Below are positions 1 to 32,843 of a DNA stretch of 32,843 bases, one piece after another. The DNA comes from an uncultured Candidatus Saccharibacteria bacterium. Lineage in GTDB: Bacteria; Patescibacteriota; Minisyncoccia; Phycocordibacterales; UBA5272. Made by a program: the position numbers and the translations under genes. The stretch covers positions 1-32,843 of the forward strand of contig CAYVMF010000001.1 in assembly GCA_964452605.1 (NCBI GenBank), in the 5' to 3' direction. Under the pieces are notes generated by a model. The model was not told where the DNA came from. It was given only the letters and a program-made list of their open reading frames with translations, and ran no database searches. Within the stretch, counting starts at the first letter, position 1, and each line of letters begins with the position of its first letter.

Positions 1-965
1 TTTACTAAAGAAACCTCTAGCGTGTCGCTCCCTGCACCACTCTTTGTATAAGTGAGCGAGGCAAGCGCGTTATTTACGTCGGTTGGTGAACCACTGAAAT
101 AAATAGTAGCTCCAGATGATGGGCCATTAAATGTAATCCCTGTGGTTGTAGACATCGCGAGGCTTCCACTTGATACAAAAAGTTTTACAGGAACTGTTGT
201 AGTGGCTCCTGCAATTTGTACGTTACTAATCGGAAGCGCTACTCCAGATGTACCAGTGAAACTACTTGACCCAGTGATATCTATCGTAGGTGTAATGGTG
301 ATGTCGTCGACAACGTCATTATTAACAGCAGCACCATAACCAGCCGTATATTGAACAACTCCAGATGTGTATGTTGAGTCAGTAGCACTGCCTAAAAGGG
401 TGTACTCAACGCCATCATTTGAATAGTAGAAACTAAGTGAAGTCCCTTGAACTGTAGCTTTAAACCATCGCGGCTTTGCTTTTCCTAATGATCCAGTCCA
501 CAAAGATGTATAACTACTGGATCCTACTTTCCAAATATACACAGAATTAGAGCTATACACCTGGAATAGATATCCCAGCTTAGCGCCTGCTGAATTTGCT
601 ACGTTTGTATCTGTAGATTGTGCACGCAAAGTAAATCCTCCACGGCCAAGGTTATCATCATATGACTGTTTCCAGGTAACGGAGTAGTCTGTACTTGTAG
701 CAAACTGAGTAAAGAGCGCACCAGCGATTACGCCAGTTTGTGTCGTTGCTTTAAGCGAGTAACCTAGCGAGGCGTCATTAACTACGTTGAAAGTACCCGC
801 AGTGACAGTCACATTTGAGGGACTTTGTCCTAATGTATCGCTATTAAAATTATATACAGTAGCGGCAGAAGCAGCCTGAAGACTTCCCAAACAAATAGCC
901 AGCCCAACAACAACTCTCCGAGACCACATCAATAAACGTGCGGAGTGACTATGTTCTAAAGGCAT
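1..965 (-). CDS. Secreted concanavalin A/LamG-like jelly-roll domain protein; C-terminal part runs off the window start
   Basis: I translated the minus strand by hand from the ATG at 965-963. It stays open to position 1 (321 codons) and is missing from the ORF track because no stop lies in the window. The N-terminus MPLEHSHSARLLMWSRRVVVGLAICLGSLQAASA looks like a signal peptide. A beta-rich segment follows (GYLFQVYSSNSVYIWKVG...WFKATVQGTSLSFYYSNDG), typical of LamG/DUF1080-type folds. TATACT lies 9 nt upstream of the ATG. Confidence 0.6.
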   Translation of the reverse strand, partial: MPLEHSHSARLLMWSRRVVVGLAICLGSLQAASAATVYNFNSDTLGQSPSNVTVTAGTFNVVNDASLGYSLKATTQTGVIAGALFTQFATSTDYSVTWKQSYDDNLGRGGFTLRAQSTDTNVANSAGAKLGYLFQVYSSNSVYIWKVGSSSYTSLWTGSLGKAKPRWFKATVQGTSLSFYYSNDGVEYTLLGSATDSTYTSGVVQYTAGYGAAVNNDVVDDITITPTIDITGSSSFTGTSGVALPISNVQIAGATTTVPVKLFVSSGSLAMSTTTGITFNGPSSGATIYFSGSPTDVNNALASLTYTKSGAGSDTLEVSLV

Positions 966-1020
966 ATATACAATAGTATACGCGAAGAAATTAAGTACTT
1001 TCTCATCTTTTCCACATTTG

Positions 1021-1314
1021 CTACTTCTTTTCTTTTGGTAAGCCCCACACCCATCCTGGTTTTTCTCCTTTACGATAGCAAATACGTATAAGTGTAATAG
1101 TAAGTAATGTAATAGGTAAAATAGCCGTAAAAAGAACTTCTTCTTTTGGAGATGTTTCATTAACAGTGAATGCAAAAGCACATACAAGTGCAACGTAGAA
1201 AATAATCACTACCCAACCCTGCCAGGTTACAGGAGTCCATCCCCATCCATATAACTTTCTCTTAAACCAATATCCTTTTGGGTTATCTTTAAGATACTTA
1301 ATGTATTCATTCAT
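1021..1314 (-). CDS. Small integral membrane protein (2 TM), unknown function
   Basis: 97-aa ORF with two hydrophobic helices (WVVIIFYVALVCAFAF, LFTAILPITLLTITLI). The extended -10 TGgTATACT lies 7 nt upstream of the ATG. Confidence 0.6.
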   Translation of the reverse strand: MNEYIKYLKDNPKGYWFKRKLYGWGWTPVTWQGWVVIIFYVALVCAFAFTVNETSPKEEVLFTAILPITLLTITLIRICYRKGEKPGWVWGLPKEKK

Positions 1315-1344
1315 AGGTATAAGTATACCACCAGCACCGCACGA

Positions 1345-1719
1345 CTATAACTCTGTTTTTACAGTTTTATAATACTCTCTGAGTGAACTAAACTTTTCTC
1401 CTTCTACTGTAAAGATAGCCACCTCAACCATATCGATAAACAGGTTTCGCTTTATATCTTTAAACGTCGCGTGCCATTCTGCAATAACAGTATCGCCGTC
1501 TACCCAAACATGACGAAGGTCAAACTTGATATCATCCTGTTCTCCAATTACTTTATACTTCCAATATTCTTTAATAGCTTCTAGTCCGATATTTTCTTTC
1601 TCCTTTGGGTCGTCGTACGTAGCATCATCAGTAAAGATACTAGCAACAAGTTCTGGGTCTTTCGTTTCCCAGGCTTTACCATAGGTTTCTATTAATGCTG
1701 TTGCCTGCTCTTTTGTCAT
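1345..1719 (-). CDS. NTF2-like / SnoaL-type small protein
   Basis: 124-aa ORF. The pattern ALIETYGKAWETKDPELVASIFTDDATY...IAEWHATF is typical of the SnoaL/NTF2-like fold. TGaTATAAT lies 6 nt upstream of the ATG. Confidence 0.6.
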   Translation of the reverse strand: MTKEQATALIETYGKAWETKDPELVASIFTDDATYDDPKEKENIGLEAIKEYWKYKVIGEQDDIKFDLRHVWVDGDTVIAEWHATFKDIKRNLFIDMVEVAIFTVEGEKFSSLREYYKTVKTEL

Positions 1720-1758
1720 AACTAGATTATATCATTTATACAGAAGCTAACTATTTCC

Positions 1759-3090
1759 TTATAAACTTAGCGCGCTTCGTGTGATTGGGCCCACATACCC
1801 CACAGCGGGAGTGATGCCTTTTCCAATCTGGAATTTAATTACAGCAGCGCGAGTCGCAGGACCGAAAAATGTCGTCTCAAGACCAACAGACCCCGCACCT
1901 GAAGAAGAAACCGTATATCCGCTTCTATTTAAAAACTGCTGAAGCTTTCTCACGTCTTCACCTACAGCATTTAGTGTAAGATCTCTTGTTAAAGAAATAG
2001 TACTCGTAGGAAGTGGCGTAGTAGGAGTTTGGTTTAGGATTGGAGTGGCTTCAACTCTCGCACGAGTTACCGCGCCATAGTATCCATCTGCGGGAGTAAT
2101 ACCTGCGTTTACTTGGTACTCAATGAGCGCTGACTGAGTCATTGGTCCGAAATTCCCCGTAGCACCCGCTTGGGCCAAGCGTATCGCCTGCGGACCAGTC
2201 TTTCGTGCTATCAAGTACTGCTGAAGTGTAACCACTGCATTTCCTTTTGCTCCAAGTTCTAAATCTCCTGGTTGAGTTGGGTTAATGATAGGTGTAACAA
2301 CTGACGGGTTGGACACTAGATATGTTTTTATTACTTCAGGAAATGAGACTCCAAGTGAAGTAGCCTGACTAAATACTGAACGAAAGTTACTTACCAAAAC
2401 CAGCGCTAATGCATTAGTATTTTGATGCACCGAAAACAGTTTAGTGAGGTACTGCATTTTTTCTTCCAAAGAAAACATAGCATTTATTCTCGTGTACGGG
2501 TCCACTGCTGTTCCACTACTGTTATGTATTTCAAAATGTAGGTGCGGGGCACCACCGGATGCATTACCTGTATTTCCAACATACCCAATAACTGAACCCT
2601 TTTCAAGAACTGCTCCTTGAGTAACACCTTCACCGAATGTATCTAAGTGCATATACACAAAAGTCTCACCACCGGGATTTGCGGTGTACACATAATTCCC
2701 CTCACCACTTCCTACACCAGTACGCAGTACAACCGCAGGAGTTGGAGAAACGACAGGAGTCCCTTTTGGCGCCATAATATCGTTTCCAATATGCGTGCGT
2801 CCGTTTGATCTCGGGTCTCCAAAGTCTGTACGCAAGTTAGAAAGCTCCACCCCAAAAAGTACAGGTATAGGAACCACTACGCTCATCGTACTACCAAGTG
2901 CTTGTATTTTTTGTGTTAGTTCGTTGGATTGTCCGCGCCAACCACGAATATACTGCCTGCGTTCTGTTACTGAATCGTTAGAACCGTCTGTAGATGTCGC
3001 CGTTTGAGCATTAACAACAATCGTCGCAGATAATAGGAGAAAGGACACGAAAAAAGAGAGGGCCGAAACCTTTTTGAGTATGCTGTACAT
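1759..3090 (-). CDS. Secreted M23 (LytM-type) peptidoglycan endopeptidase with two C-terminal PG-binding (PG_binding_1-like) repeats
   Basis: N-terminal signal/TM segment. M23 motifs HIGNDI and GGAPHLHFEIH. Two C-terminal repeats of the LQQ(Y/F)L...FGP.T..A...(Y/F)Q...GI.P..GY.G..TR type. Confidence 0.85.
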   Translation of the reverse strand: MYSILKKVSALSFFVSFLLLSATIVVNAQTATSTDGSNDSVTERRQYIRGWRGQSNELTQKIQALGSTMSVVVPIPVLFGVELSNLRTDFGDPRSNGRTHIGNDIMAPKGTPVVSPTPAVVLRTGVGSGEGNYVYTANPGGETFVYMHLDTFGEGVTQGAVLEKGSVIGYVGNTGNASGGAPHLHFEIHNSSGTAVDPYTRINAMFSLEEKMQYLTKLFSVHQNTNALALVLVSNFRSVFSQATSLGVSFPEVIKTYLVSNPSVVTPIINPTQPGDLELGAKGNAVVTLQQYLIARKTGPQAIRLAQAGATGNFGPMTQSALIEYQVNAGITPADGYYGAVTRARVEATPILNQTPTTPLPTSTISLTRDLTLNAVGEDVRKLQQFLNRSGYTVSSSGAGSVGLETTFFGPATRAAVIKFQIGKGITPAVGYVGPITRSALSL

Positions 3091-3197
3091 ATATAATGAT
3101 AGATTATGATGCCCTAGAGAGTCTTTTTACAAAAGAAAATACTAGCGAATCGTATACTATATATAACAGTTCACACCAGACACTGTGACAAACAAAC

Positions 3198-3365
3198 TTA
3201 TGCAGAGATTTTCTTCTTGTTCTTTACGATACTAGCGATACCTGCGATGACTACAATAAGTCCAATCCCTTGAGCCCCAGGACTGTCGTCATACCCACCA
3301 AATATAAAGAAAAAGATTCCAAACAGAACTGCAAGGAGAGGGTATATAATTTTGCTTTTATTCAT
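3198..3365 (-). CDS. Small 2-TM membrane peptide (55 aa), below the ORF-track cutoff
   Basis: Hand translation gives MNKSKIIYPLLAVLFGIFFFIFGGYDDSPGAQGIGLIVVIAGIASIVKNKKKISA*. The native-type extended -10 TGaTATACT lies 6 nt upstream of the ATG, the same architecture as confirmed neighbours. Confidence 0.45.
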   Translation of the reverse strand: MNKSKIIYPLLAVLFGIFFFIFGGYDDSPGAQGIGLIVVIAGIASIVKNKKKISA

Positions 3366-3440
3366 ATCTGAAGTATATCAGAGCGTTTACAGATTTTGTT
3401 AACGCTACACAAAAAGCTACCGTAACTCACGTCTAGCAGA

Positions 3441-4130
3441 TTATTTTCCACTTCTGAGGTACATCCTTTTTGAAGCTCTATCTACAGTGTACTCGGGATA
3501 TAGTTTTACCCACGCAGAGATGTCAGTCTCATCAAGCCCGTGAAATCCAAACTCGTTTGTCCACACACTTCCATATTTAACCGGCACAGGCTCTTTTAGA
3601 CACCCCTCAATACTGAACCTACTCGCAACATGTTCAGGGGCAAACACAACACCCTTTGCACGAAGATACTCTCCGTACGTCCGTGCGATATGGTGATCCT
3701 CTGGATGATGTTCTGTTATATATTCGTCATGATAGAGAATATGCAGTAATTTTTTACTACGCAGACTAAAACCTCCATTGCCAACATTGTTTTCGTCTTC
3801 GTACCACCAAGGTGCGCCGATGTAGTCATATGTGAGAAAGTCGTCTGTCCACGCTTCGTGATTTAAGATAAATCCATCGTACTGAATGACAAGCACGAAA
3901 TCTGTGTCTACATACTCATGTAGTTTTTTAATAAAGAAATGAGAGTATGTTTCAAGTGAGTCTACGTTATCTATACGTACCACCCGAGGATCTGCATCAG
4001 GAATAGACGAAAGCAATTTAACTGAGCCAAACTCAAAATGCTTCTGACAGATATCAGCAGCTAATTTCAAACGTTCTACATCAAGGCACTCCAAGCCAAG
4101 AAGTGTAACAGTAGGCAAACGCTTCTTCAT
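3441..4130 (-). CDS. DUF5672-like protein (putative glycosyltransferase-like fold)
   Basis: 229-aa ORF. The segment VLVIQYDGFILNHEAWTDDFLTYDYIGAPWW...GNGGFSLRSKKLL matches my recollection of the DUF5672 signature. TGaTATAAT lies 9 nt upstream of the ATG. Confidence 0.6.
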   Translation of the reverse strand: MKKRLPTVTLLGLECLDVERLKLAADICQKHFEFGSVKLLSSIPDADPRVVRIDNVDSLETYSHFFIKKLHEYVDTDFVLVIQYDGFILNHEAWTDDFLTYDYIGAPWWYEDENNVGNGGFSLRSKKLLHILYHDEYITEHHPEDHHIARTYGEYLRAKGVVFAPEHVASRFSIEGCLKEPVPVKYGSVWTNEFGFHGLDETDISAWVKLYPEYTVDRASKRMYLRSGK

Positions 4131-4233
4131 TAGAGATTAATTATATCAGCTTGTAGAGATATTTGAATAAAAAGCTACTCGCAAAATGATATACTTACAT
4201 ATGTAGTTTTATTAATTTTTAATATACATAACC

Positions 4234-4896
4234 ATGCATAGAAAAATAGTTTCTATCCTAGTTGCAAGCCTATTTGCAACAGGTGTCGCCTCCGCTCAAG
4301 AGGTAGGTGTTACCACAAATGTAAATACTAACGCAGCCCTTGGCGTCGCTAAAGTAAATGTGGAAGCAACAACAACCGTTACTACAAATACTCGTGGGAA
4401 CGCCACTTCATCCGCTAAAAAAGATAACGAGGCAAAGACCACTAAAGCTGAAACGACGTCCGTAACCACTGAAAGCAAGCGCTCGTCAACGGGAGAGGCT
4501 CACATGAGTGCTGTTGCTGTATTCGTACAGTCACTCCTTAGCATCGCTAACCGTGAAGGTGGAATCGGCACACAGGTACGTGCGGTAGCACAGGCGCAAA
4601 ATGACACTGCAAGCACAACAGCGGCGGCAATTACCGCTATCGAAGCACGTGGCAAACTCCGTACGTTTCTTTTTGGCACAGACTATAAAAGTATCGGACA
4701 GCTACGAAGTGATGTTACCGTTACTGAAAATAGTATCGCCCAACTAAAAGCAGTACTAGATAAAGCGCTAAGTGTAACCACCAAAGCAGAGCTCACCACT
4801 CAACTAAAAGCACTCGAAGACACACAAGTGAAACTAAACGCCTATATCAAGGCAAATGAAAGTAGTTTCAGTCTCTTCGGTTGGTTAAACAAATAA
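4234..4896 (+). CDS. Secreted Thr/Ala-rich protein with C-terminal coiled coil, unknown function
   Basis: 220-aa ORF. Signal peptide MHRKIVSILVASLFATGVASAQ, a low-complexity T/A/N-rich N-terminal half and a helical C-terminal half. A strong terminator follows. Confidence 0.6.
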   Translation: MHRKIVSILVASLFATGVASAQEVGVTTNVNTNAALGVAKVNVEATTTVTTNTRGNATSSAKKDNEAKTTKAETTSVTTESKRSSTGEAHMSAVAVFVQSLLSIANREGGIGTQVRAVAQAQNDTASTTAAAITAIEARGKLRTFLFGTDYKSIGQLRSDVTVTENSIAQLKAVLDKALSVTTKAELTTQLKALEDTQVKLNAYIKANESSFSLFGWLNK

Positions 4897-4900
4897 CTTT

Positions 4901-4942
4901 CCTAACTAAAAAACCGGGTAGCTACCCGGTTTTTTAGTTAGG
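4901..4942. terminator. Bidirectional intrinsic terminator between convergent genes
   Basis: Perfect 20-nt inverted arms, CCTAACTAAAAAACCGGGTA / TACCCGGTTTTTTAGTTAGG, separated by 2 nt. GC core with an A-tract on one side and a T-tract on the other. Confidence 0.85.
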
Positions 4943-4960
4943 AAAACTGTCTTCTAATAG

Positions 4961-5422
4961 TTACATTCCCTCAAATGCACTGATATCAATCTTCTTCATC
5001 TGAAGCAACTTCTCCCACGCACCGGGCTTTAGCATCATTGCTTCTATATTTTCAGGATTGATTTGCCATGAAAGACCGTACTTATCCTTGCACCAGCCAC
5101 AGACACTTTCACTACCACCATCTTTAGTAAGCTTGTCCCAATAGTAGTCGATCTCTGCTTGGTCCTTGCAAGAAATATTAAATGACACTGCTTCATTAAA
5201 AGTAAATTCATTACCGGCGTTAATGGCAACAAATTCTTCACCCATAAGCTCAAAATAAATAGCAAGCACTTTACCAGCAAATGGTGCCTGGAAATCAAGT
5301 AGCCCTTCTGTTGGATAGTATGAAGTTGTAATAATTTTCCCGTCCGGAAAAACAGAGAGATAAAAATTGACTGCCTCTTCTGCGTTCCCCTTGAACCATA
5401 AATTAGGTGTTATTTTCTGCAT
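4961..5422 (-). CDS. VOC/glyoxalase-superfamily protein, PhnB-like (3-demethylubiquinone-9 3-methyltransferase-domain family)
   Basis: 153-aa ORF. MQKITPNLWFKGNAEEAVNFYLSVFP...CGWCKDKYGLSWQI matches the characteristic N- and C-terminal motifs of this family. Confidence 0.8.
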   Translation of the reverse strand: MQKITPNLWFKGNAEEAVNFYLSVFPDGKIITTSYYPTEGLLDFQAPFAGKVLAIYFELMGEEFVAINAGNEFTFNEAVSFNISCKDQAEIDYYWDKLTKDGGSESVCGWCKDKYGLSWQINPENIEAMMLKPGAWEKLLQMKKIDISAFEGM

Positions 5423-5440
5423 AGACTTATTGTAACACTT

Positions 5441-5908
5441 TTAGAGATCAGTAAACCCTCCCAGGTAACTCGCTTCGTATACACAAACACCGTCTTTGTA
5501 GATTTTCTCAGTTCCTGAAAACTTCGCAACATCTCCAACAAGTGTGTTCTCATACCTGAAAGTCCCTTCTTCGTACACCTCTGGTCCTCGGTATGGCATC
5601 TCTACAGTTGAGTTAGAAAGACTTGTCATAAGAAATGGATACACATCTTTTGCTTCAACTGATGAATCTACAAATCCGTAATACACCATCATCCAAACAG
5701 CTTTATTATTTAGAAATACAACTTCTCTACCTCCGTATGGTTCGCCTCCGAAATAGTTGTCGTGAAATGTGTATTCACCATCTTGGAAGCGAATAGTTGT
5801 AGAGCCGTCTTCTTGTTTTTCTTTTATTGAAGCATCACCAGATGCATATGTCGCACGACTGGCTTTCAGGATGAATTCCTGAAGTTTTACTACATCAATA
5901 GTATTCAT
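5441..5908 (-). CDS. DUF5680-like protein
   Basis: 155-aa ORF. ASRATYASGD...HDNYFGGEPYGGREVVFLNNKAVWMMVYYG resembles the DUF5680 signature as I recall it. Confidence 0.55.
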   Translation of the reverse strand: MNTIDVVKLQEFILKASRATYASGDASIKEKQEDGSTTIRFQDGEYTFHDNYFGGEPYGGREVVFLNNKAVWMMVYYGFVDSSVEAKDVYPFLMTSLSNSTVEMPYRGPEVYEEGTFRYENTLVGDVAKFSGTEKIYKDGVCVYEASYLGGFTDL

Positions 5909-6033
5909 GTGGTAAGTGTATCATCTGAAACCTTTTACATTCTTTTCCCCTATATCAAAACCAACAAGAACTCCAATACAAAACCCGATAAAAAGGCAGC
6001 ATAGCCCGGTGATTATATAAAACATAGATTTGT

Positions 6034-6165
6034 CTGTTGAGGACTTTTGATAATGACTAGAAACAAAAAGCTCCTAGCCAGCGGTTCCTTGCGGAACCTA
6101 CACAGGTTTCCCTGCATAGCCTCAACAGCACTCTGACTAGGAGTTTTTTACTGTTGAGGGCTTTT
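6034..6165 (-). ncRNA. Candidate structured RNA or cis-regulatory element: three-way junction with two GNRA-capped hairpins, closed by a long stem with a U-run and flanked by 15-nt repeats
   Basis: Read on the minus strand. P1 is CUCCUAGUCAG/CUGGCUAGGAG (6071-6081 with 6133-6143). P2 is CUAUGCAGG-GAAA-CCUGUGUAG. P3 is GGUUCC-GCAA-GGAACC. A U-run (CUUUUUGUUU) follows. The junction strand CUGUUGAGG (6128-6120) is complementary to both flanking copies of CCUCAACAG (plus-strand ctgttgagg at 6034-6042 and 6151-6159). The strand call rests only on the GNRA loops. Confidence 0.3.
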
Positions 6166-6169
6166 CGCC

Positions 6170-6328
6170 ATGCCAGTACTACTACTTGGTTTAGGCTACT
6201 TTCTACAATATTCAGTTGTTGTACAATTATACCTCTTTTTTGAAGCTTGGAGAACTACTTATCGTACTCATCTTACGAGGTGGAGTCAAAATGATGTTAT
6301 GACTTTTTTCAGAAAAGGTGTAGAGTAA
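6170..6328 (+). CDS. Possible 52-aa membrane peptide ORF upstream of the GC-rich gene at 6359
   Basis: Hand translation gives MPVLLLGLGYFLQYSVVVQLYLFFEAWRTTYRTHLTRWSQNDVMTFFRKGVE*. Hydrophobic N-terminus, basic tail. I saw no clear promoter or SD. It ends 30 nt before the next ATG. Confidence 0.2.
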   Translation: MPVLLLGLGYFLQYSVVVQLYLFFEAWRTTYRTHLTRWSQNDVMTFFRKGVE

Positions 6329-6358
6329 CAAAATCCCACCAACCACAGGAGATATGCC

Positions 6359-6676
6359 ATGGGAATCCTAACGTTTGTTAAGAAGTTGTTTACGCCTTCT
6401 CCGGAAACGCTCCGGCTACAGCAACAGAACGCCGACGAAGAGCTCAAGGGGAAAATCCTCTTGGTACTGGAAGACCCCTACTGTGCCACTTACCGCGGCG
6501 GGATCGTGCCTTTTGAGGTCATTCGCCATCAGCTGAGAGCGTGGCCGCTCGAGCAGATCCTTCGCATGATGAAGGAGCTCATCACGGCACGCCTCGTCCA
6601 AAGAATTGACGGCGGCAAGAGTGAAAAACCTGCCACCGAAGTTCAGTACGTCAGTTCTGCCTCCAGGCGCGACTAA
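6359..6676 (+). CDS. GC-rich orphan protein (105 aa), possibly winged-helix-like
   Basis: GGAG lies 8 nt upstream of the ATG, unlike native genes. GC is clearly above the neighbours. The central pattern KILLVLEDP....IVPFEVIRHQL..WPLEQILRMMKELITARLVQRI resembles a wHTH recognition module. Its own terminator follows. Confidence 0.6.
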   Translation: MGILTFVKKLFTPSPETLRLQQQNADEELKGKILLVLEDPYCATYRGGIVPFEVIRHQLRAWPLEQILRMMKELITARLVQRIDGGKSEKPATEVQYVSSASRRD

Positions 6677-6701
6677 GTAGTAGGCCTAACGGGCAGGTCA
6701 T

Positions 6702-6748
6702 AAACCGCCGTCAAGCGAAAAACGGAGTCGCTTCGGCGGTTTTGTTTT
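6702..6748 (+). terminator. Intrinsic terminator of the 6359 gene
   Basis: AACCGCCG...CGGCGGTT outer stem with inner AAGCGA/TCGCTT pairing, followed by TTTGTTTTG. Confidence 0.7.
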
Positions 6749-6777
6749 GCACACAAATCAAGCTGCTGGCTTGAAAA

Positions 6778-7113
6778 CTACATCTGCCTTGCTTCCATTA
6801 TTTCAATGGTTGCACCAGGAATACCAAAGTGAGGATGATCTTTAAAAAGCTCTGCTACCGCTTCAGCGGATTCCCCTTGTACGTATGATGATAGCATCAT
6901 GTCATTTTTGACATCTTCTACACCAGAAGCGCTCACTCGCTTTGTTTTCCCAAGAGCGATTGTGTTGAGAATGGTATCTTTGTGTGAAGCTGTCCACGCA
7001 TCCCACTCTGCTCTCATTTTTGCCTCAGCATCCTTACGTTCTGCTTCTGGTTTCTTCATCCATTCCTCCATACCAAGCGCTGGCGCCATGTATATAACTG
7101 TGAAATTTTTCAT
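6778..7113 (-). CDS. Small conserved-looking hypothetical protein (111 aa)
   Basis: Native composition. TGcTACACT lies 8 nt upstream of the ATG. I recognise no motif with confidence. Confidence 0.55.
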   Translation of the reverse strand: MKNFTVIYMAPALGMEEWMKKPEAERKDAEAKMRAEWDAWTASHKDTILNTIALGKTKRVSASGVEDVKNDMMLSSYVQGESAEAVAELFKDHPHFGIPGATIEIMEARQM

Positions 7114-7173
7114 ATACTTTTAGTGTAGCATGGTGGGCATGCACCTCGTGTTTAACTTAGAACCCTTCCAGAC

Positions 7174-8220
7174 TTATTTTTTGACTGCACTTATTAAGTT
7201 GGCAATGTCAGTAATAGAGACCTCTTTCTGGTTACCCTGGAGGTACCCATCATCTTGATGTGCAAATATAGTTTGAGCTATTTCTTTAACAATTGCATCT
7301 CTGTTTTCTGGCAGCTTATTATTTCTCACTAAAATATCAAAAGATTTTAGTGAGTTACTTCTATGAGTATTTAAATTATACATATGCAGGTTTGCATTGT
7401 AATTCTTTAAAACTTCTCTTATCAGAACGTATAAGAAAAATAGTACTGAGAAGCGAATAAGAAATGCAAAAATATAGTATTCCCAGTCCGCTACAGGCTC
7501 TGGTTGATTAATTTCTTTTAAGAGGGGTAAAAACCAGTAAACAAGAATCCATATACCAGCCCCAATTAAAATTAGAAACATAACACCAAAAAGTCTTGAT
7601 AGATTTCTATTTTTGACTGATTGATCTAAAAAAATAGTCCCATACTCGCTGACAGTGTCCACCAATGAAAAATCTTGGACCGACCTATTTAATTGTTCTA
7701 TATTATCTTTTACTTGAAGAATTTGTGTTAGGCCTTGGTTTAATTCACCCAATTTTTGGTCCACTTCTCCGACTTTTTGCTGAAAAGAACTCTGCGCATT
7801 ATTTACAACTTCTTGTGTTTGGTTTTTGTAGGTACTTAATGCTTCTTCTATTTTTTGTTTATGCTCCTCTCTAACGTACATCTGAAATTCAGAAATTTTT
7901 GGAGCTGTTACTGTATAAAAATCCCTTATCTCTTGGAGCAAGGCGTTGGCACGGAACTGCGTCTGTTCAACTGTCTCTCCCGTCTGTGTATTGAAAGACT
8001 GAGCCCTTGATTTTAAATCAATCAATTGAGAAAAAATTGCTTGCAGTTTTCCGGCATCTGTTGGAATAAATAAATGTATATTGTTCTCAAATTCTAATAC
8101 CAACTTACTTAGTCGTTGCAGCAAAGATGATATCTCTTCAAAAGAAGAGCTGTAGTTGCTGCCTAAATCAGTTCTTTTAAGACTTTCCCAATTAAGACTC
8201 TTAAGTGTATTAAAATCCAT
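7174..8220 (-). CDS. AT-rich island protein 1: N-terminal coiled coil (about 200 aa), 2 TM helices and a C-terminal helical domain
   Basis: 348-aa ORF, visibly more AT-rich than neighbours. TM helices LFGVMFLILIGAGIWILVYWFL and YYIFAFLIRFSVLFFLYVLI. AGAGTAGAAT lies 7 nt upstream of the ATG. The architecture recalls 2-TM effector modules (e.g. SLATT-like), but I cannot verify any family. Confidence 0.65.
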   Translation of the reverse strand: MDFNTLKSLNWESLKRTDLGSNYSSSFEEISSLLQRLSKLVLEFENNIHLFIPTDAGKLQAIFSQLIDLKSRAQSFNTQTGETVEQTQFRANALLQEIRDFYTVTAPKISEFQMYVREEHKQKIEEALSTYKNQTQEVVNNAQSSFQQKVGEVDQKLGELNQGLTQILQVKDNIEQLNRSVQDFSLVDTVSEYGTIFLDQSVKNRNLSRLFGVMFLILIGAGIWILVYWFLPLLKEINQPEPVADWEYYIFAFLIRFSVLFFLYVLIREVLKNYNANLHMYNLNTHRSNSLKSFDILVRNNKLPENRDAIVKEIAQTIFAHQDDGYLQGNQKEVSITDIANLISAVKK

Positions 8221-8315
8221 TCACTTCATTCTACTCTCTTTGTCAAATAAATCCAGCAACCCCCTATACCTATTAAACACGTAAAAGGGGCCATACACAA
8301 AGAGCCGTGTACTGA

Positions 8316-8594
8316 CTCTTTGAAGATCTAATTGAACAACTTCAAAAACTTTTAGACGAGTTTGATTTATATCAGATAGGAATGAAAGAAAAGATAGAAA
8401 GCGAGGTTAGAAGGTTTAAACATTTTCAAAGAGGAGTTTTAGGTATTAAGGATAAAATTGAGATCGGAGATGTAGATATACGCAACTATGCAAAATACAT
8501 ACTCAGGGAGGGTAAGGACTCAGAGAAGAGAGACCTCATGCAGTCATTTAAAAGTAAGCTGATACTTTTAAATAAGAGAATAGTTCTCGAATGA
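8316..8594 (+). pseudogene. Possible C-terminal remnant of a (large serine) recombinase
   Basis: The 70-aa ORF from 8382 stays open in frame upstream to a stop at 8313-8315 (LFEDLIEQLQKLLDEFDLYQIG-MKEKIESEV...). The tail DIRNYAKYILREGKDSEKRDLMQSFKSKLILLNKRIVLE resembles recombinase-family C-termini as I recall them. No catalytic domain is present. Recollection only, not verified. Confidence 0.25.
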
Positions 8595-8595
8595 A

Positions 8596-9837
8596 TTATT
8601 TATGTTCAGTAAGTGGCTCGTGTTCTTCATGGAGAATTTCCCCGGTTTCGGAGTTCTTAACTACTTGATGGTATTCGTTTTTTTCTTTGTTAACATCCAT
8701 ATAATAATCAACACCTTCCCTTAATTTTTTGTCGCCACTAGATTTCCAGCCTTGCACTATAGTCCTTACTCGTCCAAAGCCAAGTCTGTTCAATTTGGTT
8801 TTAAGTAACTCCTTAATAGTGATTTTTTCCTTTAAGCTTATTCCATTCCAGCTATGTCCACATGTAAATTTAAACATAAAGGAATCATTAAGAATCTCTG
8901 CTTCATAGACTTCTATGGGGTTTTTACATGTACTGCAAATCCCGCTTTTTGTAGACAGGAGATAGTTTTCATACTCTTCGGACATTGATTGAGGCTGGGC
9001 TTCCTTTAGTTTTTGAGTAATTATTTCTGTTAGCTTTTCCTTGTTAACTATCATTTCTTTAATCTTTTCTTTATCGAGACTTACAACCAAACCTTCCGAT
9101 GTTAGAACTTTGTATTCTGGGCCCAGTGTTCTTCGAATTGGTTTTTTGTAATCAAAGTACTTAGAGAGTAATTCATTATGCGCTAAAACCATAAAGTCAT
9201 GTATATAGATACCTATGGTTTGACTAGCATCTCTGATCTCCGTGATGAGTTTTTCAATTTCAGCCCTGTCCCATTTTCTCCAATCATGCCCATGAACATG
9301 TGTACAGCTTTGTAACTCTTGCGATGCGGCATAGACCTTTTCTCTTAGAATATCGGTCTCTTTTGCAAGTGTCTCCTGAGCTTTTATTAATGGGGAGATA
9401 GCAGATATCCAGCCACTAAAAATATATGACATGCCTATATATTGATTGGTAAATGCAAAATAGTCACTAAATACTTTTTTTGTGAACTCTGACCACTTTC
9501 TCTCACCGTCTAATAAGCATTCTATTTCAGAGGTTGGCACAAAAATATCACCATGTTTTTTAGGGATCTTTAACTCGTAGGCAATCATACATGAGTCCAT
9601 AAGAATTAAAGGTGCTGCTGTTGCACCTAAAGTATTTAATCTATCTTGTGTATCTTTGGCTGCTTTTAAAAGCTCTTTATATATATCGTATTGAACTTGT
9701 ATTCTATGCTCATGTTTAGCATTACTCCTTTGGATGAGTAATGCTATTATCCAACCAACAATGGCAATGAAGATCGTAGCAATAAGCGTTAGCTGGTCTA
9801 CGCTGGAAAAGTCTATCCGAGAAGCAATATTAATCAT
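8596..9837 (-). CDS. AT-rich island protein 2: N-terminal TM anchor, large helical domain, C-terminal zinc-ribbon-like module
   Basis: 413-aa ORF. TM helix LTLIATIFIAIVGWIIALLI. CxxC...CGH cluster (CSTCKNPIEV...FKFTCGH). AGAGTAGAAT lies 6 nt upstream of the ATG, the same decamer as at gene 7174-8220. Confidence 0.65.
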   Translation of the reverse strand: MINIASRIDFSSVDQLTLIATIFIAIVGWIIALLIQRSNAKHEHRIQVQYDIYKELLKAAKDTQDRLNTLGATAAPLILMDSCMIAYELKIPKKHGDIFVPTSEIECLLDGERKWSEFTKKVFSDYFAFTNQYIGMSYIFSGWISAISPLIKAQETLAKETDILREKVYAASQELQSCTHVHGHDWRKWDRAEIEKLITEIRDASQTIGIYIHDFMVLAHNELLSKYFDYKKPIRRTLGPEYKVLTSEGLVVSLDKEKIKEMIVNKEKLTEIITQKLKEAQPQSMSEEYENYLLSTKSGICSTCKNPIEVYEAEILNDSFMFKFTCGHSWNGISLKEKITIKELLKTKLNRLGFGRVRTIVQGWKSSGDKKLREGVDYYMDVNKEKNEYHQVVKNSETGEILHEEHEPLTEHK

Positions 9838-9938
9838 TTCCTAATTCTACTCTATAAAGATACTTTTGACCCATATAGGTCTTAAAGTACGTTTATTTAC
9901 AAAGCTGGGTTGTTAGGACAGTGACTCGTGTCCAACTA

Positions 9939-9961
9939 TCTACACCCGCTAGGACTCGAAC
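9939..9961 (-). pseudogene. Isolated tRNA 3'-end fragment (T-loop, 3' T-stem and acceptor 3' strand)
   Basis: The minus strand reads GTTCGAGTCCTAGCGGGTGTAGA. That is a canonical GTTCGAGTC T-loop, then 5 nt of T-stem, a 7-nt acceptor strand and a discriminator. No matching 5' acceptor strand or D/anticodon arms lie upstream. It differs from the 3' ends of both intact tRNAs in the window. Confidence 0.35.
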
Positions 9962-10015
9962 TTTTTTAACCGTTACAAATCAACCATGTCTGGTCTATAT
10001 GTACGAAAATTCCAT

Positions 10016-10089
10016 TGGCTGGGGTACAAGGGCTCGAACCTCGATTAACAGTTCCAGAAACTGCTGTCCTACCATTAGACGATACCCCA
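10016..10089 (-). tRNA. tRNA-Gln (anticodon CUG)
   Basis: I folded it by hand. Acceptor TGGGGTA/TACCCCA (U1:A72, typical of bacterial tRNA-Gln). D-arm GTCT-AATGGTA-GGAC. Anticodon arm GCAGT-TTCTGGA-ACTGT. T-arm CGAGG-TTCGAGC-CCTTG. Discriminator G and an encoded CCA. Confidence 0.9.
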
Positions 10090-10123
10090 TTCGTTGGTAA
10101 CTTCAAGAAAGTTACTGATTGCA

Positions 10124-10132
10124 ATACTAGCA
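10124..10132 (-). promoter_or_regulatory. Candidate extended -10 promoter for tRNA-Gln
   Basis: The minus strand reads TGCTAGTAT about 35 nt upstream of the tRNA 5' end. Confidence 0.35.
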
Positions 10133-10165
10133 TTTTCGTACTCTTTTCTCAACAGATATACATAC

Positions 10166-10195
10166 AACAAAAGCGAGGAACCTCCTCGCTTTTGT
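10166..10195. terminator. Intrinsic terminator downstream of the GC-rich lipoprotein gene
   Basis: ACAAAAGCGAGGA-ACC-TCCTCGCTTTTGT: 13-nt perfect arms with flanking A/T tracts. Confidence 0.8.
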
Positions 10196-10203
10196 ATGCG
10201 ACC

Positions 10204-10797
10204 TTAGCCGCACACTTTTCCAGGTCGCCACTTTTCGCGCGGCAACCATTCCCAATACCGGGAATCCATCCTGTGGAATTGCCCCACAAATGCGTGGAGA
10301 ATTTCGTGAGCAGATGTACCCCTGTCCTCCTTTCCTTGCCTATCAACGTATGTCGGGATGTAAATAACTCCACAATACCCGTCCCCTTCAAACAAATATC
10401 CCAACCGGCCGCATTCAGACAGGCACAGTACCTGATGCGGAGACAATTTTGTTTTTGAAACTTCAAATTGTCGCTGCGCAACCTGATGTGGGACTTGAAG
10501 CGGATAAAAGTTGAGGCGCTTGACCCCCTGCTCCACCTCTGCGAACCCTTTACCTTGGCGAGCTTGAACGCAAAGATGCAACTGGTCGTTAACTCCTTTG
10601 TCTACAGCTTCTTTGGTAAACCGCATATAGATGTTGCACACACCTTTTGTGTCGAGATACCCAACACCCTCTTTGTCATGAAGACGGATAGAGAGCGAAA
10701 AAGCTGGATTATTGACCCACTCGGGCAGCAGCATAGAAGCACATCCCGACAAAAGTAGCGTAGCGAAAGCTACCACAGTCAAAAGAAATCTGGTCAT
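10204..10797 (-). CDS. GC-rich orphan lipoprotein with an HExxH zinc-metallopeptidase-like motif
   Basis: 197-aa ORF. Signal peptide with lipobox (LLLSGC). C-terminal AHEILHAFVGQFH has HExxH plus a third His 7 residues later. A G-rich SD (AGGGGG) lies about 6 nt upstream of the ATG. GC is about 50% against about 40% in the flanks. Confidence 0.65.
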   Translation of the reverse strand: MTRFLLTVVAFATLLLSGCASMLLPEWVNNPAFSLSIRLHDKEGVGYLDTKGVCNIYMRFTKEAVDKGVNDQLHLCVQARQGKGFAEVEQGVKRLNFYPLQVPHQVAQRQFEVSKTKLSPHQVLCLSECGRLGYLFEGDGYCGVIYIPTYVDRQGKEDRGTSAHEILHAFVGQFHRMDSRYWEWLPREKWRPGKVCG

Positions 10798-10823
10798 GAG
10801 AACCCCCTAAAGAACATAGCCCT

Positions 10824-10829
10824 ATTATA
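10824..10829 (-). promoter_or_regulatory. -10 box (TATAAT) for the 10204-10797 gene
   Basis: The minus strand reads TAGAGTATAATAGGGC, 26 nt upstream of the ATG. I found no convincing -35. Confidence 0.4.
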
Positions 10830-10869
10830 CTCTATTTACAACACTAGAATATTGTGGTTTTTACTTAGT

Positions 10870-12525
10870 TTAGAGAACAAGTCTCACCAGTCTCAGCTGA
10901 TTATACGTATACGCTTCTTTAAGATGTTCAAACACGGGTGCTAGTTTTTTCGTGTCCATTTCTTTAAATCCTTTCTTTATCGCAGTCATATCTTTTTTCG
11001 CAGGAAGAATGTGCTCAATCTCTACGTCTTCACCCATCTCTACTAGTTTTTCAATGTGTCCGACTATTGTGTCTTCAGATATGCCACGCTCTGTAGCTAT
11101 TTCCTTTATACTTTTTCCAAGCTTAAGCATTTCCTGAGTTACTGCATGTGATGGCGCTTTTTCTTGTATCTCATCTGCCTCTTCATCGTCTAACTCCTCT
11201 ACACTTCCATGTCGCTCAAGCAGCCATTTCTCTTGAAGTACTCTGAGGTCTTTTTCTTCGTATTTTGCTACTGCATATTCTGCCTGATCGCTCTTGGCAC
11301 GAAAGTGAATATCTGCTTCACGAACCTCTTCAGCAACGGAAAGCGCCTGTGGGTTGAAGCCTTTTAAATTAAGCCCCTCAAGCGACTTAAGTCGAGAAAG
11401 CGCTACATACCCCTGCCCTGATGCAAAGGCACGACTGAGGTCAATTTCAGCCCTCTCGAGGGTCATTCCTTGGCTCTTGTGAACAGTGATAGCCCAGGCG
11501 AGTTTTAATGGAAGCTGAGAGATTTCAGCGCGAACTTTTCCATCCTCTTCGATACGCCATGTTTCTGCTTTAATGGTTACTCGTTTACCAGATGCCAATT
11601 CCACAACTGGTGCTTTGTCGCTTTCAAAAGCGACTATTTTACCCATAGAACCGTTTACGTATTTACGTTCAGCGTCGTTCTTTATACAAATTACTTTGGC
11701 GCCAATCTTTAGCTCCAAAATCTCATCTGCTAAGCAGTTATTTTTAAGTGATGCGAGTACTTGCCCTTTTCCTCTAGTCACCATTGTGTAGCGATACACC
11801 TCTCCCTCTAGTTTGGTAAAGGCTTGTCTGTTTATTTCATCTACGTTTTCGTTGTGCGTGTAGAGCTTAATATGATCTTCTGTATGCTTTTTAGTAAACG
11901 TCTCTTGAAGCGCGAGGAAGTGCTCTTCTTCGACTTCACCGCTACGTATCGCATTTAAAATATTTGTAAGTGTATCGTCATCCTGGCGGTACTGGTCTGT
12001 TAAATAACAAACCACGGGCTTCGCTTCTTTCCATGCACGTGAAGTAAATGCAAAGACGTCTTTGTTTTCGTAGGTGTCGTTATTCTTTACTACCGGCGGT
12101 AGCTGAAAAAAATCTCCCGTGAATACCACTTGCAGCCCACCGAATGGTTTGTCGTTTCGGCGTATGTGCTTACCGACTTTATCTAGCATGTCCACAAAAG
12201 AAGCGTGCAGCATAGATATCTCATCGATGATGAGCACTTGGGTTTCATTCCAGCGTTTATACAGTGTGGGCTTTTCTTCTATTGCATCTAGGTCGTACGG
12301 AGTGAGTTGCTGCTTAATACCGATACCACTCCACGCGTGGATGGTCGTACCACCTATGTGCGTTGATGCGATACCAGTAGAAGCAGTCACTGCGTAGCGT
12401 ACTCCATGCTTTTTTAAATAGGTAGTGTACTCACGAAGTGCGTATGATTTACCCGCTCCAGCAGCCCCAGTGAGAAACGTCGTATGACCTAATTTAAGAA
12501 TAGATAGCGCAGTAGCCTGAGTCAT
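10870..12525 (-). CDS. Pif1/RecD-family (SF1B) ATP-dependent DNA helicase with a C-terminal helix-turn-helix domain
   Basis: 551-aa ORF. Walker A GAAGAGKSY, Walker B LIIDEISM, motifs GDFFQLPPV and TVHKSQG. C-terminal HTH SIKEIATERGISEDTIVGHIEKLV. Confidence 0.85.
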   Translation of the reverse strand: MTQATALSILKLGHTTFLTGAAGAGKSYALREYTTYLKKHGVRYAVTASTGIASTHIGGTTIHAWSGIGIKQQLTPYDLDAIEEKPTLYKRWNETQVLIIDEISMLHASFVDMLDKVGKHIRRNDKPFGGLQVVFTGDFFQLPPVVKNNDTYENKDVFAFTSRAWKEAKPVVCYLTDQYRQDDDTLTNILNAIRSGEVEEEHFLALQETFTKKHTEDHIKLYTHNENVDEINRQAFTKLEGEVYRYTMVTRGKGQVLASLKNNCLADEILELKIGAKVICIKNDAERKYVNGSMGKIVAFESDKAPVVELASGKRVTIKAETWRIEEDGKVRAEISQLPLKLAWAITVHKSQGMTLERAEIDLSRAFASGQGYVALSRLKSLEGLNLKGFNPQALSVAEEVREADIHFRAKSDQAEYAVAKYEEKDLRVLQEKWLLERHGSVEELDDEEADEIQEKAPSHAVTQEMLKLGKSIKEIATERGISEDTIVGHIEKLVEMGEDVEIEHILPAKKDMTAIKKGFKEMDTKKLAPVFEHLKEAYTYNQLRLVRLVL

Positions 12526-12603
12526 GATTATGCAGTATATCAGGCGGAATTAAGTACAGCTGTTGATAGTAGAACGATTGTTCTTATTTTTTTATTTTTC
12601 GTA

Positions 12604-12612
12604 TGCTAGAAT
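12604..12612 (+). promoter_or_regulatory. Extended -10 promoter (TGcTAGAAT) for the GC-rich gene at 12647
   Basis: TGCTAGAAT lies 34 nt upstream of the ATG. The leader contains AAGGCAAGG as an SD-like element. Confidence 0.45.
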
Positions 12613-12646
12613 GACGCTTGAAAGTAACAACTTGAAAGGCAAGGCC

Positions 12647-13090
12647 ATGGAAACACTTGATTCTTACGCGACGGAGCGGCGGGAGAGAAAGGGTCTTCTT
12701 TTCCACTCCCCCTGCGCCACCTGTGGCTGTTGCATCGACGACCACATCGAACCGGACCGGTACGGCATTACCGATGAAGTAGCGAAACTGATGGGGAACG
12801 GAAGATGTTCTCTGTTTTCCTGCAAAGGGTTCAAGGTGCGTAAAAGCGACTTGAAACACATCGTGTACGTGTGCGCTCGGCGACTTTTCTTTGGCGAGCG
12901 GCAGGCGGAAGATTTCTGGGAGCACCCAGGTGTCAAAGAAGCCGCGCAAAAGCTTCTAGAAGAGAAGCTAGCTGAGTGGGAAGAAACCGAAAGCAAAGTT
13001 AACAAGTGGTGCGCCAATTACGGCTCAGTCATGATGATCGGTCTCACACGTGATGGCAGATCAGTAGCATTTAATATTGGGACAGCGTAA
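12647..13090 (+). CDS. GC-rich orphan Cys-rich (putative zinc-binding) protein, 147 aa
   Basis: I prefer the ATG at 12647 (SD-like AAGG upstream) over the track's TTG at 12563. Cys cluster CATCGCCIDDH...CSLFSCKGF. Acidic helical segment KLLEEKLAEWEETESK. GC is clearly above the flanks. Terminator follows. Confidence 0.6.
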   Translation: METLDSYATERRERKGLLFHSPCATCGCCIDDHIEPDRYGITDEVAKLMGNGRCSLFSCKGFKVRKSDLKHIVYVCARRLFFGERQAEDFWEHPGVKEAAQKLLEEKLAEWEETESKVNKWCANYGSVMMIGLTRDGRSVAFNIGTA

Positions 13091-13109
13091 CTGCGCCAAT
13101 ACATACTAC

Positions 13110-13140
13110 AAAAAAGCGTAACCAGGGGTTACGCTTTTTT
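13110..13140. terminator. Bidirectional intrinsic terminator (12647 gene / ftsX, convergent)
   Basis: AAAAAAGCGTAACC-AGG-GGTTACGCTTTTTT: 14-nt perfect arms. Confidence 0.85.
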
Positions 13141-13155
13141 GCTTCTTAACTAAGA

Positions 13156-14088
13156 TTAAATCTGAAGATATTTTCTAACGGCAAGGAGAGAAGAAACAAC
13201 TGCGAGCACGACACCAGAAAGAAGGAGTAGCCCCCCAAGCTGGAAGAAGTGAGAAATAAAGAATGAGTGAAGATTAAGCCCCTCAAAGAAGAAAACTGTC
13301 TTTTTCGTAACCCATGCAGTTGCCGGCCAAAAGAGAACCAGTGTAATGACTGTTGCCACAAATGCGTATAGTACTGCTTCTACTACGAACGGACCACGGA
13401 TGAACATGTTTGACGCTCCCACAAGTTTCATCACAGCGATTTCATCTCTGTACACAAATATAGCGAGACGTATTGTATTGTAGACAATCATACAACTCAT
13501 AAGCACGAAGATAACTGAAAGCCAGAACCCAACAGTATTTGTCCAACCAATAATATTGTTTAATTTATCGATACTATCTTTTAGTTGATAGTAGTTAATC
13601 TTATCGACTGACCCTTCTGCGTCCCCTAGTAACCCAGAACCGCTTGCAAGCGCTTGTGCGATTACTTCATACTGAGATGTCTCTTTGGCGAGCACTGAGA
13701 GCGATGCACCGAACGGATTAGTGCCAAGCTCGTCTAACGCTTGAAGTGTAAGCTGATCCCCTTCGTGGCGAAGTTTAAAATCTGCTAATGCATCTTCACG
13801 TGAAGTATAGGTAACTTGTTTTACTTGAGGAAGTCCTAGAAGTTTAGCTTTTACGTCCTGAATCTGTTCCACAGACGCATCTGTAGTGAAGTAGACACGC
13901 ACGTCTACTTTTTCCTGCACCTGATCTAATGTATAGTCAAAAATCGCACGAAAGAGATAAAACGAAGTAATAATAGAAAGCGTAATCGTAAGAATGAAAA
14001 TAGAAGAAAGAGATACTGTACGGTTACGGTAAAACCCGCGGAAGCCAGCAGTAAGTATTCTTCGAGTGAGTGTCGTTTTTGATGTCAT
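13156..14088 (-). CDS. ftsX: Cell-division ABC transporter permease FtsX
   Basis: 310-aa ORF. One TM, a periplasmic domain, then three C-terminal TM helices. It sits immediately downstream of ftsE. Confidence 0.85.
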   Translation of the reverse strand: MTSKTTLTRRILTAGFRGFYRNRTVSLSSIFILTITLSIITSFYLFRAIFDYTLDQVQEKVDVRVYFTTDASVEQIQDVKAKLLGLPQVKQVTYTSREDALADFKLRHEGDQLTLQALDELGTNPFGASLSVLAKETSQYEVIAQALASGSGLLGDAEGSVDKINYYQLKDSIDKLNNIIGWTNTVGFWLSVIFVLMSCMIVYNTIRLAIFVYRDEIAVMKLVGASNMFIRGPFVVEAVLYAFVATVITLVLFWPATAWVTKKTVFFFEGLNLHSFFISHFFQLGGLLLLSGVVLAVVSSLLAVRKYLQI

Positions 14089-14100
14089 ATCTATAAGAAG

Positions 14101-14781
14101 CTACATTGTAAATTTACCAGACTTTTGATCTCGAATAACTCTTCCGTCTTCCATAGTAATCACTCGACGACCGAGATTATCTACAATGCCTTTGTTGTGT
14201 GTTGTCAAAATAACTGTTGTGCCAAGGTCGTTAATCTTCTTTAGAATCTGAACAATGTCGTAGGTGTTAAGCGGATCAAGGTTTCCTGTCGGCTCATCAG
14301 CGATAATAATTTCTGGACGATTAATAATCGCTCGCGCAATTGCTACTCGCTGCTGTTCTCCACCAGATAGCTGGTGTGGAAAATGATGCATTTTGTCTTT
14401 CAGGTCAACGAGGTCCATCACGTGCGGCACATCTTCTGCGATATCGTCGTCATGCTTACCTGCTGCCTCCATAGCAAATGCCACATTTTCATATGCAGTT
14501 TTGTTTGGAATGAGACGAAAATCTTGAAAGACTACACCAACCTTGCGGCGATAGTTTGTCATGTCTTTTCCACGCAACAAGTGAATGTCATCTGAATGGA
14601 AAGAAACTGTTCCTTCTGTTGGACCTTCCTCTGCAAGAAGAAGTTTAATGAGTGTTGTTTTCCCAGCACCAGAGTGCCCCACAATAGACACAAGCTCACC
14701 TGGATGAATGGTAATAGAAATATTATCGAGTACTTTGTTTCCATTCTCGTACTCTTTAGAAACTCGGTCAAAGTAAAGCAT
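14101..14781 (-). CDS. ftsE: Cell-division ABC transporter ATP-binding protein FtsE
   Basis: 226-aa ORF. Walker [10 protein letters not shown], signature LSGGEQQR, Walker [13 protein letters not shown]. TGaTACAAT lies 6 nt upstream of the ATG. Confidence 0.9.
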
Positions 14782-14821
14782 AGTTTTATTGTATCATACA
14801 TAAAATACACAATGTGAATAA

Positions 14822-14854
14822 GCAGAAAAGGCGCCCAACGGGCGCCTTTTCTGC
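14822..14854. terminator. Intrinsic terminator downstream of the M64-like peptidase gene
   Basis: GCAGAAAAGGCGCCC-AAC-GGGCGCCTTTTCTGC: 15-nt perfect arms. Confidence 0.85.
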
Positions 14855-14875
14855 TATCTGCTAATTAAGATCAGA

Positions 14876-16609
14876 CTACTTAGTAACGTTAATTACTTTT
14901 GTACCGATATTGTTAGCGGCGTCATACGCTTTTGCTGTAATCGTATGCGGACCTGAAGTAAATGTAGAATTCTTAACTGAGATTGAACAAGAATTTACGT
15001 TTGTACATGTCTTAAGTGTCGTCGCATCACGCATAAGCACAATCTTTGTAACTTTTATGTTATCTGTAGCTGTTGCTGCGATTGTAGTATTACCTGAACT
15101 TGGAATAGTCGCGCCATTTTGTGGGCTAGTAATATTTGCAACTGGAGCTGTACCGTCTACGAGCGTAACAGTAACCTGTGTTGAGGTAGCGAAGTTTCCA
15201 GAGTAGTCGAATGCTTTCACATGGAACTTATATGCTTTGTTTGTTTGACCAGTTGTGTCCCAACGTAGCTTGTACGGAGTTACAGATGTGGTGTCGATAA
15301 GCACATTGTCCTTATAGAGCTCAACTTTCTCAACAAAACCTGAGTTATCTGCTGTCGATGTAGCATGGAAGTAATACCACCCGCCAACGTTAGGTGTACT
15401 TGTAGAAGTAAGTGGAGAGGTAATAGCCGTAGTTGGTTTTACTGTATCAACTGGGTTATTGATGTTAACTGAAATAACCTCAGAAGTTCCTACGTTATTC
15501 ACGACATCAAACGCACGCACAGTAATAGTGTGTGGACCGTTTGCGAACTTCATTGAAGGAAACTGGAATGTAAAGGCTTCAATGTACAAAGTCTTATACA
15601 GTACCCCGTCCACCAGAAGCTCTACACGTGCAACACCCTGGTCATCACCTACAGTTGTGGTAATCGGAACAACACCAGTAAGTGTCTGACCTTGTGTGAG
15701 GTTAGTAATAGTTGCTGTTGGTGCGATAGTGTTAGTGTACGGACCAGCGTAGAAGTCTAGTCTTTCATTTACTGCGCGCTGAGAAATGACGTTAAAGTAC
15801 GTGTCAGTAATGATGTTCATCAAACTGTTCTGTGAAGCACGATAGTAATTCGGGAAGTTACACCCTTGTGTATAGTCAGCTGGTGCCACAAGCCCAACCC
15901 ACGATGCGGGCATTGTGCTTGAAGGGCTACAGTTCACCATATTAAACTCAGTCATACTTAGCTGGTACTCATCAGAAAGATTTCCAACTGAGTGCCCTCC
16001 GAGTTCGTGAAGGCCAATTAATGGACCAAATGTTCCGCTGTATGTAGCTGCAATTGGGTCGTCTCCTGCACCTCCATAATTTGAGTTGTTAACAATGATG
16101 AGTGCTTTATCATACGGAACACCCGCAGAAGTCATAAGTTGACCTGTGAGCGTACGATTACAAAGAATGAGTCTACCGTCATACACACACTGTAGGTCGT
16201 CGGTATTTTCAACGTAGTGGAACATAATCTGCTCTGCACGACTCTTAAATGGTTCTACCGCAAGGAACTGTGTAATCATACGATTGGCATCAGTATAAAA
16301 CTTTGGCATATCTGAGGCTGTGTAGTCGTCTCCGATGAGCGCGATATCAAGTGTTGTACTTGAGGTTGAGGTCGCAGATGTGGTTGTACCAGTTGGTTCG
16401 AGATACACCGCACCGTTAATAGATGTAAATGTTGGTGGCGGAGGCACCACTACAACAGGAGGTTTTTTAAAAGAACTAGCACGTTTTGTTGAAGGAGCTT
16501 CATGAGCTAACGCTACATATCCAAACGTGGAAGCAAGCAAAACTCCAGCAAGTAAAACGAATCCTCGAGTAGCAAGTCGGCTCCGAGTATCTGAAATAGA
16601 AATTGACAT
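14876..16609 (-). CDS. Secreted M64-like (IgA-peptidase family) zinc metallopeptidase with three C-terminal Ig-like repeats
   Basis: 577-aa ORF with an N-terminal TM/signal segment. HELGGHSVGNLSDEY fits the M64 HExxH...DEY arrangement. Three repeats of about 90 aa have the pattern V.(K/R)(V/I)(E/V)L..D...(L/I)......GPHTIT(V/A)(R/K)A(F/Y)D..(N/G)N. Confidence 0.7.
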   Translation of the reverse strand: MSISISDTRSRLATRGFVLLAGVLLASTFGYVALAHEAPSTKRASSFKKPPVVVVPPPPTFTSINGAVYLEPTGTTTSATSTSSTTLDIALIGDDYTASDMPKFYTDANRMITQFLAVEPFKSRAEQIMFHYVENTDDLQCVYDGRLILCNRTLTGQLMTSAGVPYDKALIIVNNSNYGGAGDDPIAATYSGTFGPLIGLHELGGHSVGNLSDEYQLSMTEFNMVNCSPSSTMPASWVGLVAPADYTQGCNFPNYYRASQNSLMNIITDTYFNVISQRAVNERLDFYAGPYTNTIAPTATITNLTQGQTLTGVVPITTTVGDDQGVARVELLVDGVLYKTLYIEAFTFQFPSMKFANGPHTITVRAFDVVNNVGTSEVISVNINNPVDTVKPTTAITSPLTSTSTPNVGGWYYFHATSTADNSGFVEKVELYKDNVLIDTTSVTPYKLRWDTTGQTNKAYKFHVKAFDYSGNFATSTQVTVTLVDGTAPVANITSPQNGATIPSSGNTTIAATATDNIKVTKIVLMRDATTLKTCTNVNSCSISVKNSTFTSGPHTITAKAYDAANNIGTKVINVTK

Positions 16610-16709
16610 GATTAATTAGAACGAATAGCTAAATAAATAAAATGACACGAGAAAGAACTGTACGTTCCTAAAGTGTATCACGCAAAGACAAGAATAATAT
16701 CAACAGATA

Positions 16710-17591
16710 TTACAAACCCTTTTCCGCCTCAATAAACGCATCAAGTTCTCCGCGTTCAAGTACCGCTTCTACATTACTAGTCTCCATGTCTGTTCGGTGG
16801 TCTTTTACCATTTTGTATGGATGAAGGACGTATGAACGTATTTGATTCCCCCACTCAATCTCAGTTGTTTTACTGATCTGTCGTCCTTCGATTTCTGCTT
16901 TTCGTTTTTCTTCTTCGAGTTTAAAAAGTTTTCCTTGGAGAATTTCAAGCGCTTTCTGTTTATTTCGCTCCTGCTCTCGTTCAGTTGCTACATGTACAGC
17001 AATATTTGTCGGCAAGTGCACAATACGCACTGCGGTCTCGCGTTTGTTTACATTTTGACCACCTGGACCGGACGACTTTGATGTTTCGATGCGGATTTCG
17101 TCAGGTGAAATCGCTTTATGCTCAACGGCAGGAACTACAGGTAATACCTCAACCATTGCAAATGATGTATGGCGTTTTGCTTGTGCGTTAAATGGAGAGA
17201 TACGCACCAGTCGATGTACACCTGATTCGTTCTTTAGTGCCCCATACACATGCTTACCGGTTATCTCAAGTGTAAGGTTACGAAAACCACCGTGGTCATT
17301 TCTGTTATCGTGAAGCACTGAATATGCAAAGCCTTGTCGTTTACAGTATGCGTCGTACATTTCGTAGAGCATGTGAGCGAAGTCTTCACTGTCATCTCCT
17401 CCTGCACCTGCGAGAATAGTAAGGATTGCGTTACCTTTATCAAGCGCTCCAACTCCATCACGCTTGTCTTTCAGTTCTTTAATCTGCTTAATTACTTCCT
17501 GAGCTTTTTCTTTGTCGTTCCAAAAATCTACCTCGTTCATACGAGCTTCGAGCTCTGCTATTTCTAGGTCTATATCTGAGGTGTTGTCCAT
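16710..17591 (-). CDS. prfB: Peptide chain release factor 2 with a reduced domain 1; single uninterrupted ORF
   Basis: SPF tripeptide (RISPFNAQ), GGQ (SGPGGQNVN) and an E. coli-like C-terminus (WGNQIRSYVLHPY). Only 293 aa. TGcTATACT lies 6 nt upstream of the ATG, and the start is only 23 nt from the rarA stop. Confidence 0.9.
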   Translation of the reverse strand: MDNTSDIDLEIAELEARMNEVDFWNDKEKAQEVIKQIKELKDKRDGVGALDKGNAILTILAGAGGDDSEDFAHMLYEMYDAYCKRQGFAYSVLHDNRNDHGGFRNLTLEITGKHVYGALKNESGVHRLVRISPFNAQAKRHTSFAMVEVLPVVPAVEHKAISPDEIRIETSKSSGPGGQNVNKRETAVRIVHLPTNIAVHVATEREQERNKQKALEILQGKLFKLEEEKRKAEIEGRQISKTTEIEWGNQIRSYVLHPYKMVKDHRTDMETSNVEAVLERGELDAFIEAEKGL

Positions 17592-17614
17592 TGATGTAGT
17601 ATAGCAAAATAGAT

Positions 17615-18742
17615 CTAGAGGTATTTTTTACCACGTAGCTTTTCTGGTAGAAGGTCTTCTTTGGTATATATTTCATACCCATCTCCATACCCAGCATCTT
17701 TCATGAGCTTTGTTGGTGCATTACGTATCATCATGGGGATAGGTAGGTTGCCAAGTGTTTGAGCCTCGTGGAGCGCCGCTTTGTATGCGTCATATACTAC
17801 TCGCTCTTTTGACGCCTGAGAAAGATAGATAACCCCGTGAGCGAGATTGATTCCACACTCAGGTAAGCCGATAGTCTCAACAGCCCTAAACACTTCATTT
17901 GACACCACAAGCGCTTGTGGGTCCTGCATACCAATGTCTTCGGATGCAAATATAACCATGCGACGTGCGATAAACTTTGGATCCTCTCCTGCTTCTATCA
18001 TGCGCGCCAGATAATAGAGTGCAGCATTTGGCTGAGAGGCTCGCATACTTTTGATAAACGCACTGATTGTATTGTGATGCTCTTCGCCCTTCTTGTCGTA
18101 ACGCAGATGTTTAGACTGTATCGTGTTTTTTAGATTTTCTACTGTTATCTCATCATAGAGTTCTTTTGTGTGCGAAATAACCCCAAGTGCTTGGCGAGCG
18201 TCTCCCGAGGCAAGCGCGATAATCCAATTCATCGCGTCATCTGGAATACCGTACCCAGTCCGAGAAAGAATCTCTTTCATTTCATCAGGAGTGAGTTCAT
18301 TTAACACAAACACACGTGTACGAGACAAAAGCGCGGGAATCACTTCAAACGAAGGATTTTCTGTTGTAGCGCCAATTAAAATAAGTTTTCCTTTTTCAAC
18401 ATACGGAAGAAGAAAGTCTTGCTGGGCTTTATTAAAACGATGAATTTCATCAAGAAAAAGAACCTTCGGGCCAAAAAGATCACCTCCTTTCTCAACGATA
18501 TTTCGTATATCGTCTTTTCCAGCAGACACAGCGGAAAGTTCGTGATAGTCAGCGTTGATTGCTTGTGCGTAGATGCGAGCAAGCGTCGTCTTGCCAACCC
18601 CAGGAGGACCCCAAAGGATAAATGAAAAAATGTGTTTCTTTTCTATTGCAACACGAAGAGGCTTACCATTTCCTACAAGATGTGACTGTCCAATGTATTC
18701 ATCAAGTGTCTTTGGGCGAAGAATGTGAGCAAGAGGTTCCAT
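17615..18742 (-). CDS. rarA: Replication-associated recombination protein A (RarA/MgsA, AAA+)
   Basis: Walker A GPPGVGKTT, Walker B LFLDEIHR, and the MgsA C-terminal motifs (ALYYLARM, FASEDIG). I chose the ATG at 18742 (MEPLAHILRPKTLDEY) because TGtTATACT lies 6 nt upstream of it. The track start at 18760 would sit inside that promoter. Confidence 0.88.
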   Translation of the reverse strand: MEPLAHILRPKTLDEYIGQSHLVGNGKPLRVAIEKKHIFSFILWGPPGVGKTTLARIYAQAINADYHELSAVSAGKDDIRNIVEKGGDLFGPKVLFLDEIHRFNKAQQDFLLPYVEKGKLILIGATTENPSFEVIPALLSRTRVFVLNELTPDEMKEILSRTGYGIPDDAMNWIIALASGDARQALGVISHTKELYDEITVENLKNTIQSKHLRYDKKGEEHHNTISAFIKSMRASQPNAALYYLARMIEAGEDPKFIARRMVIFASEDIGMQDPQALVVSNEVFRAVETIGLPECGINLAHGVIYLSQASKERVVYDAYKAALHEAQTLGNLPIPMMIRNAPTKLMKDAGYGDGYEIYTKEDLLPEKLRGKKYL

Positions 18743-18760
18743 ATAATAAGTATACACCAT

Positions 18761-18786
18761 ACATGTAGAACGAATGTTCTACATGT
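18761..18786. promoter_or_regulatory. Perfect 11-bp-arm palindrome abutting the rarA -10 box
   Basis: ACATGTAGAAC-GAAT-GTTCTACATGT lies between the capA-family stop (18793) and the rarA -10. No T-run follows, so it is not an obvious terminator. Confidence 0.4.
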
Positions 18787-18792
18787 CAACAA

Positions 18793-19809
18793 TTACTTAT
18801 GATACACGTCTATATAACCCTTTTTAATAGACTCAACAAGAGAGACATCTGACTGCTTTGCAATAGCAACCAATATACGCTCGCGTGTGCTTTCTGTTGC
18901 AACTACTGGTACAGACCTTGATGAGCGAATAGGTATAAGCTCATATCGAACAGTATCTTCTAGGTCAGACACACGGACCATGTACCCGTCTTCTAGGTCG
19001 TCTCGCCAATACTGATCAAAAATAAAATTACCGAGTGAGTAAAATATCGGAGAACCTTCATATACCTCCACCCCCTGTACGACATGTGGATGTGCACCGA
19101 TAATTGCATCTACCCCTCTTTCTATAAGCTCATGTGCAAATGCTCTTTGATGTCTGTTCTGAGTAACATACTCGTCTCCCCAATGAATATATGCCATAAG
19201 GTACGCGTCAGGATGCTCGCTGCGCAATTTTTCTGTTACTTCATACGCCTGAGATTCGTCCCACCCGGTTGCAATCATCGTAATTCCATAGATAAGCACT
19301 TTCTTGTCTCCTAGTTTTGTTTCAAAGTAATCGTCTGTGGTTGGCGCATAACCACCAAAATGAGAAATACCCCCAGCACTGAGCGCGACTTTCGTCTCTT
19401 CGTATCCTGACCTCCCCTTATCAAACATATGGTTATTAGCAAGCGACACGGCTGTGATACCACCTTCTTGTAAAATGCGTGGAGTTGATGATGGAAATGA
19501 AAAACTAAATCCATTAATTGGAGTAGGTTTGTGCACATCTGGTATTGGACCTTCAAGATTTCCAATAGTTGTGTGCTGTTTCAAAAAGTCTCTAGTCTGC
19601 GTGAAAGGATATAACTCGTCCTTTGCTTTTACTGACAGAGTTTCTACATAACGGCCGAGCATTATGTCCCCTACAAATAGAGGTGGCTTAGTCGGAGCAA
19701 CTACTTCTGGTTGTTGTACGGTGACTACAAACCCTTTATGTAGCACTTCATACGACAGAATGGTAACCGCCATAACAATGAGAAGCACGATAGTTATTTT
19801 CTTCGTCAT
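18793..19809 (-). CDS. CapA/PgsA-family (PGA_cap) metallophosphoesterase-like membrane-anchored protein
   Basis: 338-aa ORF with an N-terminal TM. Motifs GDIMLGR, NLEGP, SLANNH, HWGDEY, GAHPHV and SLGNFIFDQ are typical of the CapA family. Confidence 0.8.
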   Translation of the reverse strand: MTKKITIVLLIVMAVTILSYEVLHKGFVVTVQQPEVVAPTKPPLFVGDIMLGRYVETLSVKAKDELYPFTQTRDFLKQHTTIGNLEGPIPDVHKPTPINGFSFSFPSSTPRILQEGGITAVSLANNHMFDKGRSGYEETKVALSAGGISHFGGYAPTTDDYFETKLGDKKVLIYGITMIATGWDESQAYEVTEKLRSEHPDAYLMAYIHWGDEYVTQNRHQRAFAHELIERGVDAIIGAHPHVVQGVEVYEGSPIFYSLGNFIFDQYWRDDLEDGYMVRVSDLEDTVRYELIPIRSSRSVPVVATESTRERILVAIAKQSDVSLVESIKKGYIDVYHK

Positions 19810-19897
19810 GCTAGTGAGTATACCAATTTCATTACCCTGGAACTAAATTGATATCTTCACTCAAATTAGCTAGAATAGAGCGACTGTTTTTACATTA

Positions 19898-19970
19898 GCC
19901 AAGATAGCTCAGTTGGTAGAGCACTTCCATGGTAAGGAAGAGGTCGCGGGTTCGATTCCCGCTCTTGGCT
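19898..19970 (+). tRNA. tRNA-Thr (anticodon GGU)
   Basis: Folded by hand. Acceptor GCCAAGA/TCTTGGC. D-arm GCTC-AGTTGGTA-GAGC. Anticodon arm CTTCC-ATGGTAA-GGAAG. T-arm GCGGG-TTCGATT-CCCGC. Discriminator T. CCA is not encoded. Confidence 0.9.
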
Positions 19971-19976
19971 CACGAA

Positions 19977-20006
19977 ACAAAAAAGACCCGTACGGGTCTT
20001 TTTTGT
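19977..20006. terminator. Bidirectional intrinsic terminator (tRNA-Thr / 645-aa gene, convergent)
   Basis: ACAAAAAAGACCCG-TA-CGGGTCTTTTTTGT: 14-nt perfect arms. Confidence 0.85.
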
Positions 20007-20020
20007 TGTATTAGATTTAA

Positions 20021-21958
20021 CTATCTAGTAACACACGCTCCCCAAAGTCCTGGGTTTGCGTTATCACATCCACCACCTACCGTACATGTGGCAACCTGAG
20101 AACCATATGTACTTGCGATACTAGCATTACACGCAGCTTCACCCATACCGTTTACGAAATTACGCGTAACAGGATTCGTTACTGTAAGCTGAGTAACCCC
20201 TGACCACACACTACACCCAACAACGTTACATGCTTGTACAGAAATAAGGTGCACACCCGCTGTTAAACCAAGAGAGGCTGGTGTGCCAGTCCATGTCGTA
20301 TTCGTCCCTTGAGGTAGTTCTGTACTATTAAGTCTAATTGTGTATCTTGTTGGTCCGTTATTTCCTGACCATGAAGCAGAGAAGTTTTCTGATGTAGACA
20401 CAGTCGTTTGACTAAGTGTTAACTGTGCAGTTGTTGGCGGTGTCTGACTTACAGTTGGAGTCTGAGTAGACTGACTTGTAGACTGAGCACTTGAATCAAC
20501 ACAAGCTCCCCAACTATATGGATTCGCAGAGGCACAGCTAGCCCCTGGTCGACCGCACGCCACTCCACAACCTCCACCCATACTACAAGTCGCGACTTGA
20601 GAACCGAAACGGCTCACAATATCTGCGTTACAAGCAGCTTGTCCGGCACCGTTTACGAAGTTGAAAAGAGAAGTTGATTGTGTACCATCGGTAACACTAA
20701 TAGTTTTTTCTGCAGAACCTGTTCCTGCACCATTAGTACACTCGACTCTATATACAGTAGTGATTGTTGGAGCAACCACTCGTCCATCTGTCCCAAGCAC
20801 AACCTCACTACCGCCTGTGCGGAGATTACGTGCAATACAGCTTGTAGGACTGTTTGTAGTAGACCAGGTAATTGTCGTTGACTGTCCGGATGAAATGATC
20901 ATCGGACTTGCTGTGATAGAAATTACCGGAAGTGATACAGTAGCAGTACTTACTGTAATTGTTTTGTCTGCAAAACCAGTCCCTGATGCGTTTGAACATT
21001 CAATTCTGTATGTAGTCGTCTGAGTTGGAGCAACCACTCGTCCGTCTGTTCCAAGCACCGTCTCACTTCCGCCTGTGCGGAGATTACGCGCAATACAACT
21101 TGTAGGAGTGTTTGTACTAGACCAGGTAATCGTAACTGATTGACCACTAGTAGTAACTTCGCGATCTGCGATGACGGTAAGTACCGGTGCACTACCTGTG
21201 GTTGTAGTAGATGTTCTGTTTACAGGGAAAGTACCAGTTTCAGCAATAACTTGTCCGCTGCTGTTGAGAATACGAATACGATATGTACCATTTGCTATGT
21301 CGTTCCCAAGCGTAATAGTAAACGTATTTGACCCAGCAGAGAGTGCTGCAGTTTGAGACATTTGCTGACTCGTACCCACGTTAAAGATTGTGAGAGTTGT
21401 ACCAGAAGGAATATTTGAATACTGTCCACTTAGACTGTTCGAAGAAAGATTCGTAATGTATACCGAACCCGTGCTAGATGTACCTCCAGTTGTCGGACAT
21501 ACGAACTGACAATTCGGTCCTGTACGCCCAACAGATGTTCCGTTAGGACAAATCATCGCATCCTGAGTACACATAACTCCAGAACCACCACCTGATACAC
21601 CGCCAGCACATACACGTGCAATAGCAGCGCGTGTCATAGAACCTGCGATACCAAATGTAGGAAGGGATTGATCTCTCTGGAAATCAATAACTGCCTGAAC
21701 AGTCATCCCAGCATAACGCCCAGTCGGCTGCTCGATATCAAGATAGCTACGCTCAATGAGGAAACGCTGTAGCTGAGATACCTGTCCGCTCGTAGACGCG
21801 TCAGTTGATCCACGCTGCATGGTAATAGAGAGCGATGGACAGTAGCCCGCTCGTGCTACTGATGTTCCTGTTCCGTAGTCGTCTGCAAGTTGTGCAGAAG
21901 CGTACACCACTGAAGCTAGTATAAGTCCAACTGAAATAATTCCTTTTAATTTGTTCAT
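20021..21958 (-). CDS. Secreted multidomain cell-surface protein: PG-binding domain, Ig-like repeats and two copies of a Cys-rich module
   Basis: 645-aa ORF with a signal peptide. PG_binding_1-like segment LQRFLIERSYL...AVIDFQRDQSLPTFGIAG. Two 86-aa tandem repeats. Two copies of the Cys-rich module FVNG.G.AACNA.I.S..GSQVATC..GGGC...NP..WGACV. Confidence 0.75.
   Translation of the reverse strand: MNKLKGIISVGLILASVVYASAQLADDYGTGTSVARAGYCPSLSITMQRGSTDASTSGQVSQLQRFLIERSYLDIEQPTGRYAGMTVQAVIDFQRDQSLPTFGIAGSMTRAAIARVCAGGVSGGGSGVMCTQDAMICPNGTSVGRTGPNCQFVCPTTGGTSSTGSVYITNLSSNSLSGQYSNIPSGTTLTIFNVGTSQQMSQTAALSAGSNTFTITLGNDIANGTYRIRILNSSGQVIAETGTFPVNRTSTTTTGSAPVLTVIADREVTTSGQSVTITWSSTNTPTSCIARNLRTGGSETVLGTDGRVVAPTQTTTYRIECSNASGTGFADKTITVSTATVSLPVISITASPMIISSGQSTTITWSTTNSPTSCIARNLRTGGSEVVLGTDGRVVAPTITTVYRVECTNGAGTGSAEKTISVTDGTQSTSLFNFVNGAGQAACNADIVSRFGSQVATCSMGGGCGVACGRPGASCASANPYSWGACVDSSAQSTSQSTQTPTVSQTPPTTAQLTLSQTTVSTSENFSASWSGNNGPTRYTIRLNSTELPQGTNTTWTGTPASLGLTAGVHLISVQACNVVGCSVWSGVTQLTVTNPVTRNFVNGMGEAACNASIASTYGSQVATCTVGGGCDNANPGLWGACVTR
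20690..21190 (-). repeat. Tandem 258-nt (86-aa) intragenic repeat, 2 copies
   Basis: ccgcctgtgcggagattacg occurs at both 20811 and 21069, an offset of exactly 258 nt. By eye the core is about 90% identical at the nucleotide level. The protein copies share TITWS.TN.PTSCIARNLRTGGSE.VLGTDGRVVAPT. Confidence 0.85.
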
Positions 21959-22063
21959 AATGATAAGTAAGTACTAGTATCCCTGTATACGGATATACCT
22001 TATATGGTACCACGCAGAAAACGCTTATTTTCTAAAACAAGCTGGTAATCCCCATAAAAACAC

Positions 22064-22747
22064 TTACTTAGCTATCTTTTTCCCAATTATGTTTTCTTTT
22101 TTTGCTCGATATTCTTCAATCAACTTGTGATTTCCAGATAAAAGTACTTTAGGAACACGATACTTCTTTCCTTTGTATTCATACACTTCAGGTCGAGCAT
22201 ATATCTCATGAGATGCCATACGCTTCTCTTCAAGCGACAACTCGTCATTTAAAACACCTTTGATCTGTCTTGAAATAGCATCTATACACACCATCGCAGG
22301 AAGTTCTCCACCTGTAAGAACATAGTTCCCAATACTCCATTCTTTTGCTTTAAGGATTTTCCTTACACGTTCATCAATCCCCTCGTAACGGCCACAAATG
22401 AAAATAACATCTGTATACTTCTTTGCAACGTTCTGCGCAAGTGTGTTTGTAAATAGTTCGCCTCCAGCATTAAAAATAACCACAAGCGTTTTAGTATTCT
22501 TTCTCTTGTCGATTTTCTTCTGTACCTTCTCGACACACTTAATGAGTGGATCAACCCACATCACCATGCCAGGACCTCCGCCATATGGGCGACCATCAAC
22601 GCGACGATGTTTATCGGTTGTGTAGTCTCGAAGTGCGTAGGTATTAATTTCTATTAACTTTCCTTCAATTGCACGCGAAATAATAGACTCAGCAAAATAT
22701 GAGTCAAACATCCCCGGGAAAATAGTTACGATATGGTAACGAATCAT
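22064..22747 (-). CDS. trmD: tRNA (guanine37-N1)-methyltransferase TrmD
   Basis: 227-aa ORF. The pattern IVTIFP.MF...........I......L.I....LRDYT.DKHR.VDG.PYGGG.GMV, then GRYEGIDER and SIGNYVLTGGELPA. Confidence 0.9.
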   Translation of the reverse strand: MIRYHIVTIFPGMFDSYFAESIISRAIEGKLIEINTYALRDYTTDKHRRVDGRPYGGGPGMVMWVDPLIKCVEKVQKKIDKRKNTKTLVVIFNAGGELFTNTLAQNVAKKYTDVIFICGRYEGIDERVRKILKAKEWSIGNYVLTGGELPAMVCIDAISRQIKGVLNDELSLEEKRMASHEIYARPEVYEYKGKKYRVPKVLLSGNHKLIEEYRAKKENIIGKKIAK

Positions 22748-22777
22748 GATACTTGACAGTATATCAAATATAATGTC

Positions 22778-22811
22778 AAAAGAAAAGCCGCTCCAGAGCG
22801 GCTTTTCTTTT
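22778..22811. terminator. Intrinsic terminator/attenuator between the KH gene and trmD
   Basis: AAAAGAAAAGCCGCT-CCAG-AGCGGCTTTTCTTTT: 15-nt perfect arms. Confidence 0.8.
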
Positions 22812-22823
22812 TAGACTATTTTA

Positions 22824-23141
22824 TTACAGAGACTTCAAGTCATTCATGACGGCATCTACATCTGTAGTGTCGTAAGTAGCTGGAGTATATCCTTCTCGGC
22901 CCGCTGGTTCGTTTATTTTCAAATTAACACGTGCGTTATTTTTCATTCCAACTACACGCAAAAGCGTACGGAGTGCTTTTGCTGTCGCCCCGTCGCGACC
23001 AATGATTTTACCCATATCTTCCCCTGCAACATCAAGAGTGATCAATACGCCCATTTCGTCTACTCGTCGTTCAACTTTTACTTGATCCGGATTATCTACT
23101 AATGCTTTAACAACATATTCAACAAATTCTTGGTCTTTCAT
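22824..23141 (-). CDS. KH-domain RNA-binding protein (KhpA/YlqC-like) with a C-terminal extension
   Basis: I prefer the ATG at 23141 (MKDQEFVEYVVKALVDNPDQVKVE...). GKIIGRDGATAKALRTLL is the KH GxxG motif. It holds the conserved position between rpsP and trmD. Confidence 0.8.
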   Translation of the reverse strand: MKDQEFVEYVVKALVDNPDQVKVERRVDEMGVLITLDVAGEDMGKIIGRDGATAKALRTLLRVVGMKNNARVNLKINEPAGREGYTPATYDTTDVDAVMNDLKSL

Positions 23142-23259
23142 ATTCTTTATGTATATCTTTATCGTAACAGTGATTTCGGTAATTTCTGGAAACTTATACA
23201 CAATCTAACACATGTATTGCCAAAAAGTAATACATCAACTAGAGCCCTTAACCACCCTT

Positions 23260-23303
23260 CACAAAACAAAAAAAGATGCTTTCGCATCTTTTTTTGTTTT
23301 GTG
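23260..23303. terminator. Weak-stem, long-arm palindrome between rpsP and the KH gene (attenuator/terminator)
   Basis: CACAAAACAAAAAAAGATGC-TTTC-GCATCTTTTTTTGTTTTGTG: 20-nt perfect arms, but only a 5-bp GC-containing core. Confidence 0.55.
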
Positions 23304-23312
23304 TAAATATAT

Positions 23313-23612
23313 TTACGCAGCTTTTTCTTCTTTCTTCTGTGGAGATTTCTTTGGAAGAACGTTTACTTTCTTTCCTTCGATAACACCCTTTGAAATAAGA
23401 AGGTTGTGTACTGTTGGTGTAATCTGAGCACCGACAGACATCCAGTGCTTCACGCGGTCAGCCTTAGCTTCGAAAATACCAGCCTTCACATTATATGTTC
23501 CAACGATCTCAGTGAACTGAGATGTCTTTGGCTTAAGTGTACTTTCGGTAACAATAAGACGGAAATGTGGGTCGTTCTTGCGTCCTGTACGTTGTAGTCT
23601 GATTTTTAACAT
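23313..23612 (-). CDS. rpsP: 30S ribosomal protein S16
   Basis: MLKIRLQRTGRKNDPHFRLIV... is the canonical bS16 N-terminus, here with a Lys-rich C-terminal tail. TGgTAGAAT (23620-23628) lies 7 nt upstream of the ATG. Confidence 0.92.
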   Translation of the reverse strand: MLKIRLQRTGRKNDPHFRLIVTESTLKPKTSQFTEIVGTYNVKAGIFEAKADRVKHWMSVGAQITPTVHNLLISKGVIEGKKVNVLPKKSPQKKEEKAA

Positions 23613-23644
23613 GTGCTGTATTCTACCATAAATCCTTTAAATAT

Positions 23645-23676
23645 GCAAAACAAAAGAGCCGACTACATGAGCCGGC
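23645..23676 (-). terminator. Intrinsic terminator of the GC-rich two-gene operon
   Basis: The minus strand reads GCCGGCT-CATGT-AGTCGGC followed by TCTTTTGTTTT. It ends about 20 nt before the rpsP -10 box. Confidence 0.7.
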
Positions 23677-23702
23677 CCTTTCTTTCCCCGTCCGGGAAAA
23701 AA

Positions 23703-24017
23703 TCACAGAACGGGAGAATGAAGCTGTTGGAGGATGAGGAACCCGCAAAGCAAGGTAAACCCCCACCCCCCTTGCCACAGCCTGGCAAACAGAGGACGCT
23801 TGCTGAACAGTCCGCCCAGCCACCCGATAACGCAGCTGGCGATACCCAACATGCCACCCAGAATGAAGAGGGTGTTCAAGTCCAGAGACTTGAACCGACC
23901 TAGTCCAAAGACGGCTGCGACCACCGCGATGGCAAGGATGAGTCCGGCTGCGAGCTGCCACGAGGGCTCAAACTTGAACATTTCTGCCAAGTCGATTTTG
24001 ATGCACCTGGGCTTCAT
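23703..24017 (-). CDS. GC-rich orphan small membrane protein 2 (104 aa, about 3 TM)
   Basis: This is the internal ATG at 24017 of the 204-aa track ORF. It overlaps the upstream stop as ATGA (24014-24017). Sequence MKPRCIKIDLAEMFKFEPSWQLAAGLILAIAVVAAVFGL...LFILGGMLGIASCVIGWLGGLF...GWGFTLLCGFLIL. The first 100 codons of the track ORF are Arg/Gly-rich out-of-frame-looking sequence. Confidence 0.6.
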   Translation of the reverse strand: MKPRCIKIDLAEMFKFEPSWQLAAGLILAIAVVAAVFGLGRFKSLDLNTLFILGGMLGIASCVIGWLGGLFSKRPLFARLWQGGWGFTLLCGFLILQQLHSPVL

Positions 24018-24310
24018 GGCCGCACCGGCGGCGTCAGGTTGCCGGACATCAGGTCGGGGTTGACGGCGCACATCAACAGCACGAGCCCCATGATGCTGAG
24101 GATTGCCCCAAAAAACTCGCAGAACTCCGCGAAGTTCTTTTCCTGGGCCTCCTCGAAACACGAATAGCGAGTTGTGTCGTAGACACCTTCCCTCAGGAGT
24201 ATCAACTCCCACGTCATTTTGACCACAGTGGACATAGTGAAACCGCCACACAGGACGGAACCCACACCCACCACCACCGTCGTGGCGACGTCCGGCACAA
24301 TGAAATTCAT
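24014..24310 (-). CDS. GC-rich orphan small membrane protein 1 (98 aa, 2 TM)
   Basis: GGAGG lies 7 nt upstream of the ATG. TM helices VATTVVVGVGSVLCGGFTM and FGAILSIMGLVLLMCAV flank an acidic, Cys-containing loop (YSCFEEAQEKNFAEFCEFF). Confidence 0.65.
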   Translation of the reverse strand: MNFIVPDVATTVVVGVGSVLCGGFTMSTVVKMTWELILLREGVYDTTRYSCFEEAQEKNFAEFCEFFGAILSIMGLVLLMCAVNPDLMSGNLTPPVRP

Positions 24311-24329
24311 GACACACCTCCAGTAAAAT

Positions 24330-24345
24330 GAGGGGAAATCCCCTC
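24330..24345 (-). promoter_or_regulatory. Palindrome/hairpin in the 5' leader of the GC-rich operon
   Basis: GAGGGG-AAAT-CCCCTC lies between the predicted transcription start site (TSS, about 24365) and the SD. It could be an operator or an RNA hairpin. Confidence 0.4.
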
Positions 24346-24364
24346 GGTTGTTAAAGAAAACTCC

Positions 24365-24401
24365 AGCCTTTATTATAACACATAATAAAGGCTTTTGTCA
24401 A
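24365..24401 (-). promoter_or_regulatory. Consensus sigma70 promoter (TTGACA-18-TATAAT) overlapping the rnr terminator hairpin
   Basis: The minus strand has TTGACA at 24401-24396 and TATAAT at 24377-24372. The -10 and spacer lie inside a perfect 12-bp-arm hairpin, AGCCTTTATTAT-GTGTT-ATAATAAAGGCT (24365-24393), which sits directly after the rnr stop. Confidence 0.6.
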
Positions 24402-24414
24402 GTATCCTTTCTTT

Positions 24415-26355
24415 CTAAGCAACTAAAGAATAGTCGATTACGCGCAGGTCTAGGTTAGCGTTTTTTACTTTTATTTTTACTGGTGTACCAATTTTCCATT
24501 CAGTCCCTGTTCTCTCCCCTATGATTCTTCCACCCTTCTGGTCAAAATTATAAAAGTCATCTCCCAAATCACGAAGTTTAATCATACCTTCACATTTACT
24601 TGTTTTTTCTTCAACGTACACACCCCATTCTGTTACCCCAGAAACCATACCTTCAAATTCCTGTCCGACACGGTATGACATGTACTCAACTTGTTTGTAT
24701 TTGATACTTCCACGCTCAGCATCTGAGGCTTCTTTTTCACGACGGCTCGCCTTCTGACAAAGTGATTCGTAGAGACCTCGCTCTTCTTCCTTTGGAAAAT
24801 CTTTATCCAGGATACGCATTAATAGTCTGTGCGTAAGCACATCCGGATAGCGACGAATTGGACTTGTGAAATGTGAGTAGTACTCAAACGCGAGACCGTA
24901 GTGACCAACGTTTTTAGTGCTGTACACCGCTTTTGCCATGGCACGAGTGATATGCACCTGAAGAAGCTGCTTCTCTGGGCGGTCTGCCATTTTTTCTAGA
25001 AGGTTATTTAAATCTTGTGAAGGAATGAGTCCGTCCATAAAACGCACAGTAAAACCAAGTCCACGGATATACAAATCCAAATCATGCATCTTGTCTGCGT
25101 CCGGCTTATCGTGAATACGATAAATACAAATACTCTTTCCTTCGCCTTGAGCTTTTTCTTGTTCTTGTGTGATAAATTTACTTACATACTTGTTCGCCAA
25201 GAGCATGTACTCTTCGATCATTTTGTTGGTATCGCCGCGCACTTTTATGTACACGTCAATTGGTACACCGTGCTCATCGAGCTTAAATTTAACTTCGTCT
25301 GTTTCAAGAGAGAGTGCGCCGTTTGCAAAACGTGCTTTGTTTAATTTCTTTGCGATGCCGTTTAAAATAGCGAGCTCTTCGTGAAAATCTCCAGCGCCAG
25401 TATCAAGGGTAACTTGAGCATCTTCGTATGAGTAACGACGCTGTGAGTTAATAACCGCGCGACCGTACCATTCATTGTGAACCACACCATCACTGTCCAG
25501 TTCAAGCACACATGACATCACGAGGCGGTCTTCACCCTGTACAAGAGAACAGAGGTCGTTAGAAAGTACCTCTGGAAGCATTGGAAGTACACGATCTACG
25601 AGATACACAGATGTCTCACGAGAGACAGCTTCGTCATCTAGTGCCATACCTGGTTTTACATAATACGACACATCTGCAATATGAATACCAACTTCGAAAC
25701 GTCCATTGTCTAACTTTTGGAAAGAAATAGCATCGTCAAAATCCTTTGCGTCGATTGGGTCAATCGTAAACGTAGTGATACCTCTAAAGTCTCGGCGTCC
25801 CGCCTTATCTTCTTCTGTGATACCTCGTGCCTTAATTGTATTTGCTTCTGCATTTACCGCTTCATCATGTTCATCACTAAAACCACGCTCAAACGCAAAC
25901 GCAAGCATTTCAGCATCGTTTTCTCCAGGGCGGCCGAGGATCGTCATCACATGACCTCGTGGTGATTTCTTGTGATCTGACCAATCTGTAATAGATGCAA
26001 TGATTTTCATTCCTGGCTCTGCACCGTTAAGATAATTATGGTCAATTAAAATATCCGTATACATGCGCTTATCCTGCGGTACCAGGAAGTACATTCCATT
26101 GTCTTCTTCAAGAACTCCTGCGTATCCTTTACGTCCACGTTCAATGATACGAATCACCTTTCCATAGAGTTCGTCTTCGCCTTTTGCGTTTTGTTTTTTA
26201 CCAAGGAGTTCTACCTCGACTGTGTCTTGGTGGAGCGCTGTGTGTAAATGGCTGTGGTCAACAAAAATAGCACCTTCGTGCTCAAGCTCTGCGACACGCA
26301 CGTACCCATCCTTTTTTGATGTGATACTAATAGTTCCTGTGTAGACTCTTTCCAT
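24415..26355 (-). CDS. rnr: Ribonuclease R (RNB-family 3'-5' exoribonuclease with a C-terminal S1 domain)
   Basis: RNB motifs (TIDPIDAKDFDDAIS, YLVDRVLPMLPE, FTSPIRRYPD) and a C-terminal S1-like segment (GMVSGVTEWGVYVEE). I prefer the ATG at 26355 because TGcTATAGT lies 10 nt upstream of it. The track GTG at 26367 lies inside that -10. Confidence 0.9.
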   Translation of the reverse strand: MERVYTGTISITSKKDGYVRVAELEHEGAIFVDHSHLHTALHQDTVEVELLGKKQNAKGEDELYGKVIRIIERGRKGYAGVLEEDNGMYFLVPQDKRMYTDILIDHNYLNGAEPGMKIIASITDWSDHKKSPRGHVMTILGRPGENDAEMLAFAFERGFSDEHDEAVNAEANTIKARGITEEDKAGRRDFRGITTFTIDPIDAKDFDDAISFQKLDNGRFEVGIHIADVSYYVKPGMALDDEAVSRETSVYLVDRVLPMLPEVLSNDLCSLVQGEDRLVMSCVLELDSDGVVHNEWYGRAVINSQRRYSYEDAQVTLDTGAGDFHEELAILNGIAKKLNKARFANGALSLETDEVKFKLDEHGVPIDVYIKVRGDTNKMIEEYMLLANKYVSKFITQEQEKAQGEGKSICIYRIHDKPDADKMHDLDLYIRGLGFTVRFMDGLIPSQDLNNLLEKMADRPEKQLLQVHITRAMAKAVYSTKNVGHYGLAFEYYSHFTSPIRRYPDVLTHRLLMRILDKDFPKEEERGLYESLCQKASRREKEASDAERGSIKYKQVEYMSYRVGQEFEGMVSGVTEWGVYVEEKTSKCEGMIKLRDLGDDFYNFDQKGGRIIGERTGTEWKIGTPVKIKVKNANLDLRVIDYSLVA

Positions 26356-26466
26356 AATTCCCTTCACTATAGCATATTTTGATAGCGCCGGGAAAAGTGA
26401 TAGTCTTAGCCATTAGAACAGTTCCTCTGTTCACGTTTTCGAACCACAACCAACCTGGGGAATCAC

Positions 26467-26784
26467 ATGATACACGTTTCCGTTCATATCAATTCGTCCA
26501 TCGACCTGAAGACAGGGAGAACGCTCCTGGCTTTAATCAAGACCTACTTTGACGAAGTGTCGCAAGAAGACGGGCGCCCCGGACCCAGTGAGATCCAGCA
26601 GACCGTACATGGTCCAGGAGACAACTTCGAAAGAGCGGTCTCAATCCGCATCCTGACAGACAACAGGAATTGGGTGCTGAGACGACACGGCCAAAGTTTC
26701 ATTGGCCGCATCATCAAAGAGCTGCCCCTCCTTAAAGGGCAGTTGAGTATGTGGATTGTCGAAGCAGATCACACCTTCGGCTAA
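26467..26784 (+). CDS. GC-rich orphan protein (105 aa), unknown function
   Basis: GGGGA lies 7 nt upstream of the ATG. GC is above the flanks. No TM segment and no motif I recognise. Its own terminator follows. Confidence 0.55.
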   Translation: MIHVSVHINSSIDLKTGRTLLALIKTYFDEVSQEDGRPGPSEIQQTVHGPGDNFERAVSIRILTDNRNWVLRRHGQSFIGRIIKELPLLKGQLSMWIVEADHTFG

Positions 26785-26803
26785 CAGCCACCGGCTGCCC
26801 ACG

Positions 26804-26830
26804 AAATCCGCCCCGCCAGGCGGATTTTCT
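26804..26830 (+). terminator. Intrinsic terminator of the 26467 gene
   Basis: AAATCCGCC-CCGCCA-GGCGGATTT followed by TCT. The T-run is part of the stem's 3' flank. Confidence 0.7.
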
Positions 26831-26841
26831 ACTTCCTATTT

Positions 26842-29076
26842 TTATGCAGCTTTGGCTACGTCTTTAAAATGTATTGAGAGTAATTTACTTGTTCCTTCAG
26901 CGCCAAGTGTTACACCGTATAGCATGTCACAGTGATTCATCGTTTCGCGGTTATGAGTAATCACAAGTAACTTACTTTTTTCTGCGAGACGTGCGAGCAT
27001 CGAGCCATATTTACGCGCGTTATGTTCATCAAGTGGCGCGTCAGTTTCATCAAGCACCATAAATGGTGGAGGAGTAAGGGATGACATCGCAAACAAAAGC
27101 GCGATAGACACAAGCGCGCGTTCTCCCCCTGAAAACATCGCAAGCTCTTGGATTTTTTTACTTGGTAACTTTACTTCAATATCTACCCCCTGTTCTTTTA
27201 GCTCGTTTCCGTCTTCGTCGAGCTTAATCACATCTACGAGAAGAAGCTTCGCCTTCCCTCCGTCAAAAATCTCTGAGAAAAATGAAGTGAAATTCTCGGA
27301 TACTTTAAGCACACCCTGAACGAAACGCTCTTTGAGCTGCTTTGTAAGTTCGTCTATAAGCATGAGTAACTTCTCTTCGCTTTGTTTAATATCACTTAAC
27401 TCTCGTGTAAGGTACTCATCGCGTTCTGTTGTTTCTTTATATTCTTTTATCACTTCAGCAGCGTTTGGAATACCAGCTTCTTCAATACGAAGCTTAGACC
27501 GCTCGATAGCACGCAGGAGGTCATGCATAGGCGTCGTCATGTGATGGTCAGCACCTTTATGTTCTTTATATGCAAGTATTTCTCGTCCAACGATTACTAC
27601 CCCCTCAGCCAAGAGCGCTTCGAAGTGGTTCTTTCGTAGTGCAACTTCACCTTCTTCTTGTTTTCGAAGCGCTATCGTACTTTGAAGTTCACGGAGCTTA
27701 CTCTCAAGTAAGAGACGCTTCTTTTCTTCTTCGTGACGAGAAAGCAATGCGTCTTGTGTGTCGGTGTCTACCTGTTGAAGCTTTTCTTCTAGTACACTCA
27801 TTTCTTTAGTGAGTGTTTCAGCTTTTATTTCATGCTCTGTAATCACATTCGAGAAGTCAGCGATTTCTCGAGATAGTTTTTCTTTATATTCTTTTGTACC
27901 TGACGTTGAGAACTGCTGGAAGAAGTCAGTCGCTTGTGTCTGAAGTGTGGAAAGAGCTTTATCGACAATTTCAAAGTGAGACTGAGATAACGCTATACGA
28001 ATACTTCCAAGCGTTGTTTTCATCCCTTCATAGACTTCGTTTAAGGTGTTTTCAGGAATACGCACCTCTCGTACTGTTTCAGCTTTAGTTAACTCTCTTT
28101 CAAGATGAGCTTTTTCAGCTTCAAGCCTTCCTAATGTTTTAGTAAGTTCGTCGCGGCGAAGTGCGATTGCTTTTATTTCAGCTTGAAGCGTTTGCTTCTC
28201 GTGATAGCCACGAGGAACTTCCTGCACTGACTGGTTAGCGTGTGCCTCAAGCTCTCTTTCAATGGACTGTGCAACAAGCCCAAGTGATACCGAAGCACCG
28301 GCTTCACGAATACGAGCTTCAGCTTCGTGTAAACTCTTTTCTTCTCGCGCAAGATATACCAGCATCAACTGCGAAAGTAGCTGGCGTTCTTTTTCTTTTG
28401 ACTCAAGTTTCTCAACCTGTCGCTTCAAATGTGTGAGATGTGGCGCGATTTCCTTACGAAGGATATCTACTTCGTGGAGATGGGTTTTTACTTTTTCAAG
28501 CTTGCGCTTACTTTCTGCAAGTCGCATATGATATACACGTAGACCAAGCGCGTCCTCTAGAGCTTCTTTACGTTCCTTAGGAGATGAAAGCAAAATTCTA
28601 TCTGCTTCGCCTTGATTAATAATCGTATGAGCACTTGCTCCAATACCCGCAAAAGAAAGTAATTCCTGCACGTCTTTAAGGCGAACCTTGGCATCGTTAA
28701 GATTGTACTCACTTGTCCCGTCTGCGTAGATTGTTCTTGATAGCGTGAGCTCGTCGTACACCAGGTATGGCGCCAGACTGTCGCTCGCGTGGGTACTATC
28801 AATATGTGCGTGGTCTTTGTTGTCGATTACCATCGTAACCGTCGCACGAGACATCGGAGCAAGTGTATTTGAACCTTTAAAGATAAGATCGCTTCCTAAT
28901 TTACCACGCATACTTTTCATCGACTGTTCACCGAGCACAAAACGAATCGCTTCAGCGACGTTTGATTTTCCAGAGCCATTTGGACCCACAACACCAGTAA
29001 CTTGATGTGTTACATCAAGTGTTGTCTTCTTTGCGAACGATTTAAAACCGTGAAGAGTGATGTGCGATAAGCGCAT
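26842..29076 (-). CDS. smc: SMC-family chromosome-condensation ATPase, unusually short (744 aa) with no recognisable hinge
   Basis: Canonical SMC N-terminus (GFKSF...GPNGSGKSNVAEAIRFVLGEQSMKSMRG). C-terminal signature FSGGERALVSIALLFAM, Walker B FMVLDETDAPLDE and D-loop/H-loop region ITHNRETM. The roughly 420-aa middle region is almost entirely heptad-like. Confidence 0.85.
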   Translation of the reverse strand: MRLSHITLHGFKSFAKKTTLDVTHQVTGVVGPNGSGKSNVAEAIRFVLGEQSMKSMRGKLGSDLIFKGSNTLAPMSRATVTMVIDNKDHAHIDSTHASDSLAPYLVYDELTLSRTIYADGTSEYNLNDAKVRLKDVQELLSFAGIGASAHTIINQGEADRILLSSPKERKEALEDALGLRVYHMRLAESKRKLEKVKTHLHEVDILRKEIAPHLTHLKRQVEKLESKEKERQLLSQLMLVYLAREEKSLHEAEARIREAGASVSLGLVAQSIERELEAHANQSVQEVPRGYHEKQTLQAEIKAIALRRDELTKTLGRLEAEKAHLERELTKAETVREVRIPENTLNEVYEGMKTTLGSIRIALSQSHFEIVDKALSTLQTQATDFFQQFSTSGTKEYKEKLSREIADFSNVITEHEIKAETLTKEMSVLEEKLQQVDTDTQDALLSRHEEEKKRLLLESKLRELQSTIALRKQEEGEVALRKNHFEALLAEGVVIVGREILAYKEHKGADHHMTTPMHDLLRAIERSKLRIEEAGIPNAAEVIKEYKETTERDEYLTRELSDIKQSEEKLLMLIDELTKQLKERFVQGVLKVSENFTSFFSEIFDGGKAKLLLVDVIKLDEDGNELKEQGVDIEVKLPSKKIQELAMFSGGERALVSIALLFAMSSLTPPPFMVLDETDAPLDEHNARKYGSMLARLAEKSKLLVITHNRETMNHCDMLYGVTLGAEGTSKLLSIHFKDVAKAA

Positions 29077-29086
29077 AATTAAGTAA

Positions 29087-29104
29087 AGTGTAACATGTTA
29101 CACT
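29087..29104. promoter_or_regulatory. 18-bp perfect palindrome supplying divergent extended -10 boxes for smc and uppP
   Basis: AGTGTAACATGTTACACT reads TGTTACACT on both strands. That is 10 nt upstream of the smc ATG (29076) and 8 nt upstream of the uppP ATG (29113). Confidence 0.6.
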
Positions 29105-29112
29105 TGATACAT

Positions 29113-29880
29113 ATGACATCTATCCACGCATTTATTTTAGGTATTGTTGAAGGGCTCACTGAATTTCTACCAGTATCTTCAACTGGGCACTTGGTACTGA
29201 CTCAAGAACTGCTAGGGATTACCCAAAGCAACTACTTAGCAACATTTGATATCGCAATACAGGTGGGAGCCATTTTGGCTGTGATTATTATGTTCTGGTC
29301 TAGACTTTGGAGTATAAACCTTATCAAAAAACTGTTCGTCGCATTTATTCCAACAGGCCTCGTCGGATATTTTATTTTTTCACATATACAGACACTACTT
29401 GGTAGCCCGCTTCTTGTAATTAGCACTCTTTTCTTGGGTGGTATTATTATTATCCTTACCGAAAACTGGTATCAGGTTCAAATAAAAGAAATCGGTGTTC
29501 GCTCACACATTGGATATAAAGAGGCGTTCCTGTTGGGTGTCTGCCAGTCTCTCGCTATTATTCCTGGTGTTTCTAGGTCAGGCGCGATGATCGTAGGAGG
29601 CATGTATATGAAACTTGAACGTAAAGCACTTACTGAGTTTACATTCTTACTCGCGGTACCGACAATGTGTGCCGCAACCCTTTACTCTATATATAAACAC
29701 CCTGAGGTAGTTACTCAAGCAACTAATATTGTTCCGCTTCTTGTTGGTATGGGGACGGCGTTTGTAGTAGCGTTATTTGTGATTAAAATATTCCTCGACT
29801 ACATTAAGACACGTTCATTTGCGATATTTGGATATTACAGAATACTGCTCGCACTTGTCGCACTGTTTATTTTGGTATAA
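29113..29880 (+). CDS. uppP: Undecaprenyl-diphosphate phosphatase UppP/BacA
   Basis: GIVEGLTEFLPVSSTGHL and PGVSRSG motifs in a multi-TM protein. I chose the ATG at 29113 because the track ATG at 29095 lies inside the palindromic -10 region. Confidence 0.9.
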   Translation: MTSIHAFILGIVEGLTEFLPVSSTGHLVLTQELLGITQSNYLATFDIAIQVGAILAVIIMFWSRLWSINLIKKLFVAFIPTGLVGYFIFSHIQTLLGSPLLVISTLFLGGIIIILTENWYQVQIKEIGVRSHIGYKEAFLLGVCQSLAIIPGVSRSGAMIVGGMYMKLERKALTEFTFLLAVPTMCAATLYSIYKHPEVVTQATNIVPLLVGMGTAFVVALFVIKIFLDYIKTRSFAIFGYYRILLALVALFILV

Positions 29881-29914
29881 AAAAGAAAACGACCCAGTGG
29901 GTCGTTTTCTTTTT
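29880..29914. terminator. Bidirectional intrinsic terminator (uppP / atpC, convergent)
   Basis: AAAAAGAAAACGACCC-AGT-GGGTCGTTTTCTTTTT: 16-nt perfect arms. Confidence 0.85.
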
Positions 29915-29915
29915 A

Positions 29916-30332
29916 TTATCTCTTATACTTCCTTGCGAGCTTCACACGGTTTAGCTCTCGTTCGATAATTGATTCTGTTTGACCAAATTCGAGTGCTTCT
30001 TCTTTTTCGTTTTTTACTTCCTCAGCACGCGAGAGTGCTTCTTTTGCAATTGCTTCATCAAGCTCATCGACTTTATCAGATGATTCAAGTAACACAACCA
30101 CTTCAGTCAAGCCTTTATCGTGAGGTCGTACGTTTACCACCCCTTTAAATACAGCATACCCAACACCTGTCTCCCCTTTTCGTACAGTCATTTCTCCAGA
30201 CTTGATTGTAGACACCAAAGGCACGTGCTTGTTAAGCACAGTAATCATACCTGTGGTTGTTGGCACGCTCACGTTATCAACTATTTCGTCGATAACGACT
30301 GCATCTGGAGTTACTACACGAAGTTTAATCAT
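29916..30332 (-). CDS. atpC: F0F1 ATP synthase subunit epsilon
   Basis: 138-aa ORF immediately downstream of atpD. It has an N-terminal beta-sandwich pattern (LRVVTPD....D..V..V.VPT..G...VL..H.PL) and a helical C-terminus. Confidence 0.85.
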   Translation of the reverse strand: MIKLRVVTPDAVVIDEIVDNVSVPTTTGMITVLNKHVPLVSTIKSGEMTVRKGETGVGYAVFKGVVNVRPHDKGLTEVVVLLESSDKVDELDEAIAKEALSRAEEVKNEKEEALEFGQTESIIERELNRVKLARKYKR

Positions 30333-30338
30333 ATGTTG

Positions 30339-32307
<1,969 letters not shown>

Positions 32308-32312
32308 AGTAA

Positions 32313-32843
32313 TTATGCAGAGAGTGCCATAGCACCTGAAGTGATCTCAGCAATTTCTTGTGTTACCGCACCTTGACGAGCACGGTTGTAGAACAACTTG
32401 AGATCGTCCTGAATTTCACCAGCGTTGTCAGTTGCGTTCTTCATAGCAAACATACGCGCTGAGTGTTCTGACGCGTAGCTTTCAAGAATAGAACCATAGA
32501 TAATATTTTGAAGCATCATTGGAATAATCGCTTCAAGAACCTGCTCTTGGTCGGGCTCGTACGCGTATCGCGGCTCACCACGAGTATCTGGCTGACCTTC
32601 TGAATCAAAAGGAAGGAGCTGAAGCATTGTTGGGGTAAAAGTAGACGCTGTGGTGAAGTGTGTATACACAATACGCACTGTGCCAATTTCTTTTGCGGTG
32701 TACTTGTCTACGATAAGTTTCGCAATCACGCGTGCGTCGTGCACACTAAGCACTGGATGTGTAAAAGATGCAACCACTGGAAGATGAAGCTTCTTTGCAA
32801 CTTTTTCTGAAAACTTACCTACAGTAATTATCTTAAGTTTCTT
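32313..32843 (-). CDS. atpG: F0F1 ATP synthase subunit gamma (N-terminal part lies beyond the window end)
   Basis: The frame is open to the window edge (KKLKIITVGKFSEKVAKKLHLPVVASFT...). The C-terminus (NATDNAGE....L...YN.ARQ..VTQEI.EI.SGA.A) is the canonical gamma C-terminal helix. The track M at 32777 is an internal GTG. Confidence 0.88.
   Translation of the reverse strand, partial: KKLKIITVGKFSEKVAKKLHLPVVASFTHPVLSVHDARVIAKLIVDKYTAKEIGTVRIVYTHFTTASTFTPTMLQLLPFDSEGQPDTRGEPRYAYEPDQEQVLEAIIPMMLQNIIYGSILESYASEHSARMFAMKNATDNAGEIQDDLKLFYNRARQGAVTQEIAEITSGAMALSA

Follow-up and report, generated by a model that had tools for sequence, protein, structure and literature searches.

The window, by which we mean the whole 32,843-nucleotide stretch of DNA analysed here, carries a LOOT RNA (Rfam RF03000) on its minus strand, in a spacer from which the flanking genes diverge. 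The covariance-model match (6197 to 6083, minus strand) scores 78.3 bits where the gathering threshold is 46.4 (E = 2.4e-13) and spans the full model (positions 1–121), and in the Rfam alignment the row for the window is compatible with every helix. Between 5900 and 6400 no Rfam family besides LOOT, c4 included, was found at E values up to 1, and LOOT is single-copy in this 627-kb genome (97% complete). Behind the RNA on the same strand lie a putative gene of 34 codons encoding a hydrophobic peptide (MFYIITGLCCLFIGFCIGVLVGFDIGEKNVKGFR; 5921–6025 with its stop codon), at the usual start position of LOOT-led genes, and then a DUF5680 gene (5441–5908; Pfam PF18931, E = 2.2e-28). The element’s neighbours in the window gave no PHROGs matches and one marginal PADLOC match, ZorA-like (E = 7e-4). 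A preliminary description had left the element unclassified; it is a copy of LOOT and not a new RNA class, and for the window itself the outcome is mainly one of annotation, with the spacer at 6034–6231 becoming a LOOT leader unit.

LOOT, a structured-RNA family of the ultra-small CPR bacteria, derives from the alignments of Weinberg and Breaker (Weinberg et al., 2017; PMC5737381), appears in Rfam 14 as a “metagenomic-based RNA” (PMC7779021), had its structure refined in Rfam 15 (PMC11701678) and is remarked on for its covariation in the CaCoFold paper (doi 10.1101/2020.02.04.933952). We found no function for it in the literature searched, and its Rfam label is that of an sRNA gene.

A check of the sequence placed all the features of the preliminary description where it had put them. 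On the plus strand these are the stem arms GCTCCTAGCCAG (6070–6081) and CTGACTAGGAG (6133–6143), flanked by A5 (6065–6069) and T6 (6144–6149); the hairpin GGTTCC-TTGC-GGAACC (6083–6098) and a second hairpin (6099–6118); the repeats ctgttgaggactttt (6034–6048) and ctgttgagggctttt (6151–6165), identical at 14 of 15 positions; and cctcaacag (6120–6128), which is complementary to both repeats. The assignment to a minus-strand RNA also holds: the GAAA and GCAA loops are read on that strand, and the second hairpin is complete there only, because its two G-U pairs become A-C mismatches on the plus strand. Folding compared with shuffled sequences gives z = −5.0 for the minus strand (0 of 200 shuffles as good) and z = −1.8 for the plus strand.

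Read on the minus strand, the core (6083–6197) begins with the P1 hairpin (6166–6197), whose internal loop CCUAAAC/GCAUGG resembles the 11-nt GAAA tetraloop receptor. The 5′ arm of P2, CCUCAACAGUA (6149–6159), which we call copy 1, is the core of the right-hand repeat and pairs with the 3′ arm of P2, UGCUGUUGAGG (6120–6130). P3 is the hairpin UAUGCAGG-GAAA-CCUGUGUA (6099–6118) and P4 the hairpin GGUUCC-GCAA-GGAACC (6083–6098). The window thus has the P1 internal loop, the long P2, the GAAA-capped P3 and the tetraloop-capped P4 of the Rfam family, with no differences in the core; the Rfam model, however, ends at P4, so that four features described below fall outside it: the 3′ tail with its pairing to the P2 loop, the U-run, the leader motif and the downstream decoy. 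This alignment revises the fold that had been proposed. The strand taken for a single-stranded junction is the P2 3′ arm, paired with the right-hand repeat, and the conserved architecture is P2 plus a pseudoknot in place of a three-way junction with a free junction strand.

The comparison set comprised 103 LOOT loci drawn from genomes of this genus, its order and its phylum. LOOT is carried by 29 of 53 genomes sampled in the genus, by 41 of 151 in the order and by 30 of 151 in the phylum, and none of the 14 control genomes has it; homologues of the neighbouring gene come from Patescibacteria/CPR. About one fifth of the loci adjoin a serine integrase, and some lie on integrase or phage-like elements. 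For covariation, 93 distinct sequences were aligned to a covariance model seeded from two sequences, which was used in place of MAFFT alignments, as the latter set P2 out of register in 36 of 42 rows and were unfit for counting P2 pairs. Across the core, 93% of cells are paired, against 32–43% when the 3′ partners are slid, and 40 of 46 pairs show double-sided changes. Pairing reaches 96% of cells in P2 (changes on both sides in 11 of 11 pairs), 98.6% in P3 (double changes in all 8 pairs) and 97.8% in P4, whose stem also covaries. 

The loops differ in their freedom to vary. All 93 aligned members have a GAAA loop on P3, whereas the P4 loop is variable (GCAA in 30, GAAA in 16, GUAA in 12 and UUCG in 6), and the two halves of the P1 internal loop change together: CCUAAAC with GCAUGG, the window type, occurs in 44 loci and CCUAACC with [GA]UAUGG in 42, other combinations being rare. 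The 11-nt GAAA tetraloop receptor has the form CCUAAG/UAUGG, for example in the P4-P6 domain of group I introns, and it is from this motif that we take the P1 loop to be a receptor. The covarying halves, the invariant P3 loop and the free P4 loop are all in keeping with such a role, although the P1 loop does not match the canonical motif exactly. By this comparison, the P3 GAAA loop probably docks into the receptor-like P1 loop and so stabilises the native fold.

Beyond the model end, the preliminary description had seen a terminator-like closing stem and U-run, and this part proves to be a family-wide feature. One arm of that stem is the P2 loop strand CUCCUAGUCAG (6133–6143), and the other lies in the 3′ tail CUGGCUAGGAG, which is followed by C and then U5 (tail to U-run, 6065–6081); the two strands form 11 bp (6133–6143 with 6071–6081; −17.4 to −20.9 kcal/mol as a duplex), so that the window has the terminator form of helix, then C, then U5. 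Among the 103 loci, the P2 loop and 3′ tail can form at least 9 contiguous base pairs in 94% of cases, against 8.9% of cross-locus controls, with a mean duplex energy of −24.5 vs −10.7 kcal/mol. Although this helix is absent from the model used for the alignment, 67–88% of its cells are still paired, and at 6 of its 11 pairs both partners change. Of the 103 loci, 96 have a run of 3 or more U residues, which starts at a median of 15 nt past the model end. By their sequences, P2 and the loop/tail helix form an H-type pseudoknot whose second helix abuts the U-run, and which therefore has the form of an intrinsic terminator. A simple hairpin terminator scan misses the helix in the window because its “loop” is about 50 nt long.

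On the far side of the U-run, the segment GUUUCUAGUCA (6054–6064) can pair with the tail over 11 bp in a read-through RNA, as seen in the minimum-energy fold. Tail and post-U-run segment can form at least 8 bp at 31% of loci, compared with 6% for cross-locus controls. These features suggest that the RNA has a 3′ end at the U-run, past which some transcription may read.

At the 5′ end, the conserved leader motif ACAACUGAAUA (6209–6219) stands in the window with 0 mismatches, at −22 from the start of the Rfam model; across the family, ACAAYTGAATA with up to 2 mismatches is found in 57 of 103 loci, 12–31 nt ahead of the model start. A box within one mismatch of TATAAT lies upstream of the motif in 48 of these 57 loci, as against 14 of the 57 when a control region 200 nt upstream is searched, and mostly ends 6–8 nt ahead of the motif. 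The corresponding −10-like box of the window, TATAAT (6226–6231, minus strand; a reading of the sequence), is not called by a simple sigma-70 scan because it lacks a −35. With this putative promoter, the LOOT transcript probably begins at about 6219.

Three further ideas about this region were tried and set aside. Pairing of the leader motif with the start-codon region occurs in the minimum-energy fold of the window, yet over 100 loci its energy is −5.0 vs −4.8 kcal/mol for cross-locus controls. A promoter-like site with its −35 inside the left-hand repeat (6040 to 6012, minus strand) matches at 10 of 12 positions, but 2 such sites were seen against 1.0 expected, as by chance, and it cannot be general, as the ATG follows that repeat too closely in other loci. 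A conserved upstream mini-ORF or leader peptide starting at the AUG of the GCAUGG loop was likewise rejected, neither frame nor length being conserved (2 to more than 99 codons across loci); in the window this frame reads AUG GCG AAA AGC CCU CAA CAG UAA.

LOOT is followed by a same-strand, ATG-started ORF 31–149 nt from the model end in 100 of 103 loci, mostly at +45 to +70. The genes so led are diverse and often encode membrane or secreted proteins: a scan of 93 downstream proteins gave 38 Pfam families, the commonest being SNase (7), Imm_superinfect (4) and DUF4352 (3). These 93 proteins have no function in common and do not form the single pathway or transporter set that would be expected behind a metabolite riboswitch, and they therefore give no hint of a ligand. 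In the window the DUF5680 gene is probably part of the LOOT transcription unit. A specific link between LOOT and DUF5680 was considered and discarded, the 10 closest DUF5680 homologues (66–85% identical) lying in CPR genomes without LOOT upstream.

The left-hand repeat is where the downstream gene and the RNA meet. This segment, AAAAGUCCUCAACAG (6034–6048, minus strand), which we call copy 2, ends 8 nt before the ATG and offers the P2 3′ arm a decoy partner: the arm can pair with copy 1 over 11 bp or with copy 2 (6034–6042) over 9 bp. The mutually exclusive pairings of the preliminary description thus stand, with the P2 3′ arm as the strand that has two possible partners. Downstream of the RNA, 46 of 103 loci (about 45%) repeat 9 nt or more of the P2 5′ arm exactly, against 2.8% of controls, and 32% repeat 10 nt or more, against 0.5%. 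The gap from copy 2 to the next same-strand ATG is mostly 1–8 nt, and the sequence of copy 2 differs in almost every locus. Copies 1 and 2 are almost always identical over the proximal 9–11 nt, with differences at the distal end, and the three internal differences noted (loci L005, L013 and L083) all keep wobble pairing with the P2 3′ arm. Since the copies are near-identical and not compensatory, the case for pairing of copy 2 with the P2 3′ arm rests on its position and on co-variation between loci. Throughout the 627-kb genome, the copy 2 site is the only one at which CCUCAACAG stands beside a gene start; the 5 other sites, considered as targets in trans, were rejected, being internal to long ORFs (3 on the same strand, 2 under opposite-strand frames).

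Energetically the two states are close, the two nested folds of the window differing by 1.5–2.4 kcal/mol and those of 39 loci by a median of +2.1 kcal/mol. Shine-Dalgarno-like sequences precede 10% of the long ORFs in the genome and are found at 2% of decoy-bearing loci, and in a lineage mostly without Shine-Dalgarno sequences the structure of the start site should dominate initiation. About 55% of LOOT loci have no clear decoy copy, and masking of the start site is therefore not the universal mechanism of the family.

Taken together, these sequence comparisons lead us to favour, with somewhat better than even confidence, a cis-acting role in which LOOT is a two-state 5′ leader for the gene or genes downstream, in the window the 34-codon ORF at 6025 and/or the DUF5680 operon. 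Were the pseudoknot to form while the polymerase is at the U-run, transcription would stop and a short RNA of about 155 nt would be released. In a read-through RNA, the tail could re-pair with the post-U-run segment and the P2 3′ arm could move from copy 1 to copy 2, which would bury the start region; the native LOOT fold would thus leave the start codon open and the alternative fold would close it. A protein, a ligand, temperature or RNA processing might shift the balance between the two folds. Among the points against such a leader, P2 forms first during transcription and should be stabilised by the pseudoknot, and the ORF that takes the canonical position in the window is an orphan of 34 codons.

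The phrase “attenuator logic or a pseudoknotted small RNA”, used in the preliminary description, is a good summary of what the family comparison yields. Like riboswitch and attenuator platforms, LOOT has a strand with two exclusive partners, a terminator-like helix with a U-run and a translation start that may be masked, and its competing strands are linked by three-way covariation. It differs from them in having no coherent set of regulated genes or candidate ligand, in a terminator formed not by a simple hairpin but by the second stem of a pseudoknot, which encloses two hairpins, and in that its element past the U-run cannot act as an antiterminator.

The switch might alternatively work between two RNA isoforms: the terminated short LOOT would act in trans on read-through mRNA from the same locus, its P2 3′ arm pairing with copy 2 or competing for copy 1. 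Phage regulatory RNAs provide the precedent: the CI RNA of P4 pairs with seqA and seqC, upstream and downstream of CI (PMC4825925), and c4 of P1 shares an operon with its targets icd and ant (PMC8198154). IsrK of Gifsy-1, CI of P4 and c4 of P1/P7 are made from the leader of the operon that they control, and LOOT would be similar, with short and long isoforms expected. The layout of upstream repeat, complementary strand within the RNA and downstream repeat is that of P4, the P2 3′ arm of the window being complementary both to copy 1 (6149–6159) and to copy 2 (6034–6042). The LOOT terminator would give a stable short form, the hypervariable P2 would confer copy-specific recognition, and LOOT, like these RNAs, is carried on mobile elements, namely integrase and phage-like ones. 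LOOT nonetheless has no sequence or structural homology to IsrK, CI or c4, its upstream repeat belongs permanently to the conserved fold, and its processing and action in trans are hypothetical. In the short form, moreover, the P2 3′ arm would be poorly exposed for pairing in trans because it is locked in an 11-bp helix stacked on the pseudoknot, and pairing in cis and in trans look alike in sequence comparisons. We regard this arrangement as unlikely, although it fits several features of the locus.

That LOOT is a free-standing sRNA with targets elsewhere, to which the downstream repeat and the neighbouring gene would be incidental, seems to us very improbable. Its Rfam type (“Gene; sRNA”), its own promoter-like box and its terminator-like end would suit such an RNA, but the vast majority of loci have a same-strand gene beginning 31–76 nt past the RNA, the decoy shows strong enrichment and is placed at the ATG, the genome holds no further start-proximal match to the P2 arm, and the variable strand is base-paired and unexposed.

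Still less probable is a unit of the type I toxin-antitoxin kind, in which LOOT would control a small hydrophobic toxic peptide. The strongly hydrophobic 34-residue ORF starts exactly at the position of LOOT-led genes, and hok-type toxin mRNAs likewise use alternative pairings, which in their case are backed by coupled covariation. A search of 52 genomes of the genus gave no convincing homologue of the ORF (one weak match, E = 0.02), however; of the 11 short ORFs that follow LOOT, only 3 encode hydrophobic peptides, most LOOT-led genes are of ordinary size and diverse, and no overlapping antisense gene of the kind that marks this class was found.

Least of all do we expect a feature of the DNA itself, whether repeats that mark a target-site duplication or serve a small insert as recombination sites, or a bidirectional terminator of the neighbours (the duplication and the terminator had been raised earlier): direct repeats do surround a GC-rich stem between an A-run and a T-run, a 175-nt module is common to another genome (locus L020) with unrelated flanks, and the region is unlike that of the closest relative, but both repeats lie within that module, one of them inside the conserved Rfam core, and each has its complement in an internal strand, which does not fit a duplication, while the helices are strand-specific through their G-U pairs, the repeat varies between loci in step with the P2 3′ arm and is found at start codons (the downstream copy at a near-fixed distance in the decoy-bearing loci), and nothing terminates in the spacer because the flanking genes diverge from it.

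Returning to the cis-acting leader, we put forward more tentatively, at slightly less than even confidence, that LOOT is a portable expression-control module of about 200 nt and not an sRNA gene, gating accessory or cargo genes of which many reside on serine-integrase, phage-like CPR islands. Such a module would have three parts: a compact fold with its GAAA loop docked in the receptor-like loop; an H-type pseudoknot whose second helix would serve as the intrinsic terminator; and P2, a hypervariable “address” helix whose 3′ arm could shift to the identical decoy at the start codon. It would amount to a two-level gate on transcription and translation, in which the read-through RNA might in addition be a target of the terminated short one. 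Should the reading of LOOT as a leader or switch hold, it would give a role and a directly testable mechanism to a family that has been an orphan since 2017, with the unusual design of a pseudoknot-based terminator alongside a start-site decoy, and would hint at how ultra-small bacteria that largely lack Shine-Dalgarno sequences may control their accessory and mobile-element genes.

The element upstream of the DUF5680 gene (5441..5908, minus strand) is a member of a known family, LOOT, and not a new class of RNA. Every feature listed in the preliminary description is present in the sequence at the coordinates claimed: stem arms (6070-6081 and 6133-6143) flanked by runs of A5 and T6, hairpins at 6083-6098 and 6099-6118 with minus-strand loops GCAA and GAAA, two 15-nt repeats (6034-6048 and 6151-6165) identical at 14/15 positions, and a 9-mer (6120-6128) complementary to both repeats. 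The proposed minus-strand RNA is likewise borne out by these loops, by the second hairpin, which requires two G-U pairs and is complete on the minus strand only, and by the folding of the minus strand of 6020-6210, which is far better than that of shuffled sequence (z = -5.0; 0/200 shuffles equally good) compared with a plus strand that is not far better than its shuffles (z = -1.8). The preliminary description had not matched the element to SRP RNA, the hammerhead core or the purine riboswitch. The Rfam LOOT model (RF03000; gathering score 46.4 bits) matches 6197..6083 on the minus strand with 78.3 bits (E = 2.4e-13) over 121/121 model positions, and a permissive scan of 5900-6400 found no other Rfam family. 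The Rfam alignment assigns the two tetraloop hairpins to P3 and P4, the right-hand repeat (6151-6165) to the 5′ arm of P2 and the “junction” strand, previously taken to be single-stranded, to the P2 3′ arm; this strand is paired in the conserved fold and thus not free there.

LOOT derives from the Weinberg/Breaker alignments (PMC5737381), appears in Rfam 14 as a ‘metagenomic-based RNA’ (PMC7779021), is among the R-scape-refined families of Rfam 15 (PMC11701678) and is mentioned in the CaCoFold paper for its many ‘cross-covariations’; none of these four texts gives it a function. The window’s genome (627 kb, 58 contigs, 97% complete) carries a single copy. LOOT was found in 29/53 genomes of the genus (up to 4 copies each), 41/151 of the order, 30/151 of the phylum and 0/14 well-known control genomes, and its wider distribution is patchy. 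The organism belongs to the CPR/Patescibacteria; homologues of one neighbouring gene are found in records titled Saccharibacteria, Lloydbacteria, Uhrbacteria, Nomurabacteria, Paceibacterota, Parcubacteria and Patescibacteria.

For comparison we used 103 LOOT loci with 1.5-kb flanks, oriented by RNA strand, and these confirm conservation and covariation among relatives. A covariance model seeded with the window copy and its closest relative, in which P1-P4 were modelled and the helix between the P2 loop and the 3′ tail was omitted, gave an alignment of 93 distinct sequences; over the full structure 93% of the alignment cells are paired, versus 32-43% when the 3′ partners are slid, and 40/46 pairs have changed on both sides. 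The unmodelled loop/tail helix, which corresponds to the “closing stem” of the preliminary description, is paired in 67-88% of cells, with double changes in 6/11 pairs. In every locus the stretch that directly follows P4 is complementary to the P2 loop, and 94% of loci offer at least 9 contiguous pairs; for loops joined with tails from unrelated loci the figure is 8.9%. The mean duplex energy is -24.5 kcal/mol, against -10.7 kcal/mol in such cross-locus controls. The sequence of this helix varies by locus (CUCCUAGUCAG/CUGGCUAGGAG, CCCAUCAUGUGGG/CUCACGUGGUGGG, GGUCUUCUGU/GCGGGAGACC); its many G-U pairs make it strand-specific, and a U-run follows it in 96/103 loci (median start 15 nt past the end of the Rfam model). 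Together, P2 and the loop/tail helix form an H-type pseudoknot whose first loop is A-rich and whose third loop contains P3 and P4. A folding program limited to nested helices is unable to hold both, so that the short transcript is returned as the three-way junction originally described (-52.8 kcal/mol). The attenuator- or pseudoknot-like logic proposed there, with its terminator-like stem and U-run, is retained; the other suggestion, that the repeats are a duplication left by insertion, is contradicted by test, as is a plain bidirectional terminator.

In 100/103 loci an ATG-started ORF begins on the same strand 31-149 nt past the end of the model, mostly at +45 to +70, and LOOT is thus nearly always a 5′ leader. 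An exact downstream repeat of the P2 5′ arm of at least 9 nt occurs in 46/103 loci (cross-locus controls, 2.8%) and one of at least 10 nt in 32% (controls, 0.5%). The gap from the end of this decoy, the left-hand repeat (6034-6048) in the window, to the ATG is mostly 1-8 nt across loci and 8 nt in the window. The decoy sequence differs in almost every locus and always matches that locus’s own P2; the two P2 arms and the decoy, compared across loci, display a three-way covariation. Over the proximal 9-11 nt the copies hardly ever differ, which leaves a wobble-substitution test with little power; pairing with the P2 3′ arm is still possible at the three internal differences noted (loci L005, L013 and L083). 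A third alternative helix, in which the tail pairs with the segment that follows the U-run, reaches at least 8 bp in 31% of loci versus 6% of controls, and 11 bp in the window. For the window’s read-through leader the P2 fold is calculated at -67.3 kcal/mol versus -64.9 kcal/mol for the decoy-paired fold, and the median difference between the two folds in 39 loci is +2.1 kcal/mol. Shine-Dalgarno-like sequences (anti-SD duplexes of -5 kcal/mol or stronger, 5′ of the first ATG) precede about 10% of the 379 long ORFs in the window’s genome, in whose assembly no 16S rRNA 3′ end was found, and are present in 2% of decoy-bearing LOOT loci; given this rarity, secondary structure of the start region should matter greatly for initiation.

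The motif ACAAYUGAAUA lies 12-31 nt 5′ of the model start in 57/103 loci, preceded by a -10-like box that mostly ends 6-8 nt before it. The window carries the box at 6231..6226 and the motif at 6219..6209 on its minus strand, which places the transcription start probably near 6219. Some loci (L012, L039, L047, L055 and L061) have an extra tetraloop-capped hairpin, absent from the Rfam model, between the motif and P1. A promoter-like site at 6012-6040 on the minus strand (TCAACA, 17 nt, TATAAT; 10/12 matches), with its -35 inside the decoy and its -10 inside a 34-codon ORF (5921..6025), could drive DUF5680 without LOOT; such sites occur in the region at chance level (2 found versus 1.0 expected). 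The P1 internal loop exists in two covarying versions, CCUAACC/[GA]UAUGG (42 loci) and CCUAAAC/GCAUGG (44 loci, including the window), both resembling the 11-nt GAAA-tetraloop receptor. All 93 members have GAAA as the P3 loop, and the P4 loop is variable. From this we infer a tertiary contact between P3 and P1.

The LOOT module appears to move between contexts. The window copy is 91% identical over 175 nt to that of another genome (L020), the match being confined to the model region plus 4 nt on its 5′ side and 53 nt on its 3′ side, with unrelated flanks on both sides and different downstream genes; among 138 inter-genome pairs homology rarely reaches into the downstream gene. The proteins encoded downstream of LOOT are diverse (staphylococcal-nuclease-like, 7; superinfection immunity, 4; DUF4352, 3; also T5orf172, Dam methylase, zinc-ribbon proteins and others), and 60% have an N-terminal hydrophobic segment by a crude test that gives 31% for ORFs of the window’s genome. 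A large serine recombinase (Resolvase, Recombinase and Zn_ribbon_recom domains) is encoded upstream of LOOT, on the opposite strand, in 21/103 loci (L002, L004-L006, L008, L009, L025, L033, L034, L038, L041, L048, L053, L054, L069, L094 and others), starting divergently ~160-190 nt from LOOT in 17 of them, and the gene after LOOT differs even among loci with a conserved integrase. A LOOT-like pattern in IMG/VR marked nine contigs (L117-L125), 9/9 with true LOOT (72-94 bits), which between them encode terminase subunits, serine integrases, several DNA methyltransferases, an SU10-type capsid protein and a diversity-generating retroelement (reverse transcriptase and bAvd-like accessory gene).

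No integrase was found in the window, where the neighbours of LOOT are orphan genes with no PHROGs match and no convincing PADLOC match; LOOT is absent from the closest DUF5680 homologues elsewhere. A 105-codon plus-strand ORF (6359-6676), divergent from LOOT and with a G+C of ~0.50 versus ~0.40 around it, occupies the site where many other loci have the serine integrase. Pfam, PHROGs and PADLOC gave no match for this ORF, and its sole homologue among 5.8 billion proteins (95% identical) lies beside different genes on a 1.6-kb JGI metagenome contig (sample 3300001199). Comparison of 4900-7200 with L127 (G068:C38) and L133 (G004:C11) reveals a rearrangement hot spot bounded by the 111-codon gene (6778-7113) and the 220-codon gene (4234-4896). 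The closest relative encodes the 111-codon protein with 100% identity, and its stretch toward the 220-codon gene is arranged differently, with ~680 nt of unrelated DNA in place of the GC-rich ORF, LOOT and DUF5680, and a 3-dmu-9_3-mt-like gene cut down to a 31-residue fragment; in genome G004 the two gene families are directly adjacent. The orphan-gene stretch with LOOT (~3.2-10 kb) ends at the first of two tRNA genes (10019-10089, minus; 19898-19970, plus), and the rest of the window holds housekeeping genes (Pif1-like helicase, FtsX, MgsA, RNase R, SMC, ATP synthase beta).

Sequence comparison establishes the helices, how they covary and where they lie with respect to the U-run and the ATG; the most likely function of LOOT is that of a cis-acting two-state leader. 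A two-isoform system, with the terminated LOOT RNA acting on the read-through RNA, is a close rival; IsrK and P4 CI RNA work in that way, and P4 CI RNA pairs with repeats both upstream and downstream of itself (PMC4825925). Other readings are contradicted by test: a free-standing sRNA with distant targets, since the 5 other CCUCAACAG sites in the genome all fall within long ORFs and the only start-proximal one is the decoy adjoining LOOT; a type I toxin-antitoxin unit, the hydrophobic 34-codon ORF at the canonical start position being an orphan; and a leader-peptide attenuator. LOOT would act locally rather than globally. As a cis-acting leader, it would terminate transcription when the pseudoknot forms at the U-run, and in read-through RNA the native LOOT fold would leave the start region of the downstream gene open and the alternative fold would mask it.

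Follow-up and report, generated by a model that had tools for sequence, protein, structure and literature searches.

What do the short GC-rich intervals set among the AT-rich housekeeping genes of this Candidatus Saccharibacteria genome encode, how did they reach their positions, and why is their composition so distinct? The window (the whole 32,843-nt stretch of DNA analysed) contains five of them, with a GC content of 0.48–0.54 against 0.417 in the remaining window. A preliminary description had considered three origins for them: acquisition from a GC-rich partner such as the host, a dispersed functional set, and an insertion mechanism of unrecognised type.

Composition and translation starts

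Six small ORFs are spread over the five intergenic gaps, and their GC3 (0.49–0.78) exceeds that of the 29 native genes (0.35 ± 0.03, range 0.27–0.41) at z = 4.6–14 (Mann-Whitney p = 7e-5). GC3 far exceeds GC2 in the called frames, the GC difference falls mostly at synonymous sites, and codon adaptation of the cassette genes, measured against native usage, lies at z = −3.3 to −7.1. At four-fold degenerate sites G and C are both raised, with frequencies of A.34 C.12 G.16 T.38 in the natives and A.16 C.31 G.31 T.22 in the cassettes. Spurious antisense ORFs are stacked within the intervals. Both GC-richness and high divergence end sharply at the CDS edges; the promoter and leader regions are conserved and, in cassettes A–D, AT-rich (GC 0.35–0.39).

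An SD-like motif stands 5–8 nt upstream of the ATG in five of the six cassette genes and in none of the 29 native genes, and the sixth, D2, is joined to D1 by an ATGA overlap. Most native genes carry a TGnTAnAAT-type −10 box 6–10 nt upstream of the ATG, a placement that would fit leaderless mRNAs. These comparisons bear out what had been read by eye: five compositionally distinct intervals (by GC, GC3 and codon adaptation against the 29 natives), stacked antisense ORFs, SD leaders for five genes with ATGA coupling for the sixth, and natives devoid of SD motifs. Function of the candidate motifs would presuppose an anti-SD in the 16S rRNA, a motif detected in only 48% of Parcubacteria (PMC9297842).

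Layout and products of the five units

Codon-position GC, dN/dS, confident AF2 models built on shallow alignments and independent gene calls clearly indicate that the intervals hold real small protein-coding genes, each interval being predicted to form its own transcription unit. The units appear to share one layout, in which a promoter candidate of native type is followed by a short SD-bearing leader, the ORF and a hairpin resembling a terminator, as the preliminary description had proposed in calling them independent expression units. Their intergenic slots lie between housekeeping genes that are conserved, leaderless and AT-rich, and the flanking genes (DUF5680, tRNA-Gln, Pif1, FtsX, S16, RNase R and SMC) match those first named. 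A terminator scan called the hairpins of C and D, and A's in part; the remainder of A's, like those of B and E, was read directly from the sequence. A promoter scan called D only, the other −10 candidates being read likewise.

Cassette A (6259..6781, forward strand) is the segment missing in sister strain L116. Its −10 candidate TAGAGT (about 6321–6326) and SD GGAG (about 6349–6352) precede an ORF of 105 aa (6359–6676, GC3 0.67) and a terminator hairpin (6702–6749), all on the forward strand. Direct sequence comparison places an imperfect 13/14-nt direct repeat around the cassette, with a left copy GCTTGGAGAACTAC (6245..6258) and a right copy GCTTGAAAACTAC (6769–6781), and the empty site of L116 has one copy. 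The exact A protein is also present in other assemblies. A LOOT RNA match adjoins this cassette.

Cassette B (10165..10832, reverse strand) has a −10 box TATAAT within 10821–10832, a 25-nt leader containing AGGGGG, an ORF of 197 aa (10204–10797, GC3 0.49) and a terminator at 10165–10193, all on that strand. An invariant HExxHxxxGxFH motif and four conserved Cys accompany a lipobox (LLSGC) in the protein; no PDB fold match was found for its AF2 model (pLDDT 83, pTM 0.79). Cassette C (12602..13140, forward strand) combines a −10 box TGCTAGAAT within 12602–12616, a leader with the SD motif AAAGG/AAGG and an ORF of 147 aa (12647–13090, GC3 0.58), all on the forward strand, with a scan-called hairpin terminator (13110–13140) that would also serve the convergent ftsX. 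Conserved CxxC...DDH...C residues mark its protein (AF2 pLDDT 79).

Cassette D (23646..24401, reverse strand) is a two-gene unit with its elements on that strand: a consensus promoter TTGACA-18-TATAAT (24372–24401), a leader hairpin (24330–24345), the SD GGAGG in the leader of D1, D1 itself (24014–24310; 98 aa, two predicted TM, GC3 0.78), D2 (23703–24017; 104 aa, about three TM, GC3 0.71) and a terminator (23646–23682). Cassette E (26396..26829, forward strand) has an extended −10 candidate TGATAGTCT within 26396–26411, a leader containing GGGGA, an ORF of 105 aa (26467–26784, GC3 0.63) and a hairpin with a weak T-tract (26804–26829), again all on the forward strand.

The protein functions look heterogeneous (a metalloprotease-like HExxH lipoprotein, a Zn-ribbon-like protein, a membrane pair and two soluble proteins), assignments that are unproven; accessory roles at the cell surface or in conflict would be a guess. 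None of the six proteins matched a family in Pfam, NCBIfam, PADLOC or PHROGs, and phage and plasmid sequences gave no match either. When 1.84 billion protein representatives were searched exhaustively with phmmer, only 25 hits came back, all of those with inspected contigs lying in related CPR (Paceibacteria-type) genomes, and neither that search nor a word-index search produced a homologue outside the clade. The families were found only in this group of CPR genomes, and their description as orphans stands. No integrase or transposase was seen among the ORFs scanned, the remaining ORFs being annotated via homologous loci; the only hint, treated as noise, comes from an unrelated low-GC gene that scores 22 bits with an ISNCY transposase model whose cut-off is 325 bits. 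The cassettes are accordingly unaccompanied by mobile-element genes, as first reported. Neither attC sites nor terminal inverted repeats nor a recombinase turned up, and the proposed insertion mechanism gained no positive evidence. The five units have no boundary sequence in common: pairwise z-scores of the flanks are mostly below 3, the two exceptions being a promoter-like stretch and a T-tract.

Occupancy and divergence among relatives

Empty sites, sought by comparison with relatives, were found for all five positions: A in L116, B in L003 and L009, C in L015–L020 and L008, D in L008, L010, L041 and L042, and E in L003, L009 and L034. Independent assemblies from NCBI, JGI, ENA and Logan contain identical cassettes at identical junctions, and the same proteins are called by independent pipelines in these four data sources. 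Since independent assemblies share the junctions and each site is empty in some relative, an assembly artefact is excluded. Among relatives a slot may be empty or occupied, the occupant being that same gene, one of its diverged alleles or a small gene unrelated to it. L015 and L016, near-identical strains, carry B and lack C (in L016, about 490 bp are replaced by about 55 bp, not cleanly excised), L116 has a B homologue and lacks A, and in L011 D1 is paired with an unrelated second gene; the cassettes vary independently, and the idea of a dispersed functional set is not borne out.

The C family occupies at least two unrelated sites, with a homologue (43% identity) between rplB and rpsS, within the ribosomal-protein operon of another genome. 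L023 has two tandem cassettes between the same two genes, identical over about 80 nt that run from the promoter through leader and SD to the third codon. C also occurs between Pif1 and ftsX in L033, a GC-rich clade member (native GC3 0.67–0.70) whose leaderless Pif1 shares 76% identity with that of the window; there it is SD-led with GC3 0.71. L033 is the only GC-rich carrier, for C only and on a 1.5-kb contig, and none was found for A, B, D or E among the relatives examined, whose native GC3 runs from about 0.25 to 0.70. The D gap of L035 and L036 (RNase R 79% identical) holds small SD-led ORFs with GC3 of about 0.47–0.56 against a native 0.27; one looks by eye like a possible D2-like membrane ORF, with no tblastn match at E ≤ 1e-5.

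Sister genome L027 has orthologues of D1, D2 and E in the same positions, with no indels in these coding sequences, 96–98% identity in the promoter/leader, and GC3 of 0.72, 0.79 and 0.62 (0.71 for D1 in L032). Between the window and L027, dS is 0.58 for D2, 1.19 for D1 and 0.83 for E, beside 0.64 for rnr and 0.89 for smc. Where divergence suffices, dN/dS is 0.14–0.38 for cassette genes versus 0.003–0.04 for their neighbours; the cassette proteins evolve 10–20 times faster, yet under purifying selection. The dS values form a mosaic along the region (rpsP 0.05, trmD 0.16, rnr 0.64). Against L011, D1 has a dS of 0.03 and rnr of 0.35, with D2 swapped for an unrelated gene. Allele types number at least three for D1 and two for the second gene; they are found in shuffled combinations, joined at fixed junctions (promoter, D1/D2 overlap and terminator). 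B is 88% identical to its L002 counterpart, where Pif1 is 79% identical, and 53% to that of L001, where Pif1 is 95%.

Across 52 loci with 462 crudely called ORFs, GC3 exceeded the locus median by more than 0.12 in 20/62 SD-class genes and 6/234 leaderless-class genes (odds ratio 18, p = 1e-10), although SD-led gap ORFs free of such excess exist, e.g. in L039 and L034. A neutral two-state decay with an equilibrium GC3 of 0.35 would need an ancestral GC3 above 1 for the D and E alleles (dS 0.58–1.19), so that plain residence in an AT-biased genome is not the whole story. Polarised third-position changes, hard to read at such divergence for parsimony bias, run 64 strong-to-weak against 21 weak-to-strong in C and D, a net GC loss, and 57 against 51 in B, with no net loss.

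Origin of the cassettes and closest known systems

Structured RNAs in AT-rich genomes classically show up as GC-rich islands between genes, and one real RNA, the LOOT match, lies beside cassette A. That the intervals are structured non-coding RNAs or assembly chimeras is nonetheless barely credible: four independent sources show the same junctions, no Rfam match falls inside any cassette, codon-position periodicity, dN/dS below 1 and orthologue lengths kept free of indels mark coding sequence, and AF2 models the proteins with confidence. Sequence evidence (junctions, Rfam, dN/dS), as far as it reaches, refutes this reading. Recent independent imports from a GC-richer organism outside the clade, such as the episymbiont's host, bringing the donor's SD motifs and codon usage, would suit the strongly atypical codons, the SD motifs, the presence/absence of C and A among near-identical strains and the GC-losing changes in C and D, as decay towards host composition. 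We regard them as very unlikely, since no homologue beyond the clade turned up in the phmmer or word-index search, every inspected context is a related CPR genome, the promoter candidates are native-type and adjoin the CDS (D's being kept between strains), D and E have in-place orthologues whose dS resembles that of the flanks, and C is compositionally native in L033. The cassettes are fast-evolving and strain-variable, with no evidence found of recent import from a host, and the acquisition from a GC-rich partner first proposed is unsupported. Also improbable is a dedicated, unrecognised cassette mover, site-specific or template-driven, with its recombinase elsewhere and the 5′ modules and 3′ hairpins as recognition sites. 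The repeat bounding A, single at the empty site, the identical 5′ modules of L023, the unrelated sites of the C family and the fixed junctions of D alleles would fit it, but the five units lack a common boundary sequence, their hairpins are plain terminators with T-runs and not attC-like, C's absence in L016 is a replacement, the window holds no recombinase, and every supporting feature can come from ordinary homologous or illegitimate recombination.

A GC3 excess kept in place, in cassettes that are not imports, with a leaderless AT-rich core set against SD-translated, fast-evolving GC-rich small genes, is possible but doubtful; the force would be selection (for mRNA structure or stability, slow decoding or fewer near-stop codons) or GC-biased gene conversion at hot spots of recombination. 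Orthologues equally GC3-rich at dS 0.6–1.2 (L027, L032), the failure of neutral decay, the comparable excess in the L035/L036 D gap under another base composition (D2 homology there being putative), the balanced changes in B at GC3 of about 0.5, the association of SD status with GC3, C being SD-led even in L033 with its leaderless Pif1, and the arrest of divergence and GC-richness at CDS borders beside conserved AT-rich promoters and leaders all speak for it. Against it, G and C are enriched symmetrically, including codons near-absent in natives (CGG, CTG, GCC), which resembles background composition and not translational selection; C and D lose GC 3:1 over gaining it; some SD-led gap ORFs show no excess; and bacterial gene-conversion effects, as reported, are far below a GC3 shift of 0.3–0.4. 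We give a little over even chances to the slots being gene-transfer hotspots lacking mobile-element genes, in a clade of very uneven GC, and to homologous recombination being the main route of cassette turnover. The conserved genes on either side would serve as its handles, together with promoter/leader and terminator, and new occupancies may arise by occasional illegitimate or microhomology insertion. The clade itself would be the likely source, and cassettes could pass between GC-rich and AT-rich members because native GC3 spans so wide a range. The loss of GC3 may in addition be slowed, whether by selection linked to SD-dependent expression or by GC-biased gene conversion where recombination is concentrated. 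Homologous recombination explains neither the C homologue between rplB and rpsS nor the repeat around A.

Like bacterial ORFans, the cassette genes are short, taxonomically restricted and fast-evolving. E. coli ORFans are reportedly AT-rich relative to their genome and thought to be phage-derived, as Daubin and Ochman are said to have found in 2004; the cassette genes are GC-rich and have no phage link. Phage morons (Juhala/Hendrix; 'The moron comes of age', PMC3594210) are likewise single genes with their own promoter and terminator between conserved genes, unlike their neighbours in GC and variably present among relatives, but the cassettes are flanked by cellular housekeeping genes instead of a phage genome and matched nothing in PHROGs, phage records or viral contigs. 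Integron cassettes, including attC clusters without an integrase, are similarly small, mostly single-gene, orphan-rich, variably present and closed by a hairpin; they are, however, promoterless, arrayed and end in an attC recognised by IntI, whereas the window's cassettes are dispersed, with their own promoters, plain terminator hairpins and no intI. O-antigen loci and the agr and comCD specificity groups are hypervariable allelic loci exchanged through conserved flanks. As in these and in replacement-type flexible genomic islands, D holds deeply diverged or unrelated alleles at one site in shuffled combinations, between a promoter and a terminator that are both conserved; it differs in that its modules are tiny membrane proteins, and no paralogous silent copies or regulatory partners of the locus were seen.

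Acquired genes are usually AT-richer. Hotspots of horizontal transfer without mobile-element genes (Oliveira, Touchon, Cury & Rocha 2017, PMC5635113) resemble the slots in lying between conserved core genes, in fast turnover of content, in lacking integrase and transposase, and in signs of homologous recombination in the flanks. The slots differ in holding single genes or pairs of 0.4–0.8 kb, in numbering five in 20 kb of a genome likely below 1 Mb, and in one family member lying inside a ribosomal-protein operon; the cassettes also start translation in another way than the core and are GC-richer than it, their GC3 differing by 0.15–0.4.

Composition and start signals of the cassettes

The window has an overall GC content of 42.5%. 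Closely related metagenome-assembled genomes bear the labels Paceibacterota, Parcubacteria, Nomurabacteria or, where the classification was automatic, Saccharibacteria, which place the window in a bacterium of the candidate phyla radiation (CPR, or Patescibacteria). Most native genes, the AT-rich core genes of the window, carry a -10 box of the TGnTAnAAT type 6–10 nt before the start codon and no Shine-Dalgarno (SD) motif, which makes leaderless mRNAs probable for them. Neither an SD motif nor a -10 box lies upstream of operon-internal genes, for example atpC and atpD (29916–31724).

Five cassettes with six genes differ from this core: A (6359–6676, plus strand), B (10204–10797, minus), C (12647–13090, plus), D with the genes D1 (24014–24310, minus) and D2 (23703–24017, minus), and E (26467–26784, plus). 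The preliminary description had picked them out as GC-rich, SD-led intervals beside the genes for S16, RNase R, SMC, Pif1, FtsX, tRNA-Gln and a DUF5680 protein, and both the intervals and their neighbors were confirmed. Interval GC is 0.48–0.54 compared with 0.417 in the rest of the window, and third-codon-position GC (GC3) is 0.49–0.78 in the six cassette genes compared with 0.35 ± 0.03 in the native genes (n = 29), which separates the two groups by z-scores of 4.6–14. SD-like motifs precede the ATG in five of six cassette genes and in none of the 29 native genes; the exception is D2, which overlaps D1 at an ATGA. Both G and C are raised at four-fold degenerate sites in the cassettes, where the codons CGG, CTG and GCC are frequent and from native genes near-absent. 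The observation of five GC-rich cassettes is confirmed and statistically strong.

Each cassette had also been described as a complete expression unit, and every one has a candidate promoter, a leader and a hairpin of terminator type. The scan called terminators for C and D, a portion of that of A and, as the sole promoter, that of D; the remaining candidates were read by eye (the T-tract of E is weak). By eye, each 3′ hairpin is a short stem with nearly perfect pairing and a T-run after it. In the D leader, a GC-rich hairpin at 24330–24345 (minus strand), GAGGGGATTTCCCCTC, stands between promoter and SD motif, with ATTTTAC after it; at this position a related locus (L028) has a different sequence, yet again a hairpin and a T-run, so that an attenuator or a protein-binding element may be conserved here.

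A full-length match to LOOT RNA (Rfam; 78 bits, gathering score 46) lies at 6083–6197 on the minus strand, with the DUF5680 gene on one side and cassette A on the other, and has a TATAAT box ∼27 nt upstream (minus strand, ∼6222–6227); the same RNA sequence occurs in the related loci L116 and L117. A near-identical stretch of ∼22 nt, ACAATATTCnAGTTGTTGTAnAAT, is present in the LOOT promoter region (6204–6227) and directly upstream of the -10 box of B (10833–10856; local alignment z = 6.1), and could be a shared operator or a chance similarity.

Cassette products

We considered whether the cassettes might be non-coding RNAs or assembly artefacts, and rejected both. Rfam gave no match inside them, LOOT being the only non-tRNA match in the window, and the coding signatures are clear: composition is periodic by codon position, orthologues are of equal length without indels, and dN/dS is 0.14–0.38. 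AlphaFold models of B (pLDDT 83) and C (pLDDT 79) are confident although the alignments hold only 9–12 sequences. Assemblies from NCBI, JGI, ENA and Logan repeat the exact proteins and junctions.

The six proteins had been called orphans, and the homology and fold searches proposed in the preliminary description bear this out. None matched Pfam, NCBIfam, PADLOC or PHROGs; tblastn of all six against phage and plasmid collections and scans of viral contigs with D1 and B returned nothing. An exhaustive phmmer search, with the six proteins concatenated as query against 1.84 billion cluster representatives, yielded no more than 25 hits (five for A, eight each for B and C, two for D1 and one each for D2 and E), and all hits with inspected contigs belong to related CPR genomes. 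A metagenome scan with a four-sequence alignment of the C family found no relatives. Fold searches with the model of B against PDB, and with that of C against PDB and viral structures, matched no known fold (best E-values of about 0.4–0.9).

Protein B has a lipobox (LLSGC), from which it is predicted to be a lipoprotein; its HExxHxxxGxFH motif is invariant, and four cysteines are conserved. The hydrophobic segments of D1 and D2 predict small membrane proteins. Protein C conserves CxxC...DDH...C residues, and among PDB sequences its family profile matched only the zinc-finger region of yeast Rqt4, which belongs to the ribosome-quality-control trigger complex, and that marginally (E = 2e-3); this probably reflects a shared Zn-binding motif at most.

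Slot occupancy and exchange among relatives

Empty counterpart sites, which the preliminary description had proposed to look for, exist in some relative for each of the five cassettes. C is absent from L015–L020 though the flanking proteins are 99–100% identical, with ∼490 bp of the window reduced to ∼55 bp. A is absent from L116, a strain with an identical neighboring protein; an imperfect direct repeat of 13/14 nt flanks the insert (about 6259–6781), and one copy of it stands at the empty site. In L003 and L009, which lack B, Pif1 is followed after 60–90 bp by tRNA-Gln. Empty D sites are gaps of 69–170 bp (L008, L010, L041 and L042), and empty E sites gaps of 35–115 bp (L003, L009 and L034). 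In some genomes these sites hold different small genes: SD-led Cys-rich ORFs of about 76–100 aa at D (L003, L009, L034 and L037) and SD-led membrane proteins of 123–127 aa at C (L001, L002 and L004). An extra SD-led 109-aa gene with a GC3 of 0.54 lies in L116 (5254–5583) and L117 (1551–1880) between the DUF5680 gene and a 3-demethylubiquinone-methyltransferase-like gene, where the window has only an 18-bp gap (5422–5441); that gap is a sixth slot, empty in the window. The earlier suggestion that the cassettes form a dispersed functional set is not supported, since they vary independently of one another and so are not an obligate set.

Comparison with L027, a sister genome with the gene order of the window, separates age from rate. 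Cassette proteins are 47–74% identical and their neighbors 96–100%, while pairwise dS is similar in the two: 0.58, 1.19 and 0.83 for D2, D1 and E, and 0.64 and 0.89 for rnr and smc. The corresponding dN/dS values are 0.30, 0.38 and 0.26 for the cassette genes and 0.017 and 0.030 for rnr and smc, so that low protein identity reflects rapid protein evolution rather than a different age, and allele replacement as its sole cause is rejected.

Several features fit homologous recombination around the slots, as read from aligned sequences. Synonymous divergence from L027 is a mosaic, with dS ranging from 0.05 to 0.89 along 10 kb (rpsP 0.05, trmD 0.16, bacA 0.24, rnr 0.64, smc 0.89). Between the window and L011, D1 has a dS of 0.03 and the adjoining rnr 0.35, and in L011 an unrelated membrane protein of 109 aa takes the place of D2. 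Eight aligned D-locus sequences have a single conserved promoter, two second-gene types and no fewer than three types of D1 allele, one of them with another leader; the types occur in differing combinations, with joints at the promoter, the D1/D2 overlap and the terminator. Identity of B is discordant with that of the adjacent Pif1 (88% vs 79% in L002, 53% vs 95% in L001). Separately, the hairpin at 13110–13140, common to the convergent ftsX and C, has a stem unlike the ftsX terminator of strains without C; the stems differ by compensatory changes (cgtaacc...ggttacg vs gacgcgacc...ggtcgcgtc) with no conserved core, so the terminator appears to have been exchanged along with cassette C.

Homologous recombination is not the whole explanation, given the direct repeat at A and a C homologue (43% identity) in GCA_007375595.1 that sits in the S10 ribosomal-protein operon, with rplB on one side and rpsS on the other. 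In this genome (L023, 5878–7699), as in L024–L026, ∼1.8 kb splits the operon at that point; the insert holds the C-family gene and then an 82-aa ORF, whose ∼80 nt of promoter, leader, SD motif and initial three codons are identical to each other. The S10–L3 and L5–S14 intervals contain small ORFs as well, that of L5–S14 having 150 aa and a GC3 of 0.60.

Transfer, composition and translation mode

As earlier described, the window contains no integrase or transposase gene. A reverse-transcriptase gene is also absent from its 33 kb; the ends of the A insert are not inverted repeats, and no boundary or recognition sequence common to the five cassettes was found. A dedicated cassette-insertion mechanism would fit the paired modules in the S10 operon, but we think it very unlikely. 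Among known systems, phage morons resemble the cassettes in that each unit has a promoter and a terminator to itself and differs in GC content from its neighbors (PMC3594210), but morons sit among conserved phage genes, whereas the cassettes are flanked by S16, RNase R, SMC, Pif1, FtsX, tRNA-Gln and DUF5680 genes and their proteins match no PHROGs family, phage record or viral contig. Integron cassettes are promoterless ORFs with a 3′ attC, an imperfect inverted repeat carrying R″/R′ core sites, and either have IntI and attI nearby or stand in an array; the units here have their own -10 box and T-run hairpins (by eye) and are dispersed singly in a window without integrase. Integrative elements and tRNA-linked islands combine an integrase, a tRNA target and att direct repeats, but only B adjoins a tRNA, on its Pif1 side, that tRNA is conserved in relatives, and the sole direct repeat is the imperfect one at A. 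Unlike IS elements and MITEs, which have terminal inverted repeats, a transposase or a family of near-identical copies, and a short duplication of the target, the cassettes share no flanking sequence. Diversity-generating retroelements require a reverse transcriptase and a template/variable repeat, and change adenines in a region of ∼100 bp, whereas divergence here extends over whole coding sequences and all base types. The closest likeness is to horizontal-transfer hotspots without mobile elements (Oliveira et al. 2017, PMC5635113): all five sites have variable content between core genes. Such hotspots also have recombining flanks, with which the dS mosaic, discordant identities and shuffled D alleles are consistent in comparisons of single genomes. 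The best-supported reading takes the cassette sites as hotspots of this type (PMC5635113), reduced to moron-like units (PMC3594210) of one gene within a very small genome. In a clade of heterogeneous composition, homologous recombination between members would be the chief route of turnover, and illegitimate insertion would occasionally add units.

Acquisition from a GC-richer partner or host, proposed in the preliminary description to explain the foreign composition, is not supported: no homologue was found beyond related CPR genomes, dS resembles that of the flanks, and GC3 is undiminished across a dS of 0.6–1.2, the L027 orthologues being as GC-rich as those of the window (D1 0.72, D2 0.79, E 0.62). 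Under a simple neutral model with an equilibrium GC3 of 0.35, ancestral GC3 would need to exceed 1, so this model cannot hold a GC3 of 0.63–0.78 over such synonymous change. One candidate for what keeps GC3 high is that the cassettes resided in GC-rich relatives and were imported recently. Base composition is very labile within the clade, with fetched loci ranging from 0.26 to 0.55 GC, and L033, a single 1.5-kb contig whose Pif1 is 76% identical to that of the window, carries C between Pif1 and ftsX at a GC3 of 0.71, compositionally ordinary there because native GC3 is 0.67–0.70; even so, C is SD-led and Pif1 leaderless. Polarised substitutions in C and D give a net GC loss (64 vs 21) and are balanced in B (57 vs 51), in a comparison whose native controls (172 vs 237) show parsimony bias. 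The other candidate would act on the genes in situ, as biased gene conversion or as selection linked to SD-dependent expression. In the D gap of L035 and L036, where native GC3 is 0.27, a possibly D2-like membrane ORF with a GC3 of 0.47–0.56 can be seen by eye, with no tblastn match to D2 at E ≤ 1e-5. A stronger reading envisages a two-tier genome, in which a leaderless AT-rich core coexists with separately maintained, SD-translated, GC-rich and hypervariable small genes in slots, even within a ribosomal-protein operon, and in which composition and turnover are driven intrinsically, by dedicated cassette exchange via promoter/leader modules or by strong GC-biased conversion, and not by ordinary gene transfer. 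We consider this doubtful. If it were true, two initiation modes would let the cell control its accessory tier as a block.

The link between start signal and composition extends beyond the window. Across 52 loci and 462 crudely called ORFs, GC3 exceeded the locus median by >0.12 in 20 of 62 SD genes and in 6 of 234 leaderless-type genes (odds ratio 18, p = 1e-10), with start-codon errors adding noise in both directions. Initiation mode, codon composition and evolutionary rate are apparently coupled within one genome, an unusual and apparently undescribed feature; in the literature on leaderless and SD usage in CPR bacteria we found no description of such an SD/GC3 cassette pattern. No 16S rRNA 3′ end, which would carry the anti-SD, was found in the fetched loci. 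An anti-SD motif has been detected in only 48% of Parcubacteria (PMC9297842), and a retained anti-SD might chiefly serve the accessory tier, which bears on that figure.

CPR bacteria have tiny genomes whose strain-level variation is poorly known, and the window indicates that much of it can reside in single-gene slots between essential genes, in the absence of mobile-element machinery. The occupants are orphans, the two modelled ones predicted to fold confidently, and are unlike the core in codon composition and initiation mode. Were the SD–GC3 link genome-wide, it would provide a simple sequence rule for recognizing flexible, probably host- or phage-facing genes of uncultured organisms, as well as a test case for how base composition is kept up (decay towards host composition, biased gene conversion or selection).

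On the far side of tRNA-Gln (10016–10089), the window has three genes of unassigned function at 7174–9837 with a low GC of 0.34–0.36. Close relatives carry wholly other content there, namely a copper-resistance cluster (L015 and L017) or RNA ligase, NUDIX and orphan genes (L116), and the region resembles a second variable island, linked to a tRNA and opposite in compositional sign.

Follow-up and report, generated by a model that had tools for sequence, protein, structure and literature searches.

AbiZ is an abortive-infection protein of Lactococcus lactis pTR2030. Its phenotype is abortive infection with premature lysis (PMC13064643, PMC7182436) and it cooperates with the phage holin (PMC13064643, PMC6356687), this phenotype being known for the lactococcal AbiZ only. 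AbiP, another membrane-anchored lactococcal protein, consists of an N-terminal transmembrane anchor and a cytoplasmic nucleic-acid-binding domain, both of which are needed for its phenotype (PMC13064643). Genomic islands of Patescibacteria enriched in defence genes have already been described, including a type I restriction-modification (R-M) island (PMC12455944).

The locus analysed here lies in a stretch of 32,843 nucleotides from an uncultured Candidatus Saccharibacteria bacterium, referred to as the window. On balance we favour the explanation that the segment 7159-10014 of this Patescibacteria genome, which is Paceibacteria-like, is an island acquired horizontally and varying between strains, namely a wrecked recombinase element carrying two independent single-gene defence candidates. 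The features on which this explanation is built are as follows.

7159-10014, no strand assigned: the island, filling a hypervariable slot from tRNA-Gln to the promoter of a 111-aa gene (6778-7113)
7174-8220, minus strand: open reading frame of protein 1 (348 aa), an AbiZ-like candidate
8228-8237, minus strand: AGAGTAGAAT, exact match, -10-like (TAGAAT), 7 nt before the ATG of protein 1
8322-8594, plus strand: 5'-truncated large serine recombinase gene, last 91 codons, located by tblastn
8596-9837, minus strand: open reading frame of protein 2 (413 aa), a candidate new defence family
9844-9853, minus strand: AGAGTAGAAT, exact match, -10-like, 6 nt before the ATG of protein 2
9941-9961, minus strand: tRNA-like 3' fragment GTTCGAGTCCTAGCGGGTGTA, a T-loop and acceptor-like tail, 55 nt downstream of tRNA-Gln
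10016-10089, minus strand: tRNA-Gln(CTG), native and conserved

A strain-variable island at the end of tRNA-Gln

The island is 2,856 bp in length and has a GC content of 0.352 as compared to 0.425 for the whole window. On one side the island stops exactly where tRNA-Gln has its 3' end, and on the other it stops just upstream of the 111-aa gene, whose promoter is conserved. Both flanks are kept at 89-97% nucleotide identity in two close relatives (L056 and L057), with the helicase, lipoprotein and tRNA-Gln on one side and the 111-aa gene onward on the other, and the DNA between them differs. In L056, positions 12589-10015 of the window align at 88.8% and positions 7158-6769 at 94.4%, and 3,126 bp of unrelated DNA, encoding a NUDIX protein and a 2'-5' RNA ligase that do not look like defence genes, lie between the two aligned flanks. 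A third allele is present at the junction with the 111-aa gene in L058 and L059, and the tRNA-Gln slot holds at least three alleles between near-identical flanks. Synteny with more distant relatives ends exactly at the end of tRNA-Gln, and the order of helicase and tRNA-Gln is kept, with unrelated DNA beyond, in L012, L013, L014, L018, L019 and L056.

The AT-richness of both cargo genes, reported in the earlier note, is borne out: GC values of 0.338 for the protein 1 gene and 0.358 for the protein 2 gene are the two lowest among the 31 open reading frames of the window, corresponding to z-scores of -2.2 and -1.8 (mean of the other reading frames 0.443, sd 0.048). GC3 of the two genes is less anomalous and falls within 1 sd of the window mean. 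This last value is what could be put forward for regarding the region as native core DNA whose low GC and orphan genes arose by chance or as an annotation artefact. However, the segment is missing in close relatives that retain both flanks at the identities given above, and it holds a recombinase pseudogene. The two genes are thus not syntenic core genes of the clade; the flank comparison refutes a native origin, which we regard as having almost no probability left.

The favoured island resembles tRNA-adjacent islands and defence hot spots in its edge placed exactly at a tRNA 3' end, its strain-variable content, its low GC and its defence-type cargo. It differs from them in being very small (2.9 kb), in lacking an intact integrase and flanking direct repeats, and in the presence of at least three alleles in one slot. 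A search of positions 6300-10400 revealed neither terminal or att repeats delimiting the island nor, at its distal edge, a directly repeated tRNA 3' end. The island would occupy a recombination hot spot which starts at the 3' end of tRNA-Gln.

The tRNA-Gln at this edge was called by both ARAGORN and Rfam (57.7 bits), as the earlier note had recognised. A second tRNA feature, a 3' fragment at 9941-9961, is borne out in part. The sequence GTTCGAGTCCTAGCGGGTGTA matches the T-loop consensus GTTCRANTCC, for which 0.48 occurrences are expected per window and three were found, one of them in tRNA-Thr, and it has a format similar to tRNA 3' ends (16/21 at best). But only 10/11 bases agree with the T-arm of tRNA-Gln (p about 0.04) and the Rfam scan did not call the fragment. 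Much clearer repeats of the 3' part of tRNA-Gln are seen at the same place in L056 (15/15) and L018 (16/16). Judged from its sequence, GTTCGAGTCCTAGCGGGTGTA may be the scar of an earlier integration.

A truncated large serine recombinase gene

Between the two cargo genes lies a plus-strand reading frame, and the earlier suggestion that it resembles a recombinase C-terminus proved correct. Positions 8322-8588 on the plus strand correspond to residues 350-440 of 442-aa large serine recombinases, with 41% and 45% identity to the recombinases of L007 and L025 over the C-terminal 91 residues (tblastn E-values of 2e-15 and 7e-17, computed against this window alone). The remnant includes a 70-aa open reading frame (8382-8594) and lies tail to tail with the protein 2 gene. 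A Pfam scan of this short reading frame gave no match, and coiled-coil or transmembrane noise was all that came from its Pfam, PADLOC and PHROGs scans. The two query recombinases contain PF00239 (Resolvase), PF07508 (Recombinase) and PF13408 (Zn_ribbon_recom), and a tblastn search of the whole window with both full-length proteins recovered no catalytic or recombinase domain, nothing else being matched below E 0.2.

Related intact recombinases adjoin protein 2 homologues in L007-L010 and L025, and at the edge of L027 about 7 kb separate the protein 2 homologue from a divergent, partial recombinase. P0005, a homologue of protein 1, has a large serine recombinase, a Rep protein and a reverse transcriptase as neighbours. 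The locus is like the large serine recombinase elements (phages, ICEs and cassette elements) in that the remnant aligns to their recombinases and that intact copies of such enzymes flank homologues of both cargo genes elsewhere. It is unlike them in that the catalytic and recombinase domains are gone, the element cannot move and no att sites were identified in it. We propose that the island would be the leftover of a mobile element whose movement depended on a large serine recombinase. The first ~350 codons of the recombinase gene would have been lost, which would leave the element immobilised, their place now being taken by the protein 1 gene and its promoter. The remnant, the strain-variable island and the defence neighbours described below largely support the earlier proposal of a decayed integrative element with defence-type cargo.

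Serine recombinases normally leave no duplications of tRNA 3' ends, and insertions abutting a tRNA are more commonly the work of tyrosine integrases. It may therefore be that two different events left the tRNA scar and the recombinase.

The recurrence of both families beside large serine recombinases, together with the membrane location of both proteins, which is shared by many entry and superinfection exclusion proteins, would also fit genes that serve the mobile element itself, for example through exclusion of second or related copies or through post-segregational retention, rather than acting against lytic phages. However, for most protein 2 homologues no recombinase lies within 8 kb, and the genes that precede them are chromosomal defence genes instead, and here the element is dead while both reading frames are intact with conserved motifs. 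We consider a role in serving the element to be distinctly unlikely.

Promoters and independence of the two cargo genes

The same decamer, AGAGTAGAAT, precedes both start codons at a distance of 6-7 nt, and these exact copies are the only two in the window. Native genes of the window carry TGnTAnAnT 6-9 nt before the ATG, and by comparison both island promoters are without the TG extension. This agrees with the earlier description of the two -10 elements. A one-mismatch copy, AGAGTATAAT, however, precedes the native gene 10204-10797, and therefore the style of the decamer is not unique to the island. Position of the -10 so near to the ATG implies a leaderless or near-leaderless mRNA, as predicted for protein 1. 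A separate -10 element without TG would serve each cargo gene, at a position suited to a leaderless transcript.

The identical 10-nt element at a like distance from both start codons, and the adjacency of the genes within one 2.9-kb island, could suggest that proteins 1 and 2 form one two-component system, and a two-gene unit was implied by the title of the earlier note. That idea is not sustained, as not one of about 45 related loci carries both families: a protein 1 relative is absent from all 41 protein 2 loci, and protein 2 from all five protein 1 loci. In addition, the opposite-strand recombinase remnant separates the two genes, and a relationship between the two families was rejected since their profiles are unrelated (hhalign probability 12%). 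The absent co-occurrence effectively refutes a two-component system, to which we give very little credence; as judged from these sequence comparisons, the cargo genes are independent modules and not a pair.

Protein 1 is probably related to AbiZ

In protein 1, about 200 residues of cytoplasmic coiled coil are followed by a transmembrane hairpin (about 206-231 and 246-270) and then by a helical C-terminal domain, which is conserved. The AF2 model (all helical, pLDDT 74) and the hydropathy profile, with hydrophobic segments at about residues 206-224 and 247-265, agree on this arrangement, which had been read from the sequence in the earlier note. Eight close homologues (alignment A2) range from 348 to 412 aa and vary in the length of their coiled coil. 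A profile search extended the superfamily to 3,013 cluster representatives at E<=1e-3, the named members being from Patescibacteria, Bacteroidota and Vibrio.

Domain searches were silent on this superfamily. Protein 1 itself yielded nothing beyond coiled-coil or transmembrane noise in Pfam, PADLOC and PHROGs. No match came from 10 distant relatives scanned with Pfam, from 86 superfamily members scanned with NCBIfam or from a PDB sequence search with the family profile. Foldseek comparison of the model with the PDB returned only low-TM helical-bundle matches with no mechanistic hint. The family has no relatives in IMG/VR, and the proteins of the window have none among INPHARED phages or PLSDB plasmids apart from one Vibrio gene.

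Protein 1 itself does not match the PADLOC model of AbiZ (PDLC02354) even at E<=1, its list at this threshold consisting of ZorA, LeoC, LeoBC, PDC-M13C and spbK, all coiled-coil noise. The AbiZ model is nevertheless matched by 3 of the 86 superfamily members. In P0182, residues 100-315 match positions 189-396 of the 398-position AbiZ profile with an E-value of 1.6e-6, and P0184 matches at E 6e-4. The A2 profile in turn aligns with P0182 over residues 163-348 of protein 1 (hhalign probability 98.8%, E 6.5e-17). The link is transitive, runs through the single model PDLC02354 and involves a stretch that is partly transmembrane sequence. Since some members of its superfamily match AbiZ, protein 1 is probably AbiZ-like. 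The earlier note had recognised neither protein as a described defence family; this holds for protein 2, which has no match, and probably fails for protein 1.

Like protein 1, AbiZ is a single-gene, mobile-element-borne protein without a recognisable domain or fold match (PMC13064643). The C-terminal half of AbiZ (positions 189-396) is colinear with the half that is conserved in the protein 1 superfamily, both containing a pre-membrane motif, a transmembrane hairpin and a C-terminal domain. In contrast, the N-terminal half of protein 1 is a coiled coil of variable length, the homology covering only the C-terminal half of the AbiZ profile, and the host is a Patescibacteria bacterium instead of a Firmicute.

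The family is found in a setting of mobile DNA and defence, as seen in the remnant beside the gene, the P0005 contig and a superfamily member on the Vibrio plasmid pFP31, which is present among Hhe, a HEPN-associated protein, a GIY-YIG nuclease and AbiH. Another superfamily member sits after an HTH_3 repressor. Contexts of the closest homologues (L001, L002, L054 and L055) are only weakly suggestive, with DUF559, a MazE-like gene and, at 5 kb, HsdR as neighbours. As a probable remote relative of AbiZ with a juxtamembrane conserved C-terminal domain, protein 1 would, on infection, perturb the membrane or the phage lysis clock, with premature lysis or loss of membrane integrity as the outcome, as reported for AbiZ.

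Protein 2 is a membrane-anchored zinc-ribbon protein

In protein 2, an N-terminal membrane anchor leads into a helical bundle in the cytoplasm, and the protein continues with a CCCH zinc ribbon and closes with a beta domain of five strands. Alignment A3 and the AF2 model (pLDDT 86.5) both agree with the N-terminal anchor, helical domain and zinc-ribbon-like CxxC...CGH module noticed earlier. The zinc ribbon is formed by C301, C304, C326 and H328, with G327 also nearly invariant. The helical bundle carries an invariant D185-W-R-x-W, D214 and H220-N221, and no counterpart of a bundle with these residues was identified.

All named members among its 51 homologues are from Patescibacteria. Neither protein 2 nor any of 37 family members had a significant match in Pfam, PADLOC or PHROGs, and a PDB sequence search with the family profile gave no significant match. 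The zinc ribbon was considered as a ZnF-UBP domain and this was rejected, the best PDB match (USP16, E 0.36) being not significant. Foldseek searches of the model against the PDB and BFVD returned only low-TM helical-bundle matches with no mechanistic hint, and no relatives of the family are present in IMG/VR. The long form of protein 2 has no conserved downstream partner. A short subfamily alone keeps a conserved neighbour, of 237 aa.

Protein 2 shares with AbiP a single N-terminal anchor and a cytoplasmic body, the latter ending in protein 2 with the zinc ribbon and beta domain. It differs from the membrane-anchored, single-gene lactococcal AbiP and AbiC in having no sequence match to any PADLOC model, those of the Abi proteins among them. 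Nucleic-acid binding by protein 2 is a conjecture. On one contig the C-terminal module forms a fusion with a T4 UvsY-like recombination mediator, and here it is about 94% identical to that of a cellular member of the family. A phage decoy or a shared domain for target binding would be compatible with this fusion. We propose that protein 2 would be tethered by one helix to the inner face of the membrane, where its zinc-ribbon/beta module would sense or bind a phage component, possibly DNA or the recombination machinery. The protein would then abort or exclude the infection at the membrane.

Defence neighbourhoods

In at least eight distinct loci the protein 2 homologue has a recognised defence gene directly or a short way upstream of it. 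In L004, AbiEii, a type I R-M system and AAA_13 precede the homologue. Neighbours of protein 2 homologues further include AAA_21/AAA_15 (L025), AAA_13 (L026), AbiEii, DpnI and HEPN_AbiV (L027), SLFN_AlbA_2 (L029), RelA_SpoT (L032), DUF4238 (L024) and GmrSD (L045), and in L044, L046 and L049 the homologue adjoins type I R-M together with an OLD-like ATPase. The homologues of L003, L035, L037 and L038 are placed among housekeeping genes. From this gene context we infer an anti-phage function of the cargo and the two mechanisms proposed above; the protein 2 neighbours and the superfamily link of protein 1 to AbiZ back the idea of defence cargo raised in the earlier note.

Proteins 1 and 2 could instead be accessory membrane proteins whose role lies outside defence, for example in envelope maintenance, stress response or interaction of the episymbiont with its host cell, carried on mobile DNA and found near defence genes merely because variable regions gather accessory genes of all kinds. 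In favour of this, neither protein shows a detectable catalytic or defence domain, some homologues are placed among housekeeping genes, and L056 carries its NUDIX protein and 2'-5' RNA ligase in the same slot. However, the upstream defence genes recur in at least eight independent protein 2 loci despite the streamlined genomes, and the superfamily of protein 1 extends to the AbiZ model, one of its members being the Vibrio plasmid gene found among Hhe and AbiH. We therefore hold a non-defence role to be rather unlikely.

For the defence cargo that we favour, we suggest only tentatively, as one possibility among others, that protein 2 founds a new, Patescibacteria-specific, single-gene, membrane-tethered anti-phage family whose zinc-ribbon/beta module engages the phage and has apparently been exchanged with phages.

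Significance for Patescibacteria

The standard tools find nothing in this island. The link to AbiZ suggests that this protein, hitherto lactococcal, would join a superfamily whose sequence clusters number over 3,000 and have no Pfam or NCBIfam match. Protein 2, being lineage-specific, represented by about 50 clusters and recurrently found beside Abi, R-M and ATPase genes, is a candidate for phage challenge, and the multi-allele tRNA-Gln slot provides a natural presence/absence comparison in metagenomes. To our knowledge, Patescibacteria are thought to have few defences beyond restriction-modification. If the proposal for protein 2 is true, then together with the AbiZ-like gene it would mean that ultra-small episymbiotic bacteria carry lineage-specific abortive-infection genes which are invisible to defence finders.

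Limits and alleles of the island

The features of the island and its edge are as follows.
7174-8220, minus strand: protein 1 ORF, 348 aa
8382-8594, plus strand: ORF between proteins 1 and 2, 70 aa
8596-9837, minus strand: protein 2 ORF, 413 aa
9941-9961, minus strand: tRNA-like fragment GTTCGAGTCCTAGCGGGTGTA, laid out like the 3' end of a tRNA (position 53 up to and including the discriminator base)
10016-10089, minus strand: tRNA-Gln(CTG)

More distant relatives were recovered via the flanking PIF1-type helicase (10870-12525), and closer relatives were retrieved by exact-sequence look-up of the 111-aa protein encoded on the other flank (6778-7113). The helicase-found relatives are Patescibacteria MAGs labelled Paceibacterota, Nomurabacteria or Parcubacteria, in which the synteny of window genes 10204-21958 is kept. 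In six of them tRNA-Gln is located after the helicase or a lipoprotein gene, and in all six the DNA past the tRNA 3' end is unrelated. The closer relative L056 aligns to window positions 12589-10015 at 88.8%, to 7158-6769 at 94.4% and beyond these at 96-98%, and its slot holds 3,126 bp with genes differing from those of the island (L056 2830-5955). This alternative allele encodes a 203-aa and a 98-aa protein, a 2'-5' RNA ligase-like protein (2H phosphoesterase), a 113-aa protein and a NUDIX hydrolase, the three proteins named by length being small unknown ones.

Since the flanks align and the middle differs in L056, the window-specific segment is 7159-10014 (2,856 bp, GC 0.352). One of its edges is the final base of tRNA-Gln, and at the other edge all alleles meet at the extended -10 element of the 111-aa gene. 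On that side, L057 has the same allele as L056 while L058 and L059 present a third sequence. The island is absent from these relatives, and the locus, a hypervariable slot in which at least three alleles occur, is not core DNA; the reading of the region as native DNA is effectively refuted.

GC content is 0.33-0.37 across 7001-10000 against about 0.43 in the rest of the window, and the genes for proteins 1 and 2 have the lowest GC among 31 ORFs (0.338 and 0.358, mean 0.443; z = -2.2 and -1.8), with GC3 deviating less than overall GC. The AGAGTAGAAT decamer is present in exactly two copies in the window, 7 nt before the ATG of protein 1 and 6 nt before that of protein 2. In a comparison of the upstream regions of all long ORFs, TGnTAnAnT proved typical of native genes, its end 6-9 nt from the ATG (for example at 1720-1735, 5423-5440, 14782-14800 and 17592-17610), and both island genes keep this -10-to-ATG geometry without the TG extension, in agreement with the earlier note. 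In many native genes there is no space for a Shine-Dalgarno sequence between the extended -10 and the ATG, which suggests that leaderless mRNAs are the norm in this genome. Since AGAGTATAAT, a copy of the decamer with one mismatch, precedes the conserved native gene 10204-10797, this style of motif is not exclusive to the island.

Recombinase remnant and tRNA-Gln flank

The presence of a recombinase-like fragment between the two genes, suspected from the sequence, is confirmed. The 70-aa ORF has a tblastn match to the C-terminus of a 442-aa protein which adjoins protein 2 homologues (L007-L010, L025) and contains Resolvase, Recombinase and Zn_ribbon_recom domains. With full-length recombinases as queries, residues 350-440 match 8322-8588(+) at 41-45% identity (E 2e-15 and 7e-17), and the rest of the recombinase has no other match anywhere in the 32.8-kb window. 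This pseudogene lies tail to tail with protein 2, its end one base from the stop codon, and the position of its missing 5' part is now taken by the protein 1 gene and promoter. The mobile element is thus dead, and its present arrangement arose through at least two events.

The recombinases of two of these loci (L007 5227-6555 and L025 4654-5982) are 94% identical in protein sequence. With respect to the protein 2 homologue they point in opposite directions, the intervening genes differ, and the protein 2 genes of the two loci share only about 65% DNA identity. It follows that the recombinase moves or inverts on its own, without its neighbours.

The GTTCGAGTCCTAGCGGGTGTA fragment has the tRNA-like layout that had been described for it, but only 10/11 of its bases match the 3' part of tRNA-Gln itself (p about 0.04). 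The T-loop consensus GTTCRANTCC, with 0.48 occurrences expected per window, was found three times, one of them in tRNA-Thr. Perfect repeats of the tRNA-Gln 3' part are present in L056 (15 nt at +45, about 2871-2885) and in another relative, L018 (16 nt at +158, about 18394-18409), with 0/300 shuffles reaching the score in either case, and they resemble footprints of repeated integration at tRNA-Gln. From these repeats, we read the tRNA-Gln 3' flank as a probable recurrent integration site in this clade and the fragment in the window as its likely decayed scar. No repeat was found at the far edge of the island. Duplications of tRNA 3' ends are not the usual product of serine recombinases, and the scar may therefore stem from another event than the recombinase.

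Protein 2

The earlier note had asked whether homologues of the two genes co-occur as a pair. Both families occur together in none of the loci of protein 2 relatives (0/41) or protein 1 relatives (0/5), and the two profiles are unrelated. A single two-gene system is thus effectively refuted.

Protein 2 has 51 homologues, and the named ones are all from Patescibacteria (Buchananbacteria, Taylorbacteria, Pacebacteria). The family alignment is well conserved, with invariant residues C107, G111, W143, D185-W-R-x-W189, D214, H220-N221 and R235 and nearly invariant C301, C304, C326, G327 and H328. In the AF2 model, which has high confidence (pLDDT 86.5), a transmembrane helix leads into a helical bundle; the other elements are two beta hairpins, a zinc ribbon and, at the C-terminus, a beta domain of five strands. 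Most of the protein is probably cytoplasmic, judging from the positive residues that follow the anchor and from the Cys/His site. No match to protein 2 was found in Pfam, PADLOC, PHROGs, PDB or BFVD. Its neighbourhoods represent about 20 distinct loci.

Genes near protein 2 homologues
L004: AbiEii, HsdR, HsdM/S, AAA_13, then the homologue
L025: opposite-strand serine recombinase, AAA_21/AAA_15 ATPase, then the homologue
L026: AAA_13
L027: AbiEii, DpnI, HEPN_AbiV
L029: Schlafen/AlbA_2 protein
L032: RelA/SpoT-domain protein
L024: DUF4238
L045: GmrSD
L044, L046, L049: type I R-M with OLD-like ATPase
L007: serine recombinase, 203-aa gene, hydrolase

The homologues of L003, L035, L037 and L038 are surrounded by housekeeping genes, and a rival explanation is that the island proteins are accessory proteins without a role in defence. 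Because the upstream partner is different each time and the long form has no downstream partner in common, we treat protein 2 as a stand-alone module accumulating in defence islands.

A short subfamily (L043 976-1689; L044 and L049 8831-9547) is without the C-terminal beta domain, and in every case a conserved protein of 237-238 aa (56% identity) is encoded no more than 3 nt downstream. The pair found in L044 and L049 ends a type I R-M operon containing an OLD-like AAA_15-TOPRIM ATPase. The short form and the 237-238-aa protein may constitute a distinct two-gene system.

One further ORF, P0059 (L062 132-947, assembly GCA_025491015.1), combines a T4 UvsY-like N-terminus (PDB 4ZWS, E 3e-5) with the zinc-ribbon/beta module of the family, which is about 94% identical, by manual alignment count, to the C-terminus of the cellular member P0020. 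Either a phage and the cellular family have recently exchanged sequence, or the assembly is chimeric.

Protein 1

Eight close homologues of protein 1 (35-57% identity) were found, none of them annotated. Their alignment has four parts, of which the first two are a conserved N-terminus and a coiled coil whose length varies. The third is the motif Y[GA]xIFxxQA, immediately ahead of the first of two hydrophobic segments seen in the hydropathy profile, and the fourth, after the second segment, is the strongly conserved KxYxxNxHxYxLNxHRxNSLxSF ... IVKEIAQTIF. The AF2 model is all helical (pLDDT 74), and the charge distribution suggests that both termini are cytoplasmic. Foldseek, PDB, Pfam, PHROGs and NCBIfam gave no match.

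An exhaustive profile search recovered 3,013 cluster representatives with E<=1e-3, of which 1,388 reach E<=1e-10; one representative is from the Bacteroidota species Hufsiella ginkgonis. Most have 320-350 aa and match about 200 positions at the C-terminal end. In a PADLOC scan, 3/86 superfamily members matched the model of the lactococcal abortive-infection protein AbiZ; residues 100-315 of P0182 align to profile positions 189-396 of 398 (E 1.6e-6), and P0184 matches with E 6e-4. The protein 1 family profile is linked to P0182 over window residues 163-348 (hhalign probability 98.8%, E 6.5e-17), and P0184 to P0004, a 53% homologue of protein 1 (BLASTP E 6e-18). Protein 1 itself does not match the PADLOC AbiZ model, and the relationship, reached through P0182 and P0184, is therefore transitive. 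AbiZ causes phage-infected lactococci to lyse about 15 minutes early, is thought to work with the holin and has no recognisable domain (PMC13064643, PMC7182436, PMC6356687).

Genomic contexts of protein 1 relatives
P0005: flanked by a Rep gene with a large serine recombinase and, at its opposite end, by a reverse transcriptase
P0006: adjoins a MazE-like gene
P0004: adjoins a DUF559 protein
P0009: IS110 transposase nearby
P0211: directly after an HTH_3 repressor
WP_272788435.1 (L063): same-strand array on Vibrio tubiashii plasmid pFP31 (NZ_CP117031.1 184795-203283)

The Vibrio array holds Hhe, a HEPN-associated protein, a 5'-nucleotidase, the superfamily member WP_272788435.1, a GIY-YIG nuclease, AbiH and an AAA protein. 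Its short genes are 100-200 nt apart and resemble integron cassettes.

Other features of the window

A LOOT RNA (Rfam RF03000) is located at 6083-6197(-), about 1 kb from the island, with 78.3 bits against a gathering score of 46.4. Directly beside it is a second strain-specific segment of 510 bp (6259-6768), which L056 and L057 lack, although both align at 94-97% on either side of it; its ORF 6359-6676(+) is unusually GC-rich (GC 0.55, GC3 0.67).

The genes rpsP (23313-23612) and that for RNase R (24415-26355) are separated by about 800 nt (23620-24410) with a GC content of 0.5-0.59, no convincing ORF and no match in Rfam or ARAGORN. A T-loop-like GTTCAAGTCC is present at 23874-23883(+). The tmRNA gene is a frequent neighbour of rnr, and this stretch may encode a structured RNA of divergent sequence, for instance tmRNA, or may be an insert of foreign DNA with high GC.

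Discussion

The reading of the island with the best support is that of a serine-recombinase element, now decayed, at a tRNA-Gln hot spot, with two independent candidate abortive-infection or exclusion genes. We infer that either candidate may defend against phages. Protein 1 would act on membrane integrity or lysis timing in an AbiZ-like manner, and protein 2 would recognise a phage component by its zinc-ribbon/beta module. A second rival explanation, besides that of accessory proteins without a role in defence, is that the island proteins provide exclusion functions serving the element itself.

Genomic islands with defence genes have already been reported in Patescibacteria (PMC12455944), and hence this kind of object is known. 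What is new is protein 2 as a lineage-specific, defence-associated family with no detectable relatives or fold match, the assignment of protein 1 to a superfamily that is very large and unannotated and appears to include AbiZ, and a well-delimited, multi-allele slot which could be tracked in metagenomes.

Follow-up and report, generated by a model that had tools for sequence, protein, structure and literature searches.

Immunity proteins against pore-forming colicins are small proteins of ~100-180 aa that are expressed constitutively from their own promoter, occur as strain-polymorphic alleles and carry their specificity in the transmembrane (TM) helices; the colicin E1 immunity protein has three TM helices and that of colicin A has four. 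Orphan immunity genes exist as well. Superinfection-exclusion and injection-blocking proteins such as T4 Imm, with two TM helices, are tiny, constitutively expressed and encoded by phages or prophages, and evolve fast under an arms race. Holins feature three TM helices in class I and two in class II, with a typical charged cytoplasmic C-terminus. SMR pairs of the EbrAB and YkkCD type are encoded by adjacent or overlapping genes for ~100-aa proteins and form heterodimers; each subunit has four TM helices, the first of which carries a conserved, membrane-embedded Glu. Finally, type I toxin-antitoxin systems pair a single-TM toxin of less than ~60 aa with an overlapping antisense RNA transcribed from its own promoter.

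CPR bacteria (Patescibacteria) have small genomes with many unannotated membrane proteins, which are thought to mediate their episymbiotic life; to our knowledge, almost none of these proteins has an assigned function. Protein families specific to CPR bacteria or Parcubacteria are mostly unannotated, and many of them are membrane proteins (Meheust et al. 2019, PMC6744442). Here, we analyse an operon of two short genes, ORF1 ('A') and ORF2 ('C'), from an uncultured Nomurabacteria-like (Paceibacteria, CPR) bacterium. The operon lies on the minus strand between rnr (RNase R) and rpsP (ribosomal protein S16) in a stretch of 32,843 nucleotides, hereafter the window, and the genes around it are SMC-like, rnr, rpsP, KH, trmD, a PG-binding protein and similar. 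Relatives of the locus are referred to by L numbers.

A preliminary description, made by reading the DNA alone, had proposed two coupled genes for small membrane proteins between rnr and rpsP, expressed from a consensus promoter of their own through a leader and a ribosome-binding site and closed by a terminator. This anatomy holds (Table 1), including the GGAGG after the leader and the ATGA overlap of the ORF1 stop and the ORF2 start (24017-24014). The GC content, put at ~58% by eye, measures 0.57 in ORF1 and 0.57 in ORF2, compared to ~0.42 for the genome.

Table 1. Features of the operon and its borders, in window positions.
Feature	Position	Strand	Remarks
rnr stop	24417-24415	-	
Sigma-70-type promoter: -35 TTGACA 24401-24396, 18-nt spacer, -10 TATAAT 24377-24372	24372..24401	-	12/12 match
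Promoter hairpin, perfect 12-13-bp arms AGCCTTTATTAT / ATAATAAAGGCT, over spacer and -10	24365..24393	-	-19 kcal/mol, z = -3.3
Leader hairpin GAGGGG-ATTT-CCCCTC, then ATTTTAC, in the 55-nt 5' UTR	24330..24345	-	
Shine-Dalgarno GGAGG, 6 nt 5' of the ORF1 ATG	24317..24321	-	from sequence; kept in all window-type alleles
ORF1 ('A'), 98 aa	24014..24310	-	intact in all five allele types
ORF2 ('C'), 104 aa	23703..24017	-	3-TM, start overlaps ORF1 stop
Operon intrinsic terminator, 13-bp stem (6 GC pairs), then T-run	23652..23682	-	-26 kcal/mol, z = -3.1
rpsP promoter TTTGCA-18-TGgTAGAAT, -35 23649-23644	23620..23649	-	invariant in L001-L006, similar in L007 and L009
rpsP ATG	23612	-	

The promoter had been singled out as the only clear -35/-10 pair, and it is indeed the sole perfect TTGACA-N16-19-TATAAT in the window, where 0.03 would be expected by chance. 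A TG at 24380-24379 extends the -10 (TGT-TATAAT, 24380-24372), and transcription is predicted to start at ~24365. The core TTGACAA...TGnTATAATA is invariant in nine of nine aligned loci from four operon lineages; among three of these four (window, L007, L094), synonymous sites in rnr are saturated (pS 0.71-0.76). The promoter was found only at loci carrying the ORF2 family. Among the matches listed from a degenerate-promoter scan of metagenomes, one was a further L094-type copy and the rest were generic promoters.

The hairpin over the -10 and spacer is present with perfect arms, as described, starts 22 nt past the rnr stop and is followed by GGAGTTTTCTTT; in RNA read from upstream, it is probably the rnr terminator. 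Its reach is limited, as it is restricted to the window's own sub-lineage, and one strain type (L003-L005) carries a G-to-A mismatch in the 3' arm without a compensating change. The ~55-nt leader does contain the reported palindrome, but the operator-like role assigned to it does not stand: relatives carry other small GC-rich hairpins (GTGGC/GCCAC, TGGCA/TGCCA, GGGC/GCCC) at a comparable leader position, within ~10 nt. An RNA stem therefore fits better than a protein operator, which we reject, and the hairpin may act as an mRNA stabiliser or weak attenuator. The operon also has its own terminator, which persists in L001-L006, where stem and loop show changes, but rather than ending ~20 nt before the rpsP promoter, it directly adjoins it. 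As the -10 of rpsP ends 7 nt before the ATG, a leaderless rpsP mRNA is implied. Rfam models over the region returned only noise at a permissive threshold.

ORF2 is the conserved core of the operon. AlphaFold2 predicts helices at residues 18-41, 47-71 and 75-100 with modest confidence (pLDDT 64), and hydropathy concurs with the three TM helices, as had been read from the translation; the predicted topology is N-terminus in, C-terminus out. The chain ends 4 residues past TM3 (...LILQQLHSPVL). A dN/dS of 0.25-0.29 (~0.27) and an excess of third-position substitutions (26/9/37 by codon position) point to purifying selection. In a set of 5.8 billion proteins the family forms 9 clusters, and in one of 1.84 billion it has 7 representatives; profile matches range from E = 1e-9 to 1e-43. 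Its members have ~96-104 aa, three TM helices, the motifs IAVTAAF-GF-GFKS, VGWL, SKxP and GW and a C-terminal (N/S)P(I/V)L, and ORF2 itself shows these motifs, the position between rnr and rpsP and the TTGACA-18-TGnTATAAT promoter upstream. The search for the same pair in other genomes, proposed in the preliminary description, was fruitful: wherever a recovered locus extends far enough to include the flanks, the family sits between rnr and rpsP. The junction with the upstream gene is ATGA in the window and L100 and GTGA in L001, with gaps of 2-13 nt elsewhere. The family is limited to one narrow Paceibacteria/Nomurabacteria clade; one of 80 related GTDB species carries it, and a profile scan of JGI metagenomes yielded no relatives. 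The L006 copy of ORF2 is interrupted by a frameshift and an early stop codon, barring assembly errors.

ORF1 forms a helical hairpin of two TM segments, has a polar loop of 30 residues and carries a C-terminal VNPDL motif. The AlphaFold2 model, again of modest confidence (pLDDT 71), is a two-helix hairpin (H7-40 and H46-83), in line with hydropathy and with the two TM helices originally reported. GC1/2/3 values of 0.53/0.40/0.78 give a periodicity that fits the ORF1 frame. In five allele types, that of L006 with its unrelated sequence among them, this frame is open and has its ribosome-binding site. By these sequence signatures, ORF1 and ORF2 are both coding. Between close alleles, the dN/dS of ORF1 is 0.24; between distant alleles, it reaches 0.7-1.0 in the TM parts around an invariant middle, never clearly exceeding 1, and substitutions show no codon-position bias (15/18/14). 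Relaxed constraint would fit this divergence as well as diversifying selection. In L006, ORF1 is a ~50%-different sequence, a wholesale replacement: L001 and L006 differ at ~50% of the positions in the ORF1 body and at only 0-5 of 60 downstream of it. The 2-TM partners found upstream of ORF2 in other lineages have no BLASTP match to ORF1; an hhalign alignment spanning loop, TM2 and NPD motif has E = 0.0017, at only 15% probability. They do share a common plan and a C-terminal h-N-P/T-D/A-h motif.

What characterizes the locus is how much its composition varies around the core. The architectures are A+C, A'+C, A+B+C, C alone and a short A+B+C, so that ORF2 is preceded by zero to two partners that differ in sequence among relatives. 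In L089, ORF2 has no upstream partner at all; judging from these arrangements, the ORF1-ORF2 pair is not obligate. The window and L003 share 966 identical rnr bases, yet their pairs differ by 34 substitutions, which makes the diversity locus-specific. In L092, ORF2 is recombinant: its C-terminus is of the L001 type and the ORF1 before it is of the window type, so ORF1 and ORF2 do not strictly co-vary. The pattern is repeated in a sister lineage, where dN is highest in A (1.03), lower in C (0.13) and close to zero in rnr (0.01). The backbone itself is mosaic: between the window and L001, dS is 0.75 in rnr and 0.03-0.06 from rpsP to trmD.

Across the family, ORF2 identity follows rnr identity (e.g. 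98/72, 97/79, 91/50 and 86/32%), and on this evidence the operon is vertically inherited within the narrow clade. It is also dispensable, as close relatives with 77-80% identical rnr lack it; the rnr-rpsP gap is 83 nt in L016, while the 153 nt in L013 include a masked N run. GC3 is 0.78 in ORF1 and 0.71 in ORF2, compared to 0.30-0.40 in the neighbouring genes, and it is high (0.71-0.78 versus ~0.35) in every operon lineage. Other cargo at the same site is not GC-rich, and we reject a site-driven effect. Because GC3 stays high across synonymously saturated lineages, the operon is not a recent foreign insert, and vertical descent together with this persistence leads us to reject recent horizontal transfer. 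A link of recombination with GC content is documented in bacteria (PMC4450053), and GC-biased gene conversion at a recombining locus may be what keeps GC3 high here.

How could such an operon work? We propose, with confidence and doubt evenly balanced, that it encodes a lineage-restricted, vertically inherited, fast-evolving and recombining small membrane complex of a 3-TM core and a swappable 2-TM partner. The consensus extended -10 promoter would drive strong constitutive transcription from ~24365. GGAGG would start ORF1, and ORF2 would be translated by termination-reinitiation at the ATGA, so that both proteins would be made together and may associate helix to helix in the membrane. The conserved sequences that border the ORF1 body, the promoter upstream and the final 45 nt of ORF1 together with ORF2 downstream, could serve as homology arms, by which whole ORF1 variants would be exchanged between strains by homologous recombination. 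The function may lie in conflict at the envelope, either immunity to membrane toxins or exclusion of phages or foreign contact, with the specificity in the variable TM helices. The hypervariable TM helices, the allele swapping and the apparently constitutive promoter make such a role plausible by analogy. Of the bacteriocin-immunity module suggested in the preliminary description, only this analogy is left: an immunity-like role is possible, but there is no immunity-family match, no toxin, bacteriocin, phage or defence gene lies nearby, and no cognate toxin, bacteriocin or export gene was found in the window or in the 12-25 kb recovered from relatives. A bolder version, which we consider doubtful, would see a new polymorphic membrane specificity system of CPR episymbionts: a chromosomally fixed expression slot anchored by its promoter, a conserved 3-TM core and a hypervariable 2-TM specificity subunit, shuffled by recombination through the conserved arms, for strain-level immunity or recognition (of phages, membrane-acting toxins or the host cell), with the GC3 of its genes in an AT-rich genome as the long-term footprint of GC-biased gene conversion.

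A possible, if rather unlikely, alternative is that the two proteins are ordinary accessory subunits of an envelope machine, structural or chaperone-like, small and weakly constrained, whose fast evolution and allele mosaicism would come only from low constraint on TM segments and from the high recombination general in naturally competent CPR populations, without any conflict. The mosaic backbone, the absence of a dN/dS clearly above 1 in ORF1, the invariant, constitutive-looking promoter and the housekeeping-gene neighbourhood are all consistent with this reading, as are the mostly unannotated, often membrane-located families of CPR bacteria and Parcubacteria (PMC6744442). However, no core machine can depend on an operon that close relatives lack; the exchange of the whole of ORF1 for unrelated sequence and a partner number between zero and two are unusual for a fixed structural subunit; and the window and L003 differ in the pair in spite of identical rnr.

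We consider it improbable that the operon encodes a membrane toxin and its antidote in an addiction- or abortive-infection-like system, in which one protein depolarises the membrane and the co-translated partner neutralises it. Although the tight translational coupling, the small hydrophobic proteins and a strain-variable, dispensable locus would suit a toxin paired with an immunity protein, as the preliminary description had it, the stoichiometric logic of toxin and antidote is not conserved, since L089 has ORF2 alone and other relatives have two upstream partners. Moreover, neither PADLOC nor the Pfam toxin families give a match, the promoter is strong and constitutive-looking with no evident antisense RNA or labile-partner feature, and the locus is vertically inherited at a fixed chromosomal position.

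Still less credible is a recently acquired foreign cassette (mobile element, integron-like or from a GC-rich donor) in the rnr-rpsP spacer. The GC3 excess and the short rnr-rpsP gap seen only in some relatives, such as L016, speak for it, but the ORF2 family is always at this site and never elsewhere, its divergence parallels that of rnr, and the persistence of GC3 past synonymous saturation excludes a recent unameliorated import. A repeat search of the 32.8-kb window revealed no flanking direct or inverted repeats, attC-like site, paralogue or template repeat, and no integrase or transposase was found near the operon. The operon thus differs from integron or mobile cassettes by the absence of repeats and integrase, by its own promoter and by its one fixed site. 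It does not resemble a diversity-generating retroelement either: the window contains no cassette repeat, no RT domain was found among the large ORFs scanned (a set leaving out about a dozen ORFs at 1-10.8 kb), and, unlike in such elements, the allele variation includes wholesale replacement and synonymous changes and is not adenine-specific.

A holin/antiholin-like pair for lysis or export, possibly the remnant of a prophage lysis cassette, had also been suggested, and we give it very little credence. By length and by number of TM helices (2 and 3), the proteins would fit the holin classes, and the middle protein of L007 has a sub-threshold Phage_holin_2_3 match (E = 0.006, 17 bits versus a cut-off of 28.8), but the 10 kb to either side contain no endolysin, spanin or other phage gene. 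PHROGs give no match above noise, and neither IMG/VR nor the GenBank phage records contain a homologue. The charged C-terminus typical of holins is absent, as ORF2 stops just after TM3 and the tail of ORF1 (NPDLMSGNLTPPVRP) carries a net charge of 0, and a true holin expressed from a strong constitutive promoter would kill the cell.

That there are no two genes here, but either a single 204-aa protein starting at GTG 24317 or a GC-rich non-coding stretch with accidental ORFs, is scarcely conceivable: GC-rich DNA does yield long chance ORFs and the 204-aa frame, named from the outset as a potential refutation of the pair, runs without a stop in the window and in L001 and L092, but it is rejected because it is closed by stops in L003-L005 and L006, and it is absent from the L007, L087, L094 and L100 types, while relatives have a separate start signal for each gene, ORF2 is under purifying selection, Rfam finds no match, and antisense ORFs are fragmented in L001, which also leads us to reject conserved antisense ORFs.

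The profile and structure searches proposed for homologues of known function produced none. ORF1, ORF2 and the partner proteins of relatives have nothing above noise in Pfam, PHROGs, PADLOC and NCBIfam, the PHROG matches being of E ≥ 0.08 and to families of unknown function. Against the PDB, the best E was 1.7 for the ORF2 model in Foldseek and 0.47 in a profile search. Scans of IMG/VR with both profiles and tblastn of 50,697 GenBank phage records found no relatives.

The operon nevertheless offers a compact, defined example of a conserved core gene with a strain-swapped partner. From its invariant consensus promoter one can see the form that a strong promoter takes in this clade, and the leaderless rpsP next door provides a useful contrast in expression signals. 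It also lends itself to testing whether a gene can be held at GC3 0.7-0.8 by GC-biased gene conversion in a genome of ~0.35. If the conflict reading is true, these genes would point to strain-level determinants of immunity or recognition in an uncultured group; if it is wrong, they are one more lineage-specific hypothetical membrane operon.

Finally, we would like to set the operon beside the described systems. It resembles paired SMR proteins in having two overlapping genes for ~100-aa membrane proteins, but it has 2 + 3 TM helices, no charged residue inside any of them and no PF00893 match; together with the lack of any other Pfam match, this disfavours the small transporter considered earlier. 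In contrast to type I toxin-antitoxin systems, the proteins have 98 and 104 aa and 2-3 TM helices, there is no Rfam match, and the antisense promoters that a promoter scan detected within the pair are 9/12 matches, none of them strong. With holin/antiholin systems, it shares size, TM number and two small membrane proteins per transcript, whereas endolysin, charged C-terminal tail, dual-start motif and family match are missing, and a lethal function that has to be timed does not go with its strong constitutive promoter. Like phage exclusion proteins such as T4 Imm, the proteins are tiny, fast-evolving, membrane-located and apparently expressed constitutively, but there is no phage context and no homologue in PHROGs, IMG/VR or GenBank phages. 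The hypothetical families of CPR bacteria and Parcubacteria (PMC6744442) come from the same organisms and are similarly unannotated, membrane-located and clade-restricted; the ORF2 family, however, is narrower (about genus level), occupies one site behind its own invariant promoter, and shows allele replacement and a persistent GC3 excess, which are not described for those families. Pore-forming-colicin immunity proteins are comparable as small TM proteins with their own promoter and strain-polymorphic alleles. They differ in that Pfam, NCBIfam, the PDB profile search and Foldseek detect no match in sequence or fold, and in that the operon has no adjoining colicin, lysis or export gene and is chromosomal, vertically inherited and fixed at one site in a CPR bacterium. 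Furthermore, the variable part here is a separate 2-TM protein, while the 3-TM protein is the more conserved one. Since immunity genes also occur as orphans, the missing toxin neighbour leaves room for an immunity-like mode of action.

The pair of small membrane-protein genes between rnr and rpsP falls in a known general class, within which it makes up a new and very small family of orphans; the preliminary description of it was accurate and concerned a real finding, while its interpretation was too specific. The perfect promoter, leader palindrome, GGAGG site, ATGA overlap and terminator it had listed are all confirmed from the sequence, on the minus strand, and its coordinates hold in general, with small corrections. 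The terminator, which it had placed about 20 nt before the rpsP promoter, directly abuts that promoter. It had also called the operon promoter the only clear one in the window, and this is indeed the sole perfect TTGACA-N16-19-TATAAT match in 32.8 kb, against an expectation of 0.03.

Features of the operon and its upstream neighbour (window coordinates)
Feature	Position	Strand	Details
rnr	26367-24415	minus	stop TAG 24417-24415
Operon promoter	24401-24396 (-35); 24380-24372 (TGT-TATAAT)	minus	-35 TTGACA; 18-nt spacer
Promoter hairpin	24393-24365	minus	12-13-bp, perfect; formed by spacer, -10 and next bases; then GGAGTTTTCTTT
Leader		minus	~55 nt; palindrome GAGGGG-ATTT-CCCCTC 24345-24330
GGAGG	24321-24317	minus	5' of ORF1
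ORF1	24310-24014	minus	98 aa
ORF2	24017-23703	minus	104 aa; start within ORF1 stop as ATGA
Pair terminator	23682-23652	minus	strong, -26 kcal/mol, z = -3.1

A TTGACAA-N14-TG-N-TATAATA core opens the operon in all four lineages and is invariant in nine aligned loci; rnr synonymous sites are saturated among the three lineages measured (those of the window, L007 and L094; pS 0.71-0.76). This pattern was seen solely in loci carrying ORF2, and the promoter therefore belongs to the operon. The large promoter hairpin is confined to the window's sub-lineage, in which the rnr stop lies 13 nt 5' of the -35. Although a plausible terminator for rnr (z = -3.3), it carries an uncompensated mismatch in one strain type. 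The leader of every lineage further contains a small hairpin, GC-rich and at a comparable position (within ~10 nt), usually with a T-run 3' of it, with arms GAGGGG/CCCCTC, GTGGC/GCCAC, TGGCA/TGCCA or GGGC/GCCC; that of the window is by itself statistically unexceptional (z = -0.1). Because these hairpins share position but not sequence across lineages, the comparison speaks for a putative RNA stem, which would stabilise the mRNA or act as a weak attenuator, rather than for a protein operator. Tight coupling is also seen in relatives: the overlap is ATGA in the window and the related locus L100 and GTGA in the related strain L001, and the genes are separated by 2-13 nt at other loci.

In window 23612-23649 (minus), the rpsP promoter (TTTGCA-18-TGgTAGAAT) ends its -10 7 nt 5' of the ATG at 23612, no Shine-Dalgarno precedes rpsP, and the gene appears to be leaderless, an arrangement conserved in L001-L006, L007 and L009. 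For rnr, the start is probably ATG 26355 (MERVY...), 10 nt 3' of a TGcTATAGT extended -10 (window 26340-26370, minus), and not the GTG at 26367 chosen by the ORF tool, which would make rnr a second near-leaderless gene.

The two reading frames evolve differently. Purifying selection on ORF2 is clear (dN/dS 0.27 against L001, with 26/9/37 substitutions by codon position, and 0.25 against L003). ORF1 has a dN/dS of 0.24 between close alleles; between distant alleles both TM helices reach 0.7-1.0 without codon-position bias, and the polar middle of 25 codons is unaltered. ORF1 is open with its GGAGG site kept in all five allele types, including the 104-aa L006 allele, whose first two-thirds are unrelated, and the GC1/2/3 of 0.53/0.40/0.78 fits the ORF1 frame. 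The alternative 204-aa frame, for which homologues had been considered, is closed in L003-L006, and none of the more distant relatives has it; antisense ORFs show no conservation, and Rfam gave no family match over the region. In agreement with the helix numbers proposed, AlphaFold2 predicts a long two-helix hairpin for ORF1 (H7-40 and H46-83, pLDDT 71) and three helices for ORF2 (18-41, 47-71 and 75-100, pLDDT 64). The positive-inside rule would place the ORF2 N terminus inside and its C terminus outside, and the ORF1 loop in the cytoplasm.

At the strain level, the window and L003 agree in all of 966 rnr bases and in the DNA downstream, and yet ORF1 differs at 9 positions and ORF2 at 25, in clustered blocks. 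L001 and L006 differ by ~50% from just past the -10 through most of ORF1 and are near-identical from its last 45 nt on (0-5 differences per 60 nt); here the body of ORF1 has been replaced between conserved arms. L092 combines a window-type ORF1 and ORF2 N terminus with an L001-type ORF2 C terminus. The sister lineage shows the same pattern between L007 and L087 (dN 1.03 for upstream gene A, 0.13 for ORF2 homologue C, 0.10 for downstream gene D and 0.01 for rnr); in both lineages, therefore, the upstream partner is always hypervariable and ORF2 is the conserved component. The backbone is itself mosaic: across window 22064-26367 against L001, dS is 0.75 for rnr and 0.03-0.06 for rpsP, KH and trmD, which points to frequent homologous recombination in the population.

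The family is tiny. In word-indexed searches of 5.8 billion proteins, ORF1 yielded 2 clusters and ORF2 yielded 3, and ORF2 rose to 9 once the profile included a 29%-identical protein from the GTDB locus L007. When 1.84 billion representatives were searched exhaustively with a HMMER profile, no more than 7 ORF2-family members came up, and of 80 GTDB species that are related, just 1 has the gene. Wherever flanks could be recovered, the gene sits between rnr and rpsP. ORF2-family and rnr identities fall together (98/72, 97/79, 91/50 and 86/32%), and we therefore conclude vertical descent with very fast divergence. The gene content 5' of the ORF2 homologue differs between locus types (all genes of the slot are listed, with lengths in aa in brackets): A(98) + C(104) in the window, A'(104) + C in L006, A(117) + B(99) + C(96) + D in L007 and L091, A'(118) + C + D in L087, C + D only in L089, A(65) + B(66) + C + D in L094-96 and A(122) + C + D in L100. 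The upstream 2-TM proteins have in common only their plan and an h-N-P/T-D/A-h motif just past TM2; their homology is unproven, since BLASTP finds no similarity between lineages and hhalign gives a weak match (E = 0.0017 but 15% probability).

Gene D, absent from the window, encodes a small Cys-rich soluble protein (82-138 aa, CxC...C...C pattern, no Pfam match) between the ORF2 homologue and rpsP (L007 7250-7504, L087 1921-2169, L089 1317-1571, L096 3449-3769, L100 1545-1856). In L007 it is preceded by a hairpin that resembles a terminator and by a -10-like element, which suggests that D may be its own transcription unit there; the sole cargo of the L009 slot is an ORF that by eye is D-like, small and Cys-rich (~5932-6226).

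The best GTDB matches of rnr (77-80% aa) are Paceibacterota/Nomurabacteria-type MAGs, and one ORF2-family member is the Candidatus Nomurabacteria hypothetical protein HCC06461.1. The genes around the pair are housekeeping: ATP synthase genes, UppP, an SMC-like protein and then rnr on one flank; rpsP, KH protein and trmD on the other, followed by PG-binding protein, PGA_cap, MgsA, RF2, M64/Big protein, FtsE, FtsX and Pif1. This neighbourhood is free of genes for phages, mobile elements or defence. The 645-aa gene at 20021-21958 (minus), with a PG_binding_1 domain and an unusually high GC2 of 0.61, contains an internal direct repeat (20675-21145; 213 nt, 77% identity, spacing 258). Elsewhere in the window, a perfect spacerless palindrome with 24-nt arms (4898-4945) between the convergent genes 4234-4896 (plus) and 4961-5422 (minus) is probably a bidirectional terminator.

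Both operon genes have a GC of 0.57, and GC3 is 0.78 in ORF1 and 0.71 in ORF2 versus 0.30-0.40 in surrounding genes. The preliminary description partly misread this as a sign of insertion; GC3 is raised in every operon lineage (L007 0.67-0.84 vs 0.34, L100 0.57-0.60 vs 0.22-0.31, L094 0.41-0.47 vs 0.28) despite saturated synonymous divergence among the window, L007 and L094, which rules against recent import. Unrelated cargo of the same slot in L009, L012, L014 and L018 is not GC-rich. Some force must maintain the excess. Given the visible mosaicism of the alleles, the most economical candidate is GC-biased gene conversion (PMC4450053) acting on a locus that recombines; the alternatives would be selection on the mRNA or exchange with some gene pool richer in GC.

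Other small orphans in the window, all without Pfam match, are also GC3-rich: a 105-aa ORF (26467-26784, plus; GC3 0.63) that fills part of the 474-nt gap separating rnr from the SMC-like gene, runs antisense to these neighbours and is 77% identical in L001, where it is not called as a gene; 6359-6676 (plus; 0.67), with a LOOT RNA (Rfam RF03000; 6083-6197, minus; 78 bits vs gathering score 46.4) just upstream of the ORF; and the Cys-rich 12563-13090 (plus; 0.56). GC-rich composition may be a general trait of accessory genes in this genome.

But what does the pair do? Curated libraries, PDB, Foldseek, viral contigs and phage genomes gave no match to the operon proteins. What remains is a predicted small membrane complex in which the core is conserved and the partner can be swapped; its operon is predicted to be strongly expressed, has diversified among strains and, across the clade, is dispensable. 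To this descriptive model as a whole we give even odds. Its main rival, a weakly constrained accessory subunit without conflict role, would fit the wealth of membrane families that lack annotation throughout CPR (PMC6744442), and we consider it rather unlikely. Two models offered earlier are disfavoured: an SMR-like small transporter by its different helix number and by the lack of a membrane-embedded acidic residue and of a Pfam match, and a holin/antiholin pair by the absence of lysis or phage context and of a charged C-tail, and by the apparently constitutive promoter. The pair also lacks the defining features of a type I toxin, of an integron cassette and of a DGR target.

For specialists, the interest of the conserved core and its swappable partner lies in the invariant promoter, the allele-swapping architecture and the persistent GC3 excess. 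Tentatively, and well short of an even chance, the complex may serve in immunity or exclusion at the envelope, the most likely functional class by analogy. Without claiming membership of either group, we see the established analogues of such a role in the colicin immunity proteins and the phage exclusion proteins.
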